In this document: positions 1 through 30,209 of the stretch, piece by piece
How positions within the stretch are numbered: position 1 is the first letter of the stretch
Layout of the letters: each line of letters begins with the position of its first letter
Source: Deltaproteobacteria bacterium
GTDB taxonomy: Bacteria > Desulfobacterota > DAOWNY01
Reading direction: 5' to 3'
NCBI GenBank assembly: GCA_030642325.1
Contig: DAOWNY010000001.1
Coordinates: 1 to 30,209, forward strand
DNA: 30,209 nt
Translations under genes and position numbers: made by a program
Notes under the pieces: generated by a model
What the model was told of the DNA's origin: nothing
Database searches by the model: none
Seen by the model: only the letters and a program-made list of their open reading frames with translations

Positions 1-360
1 TATGCCGCCGGGTGTGTAGTCGTCTTTTCTTCTTCTTTTTTTTGATGCGGTATAGTTTGCAACAAGGGAGTCAACACATCCGCCCGATATTCCCCAGAAG
101 AGTTTCGGCTCACCCAGCCTTTTTATATCATCATCCGAGTTCATGTCCGGCTGGGCAATAATTGCAGCGCTAAAACCCGCTTTCAGGAGGACTTTTCCGA
201 TTACGGCAACACCGATATACGGACTGTCGATGTAACTGTCTCCGGTGACCAGTATGACATCCGGCCTTTCCCATCCAAGGGACTTTAATTCTTCTTCGGT
301 AGTTGGAAGAAAAGAGGCATTTTTGGCACGGATCAAATCAGCAGGATTAATTTTTTTCAT
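1..360 (-). CDS. YgiQ (UPF0313) family radical SAM protein, 5' part, runs off the window edge
   Basis: Manual translation of the minus strand from ATG 360 (alternative in-frame ATG at 408): MKKINPADLIRAKNASFLPTTEEELKSLGWERPDVILVTGDSYIDSPYIGVAVIGKVLLKAGFSAAIIAQPD...LFWGISGGCVDSLVANYTASKKRRRKDDYTPGG. This matches the YgiQ N-terminal motifs FLPTT, DVILVTGDxYxD and DSxVANYT. Absent from the ORF track because it is truncated. Confidence 0.9.
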   Translation of the reverse strand, partial: MKKINPADLIRAKNASFLPTTEEELKSLGWERPDVILVTGDSYIDSPYIGVAVIGKVLLKAGFSAAIIAQPDMNSDDDIKRLGEPKLFWGISGGCVDSLVANYTASKKRRRKDDYTPGGI

Positions 361-465
361 ATAATGTCCATACACTACCGGCACACTTGATAATAAAGGA
401 ACCTTCATTTTATTGACAGACAGGATTTGCAGGATGATCATGACATAAAAAATCATGTAAATTTT

Positions 466-709
466 TTCAAGCTGTGCAGTTAGCCTTTAGCAGTCAGCTA
501 TTAGCCAAAAAAATCACAGGCTGTTTTGCTATTACAAATTTTCACCCATTGGTGTTATTTCCTGCTTATGTAATACCTCAGTTTTTCAAAGCTAAACGCT
601 GATAGCTAATCGCTCAACTGAAGTGGAATTAGATCGGCAAATGTAACGAGATCAAACGGATGTTGAATGGTTTCATGCAAAAGCTAACACCTAACCGCAC
701 AGGTCGAAT
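466..709 (+). repeat. Intergenic repeat family A, copy 1 (heptamer-arm element with four-helix-bundle gene remnant)
   Basis: Homologous along its length to 2688-2941 and, in reverse complement, to 16463-16719. Imperfect terminal inverted repeat ttcaagctgtgcagttag / ctaaccgcacaggtcgaa (15/18). Confidence 0.9.
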
Positions 710-1229
710 TTTTTGATGGTTTTCACATGGGAAAGCTCTTAGGCATAAGGTCTCCTCGGTAATTTATCAAGTGGAAATGCAGAGCGCCGTTTTATCGAAA
801 ATTTCACTAGCGATTAGTCGTAAAGTATAGGGCGTTTACATCAATTATGCAACTGGTGAATCCAAATTTTGATTTCATCACTTTTTTCGGCCGGGATTAA
901 TATGGCGGCCATTAATGGAAAAGATCAACAAAATATTGAGGGACTACTTGTAAAAGGTTGGTTGATGTGTTAAAAATTTATTAGAAGGTAAAGATTGGCG
1001 TCCCTTAAAACTTCAAGACAACGGAGCGATCTTTACATGTCCGGCGGCTATATTTTTCAGACGGCTGCCCCCTGAATTCACTTAGATCTTTTCCGTTTTT
1101 TTGGCCGGGGATTTCCTTGTAAAAAGGAAACCTTCAAGTTTTTAATATTTTTTGATAGTTCAAGTTTCTTCCAACTGCAAATTCAAAACGCCTTTGGTTG
1201 ATCGAAATGTTTTTTGGCGTTTAATTTTT

Positions 1230-1422
1230 TGTATCCGTTCACAGACAGTTTACGGTTTGCAGTTAACTATTGGCAAGAATCCGGATCTAAGATGTAACCA
1301 TGAGTTTTTTTTTGAACAATTTAAAAGAATTTGCGAGCCCTAATCCCGAAATTGGAATCAATACCGAGCATGTTTTTTATCGTTTTCAAATTCATTTCAT
1401 TGAAAGACCGTGAACGGTTACA
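1230..1422 (+). repeat. Intergenic repeat family B, copy 1 (MITE-like, TGTA...TACA ends)
   Basis: Ends tgtatccgttcac / gtgaacggttaca (12/13 inverted repeat). Both ends are homologous to the reverse complement of 29935-30124 and to 21302-21475. Flanked by ATTTTT on both sides. Confidence 0.8.
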
Positions 1423-1553
1423 ATTTTTTTAGCAAGTGACTGTTTTTGGGAAAACACCTGATTTATAGTCTATTGTCTGATTTACCAAGGGGTTAACCCG
1501 CCTTATTGAGCTATACGTAATCATTAATATATAAAGGTAAAAGGGATAAAACC

Positions 1554-2162
1554 ATGCAAGTAAAGAAAAGGATGGCGGAAAAACTGATTACCGTGTCTAA
1601 AGACATGAGCATACCCGAGGCGATTGGTTTGATGAAAAAGTATTCCATCCGACATCTTCCGGTGGTTGATAACGATAGTCTGGTTGGGTTTATCACCGAG
1701 TCTGACATGAGGCAGGCCTACCTTGCTTCTCTTCTGGATGAAATGATCATCGATGATGTAATGATTAAAAATCCCATTACCATTGAACCGGATGCCGATC
1801 TTGAAGAAGCTGTGGAGCTGATATATCGCAATAAGATCGGCGGATTACCGGTAGTTAAAGATGGGAAAATAAAAGGAATTATCACGGTAGCGGATATTTT
1901 AGCGGTTTTTATTGAGATTATGGGAGTTTTAAAGTCGAGTTCCAGGATCGATGTTATCCTGGGAGAAAAACCCGAGGCCTTTGAGGAAGTTTCCCGCATA
2001 ATTAAGACCAATGGGGGGGAGATAATCAGTGTGGGGATGTCGAATTACCACCAGGGTAAATCAAAAAGAGTCTATTTTTTTAGATTGGAAAAATGTGAGG
2101 TGGAACCCATTGTTAAATCCCTGGAAGAAACTGGTTACCAGATAGTTTCAGTAATTAAATAG
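1554..2162 (+). CDS. CBS-domain pair plus C-terminal ACT-like domain protein (AcuB-like)
   Basis: Two CBS motifs (IRHLPVV; IGGLPVV...GIIT) followed by an ACT-like segment; 202 aa. Confidence 0.85.
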   Translation: MQVKKRMAEKLITVSKDMSIPEAIGLMKKYSIRHLPVVDNDSLVGFITESDMRQAYLASLLDEMIIDDVMIKNPITIEPDADLEEAVELIYRNKIGGLPVVKDGKIKGIITVADILAVFIEIMGVLKSSSRIDVILGEKPEAFEEVSRIIKTNGGEIISVGMSNYHQGKSKRVYFFRLEKCEVEPIVKSLEETGYQIVSVIK

Positions 2163-2199
2163 CCCTGATAATAGTTATTTGTTAACATTGAAAAACTAG

Positions 2200-2610
2200 A
2201 TGCGAAATGTCAAGATTAAAACTGAGGCGGGTTTCAAAAAATGTTTTGCCTGTGGGAGCGAAAATCCCATAGGGCTTAAACTCAATTTCCGCAAAGAGGG
2301 AGAAACGGCCATGGCCGAATTTTTTCCCGATCAATACCATCAGGGCTGGCCCGGGATTGTCCATGGGGGGTTAATATGCACCCTCTTGGATGAAGCAATG
2401 GGCTATGTTACTCGTTACCAGGGGGTAAAAACCATTACGGCTAAGATGGAAATTAAGTTTTCCAAGCCGGCAAGGTCCGATCAAAAACTATACATCATCG
2501 GTGAGATAACCCAAAAAAACAGAAAATTAGTAAAGACCCGGGGTCGCATAGAACTGGAAGACGGGTCGGTAGTGGCAGATGCCACGGCCCTTATGTATGT
2601 TTTTGCCTAA
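2200..2610 (+). CDS. PaaI family (hotdog-fold) thioesterase
   Basis: CFACGxxNPxGL N-terminus and HQGWPGIVHGGLICTLLDEAMG motif. Confidence 0.88.
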   Translation: MRNVKIKTEAGFKKCFACGSENPIGLKLNFRKEGETAMAEFFPDQYHQGWPGIVHGGLICTLLDEAMGYVTRYQGVKTITAKMEIKFSKPARSDQKLYIIGEITQKNRKLVKTRGRIELEDGSVVADATALMYVFA

Positions 2611-2617
2611 TTTTTTG

Positions 2618-2634
2618 TGCCCCGATAAGGGGCA
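2618..2634 (+). terminator. Possible weak terminator hairpin after the thioesterase gene
   Basis: tgcccc-gataa-ggggca, a 6-bp stem 8 nt after the stop codon. The downstream U-tract is poor. Confidence 0.3.
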
Positions 2635-2687
2635 TCGAGATTTTAGCCTGGAGATGACGGTATTTTTTTCATTCCTGTTTTTCATTC

Positions 2688-2941
2688 TGAGCGGTTAGCC
2701 TTTAGCAGTTAGCTATTAGCCAAAATGATCACAGGCTGTTTTGCTATTACAAGTTTTCACCCATTGGGTGTTATTTCAAGCTCCCGTAATACCTCGGTTG
2801 TTCAAAGCTAAACGTTTGTATGCTGATAGCTGATCGCTCAACTTAAGGTTGGAATTAAATCGGCAAATGTAACGAGATCAAGCGGATGTTGAATGGTTTC
2901 ATGCAAAACTAACACTTAAATAGCTAATACCTAGCCGCACA
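2688..2941 (+). repeat. Intergenic repeat family A, copy 2
   Basis: tgagcggttagcctttagcagttagctattagcc...ctagccgcaca, collinear with 473-701. Contains the NEIKRMLNGFMQ remnant at 2871-2912. Confidence 0.9.
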
Positions 2942-3048
2942 GGTCGATTTTTTTCGAAGTGAACAAAAAGGCCGACCTTCTTAATTTGTTGACAGTGAAT
3001 TGATAATCATGAAAATTACGATAAGTGAGGGTTTGAAAGGAGGAAAGC

Positions 3049-4032
3049 ATGTACTTTCCAGATTATCGTCCAAGGAGGCTTAGAAAAAACAAGGATTTCC
3101 GAAGGATGATCAGGGAGACTCAACTTTCAACTGATCATCTGGTCATGCCCCTTTTCACAGTCCATGGAAAAGGCATAAAAAAAGAGATCGGTTCAATGCC
3201 CGGCAATTATCAGCTGTCTGTTGATTACCTCGTCGGAAAGGCAAAGGAAATATTTAACCTGGGCATTCCGGCCGTCCTCTTATTCGGCATTCCTGAAAAA
3301 AAAGATGAATTTGGTTCGGAGGGTTATGCCGAGAACGGAATAATACAAACAGCGTTGAGATCTTTAAAGGAGGCTGTTCCTGATTTAATGGTCATAACCG
3401 ATGTCTGCCTTTGCGAATATACCAGTCATGGTCACTGCGGAATAGTTGTGGACGGGGAGGTGGACAATGATTCAACCCTGGAGGTCCTGGCAAATATGGC
3501 CCTTTCCCATGTGGAGGCAGGAGCGGATATGGTGGCCCCCTCGGATATGATGGATGGCCGGGTGGCGGAAATAAGAAAAATCCTTGACGAAAATGCATAT
3601 GACAACATTCCAATTATGTCTTATGCTGCCAAATATGCCTCCGGTTTTTATGGACCGTTTCGGGAAGCGGCCGAGTCTGCGCCCCAATTTGGCGACCGGC
3701 GTTCTTATCAGATGGATCCGGGAAATTCCGATGAGGCAATCAGGGAAGTACGATTAGACATTGAAGAGGGTGCGGATATTGTCATGATAAAACCGGCCGG
3801 TCATTACCTGGATATTATACTCAGGGTTAAACAGGAATTTCAGATGCCGGTGGCGGCCTACCAGGTGAGTGGAGAATTTGCCATGATCAAGGCGGCGGAA
3901 AAACTTGGGTGGATTGATGGAGAACGGCTGATGATGGAATCTCTTCTTTCTATTAAACGGGCGGGGGCGGATATTATCATCACTTATTTTGCCGAAGAGG
4001 CGACAAAGATATTAAATGCCGGGAGGGGTTAG
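3049..4032 (+). CDS. hemB: Porphobilinogen synthase (delta-aminolevulinic acid dehydratase)
   Basis: RPRRLR N-terminus, [14 protein letters not shown] zinc motif, [35 protein letters not shown] upstream. Confidence 0.98.
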
Positions 4033-5094
4033 ATGATTAAGTCTGAATTGCGGATGATTGCCTGGGAGGTCACTCGTAGTTGTAACCTTTCTTGTGTCCA
4101 CTGTCGGGCATCTGCAGAGGAAGGACCCTATGAAAACGAACTCACCACTGGTGAATGTTTGGATCTTATAGATAATGTTGCTTCTTTCAGCAATCCCATC
4201 ATCATCCTTACCGGAGGTGAACCCCTTTTGAGGGAAGATATATTCGAGATCGCTTCCCATGGAAAAAAGAGGGGGATAAGAATGGTCATGGCGGTTAACG
4301 GCACACTGGTTAATGATGAAAATATCAAAAAAATGGTAGAGGCGGGGATCGCCAGGATCAGCATCAGCATCGATGGTGAAACCCCATCGGCCCATGATCA
4401 ATTTCGTCAAATGGAAGGGGCCTTTGCAGGGGCCATGAACGGCATAAAGTTTGCCAAAAAGGAGGGTATGGAATTTCAGATCAATACCACCATTACCCAG
4501 GATAATCTTAATCAGATCGAAGGGATTCTCAATTTGTCAATAAAACTGGGGGCGGTTGCCCACCATATCTTCCTTCTTGTCCCCACCGGTCGCGGGAAGG
4601 ACATGGTAGAAAAAAGTCTTTCTCCGGAAGATTATGAAAAGACGCTCTACTGGTTCTATAAACAGAGGGATAAGGTTCCTCTTCAACTAAAGGCAACCTG
4701 CGCCCCCCATTATTATCGAATTCTCCGGCAGGAGGCAAAGAAGGAAGGAAAAATAGTAACTCCCCGAACTTACGGTCTCGACGCAACCACACGGGGTTGC
4801 CTGGGGGGGATTTCTTTCTGTTTCATCTCCCATCGTGGCGATACCCAGCCCTGCGGATATTTAGAAGTCAATTGCGGTAATGTAAGAGAAAAAAGCCTGG
4901 AAGAAATCTGGAAGAAATCAAAAATATTTAATGAGTTAAGGGATATCTCCAGTTTAAAGGGAAAATGTGGAATCTGTGAATTCCGCATGGTTTGTGGTGG
5001 TTGTCGAGCCAGGGCGTATGAGGCTTGTGGGGATTATATGGCAGAAGAACCACTCTGTAGTTACCAACCCGTCCACAATCGGGACGAGGAGTAA
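4033..5094 (+). CDS. ahbD: Radical SAM/SPASM heme b synthase (AdoMet-dependent, alternative heme pathway)
   Basis: LRMIAWEVTRSCNLSCVHCRASA CxxxCxxC motif, LTGGEPLLR, LLVPTGRG, ATCAPH and C-terminal SPASM cysteines. The CRASA/ATCAPH pattern and adjacency to hemB favour AhbD over AhbC. Confidence 0.82.
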   Translation: MIKSELRMIAWEVTRSCNLSCVHCRASAEEGPYENELTTGECLDLIDNVASFSNPIIILTGGEPLLREDIFEIASHGKKRGIRMVMAVNGTLVNDENIKKMVEAGIARISISIDGETPSAHDQFRQMEGAFAGAMNGIKFAKKEGMEFQINTTITQDNLNQIEGILNLSIKLGAVAHHIFLLVPTGRGKDMVEKSLSPEDYEKTLYWFYKQRDKVPLQLKATCAPHYYRILRQEAKKEGKIVTPRTYGLDATTRGCLGGISFCFISHRGDTQPCGYLEVNCGNVREKSLEEIWKKSKIFNELRDISSLKGKCGICEFRMVCGGCRARAYEACGDYMAEEPLCSYQPVHNRDEE

Positions 5095-5200
5095 AGAATT
5101 CTGGCCCAGAGGACCAGGTTTCCCCATTTAAAATGAAATCAGTCCAAAGCTAACACAATACGAGGAATTTAAGGGTTAAAATTAGATACATTAAATTTGT

Positions 5201-5854
5201 TCAGGTTCTTTCCCCAAATATCCGGGTCCCTATTCTTACTATGTTTGCCCCCTCTTTGATGGCAATCAGGTAAGAGCTAGACATGCCCATCGATAGGTAT
5301 TTCATCTCCACTCCCTCAATTTTCCGGGATTTAATTGTTTCAAATAAGTTTTTGGTTTCTTTGAAGCAGGGCCTAGAATCTTCCGGGTTTCCTCCAAGGG
5401 GACCCATAGTCATAAGCCCCAGCACCTTTATATTTTTGAGAGAAGAGATGTCTTTGATCAAACTTTCCGCTTCTTCGGGCATAACTCCGTATTTCCGCTT
5501 CTCCCTTCCGCTGTTGATCTCGATCAATATCGGAATGACCTTACCTTCCAACCGGCACCTTTTGTCAACCTCTTTTGCCAGCCTTAAGGAATCTATGGTC
5601 TCAATTATATCAAATATTTTTACGGCATCTTTCACTTTGTTTGTTTGCAGGTGACCAATAAAGTGCCATTTCACTTTTTTCCCTACTATTGCAAAGGCAT
5701 CTTTTGCTTCCTGGAGGTAGTTTTCCCCGATAATCTCAATTCCCCCCGCAATTGCCTTCAGGATTTCCTCGGCACTCCTGGTTTTTGCCGCTGCTACCAA
5801 CTGAACCCCTTCCGGTAGCCCGCCCAATATTTTTTTTACATTTTCTTTAATCAT
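5201..5854 (-). CDS. yggS: YggS family pyridoxal phosphate-binding (PLP homeostasis) protein
   Basis: LVAAAKT, GENYLQE, WHFIGHLQTNK, GLMTM, LSMGMS, VRIGTRIFG motifs. Confidence 0.96.
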   Translation of the reverse strand: MIKENVKKILGGLPEGVQLVAAAKTRSAEEILKAIAGGIEIIGENYLQEAKDAFAIVGKKVKWHFIGHLQTNKVKDAVKIFDIIETIDSLRLAKEVDKRCRLEGKVIPILIEINSGREKRKYGVMPEEAESLIKDISSLKNIKVLGLMTMGPLGGNPEDSRPCFKETKNLFETIKSRKIEGVEMKYLSMGMSSSYLIAIKEGANIVRIGTRIFGERT

Positions 5855-5960
5855 ATTAATACTCGAATAAGAATAAATTAAACAATTTTATTGACAATAT
5901 CCATCCTTTATCCAAAAAATTATTCAGCCTATTTGTTTGAAGGCTTTTGAGAAAGGGGCG

Positions 5961-6644
5961 TCATATTTTACCTGTTTCTTTTAAGGTTTCTTTAAATACT
6001 TTGTAAAATTTATCATTATCCGCGATGGCATTGCTCAAGATCTTTTTTATGTTAGGGACATCTTCAGAACTAACAGTCAAGTTGACGCTTTGAGAAAAAG
6101 CTGCCATATTATCCATGGTGCGGTAATTATCTCCGATCAGAACGCAGAATAGATTCCTTCTGGTAGACATGGGCATGGGTTGGATGTAATTGAGAACCGG
6201 ATTGTTTGAAGAATTGCATCCCCCAAAAGCTTCGTTAATAATTATTAGATCATATCGGTTATATCTCATTTTGTCCAGAGCATTATCGGGGGTAGCGGCC
6301 ACATGGACATAATAGCCCAATTCGTCCAGAACAGCCTGTATCATCTCCTGATTTTTTGATACATCATCACAAGTTAGAGCTGTTTTGATTTCCTCCCCAA
6401 AAAAGAAGGATTTTGCCTCATCGATATCCGGAGCAGTAACAGGGGTCGCCGTATCCGGTCCGGTTAATTTTTTTTCCCGGGAAGTGCCCGGATCTGATTT
6501 ATCATCCGGCTGCCCTTGAGTTATGGTGTTTAAATAAATTTTATTTTTACACTTGGGGCAAACTACATTTAAAATCTTATTTTTAGGGAGTTTGTCGTCG
6601 GCAATTTTAAATTTAGCGGCACAAGCCTCACAAAAAATTTCCAT
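5961..6644 (-). CDS. Zinc-ribbon (CxxC...CxxC, MJ0042-like finger) protein with C-terminal atypical receiver-like domain
   Basis: N-terminus CEACAAKFKIADDKLP...VVCPKC, a low-complexity linker, then a REC-like fold (CDD...LDELGY.V..A...ALDKMRYNRYDLIIINE). Confidence 0.75.
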   Translation of the reverse strand: MEIFCEACAAKFKIADDKLPKNKILNVVCPKCKNKIYLNTITQGQPDDKSDPGTSREKKLTGPDTATPVTAPDIDEAKSFFFGEEIKTALTCDDVSKNQEMIQAVLDELGYYVHVAATPDNALDKMRYNRYDLIIINEAFGGCNSSNNPVLNYIQPMPMSTRRNLFCVLIGDNYRTMDNMAAFSQSVNLTVSSEDVPNIKKILSNAIADNDKFYKVFKETLKETGKI

Positions 6645-6718
6645 ATTTCTTACCTTATTTCTTAATAATTTTTTTATCCGGAAAAGGATAATTCACAATG
6701 CACCCGGGATTATCGGCA

Positions 6719-7918
6719 TCATCTCTTTTTAGCAAGCAAGTTTCCAAATTGATCGTATTCATCACCGTACGCTTCATCAATCTTCAGCCCTTCAATATCG
6801 GTGGTCTTTTCTCCCTTAGCACTCTTGATCTGGTCTATTCCCCGTCCCACAACTGACTTTTTAGAAGCATAAGCGACGCTGGTCTCTTCGCTAACCAATC
6901 CATTATGGTAAGCTGTGATAATATCCCGGTCAAAGGTTTTCATGCCAAAGGGTTCACTGACTTCCATTATTTCATAAAAGGTCTTTCCCTCGGATTCTCC
7001 ATGTTCAATTGATTCTTTTACCCGCAGGTTTGATCCCATAATTTCGAATACTGCCTTCCTTCCTCCCCCGATCTTGGGAAGTAGTCGCTGGGATACCACC
7101 CATCTTGTGGTATCTGCCAATCGCACTCTTATCTGTTTTTCCTCGTCAGTATCGAACATACCGATGATTCGGTTGATAGTTTGCCCGGCATCTACCGTGT
7201 GGAGGGTACTTAATACCAGATGACCTGTCTCCGCAGCCGCGAGTCCGATTTCCACCGTCTCCCGATCCCTCATTTCTCCCACCAGAATCACTTTTGGGGC
7301 CTGGCGGAGGGCAGCCCTGAGGCCGGTGGCAAAAGTGTCAAAATCTTTTCCCAGCTCCCGCTGATTAAAGGTAGCCTTATTGTGGTGATGAATGAATTCT
7401 ACCGGATCTTCAAGGGTAATGACGTGCACCGGTCTTTCCTTGTTGATTACATCGAGCATAGCTGCCAATGAAGTGGTTTTTCCCGAACCTGTAGCACCGG
7501 TTAACATAACAATTCCGTTTTTTTCCTGGGATATTTTATGAAATACCCGGGGTAGCTTGAGGCTCTCGATGGTGGGAATTTCAGTTGGCAACTTTCTCAT
7601 CACGAGGGAATAGAAGCTTCTTTGGGAAAAAACATTTACCCGGAACCTCGCTTCTCCGGTGAGATAATACGAAGAATCGCAGCTCCCTTCCCGGATTAAT
7701 ATCTCAGTAAGCCGCCGGTCGGAATTTATGAGATTGAGGGCAATCATTTCCGTTTGAAAGGGAGTCAATTCTTCAATTTTTTCGGAAATGGGAACCGGTA
7801 CCAGCTGACCGGAGGCTTCCACCTGGAGGGGTCTGCCCACGGTAAAATTTAGGTCCGATACCCCCTCATGGGCTTGGAGCATAGTGGTAAATATATAATC
7901 CATCTCCGATTTTCTCAT
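6719..7918 (-). CDS. PilT/PilU family type IV pilus ATPase (second paralog)
   Basis: Walker A GATGSGKTT, ITLEDPVE, ALRQAPKVILVGEMRD, TLHT. ATG at 7918 preferred to the GTG at 7924. Confidence 0.9.
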   Translation of the reverse strand: MRKSEMDYIFTTMLQAHEGVSDLNFTVGRPLQVEASGQLVPVPISEKIEELTPFQTEMIALNLINSDRRLTEILIREGSCDSSYYLTGEARFRVNVFSQRSFYSLVMRKLPTEIPTIESLKLPRVFHKISQEKNGIVMLTGATGSGKTTSLAAMLDVINKERPVHVITLEDPVEFIHHHNKATFNQRELGKDFDTFATGLRAALRQAPKVILVGEMRDRETVEIGLAAAETGHLVLSTLHTVDAGQTINRIIGMFDTDEEKQIRVRLADTTRWVVSQRLLPKIGGGRKAVFEIMGSNLRVKESIEHGESEGKTFYEIMEVSEPFGMKTFDRDIITAYHNGLVSEETSVAYASKKSVVGRGIDQIKSAKGEKTTDIEGLKIDEAYGDEYDQFGNLLAKKR

Positions 7919-8139
7919 GATCACCCCTAATTAGTATTAATTTTCGCTATTTTTTCTCATGATCCGCATTACTATCGGGATATAAAAAAAGAATGCAAAC
8001 AAAGAAACCATCTAAATTTTTTCCAGACTGTCGAACATTTTGCATGTGGTGAAACCCGGAAACCCGTGAACCGGGTAGATTGCAATCAAAGCACCGCAAA
8101 TGGTTACCTGGAAGAAGGATTTTAAAAAAACTGATCGCC

Positions 8140-9216
8140 TTATGAAAAAATATCAGGTGGTTTTTTCAAAAACGGTTCAATTTTACCTTTATCGATACAT
8201 TTTTCATAAGCTTCTTCAGAAGATACTTGTTTTTTATGCAGCAAATCCACGATTGAATCGTCCAGGCTCATCATCCCCATCCTCTTTCCGGTTTGAATAA
8301 CGGATGGCAGTTGATATGTCTTGGCTTCCCGGATAAGGTTGGATACTGCCGCAGTGACGATCAGGACCTCCAGGGCGGCGACTCTCCCCTTCTTCTCGGC
8401 CCTTTTTAATAAAGTTTGGGCTACTACCGCCTTCAAGGATTCGGACAGAGTAACCCGTATTTGATCCTGCTGGTCTGCCGGAAAAACATCGATCACCCTG
8501 TCCACAGTTTTGGTTGCACTTTGAGTATGGAGTGTTCCGAAGACAAGATGGCCGGTTGATGAAGCTTCTAGGGCAAGGGAGATGGTCTCTAAATCCCTCA
8601 TCTCTCCCACCAGAATAATATCCGGATCTTCCCGGAGGGCGGCTCTAAGAGCGCTGGAAAATGACTTGGTATGCACTCCCACTTCCCGATGGTTTATTAT
8701 GCATCCCCTGCTTTTATAGACAAATTCAATGGGATCTTCAATTGTTATTATGTGGTCCTTCCTGTTTTTGTTGGCATAATCAATGATGGCTGCAAGGGTG
8801 GTTGATTTACCACTTCCGGTCGGTCCGGTTACCAGCACCAAACCCTTCTGGAGCAAGGCAAACCGATTAATTACCGAAGGAAGCCCCAACTGCTCCACCG
8901 TCAATATTTCACTGGGGATCTCACGAAATACTGCTCCGATACCATATTTCTGTTCGAAAAAGTTGGCACGGTACCTGGCTAATCCAGGAATTTCATAGGC
9001 ATAGTCCAAGTCTCCCGTTTCTTCAAAAACCTTGATTTTAGTTTCCGGGGTAATCTCATAGAGCATCTCTTTCAATTCATCATTTTCCAGGACTTTATAT
9101 TTTATCCTTTCCATGTCGCCCTGGATTCTGAGGATAGGCTGGGAACCGGAGACCAAATGAAGATCGGAAGCTCCCTGTTCATGCATAAGCTTAAAAAAGG
9201 CATCTATTTTAGCCAT
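8140..9216 (-). CDS. pilT: Type IV pilus twitching motility ATPase PilT
   Basis: GASDLHL, GPTGSGKSTTLAA, HIITIEDPIEF, ALREDPDIILVGEMRDLET, GHLVFGTLHT, AVSNLIRE (AIRNLIRE-like motif). Confidence 0.93.
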   Translation of the reverse strand: MAKIDAFFKLMHEQGASDLHLVSGSQPILRIQGDMERIKYKVLENDELKEMLYEITPETKIKVFEETGDLDYAYEIPGLARYRANFFEQKYGIGAVFREIPSEILTVEQLGLPSVINRFALLQKGLVLVTGPTGSGKSTTLAAIIDYANKNRKDHIITIEDPIEFVYKSRGCIINHREVGVHTKSFSSALRAALREDPDIILVGEMRDLETISLALEASSTGHLVFGTLHTQSATKTVDRVIDVFPADQQDQIRVTLSESLKAVVAQTLLKRAEKKGRVAALEVLIVTAAVSNLIREAKTYQLPSVIQTGKRMGMMSLDDSIVDLLHKKQVSSEEAYEKCIDKGKIEPFLKKPPDIFS

Positions 9217-9431
9217 GTTATTCTCCGTTATTTGCTTATTTGCTTATTTGATTATGTTTTTTCCGGCACACCTATTTTCCAAACTGTTACGGGTTCGGAA
9301 TAAAGGCTAAACATTTCCGTCTATTTTCCCCCTTAAAATAAAGGTGGTAAAGGGATGAAACGGTAAAGAAAATAGACTAAATTTCCTTTTTACCATATGA
9401 TGACTTAAAATAAAGACTACCTGAAATGCAC

Positions 9432-9446
9432 GCAAAAAATATGCCA
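9432..9446 (-). promoter_or_regulatory. Putative sigma-54 (-24/-12) promoter for the pilT cluster
   Basis: Minus strand reads TGGCATATTTTTTGC, with GG and GC at the exact consensus spacing of TGGCACG-N4-TTGC. It lies about 215 nt upstream of the pilT start. Confidence 0.6.
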
Positions 9447-9664
9447 AATCAGAGAACATCACACCATTTTATGGTATGCCTCCTTGTAATTTAAACCGAA
9501 AATTTGGGGACGAACCGAATACGGCCGGGAGAGCTGAAAAGATATTTGAAATAAAAAATTGGATTTAAATTGTACGCCGGTCAAGGCAAGGTGAATAAAT
9601 ATTGGGGGAGATGTCAAAAAAAAATAATCCGACTGTCAATTAAATTTCAGGGGTATTGAAAACC

Positions 9665-11098
9665 TCAATTCCTTTCCCTTCTTTTGGATGAAGGGGGAAT
9701 TTTAAGCATTTCACGATATTTGGACACTGTCCTGCGGGCAATGTCAATATCTTTTTTTTGCAGCAAATCGCTGATATGTTGATCACTATACGGTTTTTTA
9801 TGGTCCTCGTTTGCAATTAATTGTCGGAGTGCTTCTTTGACGCTTTCAGAAGCAATTGCCTCTTGACCGATACGATCAAAACCGCCGTTAAAGAAGTATT
9901 TTAACTCGAAAATTCCCTGGGGTGTATGAACGTATTTATTGGTGGTTACCCGGCTGACGGTAGATTCATGCATACCTATATCCTCAGCAACGTCCTTAAG
10001 AATTAAAGGCTTCAAGTGTACAATGCCCTTGTCTAAAAATTCAGTTTGAAATTTCACAATACTTTTGGTAGCCAGGTAAATTGTCCGTTGCCTTTGATGG
10101 ATACTCCTAATCATCCAAAGTGCGGATCGGACTTTTTCCCGAATATAATTTTTTGCCGCGCTTTCAGTGGTTTTTTGTTGCAGGGAATCTAAATAATAGG
10201 AATTAATTTTCAGTTTGGGCATATCTTCTTCATTGAGGGACACCACATAATCGTCTCCAAATTTATACACGAAGATATCCGGCCTGATGTATTGAACTTC
10301 TTCTTCACTATAGGAAATACCAGGCTTTGGATCCATTTGTCCTATTAATTTTATCGAATCAGTCACTTCCTCTAACGATATCCCCAAACTCTTGGCAATT
10401 GCTTGATAATCATGGCTAACCAGTAAGGGGAAATGATTTTCCAAAATTTTTTCTAATGTCGAGCTCTCGAGTTTAAAAAACTTGACCTGGATAAGAAGGC
10501 ATTCCTGAACATCCCTGGCGGCAATCCCTACTGGATCAAATTCTTGAATCTTTTTCAGTACTTTTTCAACTTTCTCTATGCTTGTCTTGTTTTCTGTGAC
10601 GATTTCGTCAAAGGGGATATTCAGGTAGCCGTCTTTGTTTAAGTTGCCGATAATGTAAAGGCCGATATGGCTTTCTTCTTCAGTGAAATCAGATAAACGG
10701 AGTTGCCATGACAAGTGGTCCGTCAACGTTATTTTTTTAGTGAGAACATTTTCATAGGGAAACCCACCTTCATTTTCCCGGGAAGAAGCCGTGTACGAGT
10801 TGCTGCCTACGCTACCTTGACTCTGACCTTCCCATTCTACCTGGTAAATCTTTTTTTCATTGTTTTTAGCTAATTCGGCAGCATTTTCTTTCCGAGCCTG
10901 ATCGGCTTGCAAATTTTTTTCTTCCAGGTAAGATCCGCCTAAATCTTCTTCCAACACAGGGTTTGTTGAAATTTCCTGCTCAATCAAATCCACCAACTCT
11001 GTTCTTTGAAGCTGGAGTAATTTTATTGCCTGTTGAAGCTGGGGCGTCATCACCAGCTGTTGAGTCAAACGAAGGGTCTGTTTAAGTTCCAATGCCAT
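9665..11098 (-). CDS. rpoN: RNA polymerase sigma-54 factor
   Basis: QQLVMTPQLQQAIKLLQL region I, HESTVSRVTTNKY HTH and RpoN box ARRTVSKYRE. Confidence 0.98.
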   Translation of the reverse strand: MALELKQTLRLTQQLVMTPQLQQAIKLLQLQRTELVDLIEQEISTNPVLEEDLGGSYLEEKNLQADQARKENAAELAKNNEKKIYQVEWEGQSQGSVGSNSYTASSRENEGGFPYENVLTKKITLTDHLSWQLRLSDFTEEESHIGLYIIGNLNKDGYLNIPFDEIVTENKTSIEKVEKVLKKIQEFDPVGIAARDVQECLLIQVKFFKLESSTLEKILENHFPLLVSHDYQAIAKSLGISLEEVTDSIKLIGQMDPKPGISYSEEEVQYIRPDIFVYKFGDDYVVSLNEEDMPKLKINSYYLDSLQQKTTESAAKNYIREKVRSALWMIRSIHQRQRTIYLATKSIVKFQTEFLDKGIVHLKPLILKDVAEDIGMHESTVSRVTTNKYVHTPQGIFELKYFFNGGFDRIGQEAIASESVKEALRQLIANEDHKKPYSDQHISDLLQKKDIDIARRTVSKYREMLKIPPSSKRRERN

Positions 11099-11124
11099 TT
11101 ACTCTTATATCCTTTTCCGGCAAG

Positions 11125-11847
11125 CTATAGTCTGAATTCTTTTCCAAGGTAAACATTTTTGACTGTTTGGTTGTTAGCAATCCGGTCGGGACTCCCCTCC
11201 TCTAAAATTTTTCCCTTGTTTAATATGTAAGCCTTATCGCATACACCCAAGGTCTCCCGAACATTATGATCAGAAATTATTACCCCAATCCCTCTTGTCT
11301 TCAATTGATGGATAATATTTTGAATATCTATTACTGCAATGGGATCAATTCCCGCAAAGGGTTCATCAAGAAGAATGAAATGGGGAGAAGTAACCAAAGC
11401 CCGGGTAATTTCCAACCGACGTCTCTCCCCACCCGAGAGAGAATATGCTTTGTTTTTGGCAAGATGGGATATATCCAACTCCTTTAAAAAACTTTGGAGT
11501 TTTTCTTTTCTTTCTTTTGGGGTAAGCTGCATAGTTTCGAGGATGGCCATAATATTTTCTTCCACCGAAAGCCTTCGAAATACTGACGATTCTTGGGGGA
11601 GGTAGCCGATTCCCAGTCTCGCACGAAGATACATCGGGTATTCGGTAATATCTTTTTCATCCAAATATACTTTGCCCGTTGTAGGTTGGATTAGCCCGAT
11701 CATCATATAAAAGGTAGTAGTTTTGCCCGCACCATTTGGCCCCAGCAGACCAACTACCGAGCCACGTTCTATTGTCAGGCTTACCCCGTCCACAGCTTTT
11801 TTAATTCCAAATGTTTTGGTCAGCCCTTCCGTTGATAGCGTATGCAT
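11125..11847 (-). CDS. lptB: LPS export ABC transporter ATP-binding protein
   Basis: [43 protein letters not shown]; immediately upstream of rpoN. Confidence 0.96.
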
Positions 11848-11853
11848 TTTTAG

Positions 11854-12390
11854 TTAGTTTTCCTTTGGATAAATTATCGCATTAACCCTTTTTCCTTTTC
11901 CTCCTTCCACAATGCTTCGATTTTCATCTATGAAAAGAGTTATTGTCTCGCCGCTAACGACATCTTTTCCCTGCCGGATTTTCGGTTTTTTTGTTAAGAC
12001 TACTTTCCTTTCCAGGTTGTAATACACCGCTTCCCCGGAAGTTGCTATCCTGTTCTCGTTTTTCTGTATTATTTTAACATTGCCTTGGGCAACAACCTTT
12101 TCAATCTCTCCCTCCTTTGCGAGATAACTGAGCAAAAGAACATCCGAGTGGATAATCATTTCCCCCTGTCTGGCAGTCACATTACCCTTGAAGGTTATTA
12201 ACCTGTTATTTCTATCGGATTCAAGTCGATCGGAATCAATGGTTATCGGTTGATCACTTAATTTACCTTCAAAGTCCGGCGACGCGGCAACAGATGCAAG
12301 GAAGAAAGATCCGGTATTTAGCAGAATCAAGATAGAAAGAAATATTCCCTTAAAAGACCTCTGGATAAATTGATTGAGTCTGTAAATCAT
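11854..12390 (-). CDS. lptA: LPS transport periplasmic protein LptA (OstA-like)
   Basis: PITIDSDRLE...FKGNVTARQG OstA-type repeats, hydrophobic N-terminus, position before lptB. Confidence 0.88.
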   Translation of the reverse strand: MIYRLNQFIQRSFKGIFLSILILLNTGSFFLASVAASPDFEGKLSDQPITIDSDRLESDRNNRLITFKGNVTARQGEMIIHSDVLLLSYLAKEGEIEKVVAQGNVKIIQKNENRIATSGEAVYYNLERKVVLTKKPKIRQGKDVVSGETITLFIDENRSIVEGGKGKRVNAIIYPKEN

Positions 12391-12559
12391 TTGCAGACTG
12401 GTGCTCCAAAATTCACTAAATTTTATACCCCGCCCGGAGGCTCCGGCCGCTGCGGGAGTTATATCAGAAAAAACTTCGCTTTCTGTGAGGCGGCCTTACT
12501 CCCAAAATAACCACATTTTTAAAACCCCTTCCAGCGGTTTCGCTAAAATAAACACCATG

Positions 12560-13123
12560 CTAGAAAAGTTTCATATCCAGGAAAGATGATTTTACGTTTT
12601 TCAGGATAGCCAATTTTTCTTTTAATAGATCCATTGTTAATCCGTCCCCTTCAACTCTCATTTTTTCACCGGTTATTTCCACATGATCGGAGGTAATAAT
12701 TTTTTTTTGATCAGCAAGATAGTTTAAAGAATTTGTCCGGAGAATATACCCCCTCGAAGAGGTAGCAACAACATTACCAGTGATTTTTATATCTTTGTTA
12801 TCATTTGATATTGTTCCTCGCTCTCCTGTAAGGGTGATCGTTCCCCCCCCTTGATCATAAAACGTCGCCTTTACCTTTATGAGTTCAGTATAACTCTTTT
12901 TTTTAAAATATTGGGCGGAATCGGCTATAAGCTCCCATGCTTTTTTTTCTGCGTTGGTTTGAGTATAATGAATTTTATCTATGCTAAGGTCGGCAGAGGA
13001 GGGAGTCGGAATGCCGGATAAGGAATCGGTTTTGCCTTGATTGCGATTTACGGCAAAAGTCACCACTGAAACCGTAATCATTGCTATTATTGAAAATATT
13101 AAAAATTGTTTAATCCTTTTCAC
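12560..13123 (-). CDS. lptC: LPS export ABC transporter periplasmic protein LptC
   Basis: N-terminal TM anchor, WELIADSAQY, ITGNVV, LRTNSLNY, ITSDHVEITG; position kdsC-lptC-lptA. Confidence 0.85.
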   Translation of the reverse strand: MKRIKQFLIFSIIAMITVSVVTFAVNRNQGKTDSLSGIPTPSSADLSIDKIHYTQTNAEKKAWELIADSAQYFKKKSYTELIKVKATFYDQGGGTITLTGERGTISNDNKDIKITGNVVATSSRGYILRTNSLNYLADQKKIITSDHVEITGEKMRVEGDGLTMDLLKEKLAILKNVKSSFLDMKLF

Positions 13124-13174
13124 TGAAAGGTCAACCTCGCAAGATGCTATAGATTATTAAAGGATCACTCTTTT

Positions 13175-13696
13175 TTATCGGGAAAAGTATCGCCTGGTGA
13201 CCTCCTCCCAGCGATTCTGGGCCTTAAGTATCAGTTCACAAACCTCTCGAACCGCCCCTTCTCCTCCTTTTTTTTGGGTGACGTAGTCAGCTGCCTCCCT
13301 TACTTCGTCTACCCCGTCAGCTACTGCGACTGAAAATCCTGCCCTTCTTAGGGGGGGAAGATCCACGAGGTCATCCCCAACGTAGCAAACCTCCTGGTCG
13401 GTTAACCCTTTCTCGAGGAGAATTTTATCATATATTTTTATTTTATCGAGAATCCTCTGGTAAACCATGGTGATCCCCAGATCTTTTGCCCGATGAAGCA
13501 GTGCCTCCGATTTTCTACCGGTAATTAATGCCACATCAATATTGCATCTCATCAGAAGTTTCAGGCCGTGTCCGTCCTTAATGTCAAAGGACTTGGCTTC
13601 CCCGCCCTGGTCGTTGTAAATAACTTTTCCGTCTGTCAAGACACCATCAACGTCTAAAAGGAGCATTTTAATTTTTTTGGCTGCTTTCAATACCAT
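13175..13696 (-). CDS. kdsC: 3-deoxy-D-manno-octulosonate 8-phosphate phosphatase (HAD)
   Basis: LLDVDGVLTDG, FDIKDGHG, YVGDDLVD, GGEGAVREVCE. Confidence 0.94.
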   Translation of the reverse strand: MVLKAAKKIKMLLLDVDGVLTDGKVIYNDQGGEAKSFDIKDGHGLKLLMRCNIDVALITGRKSEALLHRAKDLGITMVYQRILDKIKIYDKILLEKGLTDQEVCYVGDDLVDLPPLRRAGFSVAVADGVDEVREAADYVTQKKGGEGAVREVCELILKAQNRWEEVTRRYFSR

Positions 13697-13701
13697 TTTT
13701 T

Positions 13702-14523
13702 TTAATTTTTTGCAATTTTATCGATTTTGACCAGTTGTTCCATCAATTTTGGAACCATGTCCAGATTGATGGAGTTCGGCCCATCACACAAAGCTTTTTC
13801 CGGATCTTTGTGCACTTCTAAAAAAATTCCATCAATCCCCGTTCCCACCGCCGCCCGGGCTAAAACAGGGACAAATTTCCTTTCTCCACCGGATGATTGT
13901 CCTTTTCCTCCGGGTAATTGAACGCTGTGGGTTGCATCGAAAACCACGGGAAAACCGAAACTCCTCATGATGGGAAGGGACCTCATGTCAGCCACAAGAT
14001 TATTGTATCCAAAGGATGTCCCCCTTTCGGTGATAATAATATTATCATTTCCCACTGATTGCAGCTTTTCTATCACATGCTTCATGTCCCACGGAGCAAG
14101 GAACTGCCCTTTTTTTACGTTGATTATCTTCATTGTCCGGGCAACCGAAATAATAAAATCGGTCTGGCGGCAAAGGAAGGCAGGAACCTGTATAACATCC
14201 AATACTTCAGCTGCTTCATCGATTTCCTCAAACCGGTGGACGTCTGAAAGAACCGGAATTCCCAGACCATCCTTAATTTCTCTCAAAATTTTTAGCCCTT
14301 CAGTCAACCCCGGACCACGAAAAGATCCCACTGAAGTACGGTTAGCCTTATCGTAGGATGATTTAAAAATAAATGGTATATTCAATTCAGCCGTTATTTT
14401 TTTGAGAATACCTGCGATACGGATAGTTTCCCGGGGATCCTCAATTACACAGGGACCGGCAATGAGAAACAAAGGTCTATTGCCGCCTATTTCCATGGAA
14501 TCAAAGGTTATTTTTTTTATCAA
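13702..14523 (-). CDS. kdsA: 3-deoxy-8-phosphooctulonate (KDO8P) synthase
   Basis: IAGPCVIE, KSSYDKANRTS, QVPAFLCRQT, KKGQF, ERGTSFGY, DATHSVQLPGG. Confidence 0.97.
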   Translation of the reverse strand: MIKKITFDSMEIGGNRPLFLIAGPCVIEDPRETIRIAGILKKITAELNIPFIFKSSYDKANRTSVGSFRGPGLTEGLKILREIKDGLGIPVLSDVHRFEEIDEAAEVLDVIQVPAFLCRQTDFIISVARTMKIINVKKGQFLAPWDMKHVIEKLQSVGNDNIIITERGTSFGYNNLVADMRSLPIMRSFGFPVVFDATHSVQLPGGKGQSSGGERKFVPVLARAAVGTGIDGIFLEVHKDPEKALCDGPNSINLDMVPKLMEQLVKIDKIAKN

Positions 14524-16128
14524 CTAATTACCTCTGTTTTCAAGTGATGCCCTGATAAACTCTCGAAACATGGGATGAGGGGTTATGGGTCGCGACTTGA
14601 ATTCGGGATGAAACTGGCAGCCGAAAAACCATGGATGATCTTTGACCTCAATGATTTCCACCAATTCTCCATCGGGCGACATACCGCTTAATATTAAACC
14701 ATGGCCGGCAAGGATATCTTTATAGGCGTTATTAAATTCAAACCGGTGCCGGTGTCGTTCGGAAATATTTTGTTTTCCATAAATTGCGGCTGCTTTTGAG
14801 CCCTTTTTTAAAACGCAGGGATATGCCCCCAGCCTCATGGTCCCACCCTTATCGGCAATTCCCTTTTGCCCCGGAAGCAAATTAATCACAGGGTAAGGGG
14901 TGTCGGCAGCAAATTCGCTGCTGTTTGCATCCTTTAATCCGCAGACATTCTTAGCAAATTCCACCACTGCCAATTGCATTCCCAGGCAGATCCCCAAAAA
15001 AGGGATCTTTTTTTCCCTTGCATAACAAATTGCCTCTATTTTTCCCGCGATTCCCCGCTCTCCAAAACCACCGGGAACCAGAATTCCGTCAATTGCGGAC
15101 AAGAAGGAATCGGCTCCCTTGTCCTCTATCTTTTCGGAATCGACGTAAACCAGCTCTACATTGCTGCAATTAGAAATTCCACCGTGGATCAACGCTTCAT
15201 TTAAACTTTTGTAAGCATCGGTAAGACTAACATATTTTCCCACTATTGCGATTGTCACTTTATGTTTTAATGCCTTTATTTTTTGATTCAACTCCTCCCA
15301 CTTTTCCAAGCGGGGTGCCCTGGTCCAGATATTCAGCAATTCAACAATCTTGTCATCCAGGCCTTCCTGATGGAAAACAACGGGAACTTCGTAAACACTC
15401 TCCACATCCCGGGCGGTTATGACCGCATCTTTATCAACATTGCAAAAGAGAGCGATCTTCAGTTTTACCTCGGGCGGAAGAATGCGGTCGGTACGGCAAA
15501 GCAGTATATCGGGTTGGATACCGATTTCCTGCAGGGATTTTACGCTATGCTGGGTCGGCTTTGTTTTAACCTCCCCGGCGGTAGGAAGAAAGGGAACCAG
15601 GGTAAGGTGAATATAAAGAACGTTCTCTTTTCCAATATCGAATTTAAACTGTCGAATTGCCTCCAGAAATGGTAAGCTTTCAATATCACCAACCGTTCCC
15701 CCGATTTCAATTATTGCTATATCAACTCCCTTAGTTATTGCTAATATATGCCTTTTTATCTCATCGGTGATATGGGGGATTACCTGAACAGTTTTTCCCA
15801 GGTATTCACCCTGCCTTTCTTTGGAAATAACTGAATCATAAATTTGTCCGGTTGTAAAATTATTTTTTTTTCCAAGCACTGAATTGGTAAATCTTTCGTA
15901 GTGACCCAGATCCAGATCCGTTTCCGCACCGTCATCGGTCACAAAAACTTCACCATGCTGAAAAGGATTCATGGTGCCGGGGTCTACGTTGATGTAAGGG
16001 TCCAGTTTTTGGAGAGAAATTTTTAATCCTCTACTTTCCATTAATGCCCCGATGGAAGCGGAAGACAGGCCCTTTCCCAGGGAAGAAAGAACCCCGCCGG
16101 TTACGAAAATAATTTTTGCTTTCACCAC
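14524..16128 (-). CDS. pyrG: CTP synthase
   Basis: [57 protein letters not shown] start. Confidence 0.98.
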
Positions 16129-16150
16129 AATTTCTCCCTTACTAGCAAAA

Positions 16151-16180
16151 TTTATACCACTTTATTAAGCGCCAAGTCAA
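16151..16180 (-). promoter_or_regulatory. Putative sigma-70 promoter of the pyrG-kds-lpt-rpoN operon
   Basis: Minus strand TTGACT-18 nt-TATAAA with an extended -10 TG. RBS-like AAGGGAG lies just upstream of the start codon. Confidence 0.55.
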
Positions 16181-16462
16181 GAATATAAAAATAATACCTC
16201 AAATTTTAACCCAAGGTCAATGTGGTCAAGCCTGCGCATGGATCTTAATTAAAGCGGTCAACAGTCAAACGTGGACTTGATCCATCCTTTTTTATCTTGG
16301 AACTTTAAACCTTAGGACAGTTGCCAAAGATTTTTTTTTCCAGTATAAAAGAAGAAACGATGTTTTGGTTCCGGTATGTCCGGGTTATCTTGTTTTGGGA
16401 AAATATTTCGAGATCATTTAATGAAACCGGTCGCTGCAAACAGTTGCCGCAATTTTTCGACC

Positions 16463-16719
16463 TTGTGCGGTTAGGTATTAGCTATTTAAGTGTTAGCTTT
16501 TGCATGAAACCATTCAACGGCCGGTTGATCTCATTACATTTGCCGATCTAATTCCAACCTTAAGTTGAGCGATCAGCTGTCAGCACACAAACGTTTAGCT
16601 TTTGAAAAACCGAGGTATTACGACAGCTTGAAAAACACTCAATAGGTTAAAATTTGTAATAGCAAAAGATCCTGTGATTATTTTGTCTAATAGCTGACTG
16701 CTAAAGGCTAACCGCACAA
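16463..16719 (-). repeat. Intergenic repeat family A, copy 3 (inverted orientation)
   Basis: Reverse complement is collinear with copies 1 and 2. Perfect 12-bp terminal inverted repeat ttgtgcggttag / ctaaccgcacaa. Remnant NEINRPLNGFMQKLTLK* at 16535-16482. Confidence 0.9.
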
Positions 16720-16774
16720 CTTGCAATTTTTGTTATGCAGTGTTACTTAAGCCGATTTAAAAAAAATATTAAAG

Positions 16775-17947
16775 ATGAAAAAGATAATTAACAGATATCT
16801 GCTGGAAGAGCTGATAGTTCCCTTTTTACTGAGCTTGATGATACTCACTTTTCTCCTGTTTATGGGAAAAATTTTGAAGTTGGTAGAAATAGTTGTCAAT
16901 CAGGGGGTAAGCCTTTTGGACATTTTAAAACTCATCGGATATATCCTTCCCTCATCCCTCATCTTTACCATTCCCATGGCAGTTCTTTTTTCCGTTCTCC
17001 TCGCCTTGGGAAGACTTTCCGCGGATCGGGAATTAATCGCCCTTAAAACATCGGGGGTAAGCCTTTTGCAGATGATCCCATCCATATTTATCCTCTCGTT
17101 TTCAGCGTATCTTACCGCCATTTGCCTGAGTCTTTTTATTCTTCCCTGGGGCAACCAATCCCTAAAAAATCACCTCTTTAACCTGGCGCAGAAAAAGGCT
17201 AATATCGGAATAAAAGAGAGGGTATTCAATGATGACTTTAAAGGTGTGGTGCTTTATGTGGACAAGATATCCTATCCAGGGAGAAAGATGGAAGGGGTTA
17301 TGGTTTCGGATAGCAGAGAGACGGAAACTCCGTCAACCATCATTGCGAAGGAAGGCATCATTTTTTCTAACCCCAATTCATTGACCATCACCCTCCGGTT
17401 AATTGACGGGATTATTTGCCGGGTAGATAAAAATTTTCAAAGTTTTCAGGATATGGATTTTGGGATCTACGACTTAAACCTTTTTTTAAAAACCAAGCTT
17501 AAAAAACCCAAAAGGAATCGTGAGATGGGAGTGGGTGAACTACTAAATAAGATCAAAAGATTAAAGGAGGCAGAACTTGACTGCACCTCTTCTCTAATAG
17601 CTTTTCATAAAAAACTCTCCATTCCCTTTGCCTGCCTGGTTTTTGGTTTGATAGGGATTCCCCTTGGGGTTCAGACGGGCACTTCCGAGAGATTCAGGGG
17701 TTTTATTTTGGGACTGGGGGCAGTTTTCTTTTACTATATTTGTTTAGTCACCGGAGAGACCCTCTGCAAAAGCAAAGGGGTTCCTCCATTAATCGGCATG
17801 TGGCTTCCCAATTTAATTTTTTTGATTGGGGGAGCTTATATGCTGGGTATGGCAAATCAGGAAAAACCGGTTAAGGCGCTGGTTTTATTAAATCATGGAA
17901 TAACCGAACTGGGAAAATATTTTCGAAAAATTTTTGACAGGAACTGA
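16775..17947 (+). CDS. lptF: LPS export ABC transporter permease LptF
   Basis: INRYLLEEL start, LGRLSADRELIALKTSGVS, HKKLSIPFACLVFGLIGIPLG (YjgP/Q family); first of the pair. Confidence 0.88.
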   Translation: MKKIINRYLLEELIVPFLLSLMILTFLLFMGKILKLVEIVVNQGVSLLDILKLIGYILPSSLIFTIPMAVLFSVLLALGRLSADRELIALKTSGVSLLQMIPSIFILSFSAYLTAICLSLFILPWGNQSLKNHLFNLAQKKANIGIKERVFNDDFKGVVLYVDKISYPGRKMEGVMVSDSRETETPSTIIAKEGIIFSNPNSLTITLRLIDGIICRVDKNFQSFQDMDFGIYDLNLFLKTKLKKPKRNREMGVGELLNKIKRLKEAELDCTSSLIAFHKKLSIPFACLVFGLIGIPLGVQTGTSERFRGFILGLGAVFFYYICLVTGETLCKSKGVPPLIGMWLPNLIFLIGGAYMLGMANQEKPVKALVLLNHGITELGKYFRKIFDRN

Positions 17948-17950
17948 AAA

Positions 17951-19033
17951 TTGAGAATCATTTCAAAGTATATTCTTAAAGAATTTTTTAAAACTTTTTT
18001 TCTTACTTTAGCGTCATTTATTACCCTTTACCTTGTTGTGGATTTTTTTGAAAAAATTCAATCGTTTATCAGCAACCAGGCTTCTCTCGGGTTAACAGCC
18101 CTCTTCTTTGTCTCTAAAATTCCCGTTATAATGTATCATATGGTGCCGATGGCTGTTCTCCTCTCTACCCTTATTACTTTGATTATTCTTTCTCGAAACA
18201 GAGAGATAGTTGCCATGAAGGCTTCCGGAATAAGTCTTTTTTCCATCTGTTCCCCGATTTTATTAGTTTCTCTGTTGATCAGCCTGTTATTATTAATCCT
18301 GAATGAATCAATCATTCCCTACTCGATAAAAAAGTCAGAATATATTGAGAATGTGCTGATTAATAAAGAAGAGCCGGTGGGACTTTTTAAGGAGAATCAA
18401 ATCTGGTATAAAAGCCCGGGTGCCATATATAATATTCGACTATTTGACCCTAAAAAGAATATATTAAAAGGAATTACAATAAACTATTTCGACAAAAATT
18501 TTTATTTAACCAGAAGAATTGATGGTAAAGAAGCCCGATGGAAACCGGGGCAGGGTTGGATATTTTATGAGGTAATTTTCCGAAGTCGACAAAAAGACGG
18601 TTCCTTTAAACTCGAAAGTTTTCCGGAAAAGTCAATACCCCTTCCTGAGAGTCCCCGGGATTTTAAAAAAGTGGAAAGAAAACCGGAAGAGATGACATTT
18701 ACTGAATTGAAAGATTATATCAGGCAAATTAAATCTGAAGGTTACGATGCAACCAGATATTTGGTGGACCTCCATTTCAAGACCTCTTTTCCTTTTATAA
18801 GCTTTATTATGGCTATATTAGGGGCACCCTTTGCTCTGAAAGCTGAAAAAGGCGGAGGAGTGACTCTGGGTGTCGGCATCAGTATTATTATCGGCTTCAG
18901 TTATTATCTTATCTATGCCTTCAACCAATCTTTGGGACACGCTGAGATTTTACCCCCGATAGTTTCAGCATGGTTAACCAATGCACTTTTTGGGACAATC
19001 GGAATACTTCTTTTTTTAGGCACACCACGATAG
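17951..19033 (+). CDS. lptG: LPS export ABC transporter permease LptG
   Basis: IISKYILKEF, LSRNREIVAMKASGISL, PEEMTFTEL, ILPPIVSAWLTN; second of the pair; TTG start. Confidence 0.88.
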   Translation: MRIISKYILKEFFKTFFLTLASFITLYLVVDFFEKIQSFISNQASLGLTALFFVSKIPVIMYHMVPMAVLLSTLITLIILSRNREIVAMKASGISLFSICSPILLVSLLISLLLLILNESIIPYSIKKSEYIENVLINKEEPVGLFKENQIWYKSPGAIYNIRLFDPKKNILKGITINYFDKNFYLTRRIDGKEARWKPGQGWIFYEVIFRSRQKDGSFKLESFPEKSIPLPESPRDFKKVERKPEEMTFTELKDYIRQIKSEGYDATRYLVDLHFKTSFPFISFIMAILGAPFALKAEKGGGVTLGVGISIIIGFSYYLIYAFNQSLGHAEILPPIVSAWLTNALFGTIGILLFLGTPR

Positions 19034-19587
19034 TCAAATTTATGCATCTGTTTTACCGGTTGCCTGTTTTTAAAACTTGATTGCATAGGAAATCCCATTT
19101 TTTAATCAATTATATCAATTAGTTTCCTGACTGTGTTGTGCTAACAGCTCGCCCAAAGGGCGCTAATTTAAGGCGCCTATGGACACTCCGGATTTTGTTG
19201 GAGCGACGTGATTTTGACTTCTTTCGAGTGCATAAAAATTAATAGATATTTCGTTTTTAAGTGGATTTTGTAAAAATTTAGTGGTATAGAATAAAAGATT
19301 AATAAAATGCTTTACTTATAACTCAAACTGGTCTATGTTCTTTTTATTATAATGATACGTGATCAGTTAGCTTAGCCAAAGAAGTCGGTTCATTCTTTAA
19401 CCTGACAAAATCCCCTTCGTGCTACCCCTTTTTTTAAAAGGGGGCTGCAAAATCTCCCAAATTTTTATAGGTGTTGTACCAATGAGGAGGTTGTTACCCA
19501 ATCTTTATTCCAGTTTTAAGGATAGGGTCGGGTTAAATGCAGGCTTGTGGGAACCGGCCGCTGATTAAATAAGTAATGATTAAACAA

Positions 19588-19635
19588 TGATGCAAGCATA
19601 AAAAGTCGTAATTTTGACTTTTTGCAAGATCATCA
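19588..19635. repeat. Short palindromic element (collapsed inverted-repeat remnant)
   Basis: tgatg...aaaaagtc-gtaatttt-gacttttt...catca. A related half site, cgtgattttgacttctttcgag, lies at about 19207-19228. Confidence 0.45.
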
Positions 19636-19648
19636 ATAACAGGATTCA

Positions 19649-21280
19649 ATGAAAATAATTAAAGAGGATCGAGATAAAATCGCAGGCAAAAAGAAAATTG
19701 TCATCCTGGGAGGGGGTCCCAATCGGATCGGTCAGGGGATAGAGTTCGATTATTGCTGCGTTCATGCTGTTTTTGCCTGCAAAGAAATTGGCTGCGAAGC
19801 AATCATGATCAATAGTAATCCGGAAACAGTCAGCACTGATTATGATACTTCCGACAGGCTGTACTTTGAGCCCTTGACCCGGGAGGATGTTCTGGCAATC
19901 ATTGAACATGAAGATCCGGCGGGGGTTATTGTTCAATTGGGAGGGCAAACCCCTCTCAATTTGGCGGTTCCCCTGAAAAAAGCGGGGATCAATATTCTGG
20001 GGACATCTCCGGAGGACATTGATAAAGCGGAAGACAGGAAATTATTTAAGAACATTTTGGAAAAACTGGGGCTTAACCAGCCTCCCAATGCTACAGGAAA
20101 CTCATTTAATGAAGTTACGAAGATAGCTGCCGAGATAGGATACCCTGTTGTTGTTCGTCCTTCCTATGTGCTGGGAGGGAGGGCGATGGAAATCGTTTAT
20201 GATGAGTCCGAACTTAAAATTTATATGAAAAAAGCGCTTGATTCATCCCCAAAACATCCCGTGCTCATAGATAAGTTTCTGGAGGATGCCATTGAGATTG
20301 ATGTGGATTGTGTGGCTGACGGACAACGAGTTGTGGTTGGCGGAATAATGGAGCATATAGAAGAGGCGGGCATCCATTCGGGAGACAGCGCCTGTGTAAT
20401 CCCTCCTTATACATTGGGCGACAATTTGATCAGCCAGATTAAAGAACAGACCTATGCCTTAGCCCTGGAGTTAAAAGTGAAAGGGTTGATGAACATACAA
20501 TATGCAATCAAGAACGATATTTTATATGTTTTGGAAGCAAACCCCCGGGCTTCTCGAACCATTCCTTTTGTCAGTAAGGCCACCGGGGTCCCTCTTGTCA
20601 ATATTGCCACCAAAGTTATGCTGGGATTGACGCTTCAGGAGTTGAATTTTACAAAGGAAGTTGATATTTTGCACACTGCAGTGAAAGAGGCGGTTTTTCC
20701 TTTTACTCGTTTTCCGGGGGTAGATGCAATACTTTCCCCGGAGATGAAATCCACCGGAGAAGTAATGGGGATTGATGATTCCTTTGGGGTAGCATTCTTA
20801 AAATCTCAACAGGGAGCCGGTCAGAATTTACCCATAACAGGAAATGTTCTTTTAAGCTTAAAGGGAAAAGATAAACGTCCCATGATTTTCGTGGTAAAAA
20901 AGCTGGTTGATCTGGGATTTGTAATTTTGGCCACGAAAGGCACTGCTCAAGTCCTAAAGAAAAACGATGTGCCCGTAGAAATAGTTAATAAGCTTTCGGA
21001 GGGCCGCCCAAACATTATGGATCGGATAAAGAATAATGATATACAGCTTATTATTAATACCCCCAGCGGGAAGGTTTCAAAAAGTGATGGTTTAGCCATA
21101 AGGACCACCGCAATTGCACATGGGGTACCTCTTATTACTACTGTTTCAGGAGCATATGCAGTGGTCAACGGTATCGAAGCACTGATGAAGAAAACTCTCC
21201 AGGTTAAAAGTCTCCAGGAATACGGAGAAAGATATTGCAGCCCCCACAAGGAAGAAGTAAAAGGGAGCCGGCCCGGGTAA
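19649..21280 (+). CDS. carB: Carbamoyl-phosphate synthase large chain, C-terminal half only (second ATP-grasp domain plus MGS-like domain)
   Basis: Begins at KKIVILGGGPNRIGQGIEFDYCCVHA, the start of the second synthetase half. Contains VVVRPSYVLGGRAM, EEAGIHSGDS, EANPRASRT, PEMKSTGEVMG and an MGS domain. 543 aa, with an in-frame stop (19637-19639) just before the ATG. Confidence 0.9.
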   Translation: MKIIKEDRDKIAGKKKIVILGGGPNRIGQGIEFDYCCVHAVFACKEIGCEAIMINSNPETVSTDYDTSDRLYFEPLTREDVLAIIEHEDPAGVIVQLGGQTPLNLAVPLKKAGINILGTSPEDIDKAEDRKLFKNILEKLGLNQPPNATGNSFNEVTKIAAEIGYPVVVRPSYVLGGRAMEIVYDESELKIYMKKALDSSPKHPVLIDKFLEDAIEIDVDCVADGQRVVVGGIMEHIEEAGIHSGDSACVIPPYTLGDNLISQIKEQTYALALELKVKGLMNIQYAIKNDILYVLEANPRASRTIPFVSKATGVPLVNIATKVMLGLTLQELNFTKEVDILHTAVKEAVFPFTRFPGVDAILSPEMKSTGEVMGIDDSFGVAFLKSQQGAGQNLPITGNVLLSLKGKDKRPMIFVVKKLVDLGFVILATKGTAQVLKKNDVPVEIVNKLSEGRPNIMDRIKNNDIQLIINTPSGKVSKSDGLAIRTTAIAHGVPLITTVSGAYAVVNGIEALMKKTLQVKSLQEYGERYCSPHKEEVKGSRPG

Positions 21281-21301
21281 TATTCAAGCTTTAAGCTCCG
21301 G

Positions 21302-21475
21302 GGTTCACGGTTCACGGTTTGCAGTTAACAGTTCACGGTTTGCAGTTAACTACAACCTGAATTGAGCGCTTAGCTTTTAGCAGATTGCTATTAGCCAAAA
21401 TGATCACATGCCGAGCATATTTGCATTGTTATAAAATTCATTTCATTGAAAAAACCGCGAACCGTGAACGGTTAC
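21302..21475 (+). repeat. Intergenic repeat family B, copy 2 (carries a family A left arm)
   Basis: Heptamer array ggttcac ggttcac ggtttgc agttaac agttcac ggtttgc agttaac on the left and aaccgcg aaccgtg aacggtt on the right. The interior is homologous to copies B1 and B3. Confidence 0.8.
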
Positions 21476-21544
21476 CTTGAAGCTATATTTGAATCCGTAT
21501 GGATCAAGTTGAGAATAGATGGAAATAAGGAGGAACAAGGGGAT

Positions 21545-21991
21545 ATGTCGCCAGAAACGAAAGAAAAAGAAGAGTTTATAATAAAAGATAAAAGGTCCTT
21601 TTCCTCTTCAGGAGAAAGAAGAAATAAAGAGGAGAAGGAAAGACCTTCCCCCGCCGCAAAAAATGCAAATATTGGTGATGGGGGAAAAAGAGATGAAAAA
21701 CCGAAGGAAAATAAGGGAGAAGGGAGAAGCAGAGCCCCCCTTCCCGAAGCAAATTTTTCAAATTTTATTTTTTCTCTCAGTACATCTGCTCTGGTACATT
21801 TGGGAGCAATTCACAATCCGGTCTCAAAAAAAAGCGAGGAGAATCTTCCCCTGGCAAAACATACCATAGATACTATCAATATGATTAAAAGAGTGACCAA
21901 GGGAAATCTTAGTCAGGACGAGGAGACTCTACTGGAGAAAATTATTTACGACTTACAGATGTATTATGTAAGTAAAACCAAGAGGAGCTAA
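21545..21991 (+). CDS. DUF1844 domain-containing protein
   Basis: PEANFSNFIFSLSTSAL..LG...P...NLPLAKHTID...KRVTKGNLSQDEE.LL..I.YDLQM.YV. The start was moved from the track's 21446 (inside repeat B2) to ATG 21545, which has purine-rich RBS-like sequence upstream. Confidence 0.8.
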   Translation: MSPETKEKEEFIIKDKRSFSSSGERRNKEEKERPSPAAKNANIGDGGKRDEKPKENKGEGRSRAPLPEANFSNFIFSLSTSALVHLGAIHNPVSKKSEENLPLAKHTIDTINMIKRVTKGNLSQDEETLLEKIIYDLQMYYVSKTKRS

Positions 21992-22003
21992 GGGAGGAAA
22001 GAT

Positions 22004-23494
22004 ATGCTTAAACAAAAGTTTTCATTTCTTGCACTGGGATTGGTAGCTTTGCTGGCATTGACGGCATGGTTGTTGATATCCTCCAGGGTGGAGCATGCGC
22101 CGGAATTAAAAGCCGTTTCCCCCCAGAGTAAAGAGATGAAAGATGCAGGCGGTGATTCTGCCGTCAAGTTAAAATTACCCTCCTTTGTAGAAATAGCAAA
22201 AGAAATGAAGTCGGCGGTGGTTAATATAAGCACTACTAAGCTGGTACAGGGGGGTGGAAGGGTATTCAGGCAATTTAAGGGTCCTTTGGGCGAATCTTTT
22301 GAGGATTTTTTCGGAAAGGATTTTTTTGAAAAATTTTTTGGGGATACTCCCCGAAAGGACCGGATCCAGAAAAGTCTGGGGTCCGGTTTTATTATTGATA
22401 AGGAGGGTTATATCCTGACCAATAATCACGTAATTGAAAAAGCGGATAAGATTATGGTAAAACTCTCCAACGAAAAAGAGTTCAAAGCCAGGGTAATAGG
22501 GTTGGACTCCGAAACGGATCTGGCTTTGATAAAAATTGATACCAATGTTGATCTGCCTTTACTTAAACTGGGAGATTCGGATAAATTGGAGACGGGAGAG
22601 TGGGTAATTGCAGTTGGTAATCCATTTGGGCTGGAGCATACGGTAACTGCGGGAATTGTGAGTGCCAAGGGCCGAGTGATCGGGGCAGGCCGTTACGACG
22701 ATTTTATCCAGACCGATGCCTCCATCAATTTCGGAAATAGTGGCGGGCCCCTCATTAATTCCCGGGGAGCGGTAGTCGGAATTAATACGGCAATTGTTGC
22801 CGGAGGTCAGGGAATAGGGTTTGCCATTCCTATCAATATGGCAAAGAAAATCATCCCTCAGCTGAAAAACAGAGGAAAGGTGATCCGGGGATGGTTGGGA
22901 ATCTCCATTCAGGATTTAACTTCCGAGTTGGCCAGGTATTATGGAGTAAAACAGGAAGAGGGTGCTTATGTTGCTGAAGTTATAGAAGATAATCCGGCAG
23001 ACATGGCCGGGATGAAAGCCGGGGATATTGTCATAGACATTGATGGTCATGAAATTCGGGATTCTCGTGAACTGCTTAAAATAGTGGCATCAATTACGGT
23101 GGGTAGAACAGTCATAGTCAAGGTTCTAAGGGATGGGAAAGAAAAAACTCTTTCCATCAAGGCAGGCGAGAGACCTGAAAGAAAGGATTTTATTGCAAAG
23201 GGGGAGGATGCAACTGATCAGTTGGGACTCAAGGTTCGTGAACTAACCCCTGAAATTGTTCGACACCATAAGTTGATTGACTCTAAAGGAGTTATGGTAA
23301 CCGATATAAAACCTGACAGCCTTGCGGAACAGGCGGGGATTAAAAGAGGGGATATAGTAAAGGAAATCAACCACAGGCCAATAGATAGTTTTGATGATTA
23401 TATTTCAATAATGAAAAAAATGGAAAATGAGAAAAAAATATCTTTCCTGATCAGGAGGGATTCTGCCTATATAGCCATTGAAATCAATCGATAG
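22004..23494 (+). CDS. Do/DegQ (HtrA) family periplasmic serine protease with two PDZ domains
   Basis: SLGSGFIID, TNNHV, DLALIK, QTDASINFGNSGGPL catalytic motifs, two PDZ domains and an N-terminal signal/TM segment. RBS GGGAGG. Confidence 0.95.
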   Translation: MLKQKFSFLALGLVALLALTAWLLISSRVEHAPELKAVSPQSKEMKDAGGDSAVKLKLPSFVEIAKEMKSAVVNISTTKLVQGGGRVFRQFKGPLGESFEDFFGKDFFEKFFGDTPRKDRIQKSLGSGFIIDKEGYILTNNHVIEKADKIMVKLSNEKEFKARVIGLDSETDLALIKIDTNVDLPLLKLGDSDKLETGEWVIAVGNPFGLEHTVTAGIVSAKGRVIGAGRYDDFIQTDASINFGNSGGPLINSRGAVVGINTAIVAGGQGIGFAIPINMAKKIIPQLKNRGKVIRGWLGISIQDLTSELARYYGVKQEEGAYVAEVIEDNPADMAGMKAGDIVIDIDGHEIRDSRELLKIVASITVGRTVIVKVLRDGKEKTLSIKAGERPERKDFIAKGEDATDQLGLKVRELTPEIVRHHKLIDSKGVMVTDIKPDSLAEQAGIKRGDIVKEINHRPIDSFDDYISIMKKMENEKKISFLIRRDSAYIAIEINR

Positions 23495-23525
23495 CCGATC
23501 ATTCCATTTCCGGAGGTTGCCTTTT

Positions 23526-24377
23526 TTGGATTCCATCGAACTATTATCCCCTGCAAAGGTCAATCTCAGGCTGATTGTCCTAAAAAAGAGGGGGGACGGA
23601 TACCATGAACTTCAGACTATTATGCAGCTGGTTGATCTCTATGATGATGTGAAAATATTAAAAAACTTAAAAAGAAATATTTCCCTTCAGTGCAGGGGAG
23701 AGGGTGTTCCGTCGGGAAGGGAAAACCTTGCCTACAGGGCTGCCCAAACCTTTTTTGAAGTGACCGGAGGAAACCACGGAGTTGATATATTCATCAATAA
23801 AAGAATTCCAACAAGCGCCGGTTTGGGAGGGGGAAGCAGCAACGCTGCTTCTGTAATAATGGGTTTGAACAGACTCTATAATTACAATTTATCCAATGAA
23901 GACTTGAGGAAAATCGGTCGGGATATAGGGGCTGATGTTCCCTTTTTCATCTTTAGAAAAACTGCCGTTGCCGGCGGGATTGGGGAAGAATTGAAAGCAA
24001 TTGATTTTATCCCGAATTTCTGGTTTATTTTAGTAAACCCCGGGTTTGAGGTTTCTACTGCCTGGGCTTTTAGAAATTTAAATCTGAGGTTGACAAAACG
24101 GGCAATAAATACTAGTATCAACTCATTTACATGGCAGCATTGCAATTATGACGAGCTTTTCCAAAACGATTTGGAAAAAGTTACAATAAAAAGATATCCG
24201 GTTATTCAAGAAATAAAAGATGCTTTGATTTCAAGTGGGGCATATGCTTCTTTAATGTCGGGGAGCGGGCCAACTGTCTTCGGCATCTTTTCCGGAAAAA
24301 GAAAGGCGCAAGATATTATGGAAAAATTGTGTTCCAGATATAATAGTTGGAGGATGTTTCTAGTTAAGAGTATTTAA
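23526..24377 (+). CDS. ispE: 4-(cytidine 5'-diphospho)-2-C-methyl-D-erythritol kinase
   Basis: SPAKVNL, GYHEL, KRIPTSAGLGGGSSNAA, GADVPFF, MSGSGPTVF. Start set at TTG 23526, 9 nt after GGAGG (23512-23516). Confidence 0.95.
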   Translation: MDSIELLSPAKVNLRLIVLKKRGDGYHELQTIMQLVDLYDDVKILKNLKRNISLQCRGEGVPSGRENLAYRAAQTFFEVTGGNHGVDIFINKRIPTSAGLGGGSSNAASVIMGLNRLYNYNLSNEDLRKIGRDIGADVPFFIFRKTAVAGGIGEELKAIDFIPNFWFILVNPGFEVSTAWAFRNLNLRLTKRAINTSINSFTWQHCNYDELFQNDLEKVTIKRYPVIQEIKDALISSGAYASLMSGSGPTVFGIFSGKRKAQDIMEKLCSRYNSWRMFLVKSI

Positions 24378-24403
24378 AAAATAATTTAATGGAGGAGTAA
24401 GGC

Positions 24404-24706
24404 ATGGAGGTTACAGAGGTTAGGGTATTTCCAGTCAGTGAAGAAAAGTTGAAAGCTTATGTAACAATTACCTTCGATGATTGCTTCGTGATCCGTGATT
24501 TGAGGATCATAAATGGAAATAACGGGTTGTTTGTAGCCATGCCCAGTAAAAAAAGGAAAAACGGAACCTTTAAGGACATAGCCCACCCTTTAAATAATGA
24601 TACCCGACGATTGATTGAAACAAAAGTCTTGAATGAATATGAATTGGAGTTGGCAAAAGCGGAGGAAAGTATTGTAGGGGTTGAGCATCAATTAGGCGAA
24701 CAATAG
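24404..24706 (+). CDS. spoVG: SpoVG family nucleic-acid-binding regulator
   Basis: MEVTEVRVF...LKAYVTITFDDCFVIRDLRII.G.NGLFVAMPSKK...FKDIAHP; RBS GGAGGAG. Confidence 0.95.
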   Translation: MEVTEVRVFPVSEEKLKAYVTITFDDCFVIRDLRIINGNNGLFVAMPSKKRKNGTFKDIAHPLNNDTRRLIETKVLNEYELELAKAEESIVGVEHQLGEQ

Positions 24707-24963
24707 GTTATGCCTTAAGATTTTATGTTTATGAGAGCTTTGTGTAATAGAATTTTTCATCCTTAAATTTTTTCGACACTTTTATTTGCTTAACCGCCAA
24801 TGCAAAACCCCCCTGCTTCGGCGGATCAGCCGGTTGATTTTGTCACAGTTTAGTTTTAAGGGAATTGTTTAAGAAAAAACTTCATTTTCTTTCCAGGTTC
24901 TATTTCTAATTATTCAAAGTTTTCGCAATCAATATAATCCGGAAATTAATTATAAAAATATTT

Positions 24964-25038
24964 TGGGGTGTCGTCAAGTGGCAAGACACGGGTTTTTGGT
25001 GCCCGCATTCGGAGGTTCGAGTCCTCCCACCCCAGCCA
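24964..25038 (+). tRNA. tRNA-Gln (anticodon TTG)
   Basis: Acceptor stem TGGGGTG/CACCCCA, discriminator G, encoded CCA. Anticodon stem CGGGT/GCCCG with loop TTTTGGT; T arm GGAGGTTCGAGTCCTCC. Confidence 0.96.
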
Positions 25039-25172
25039 TCATTTTCTGTATGTATCATTTTTGATTGGTTGACAATCAGCGTTTAGGCCTTTGCCCGCTG
25101 GTTTAGTTCAGTAATAAAAAATGACTGTTAACAAATTACGGTCGACCAGAAAGGATAGGAAGCCAAATCCAA

Positions 25173-26114
25173 ATGACTGAAAGACTAAAAGTGTTTTCCG
25201 GAAATTCCAATCTTCCATTGGCCAGGAATATCTGTCGATTTCTAGACATAGAGTTGGGAAGGGCAGAGGTTAAAACTTTCAGTGATGGAGAAATATTTGT
25301 TGAGATCGCTGAAAGTGTAAGGGGAATGGATGTTTTTGTAATTCAATCCACCTGCTTTCCCGTAAACCATAATCTGATGGAGCTTTTGGTAATGATCGAT
25401 GCTCTAAAAAGGGCTTCAACGAGTCGGATTACAGCGGTTATGCCCTATTACGGGTATGCAAGGCAAGATCGGAAAGTTTCCCCGAGGACCCCGATTACCG
25501 CCAAATTGGTGGCTGACTTAATAACAACCGCGGGGGCTTCCCGGGTTTTGGCTTTGGACCTCCACGCCGGACAAATACAAGGTTTTTTTAACATTCCGGT
25601 TGACAATCTTTATGCCGTAACAGTAATTTTAGAATACATCAGGCAAAATTTACATAACGATCTGGTCATTGTATCCCCCGATCCCGGAGGAGTAGAAAGA
25701 GCCCGGGCATTTGCCAAGCGCCTGGAGACTTCGCTGGCCATTATTGATAAAAGAAGGCCTGAACCGAATGTAGCCAAAATAATGAACGTGGTTGGGGAGG
25801 TTAAGGGCAAGAATGCCATTCTTCTGGACGACATGATTGATACTGCCGGAACCATTACTCAGGCTGCCCTGGCATTGAAGGAAAAGGGAGCAAACACGGT
25901 ATATGCCTGCTGTACTCATCCGGTTTTTTCAGGATCGGCCATTGAGCGGATAGAAGGTTCCTGTTTGGAAAAAGTAGTGGCAACCGATACTGTCGCCTTG
26001 AAGGAGGAGGCCTTATCATGCAAAAAGATAGAAATATTGTCCGTTGCCAACCTACTGGGGGAGGCAATCAGAAGGATAAATGAAGAGGATTCGGTTAGCG
26101 AACTGTTTATTTAA
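25173..26114 (+). CDS. prs: Ribose-phosphate pyrophosphokinase
   Basis: [48 protein letters not shown]. Confidence 0.98.
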
Positions 26115-26231
26115 TAATTTTATAGATAGATAGATGTAGAATCAATGTAATCGTTTCCGGTTGACGGTTCACAGCCACCAGTTAATTGAAACCGAATTTC
26201 AGATTTACCGAGGTCTGTTGGTACTATAAAA

Positions 26232-26381
26232 GGCTCAGGTACGTGATTGAGAACACAATCATATATTTTATCACAAGGGATCAGCAAGGTGACGATATGG
26301 AATCGCAAAAAACGGATTCAAAAATTGAAATCCATATCAAAAAGGCTTAAGGTACTACATAATTTATTTAAACAACCGTAA
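26232..26381 (+). pseudogene. Decayed 3' half of a four-helix-bundle protein gene (TIGR02436/PF05635-like)
   Basis: One frame reads GSGT*LRTQSYILSQG...KLKSISKRLKVLHNLFKQP*, resembling the family pattern GSxxELRTQLYIA...EISKML. It lies between inverted heptamer arrays at 26157-26183 and 26374-26408. Confidence 0.45.
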
Positions 26382-26457
26382 ATCGCAAACTGATAACCGT
26401 GAACAGTTGCGAATTAATAAACCATTTGATGATGGCTCTTAAAATAGGAAGGAAATA

Positions 26458-27129
26458 ATGGAACGTATCGAAATTGATGCTCAATACAGAGCGGAGAAAG
26501 GGAAAGGGTTTTCAAGAAAATGTAGAAAAAATGGTTTGATACCGGCAATATTTTATGGTCCGAAAACGGACCCGATCTCATTGACTCTTGATGCTGCCAA
26601 GGTAGAAAAGGTACTTCGCATCCTGACCCACAAAAATGCTATTGTAGACTTAAGGATTTCGGGTAAGGGTGAAATGATCAAAAAAGTTGCCATCCTTAAA
26701 GATCATCAGAGAAATCCGATAACAAGATCGTACATGCATGCGGATTTCTATGAGATTGTCCTGGATAAAGAGATAACCGTTTCCATTGCTATTCATCTGT
26801 CTGGAAAGCCGGTTGGGATTGATGAGGGAGGGATATTGAATCAGATTCAAAGGGAGGTGGAAGCAAAGTGCCTTCCTCTGAGTATTCCCGATAACTTCGA
26901 TATCGATGTAAGCGGGTTGGAAATCGGCCAATCAGTCCGGGTGGAGGATATTCCTTCTGTAGAGGGAGTTCAAGTAATTACTGAAAAAAATATTGTCGTT
27001 GCAGCGGTAGTTGCTCCCACCGTAGAGGTAGAAGGAGTGGAAGGGGAGGAAGAAGAAGTTGCCGAAGGCGAAGAGACGGGTGAAGAGGCAAAATCGACCA
27101 CAGAAAAAGAAGAGAAGACGGAGAGTTGA
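26458..27129 (+). CDS. rplY: 50S ribosomal protein L25 / general stress protein Ctc (long form)
   Basis: R.EKGKG..RK.R..GLIPAIFYG, QRNPITRSYMHADFY, GIDEGGIL, acidic tail. Confidence 0.95.
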   Translation: MERIEIDAQYRAEKGKGFSRKCRKNGLIPAIFYGPKTDPISLTLDAAKVEKVLRILTHKNAIVDLRISGKGEMIKKVAILKDHQRNPITRSYMHADFYEIVLDKEITVSIAIHLSGKPVGIDEGGILNQIQREVEAKCLPLSIPDNFDIDVSGLEIGQSVRVEDIPSVEGVQVITEKNIVVAAVVAPTVEVEGVEGEEEEVAEGEETGEEAKSTTEKEEKTES

Positions 27130-27132
27130 TGG

Positions 27133-27717
27133 TTGAACCTGATCGTAGGACTGGGAAATCCCGGGGAAAGATATCGGTTTACCCGGCATAACATAGGCTT
27201 TCAGGTACTGGAATTCCTTGCCGTGGAATGGAGTATCCCCATTAATAGAGAAAAGATGGGGGCCTGCTGGGGAAGAGGAAGCTTTGAAAATAATGATGTT
27301 ATATTGTTAAAACCGAATACATTCATGAATTTAAGCGGGGAAGTGGTGAGTCGCTTTGTAAGATATTTTCGGATTAACATTGAAGACATGATGGTTGTTT
27401 ATGATGATATTGACCTGGAATTTGGGACCACTAGAATCAGGGAAGGGGGGGGGAGCGGAGGTCACAAAGGGGTCCAATCGATAATAGAAAAATTGGGTGA
27501 TAATAAGTTTATCCGAATTCGGATGGGTGTTGATCGCCCTGAAAAAACCTATGATGTGTCGAATTATGTGTTGGGAGTATTTGACCAGCATCAAAGGGGT
27601 GCCGTAAAGTCATATATCAATCAAGCGGCAGAAGCGATTAAAACTGTAGTTTCCGAAGGAATGGTTGTGGCCATGAACCGTTTCAATCGCAAGGTAAAAC
27701 TGACAGAACTCAATTAA
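27133..27717 (+). CDS. pth: Peptidyl-tRNA hydrolase
   Basis: LIVGLGNPG..Y..TRHNIGF, KPNTFMNLSG, YDDIDL, GGSGGHKG, YVLG; TTG start. Confidence 0.97.
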   Translation: MNLIVGLGNPGERYRFTRHNIGFQVLEFLAVEWSIPINREKMGACWGRGSFENNDVILLKPNTFMNLSGEVVSRFVRYFRINIEDMMVVYDDIDLEFGTTRIREGGGSGGHKGVQSIIEKLGDNKFIRIRMGVDRPEKTYDVSNYVLGVFDQHQRGAVKSYINQAAEAIKTVVSEGMVVAMNRFNRKVKLTELN

Positions 27718-27751
27718 GGAATTAATTTGCTAAATTTAAGGAGTAGAAACA

Positions 27752-29833
27752 ATGTTGTGTGAAGGGTTTGTGTATATTATTCCGATGTTTGGTTTATTAG
27801 CCCTGATTTTTGCATGTAGCAAATCTATATGGGTTAATAAGCAGGATCCGGGAACGGATAAAATGCAAGAAATCTCCAGACACGTAAAAGAGGGAGCAAT
27901 GGCTTTCCTCATGCGGGAATATAAGGTATTAATAGTTTTTGTCATCTGCGTTGCGGTCCTTTTAGCAATTGCCAACCTCAAGAGTACCCCGGAAGTTTAC
28001 CGAAATCCCTTGGTGGCGCTGTCTTTTGTCCTGGGCGCGTTCTGTTCGGGGCTTTCCGGTTATTTTGGGATGCGCGTAGCTACATCCGCCAATTGCCGGA
28101 CCACCAATGCTGCCAGAACCAGCCTTAACAAAGCCCTGGTGGTGGCCTTCTCCGGGGGAACGGTGATGGGTATGTGCGTGGTGGGACTGGGACTTTTGGG
28201 ACTGGGAACCCTCTTTATCCTTTATTACAAAATGGGTCTCCTGGGTGATGCTTCCCATAATCTTACCGATGTGATTACAGTTCTTACCGGATTTTCCCTC
28301 GGGGCATCTTCCATCGCCCTTTTTGCCAGAGTAGGTGGCGGAATATATACTAAAGCCGCTGATGTGGGAGCGGACTTGGTGGGAAAAGTGGAAGCCGGTA
28401 TTCCTGAAGACGATCCCCGTAATCCGGCTACGATTGCCGATAATGTTGGTGACAATGTTGGTGATGTGGCGGGAATGGGTGCCGATCTATTCGAGTCTTA
28501 CGTTGGTTCAATAATTGGATCAATGGTTTTGGGCGCTACGGCTGTTGGATTTGCAGGGGCAAATTTTAACGCAGTAATGCTTCCCATGATATTGGCCGGG
28601 GCAGGAATAATTGTTTCCATGGTTGGAACCTTTTTCGTTAGAGTCAGAGAAGGGGGAAATCCCCAGAGCGCATTAAACGCCGGGATGTTTGGATCCGGGA
28701 TAATCATGCTGGTCGTAACGTATTTCGTATGCCGCTATTTAATTCCCGGGGAGATTGAGATTGCGAATTATCCGGGAATATCAGCCATGGATATCTTTTT
28801 GGCTACCATAAGCGGATTACTTGCCGGGATAGCCATCGGATTGACCACCGAGTATTACACCTCCAAAGAGAAAAGTCCTGTTCACGGTATCGCCAGTGAT
28901 TCTTTAACGGGGCCGGCCACCAACATTATTGCCGGTCTTGCGGTGGGTATGCGCTCCACCTGTCTCCCCGTTATCTGGATCTGCATGGCTATTCTTCTTT
29001 CCCATGAATTTGCCGGGTTATACGGCATTGCCATCGCTGCATTAGGAATGCTTTCGACTACAGGCATCCAGTTGGCGGTGGATGCCTACGGTCCCATTGC
29101 CGATAATGCCGGAGGGCTGGCTGAGATGGCCGCACTTCCCCCGGAAGTTAGAGAAAGGACCGACAATCTGGATGCGGTCGGCAATACCACCGCCGCCATC
29201 GGAAAGGGATTTGCAATCGGTTCGGCAGCACTAACCGCCTTAGCCCTTTTTGCCGCTTATCGAACCCAGGCGGGCATTGACACCCTTGATCTAACCCAAC
29301 CAAAAATAATGGCAGGCCTGTTCATCGGCGGCATGATGCCCTTCCTTTTTTCTTCCATGGCGATCAGTGCGGTCGGAAAAGCGGCCTTTGCCATGATTGA
29401 AGAAGTAAGACGCCAATTCCGGGAAATTGAGGGACTCCTGGAAGGTAAAGCAGTTGCCGAATACGCGAAATGCGTTGATATTGCAACTTCTGCAGCCATC
29501 AAGAAGATGGTGGCGCCTAGTCTTATGGCAATTGTTGTTCCGGTTGTTTTCGGTTTTGTAGATAAAGATGCCCTGGGCGGGCTCCTTGCCGGGGTTACCG
29601 TATCGGGTGTGCTCCTGGCCATTTTTCAGGCCAATGCGGGAGGAGCCTGGGATAACGCTAAAAAATATATTGAAGAAGGACATTACGAAGGGAAGGGATC
29701 AGACGCTCATAAGGCTGCCGTGATTGGTGATACAGTAGGTGATCCCCTTAAAGATACCAGCGGACCTTCCCTCAATATCCTCATTAAACTTATGTCGGTG
29801 GTGGCTTTAGTTATTGCCCCATTAATCAAATAA
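27752..29833 (+). CDS. hppA: Membrane-bound pyrophosphatase, K+-dependent, probably Na+-translocating
   Basis: [89 protein letters not shown]. Confidence 0.95.
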
Positions 29834-29882
29834 AAATAAATATAACATTGTGATTCAACAAGGTTCATCCAGTAAAAAGGCG

Positions 29883-29918
29883 TGCCCGGCTAAACTCTTT
29901 ATATAGAGAAGTCGGGCA
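29883..29918 (+). terminator. Hairpin after hppA, possible terminator
   Basis: tgcccggct...agtcgggca outer stem with an inner ctct/agag pairing, followed by ttctt. Confidence 0.4.
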
Positions 29919-29934
29919 TTCTTATTATAACAAC

Positions 29935-30124
29935 TGTAACGGTTCACGGTTTTTTTCAATGAAATGGATTTTATAACGATACAAAACATGTTCGGCATGT
30001 GAGCATTTTGGCTATATTAGCTGACTGCTAAAGGCTAAGTACTCAATTCAGCTCATAGTTCTTAAGATCCTAAGTTTTTACCAATAGTTAACTGTAAACC
30101 GTAAACTGTCTGTGAACGGATACA
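29935..30124 (-). repeat. Intergenic repeat family B, copy 3 (inverted; carries a family A left arm)
   Basis: Reverse complement starts tgtatccgttcacagacagtttacggttt, as B1 does, and ends accgtgaaccgttaca. Contains ttagcctttagcagtcagctaatatagccaaaatgctcaca. Confidence 0.82.
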
Positions 30125-30150
30125 AATTATATTTTCATGAGATGAGACAG

Positions 30151-30209
30151 ATGGCTCAGAAAATAATCTGCCAGAATAAACGGGCACGACACGACTATCA
30201 CATTACCGA
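30151..30209 (+). CDS. smpB: SsrA-binding protein SmpB, 5' fragment, runs off the window edge
   Basis: MAQKIICQNKRARHDYHIT matches the SmpB N-terminal motif I..NKKARHDY.I. Alternative in-frame ATG at 30142. Confidence 0.85.
   Translation, partial: MAQKIICQNKRARHDYHIT

Follow-up and report, generated by a model that had tools for sequence, protein, structure and literature searches.

Seven spacers in the stretch of DNA analysed here (the window, 30,209 nucleotides) carry elements in which an arm of degenerate 7-nt units faces an arm of complementary units, and the question they raise is what such elements are and how they came to be dispersed. The initial annotation had read them as one system of miniature, non-autonomous descendants of a mobile cassette, in which the arms had flanked a four-helix-bundle gene, and had named no established mechanism for their spread. 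When the window was compared by BLAST with its own genome, a marine-sediment MAG of 2.08 Mb that is 85% complete, multicopy DNA was found at exactly the seven reported spacers (457-716, 1225-1431, 2678-2962, 16449-16735, 21307-21481, 26161-26408 and 29926-30133), and the same search gave an eighth multicopy place, at 19068-19171, that was absent from the annotation. The elements, designated E1 to E7, are described in Table 1. Matches in the genome numbered about 150 each for E1, E3 and E4, 231 for E5/E7, 117 for E2 and 19 for E6, and the expected additional copies therefore exist in the hundreds, since the repeats total 256 loci and 45.8 kb, or 2.2% of the MAG, nearly all of it between genes. 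In the source run, the bin containing E4 had a summed contig word depth of ∼3083, vs. ∼16 alongside. The copies are 75-93% alike, which indicates that the bursts are old, with no sign of present activity. The MAG is so fragmented because contigs break at repeats, and a search of the assembly for multicopy insertion sequences (IS) found only four pairs of repeats longer than 450 bp.

As had been stated, none of the elements interrupts a real gene. All seven are located between protein genes, none of them at helix 25 or 45 of 23S rRNA, and across the genome, stop-free frames of at least 150 aa cover 2.7% of repeat bases, vs. 79.8% of all bases. The 7-nt periodicity of the arms was also evident, with runs of at least four NNTNAGC units occurring 98 times in the genome and runs of at least four NGTTNNC units 31 times, compared with none of either in shuffles, and with TRF detecting period 7 in the window arms.

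Table 1. Positions and parts of the seven elements in the window.
Feature	Position	Strand	Description
E1	468..706	+	family A MITE; outer ends CAAGCTGTGC... / ...GCACAGGTCG
E1 arms	~474-505; ~591-615		GGTTAGC-type heptamer arm; inner inverted arm
E1 gene remnant	~640-685		last ~25 codons of PF05635 gene
E1 target duplication	460-467 and 707-714		perfect 8-bp AATTTTTT
E2	1231..1421	+	family B MITE; IS66-type ends GTATCCGTTCAC / GTGAACGGTTAC; GTTNNCR heptamers
E2 gene remnant			decayed; ~12 codons from the start and ~8 from the end of the gene
E2 target duplication	1223-1230 and 1422-1429		perfect 8-bp AATTTTTT
E3	2683..2946	+	family A MITE; 87-91% identity with E1 and E4; flanks match 6/8
E4	16458..16723	-	family A MITE, reverse orientation
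E4 target duplication	16450-16457 and 16724-16731		perfect 8-bp CAATTTTT
E5	21298..21475	+	family B, left end degenerate
Ah hairpin fragment in E5	~21357-21411		
E6	26147..26410	+	B-related; ends GTAATCGTTTCC / GAACAGTTGC; between prs and L25 ribosomal protein gene
E6 flanks			GAATCAAT / GAATTAAT, match 7/8
E7	29936..30123	-	family B, reverse orientation; encloses Ah fragment

Three families, their ends and target duplications

The seven elements are miniature inverted-repeat transposable elements (MITEs) in three nested families; the repeats are real, but the families have different ends and do not form the single system that had been proposed. Family A, comprising E1, E3 and E4, is bounded by CAAGCTGTGCGG and CGACCTTGTGCGG (right end also given as CGACCT(T)GTGCGG), and family B, comprising E2, E5, E6 and E7, has GTAWCCGTTCAC at both ends; each is flanked by 8-bp target duplications. 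The third family, Ah, is a 167-bp hairpin with ends CCTGAATTGAGCG and CCTAAGTTGAGCG and 5-bp target duplications, and is found nested in A and B. We counted 267 B termini and 263 Ah termini in the source genome. With sizes of 56-447 bp, inverted ends, duplications of fixed length, many copies and no transposase gene, the elements have the properties of MITEs, which are under ∼500 bp.

In all three families the target duplications were far above a control made of mismatched left and right flanks, and they mark insertion. Perfect 8/8 matches were seen in 10 of 21 A copies (control, 4/420), and B copies had perfect duplications in 13/55 and 7/8 matches in 15/55 (controls, 5/2970 and 72/2970), while the 5-bp duplication of Ah was perfect in 20 of 38 copies (control, 65/1406). 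The duplications of A, B and Ah fall at AT-rich sites. Within the window they are perfect at E1, E2 and E4, and not recognisable at the flanks of E5 and E7. Nesting was observed directly, as an A copy lying in a B copy (C275:2997-3249) with the duplication AAAAACCT, and as Ah copies inside B copies.

The location between genes, and the pairing of element ends in predicted RNA folds, would suit vertically inherited regulatory or terminator sequences that are not mobile at all. This explanation is already refuted by the target duplications and retains practically no chance of being correct, given hundreds of copies, nested insertions and the presence of the same cassette in unrelated phyla (described below); in addition, Rfam has no family matching the elements, its single window match being a tRNA, and the energies of the folds do not stand out (z = -1.6 and -0.95).

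Spread as REP/REPIN-like elements by a RAYT or IS200-type Y1 transposase was also considered, because four PF01797 (Y1_Tnp) matches are present in the source genome, and a Y1 gene with GC-rich hairpins lies inside a B copy (C133:577-1544) and occurs again in C41. However, this gene is a nested insertion within B, and the Y1 genes are not arm-flanked in the REP-RAYT manner. To our knowledge, REPINs and IS200/IS605 elements have neither target duplications nor terminal inverted repeats, both of which are present here, and the mismatched-flank controls argue against the duplications being an artefact of target preference. We consider this route extremely improbable.

The PF05635 gene between the arms

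Decayed coding sequence of a four-helix-bundle protein had been reported within four of the elements, and comparison with gene-bearing DNA upholds this. Over their 3′ 83-107 nt, E1, E3 and E4 match gene-bearing copies at 93-95% identity, with E1 reading in frame as ...CNEIKRMLNGFMQKL; at the right end of E6, 89 nt share 72% identity with the C-terminal part and right arm of an intact cassette from another genome (L119). Such pieces are too short for the Pfam PF05635 model, which gave no match in the window at E<=10; elsewhere in the source genome it matched between arms at C132, C161, C241 and C226. Copies of the A2 type retain an ATG with 38 codons joined to the last 25 codons, and are flanked by 8-9-bp duplications. 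A graded deletion series leads from gene-bearing to gene-less copies, most copies being without the gene altogether, and the source assembly yielded no PF05635 gene in intact form. The consensus of 20 B copies retains the same stops and frameshifts, and inactivating mutations common to the copies indicate that the gene was already dead before the families multiplied here.

In other genomes, related and unrelated, intact genes do occur with arms. Two intact B cassettes, L119 (444 bp, with a 116-aa ORF) and L120 (453 bp, with a 115-aa ORF), contain no transposase, have GTAACCGTTCAC at their ends and flanks that match at 7/8, and share 76-78% DNA identity with the B consensus. An intact gene flanked by the ends and arms of B occurs in a Deltaproteobacteria MAG and in a Chlorobium MAG, and the whole unit measures 444-453 bp in a Deltaproteobacteria, a Chlorobium and an unclassified MAG. 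Among intact genes dN/dS is 0.03-0.11, the mark of purifying selection, and synonymous sites are near saturation; unit size has been kept in the three MAGs despite this divergence, which implies that ends, arms and gene travel together. Taken with the graded deletions in the source genome, the intact cassette bears out the reading of the elements as miniature, non-autonomous descendants of a cassette built of arm, gene and arm.

A gene between inverted heptamer arms is the general layout of the PF05635 family, and is seen also in a true 23S rRNA insert (L043). When ∼400 genomes of the phylum were searched for closer relatives of the A gene, the best had 48% identity and TTAGC-type arms, but no A ends. 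The genome collection contained no close relative of the source organism in which filled and empty sites could be compared. The contigs of public runs, where the organism is rare outside the source sample, gave no empty allele and no joint that skips an element exactly, and no RNA run containing the window was found.

Transposases and the route of spread

In line with the report of no transposase in the window, no searched transposase family matched this contig. The source genome, 85% complete, yielded no IS66, IS1595 or matching transposase and no match to the reverse transcriptase model PF00078. No autonomous IS sharing the ends of A or Ah was found, and a search for unpaired ends followed by a transposase gave host genes only. 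Several potential partners were rejected. An ISL3 remnant encoding 48 C-terminal aa was found at C202:3653-3796, 157 bp away from a B end, but full-length relatives terminate in GGTTCATCC... directly behind the stop codon, and this remnant bears that end of its own; it is thus an ISL3 that had inserted into a cassette, not the mobiliser of B. An IS256-like pseudogene (C205:1-707) is without A or B ends, and ISAs1, considered as a partner of A, gave no positionally consistent end matches at 13 loci.

The ends of family B, which begin with GTAA, and its 8-bp target duplication are those of IS66-type elements. In the phylum, IS66-family elements end in GTAACCCTTCAG, GTAACTATTCAC, GTACACGTTCACGGGG and similar sequences, one of them with an 8-bp duplication, and ISDge4, of the ISBst12 group, has the terminal inverted repeat GTAACTGCTCAGCA and an 8-bp direct repeat (PMC12898284). 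One IS66-family element of 2585 bp (L198), with a PF03050 transposase preceded by a DruA-like ORF, has 13-bp ends, GTAACCGTTCACG and CGTGAACGGTTAC, that are the same as those of B, and its genome also holds ∼80 such elements. Counts of the 14-mer end in five genomes were 216, 167, 46, 11 and 2, and were highest where IS66 (PF03050) transposases are present, an association that covers these five genomes only. Pairs of ends sampled in the 14-mer-rich genomes had perfect 8-bp duplications in 4/14 and 7/8 matches in 6/14 (controls, 0/182 and 2/182). Since the ends and arms of B occur on an intact cassette, and an IS66 element has the same ends, B is best regarded as an IS66-type cassette that lacks a transposase and was moved in trans.

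The fixed duplications of 8 bp and 5 bp, together with the IS66-type ends of B, indicate ordinary DDE transposition in trans, the way in which MITEs and mobile insertion cassettes are moved, and the earlier statement that no established mechanism was known for the spread can be set aside. Most probably, the seven elements are MITEs of three interleaved families that derive from a PF05635 cassette and were spread by DDE transposases acting in trans. The ancestral cassette would have consisted of an outer terminal inverted repeat, a 7-nt array, the PF05635 gene, a complementary array and a second outer repeat, and its derivatives would have spread by cut-or-copy-and-paste, using transposases encoded elsewhere, with the families multiplying in the source genome only once the gene had died. 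Judging from other genomes, a transposase of the IS66 family (ISBst12-like or related) probably moved B, and transposases of other families presumably moved A and Ah. The enzymes responsible were probably lost, or are unassembled in the incomplete genome.

Whether the cassette as a whole is the mobile unit bears on this reading. It is conceivable, though rather doubtful, that only the ends are mobile, and that heptamer-armed cassettes entered A and B, themselves ordinary IS-derived MITEs, as incidental cargo. Consistent with this, in two genomes (G301 and G304) the same IS66-type ends enclose contents of quite another kind, including a second heptamer type (GAAATTG units) and unrelated palindromic DNA, and target duplications at 26 intact cassettes of other lineages were not above control. 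Incidental capture is harder to reconcile with the 444-453-bp unit of ends, arms and gene kept across three MAGs, with the arms being built of GTTCACG, the 7 nt that form the inner part of the B end, and with the presence of the gene in two independent families, A and B.

Alternatively, the cassette might move itself through its four-helix-bundle protein, a relative of Avd, or through an RNA intermediate, as has been proposed for rRNA intervening sequences (IVSs), with the transposon-like ends being coincidental. The purifying selection on the intact gene, the generality of its layout between inverted arms (including the 23S rRNA insert) and a source genome without an assembled transposase would all agree with self-mobility, which we nevertheless judge very unlikely, because the gene was dead before the bursts and is missing from most copies, no reverse transcriptase was found in the 85% of the genome available, and both the fixed duplications and the identity of B ends with those of an IS66-family element fit DDE transposition.

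The preferred reading, spread in trans by DDE transposases, might be extended to heptamer-armed PF05635 cassettes generally, the ORF-bearing 23S rRNA IVSs among them, all of which would be, now or originally, transposase-less DDE cargo. Delivery would be by IS66-type and other transposases, outer ends and duplications would erode after insertion, and the heptamer arrays would represent reiterated end-proximal motifs, as the shared GTTCACG of B could suggest. We regard so broad a claim as unlikely; if true, it would account both for how IVSs have spread and for an excess of bacterial heptamer repeats that has had no explanation.

Relation to known systems

Elements that derive from an IS, lack a transposase and are moved in trans include MITEs and mobile insertion cassettes (for example MIC231, which has IS231 ends), and MITEs and passenger cassettes are already a known kind. 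The elements described here resemble them in being small, numerous, intergenic and nested, in their inverted ends and fixed duplications, in having a longer form with one passenger gene and no transposase, and in the sharing of B ends with an autonomous IS, although in another genome. L119 and L120 are such mobile insertion cassettes, whose passenger has decayed in the source genome. The elements described here differ from known MITEs and mobile insertion cassettes in that the passenger is always a PF05635 gene, with inverted 7-nt arrays just inside the ends, and in that one build is common to three families, which have different ends and differ in duplication length. Diversity-generating retroelements, to which the accessory protein Avd belongs, have a reverse transcriptase with template and variable repeats nearby, and the 85%-complete source genome gave no PF00078 match.

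Like the IS66 family, including the single-ORF ISBst12 group, family B has 8-bp duplications and ends of GTAACCGTTCAC(GG), identical to those of L198, but B elements encode no transposase. L198 itself is unlike the usual IS66 TnpA/TnpB arrangement in pairing its transposase with a DruA-like ORF. Because one cassette lineage has ends that belong to a known transposase family, its mobility is open to direct experiment.

The "IVS protein" family of four-helix bundles is very common, and its mobility has been suspected since the 1990s; we know of no function for it, and of no mechanism for the suspected mobility. In the literature we found nothing linking the PF05635 family to transposon ends. ORF-bearing 23S rRNA IVSs of Coxiella burnetii and Leptospira have long been suspected to be a former mobile element (PMC4990558), and have the same gene family between complementary tandem-heptamer ends, L043 being a true rRNA copy. 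The elements here differ in lying between protein genes, in the decay of their gene and in having outer transposon ends and target duplications, such ends and duplications being unreported for IVSs. In the source genome, descendants of PF05635 cassettes have clearly moved as DNA, as is evident from their ends, duplications and nested insertions. Dispersed heptanucleotide repeats, reported in Geobacter metallireducens (PMC2700814) and in Xanthomonas and Nostoc (PMC4692102), are likewise multicopy, mostly intergenic arrays of ∼4 units of 7 nt, but the reports name no gene cargo, inverted array, ends or target duplications. Armed cassettes offer a source for at least some of these repeats.

Distribution and anatomy of the element families

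The metagenome-assembled genome (MAG) that contains the window was obtained from marine sediment and comprises 2.08 Mb in 370 contigs (43% G+C, ∼85% complete); the window is one entire contig, C53, and no relative closer than phylum level was found in the genome collection searched. When the window was compared with its own genome by BLAST, multicopy DNA lay at exactly the seven spacers where the initial annotation had reported repeats (elements E1-E7), with ∼150 matches for E1, E3 and E4, 231 for E5 and E7, 117 for E2, and 19 for E6. An eighth, short multicopy segment, absent from that annotation, had ∼15 genome copies. Genome-wide, the element families account for 256 loci totalling 45.8 kb (2.2% of the genome), spread over 171 of the 370 contigs, and 83 contig ends have a family locus within 200 bp. 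Unitigs of the source run break at the elements, and summed contig word depth in that run was ∼3083 in the bin of E4, compared with ∼16 alongside. The elements had been described as sparing genes and as built on a 7-nt period, and both descriptions held: 2.7% of family bases fall in long open frames, compared with 79.8% of the genome, and heptamer runs are hugely enriched relative to shuffles, with TRF giving period 7 in the arms. The elements adjoin housekeeping genes: hemB, pyrG, lptF, prs, DUF1844, the gene for ribosomal protein L25, those coding for a thioesterase, a CBS-domain protein and a radical SAM protein, and a fragment of the carbamoyl-phosphate synthase gene.

The window elements belong to three families, A, B and Ah. 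The left two thirds of A is Ah, and Ah fragments are present inside E5 and E7. In predicted folds the element ends pair, with ordinary energies.

Element families, related loci and neighboring features (C, contigs of the source MAG unless another genome is named; L, loci in other genomes)
Feature	Location	Size	Description
Family A	E1, E3, E4	∼240-265 bp	In order: outer end CAAGCTGTGCGG; array GGTTAGC-CTTTAGC-AGTTAGC-TATTAGC; spacer, ∼85 nt; inverted array; last ∼25 codons of PF05635 gene (...CNEIKRMLNGFMQKL); second inverted array; end CCGCACA(A)GGTCG
Family B	E2, E5, E6, E7		Ends GTAWCCGTTCAC / GTGAACGGWTAC; GTTCACG/GTTTGCA/GTTAACA units inside ends
Family Ah		167 bp	Hairpin; ends CCTGAATTGAGCG / CGCTCAACTTAGG; encloses TTAGC-type arrays
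Eighth segment	window 19068-19171		Spacer ahead of carbamoyl-phosphate synthase fragment; not heptamer-arm type
tRNA gene	window 24964-25035		Sole Rfam match in window (55.7 bits)
B-armed PF05635 match	C132:1107-1518	412 bp	Among the longest matches
Y1 transposase gene	C133:577-1544; C41:1-551		IS200/RAYT-type (PF01797), GC-rich hairpins (GTTACGCCCTTTCAGGGC); nested in B element; two copies, 96% alike
B cassette halves	C358:6150-7180		Left and right halves flank intact 188-aa membrane-protein gene resembling CDP-alcohol phosphatidyltransferase (by eye); could be rearrangement, captured gene or assembly chimera
IS4/IS5-type transposase	C32:11345-11941		PF01609; at contig end, inserted in left arm of B element
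IS66-family element	L198:421-3005	2585 bp	In G304; B-type ends GTAACCGTTCACG... / ...CGTGAACGGTTAC
DruA-like ORF	L198:2017-2904 (G304:C152)	295 aa	Matches Druantia DruA family (PF14236, E=1e-33); upstream of transposase, in place of usual IS66 TnpA/TnpB
Short elements	L249, L250, L258-L262 (G301, G304)	96-157 bp	Same IS66-type ends, 8-bp duplications; enclose other inverted heptamer arrays (GAAATTG / CCAATTT units), no recognisable gene
L043	G020:C1:557794-558108; second copy at 3946451		Complete genome, same phylum; intact 138-aa frame between CTAGAGA/CTAGATA arrays
L119	Deltaproteobacteria MAG	444 bp	Intact 116-aa gene
L120	Chlorobium MAG	453 bp	Intact 115-aa gene
L123			Third cassette copy; stop within gene
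L143/L145/L150 and L152	two loci, one MAG (G304)		245-bp internal deletions, 95% identical to L119

Target duplications and a probable transposase for family B

To evaluate target duplication, the left and right flanks of each copy were compared, with mismatched flank pairs as the control. Perfect 8-bp duplications flanked 10 of 21 A copies (control, 4/420) and 13 of 55 B copies, with a further 15 B copies matching at 7/8 (control, 5/2970 and 72/2970), and perfect 5-bp duplications flanked 20 of 38 Ah copies (control, 65/1406). Insertion targets are AT-rich. Within the window, duplications are perfect at E1 (AATTTTTT), E2 (AATTTTTT) and E4 (CAATTTTT), and the flanks match at 7/8 for E6 and 6/8 for E3. 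A B copy on contig C275 contains an A copy flanked by the duplication AAAAACCT, and Ah copies are also found within B copies. The element families moved as DNA; no empty allele was seen in public runs.

IS66-family elements of the phylum have the ends GTAACCCTTCAG (with an 8-bp duplication), GTAACTATTCAC, GTAACAGTTTAG, GTAACTTCTCAC and GTACACGTTCACGGGG, and GTAACTGCTCAGCA with an 8-bp direct repeat is published for ISDge4, ISBst12 group (PMC12898284). The element at L198 codes for a 486-aa PF03050 transposase and the DruA-like ORF. The 14-mer end was counted at ≤1 mismatch in five genomes, where the reversed pattern gave 0-5 matches: G301 and G304, each with IS66 transposases, contain 216 and 167 occurrences, G305, which has IS66 fragments only, contains 46, and G303 and G302, with no IS66 transposase, contain 11 and 2. 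Among 14 end pairs sampled from G301 and G304, 8-bp duplications were perfect in 4 and at 7/8 in 6 (control, 0/182 and 2/182); the pairs enclose varied contents, among them a second heptamer type. We conclude that family B is an IS66-type non-autonomous element, probably moved by an IS66-family transposase. Searches of the ∼85% complete source MAG for IS66, IS1595 and reverse transcriptase genes gave none. Leads to ISL3, IS256 and ISAs1 as transposase partners failed, and no partner came to light for families A and Ah.

The enclosed gene in intact and decayed cassettes

Intact PF05635 genes at 27 loci elsewhere in the phylum almost always have an upstream heptamer array and a complementary downstream one, with units that vary between loci; L043, one of the 27, is a true 23S rRNA insert. 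Target duplication at these intact cassettes was not above control. The B gene has a close match at L035 in G005, and when this gene was used as the query against one genome per species, relatives at 69-90% protein identity were found in Nitrospinota, Chlorobium, Desulfosarcina, Nitrospirota and several Deltaproteobacteria records. L119 and L120 both share the arms and the ends GTAACCGTTCAC of family B, their flanks match at 7/8, and the B consensus of the source MAG is 76-78% identical to them in DNA. Pairs of intact genes give dN/dS values of 0.03-0.11, and their synonymous sites are close to saturation. Intact copies of the PF05635 gene are functional, and a separate constraint acts on the conserved 12-nt ends.

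In the source MAG, none of 20 PF05635 matches is a complete open gene, and the longest are flanked by B arms (C132, C161) or A arms (C241, C226). A2 copies (C159, C314, C366, C143) retain the A ends and arms and, of the gene, the ATG with 38 N-terminal codons plus the final 25 codons; they bear 8-9-bp duplications. The proposal that the window elements descend from a cassette of arm, gene and inverted arm is upheld by these longer gene-bearing copies and by E1, E3 and E4, whose 3' portions are 93-95% identical to A2 copies. The consensus of 20 B copies still has the same stops and frameshifts, so the gene was already inactive when the family began to multiply in this genome, and its protein was dispensable in cis.

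Comparison with known systems

The source MAG contributes the coexistence of three families that share one cassette plan and differ in their ends and in duplication length, together with evidence of a gene already dead during the burst. Dispersed heptanucleotide repeats have been published without this cassette or transposon context (PMC2700814, PMC4692102), and no publication that connects PF05635 with transposon ends was found. The elements are MITEs by kind and, where intact, mobile insertion cassettes. Their location sets them apart from rRNA intervening sequences, with which they share the gene and the complementary ends built of heptamers (PMC4990558).
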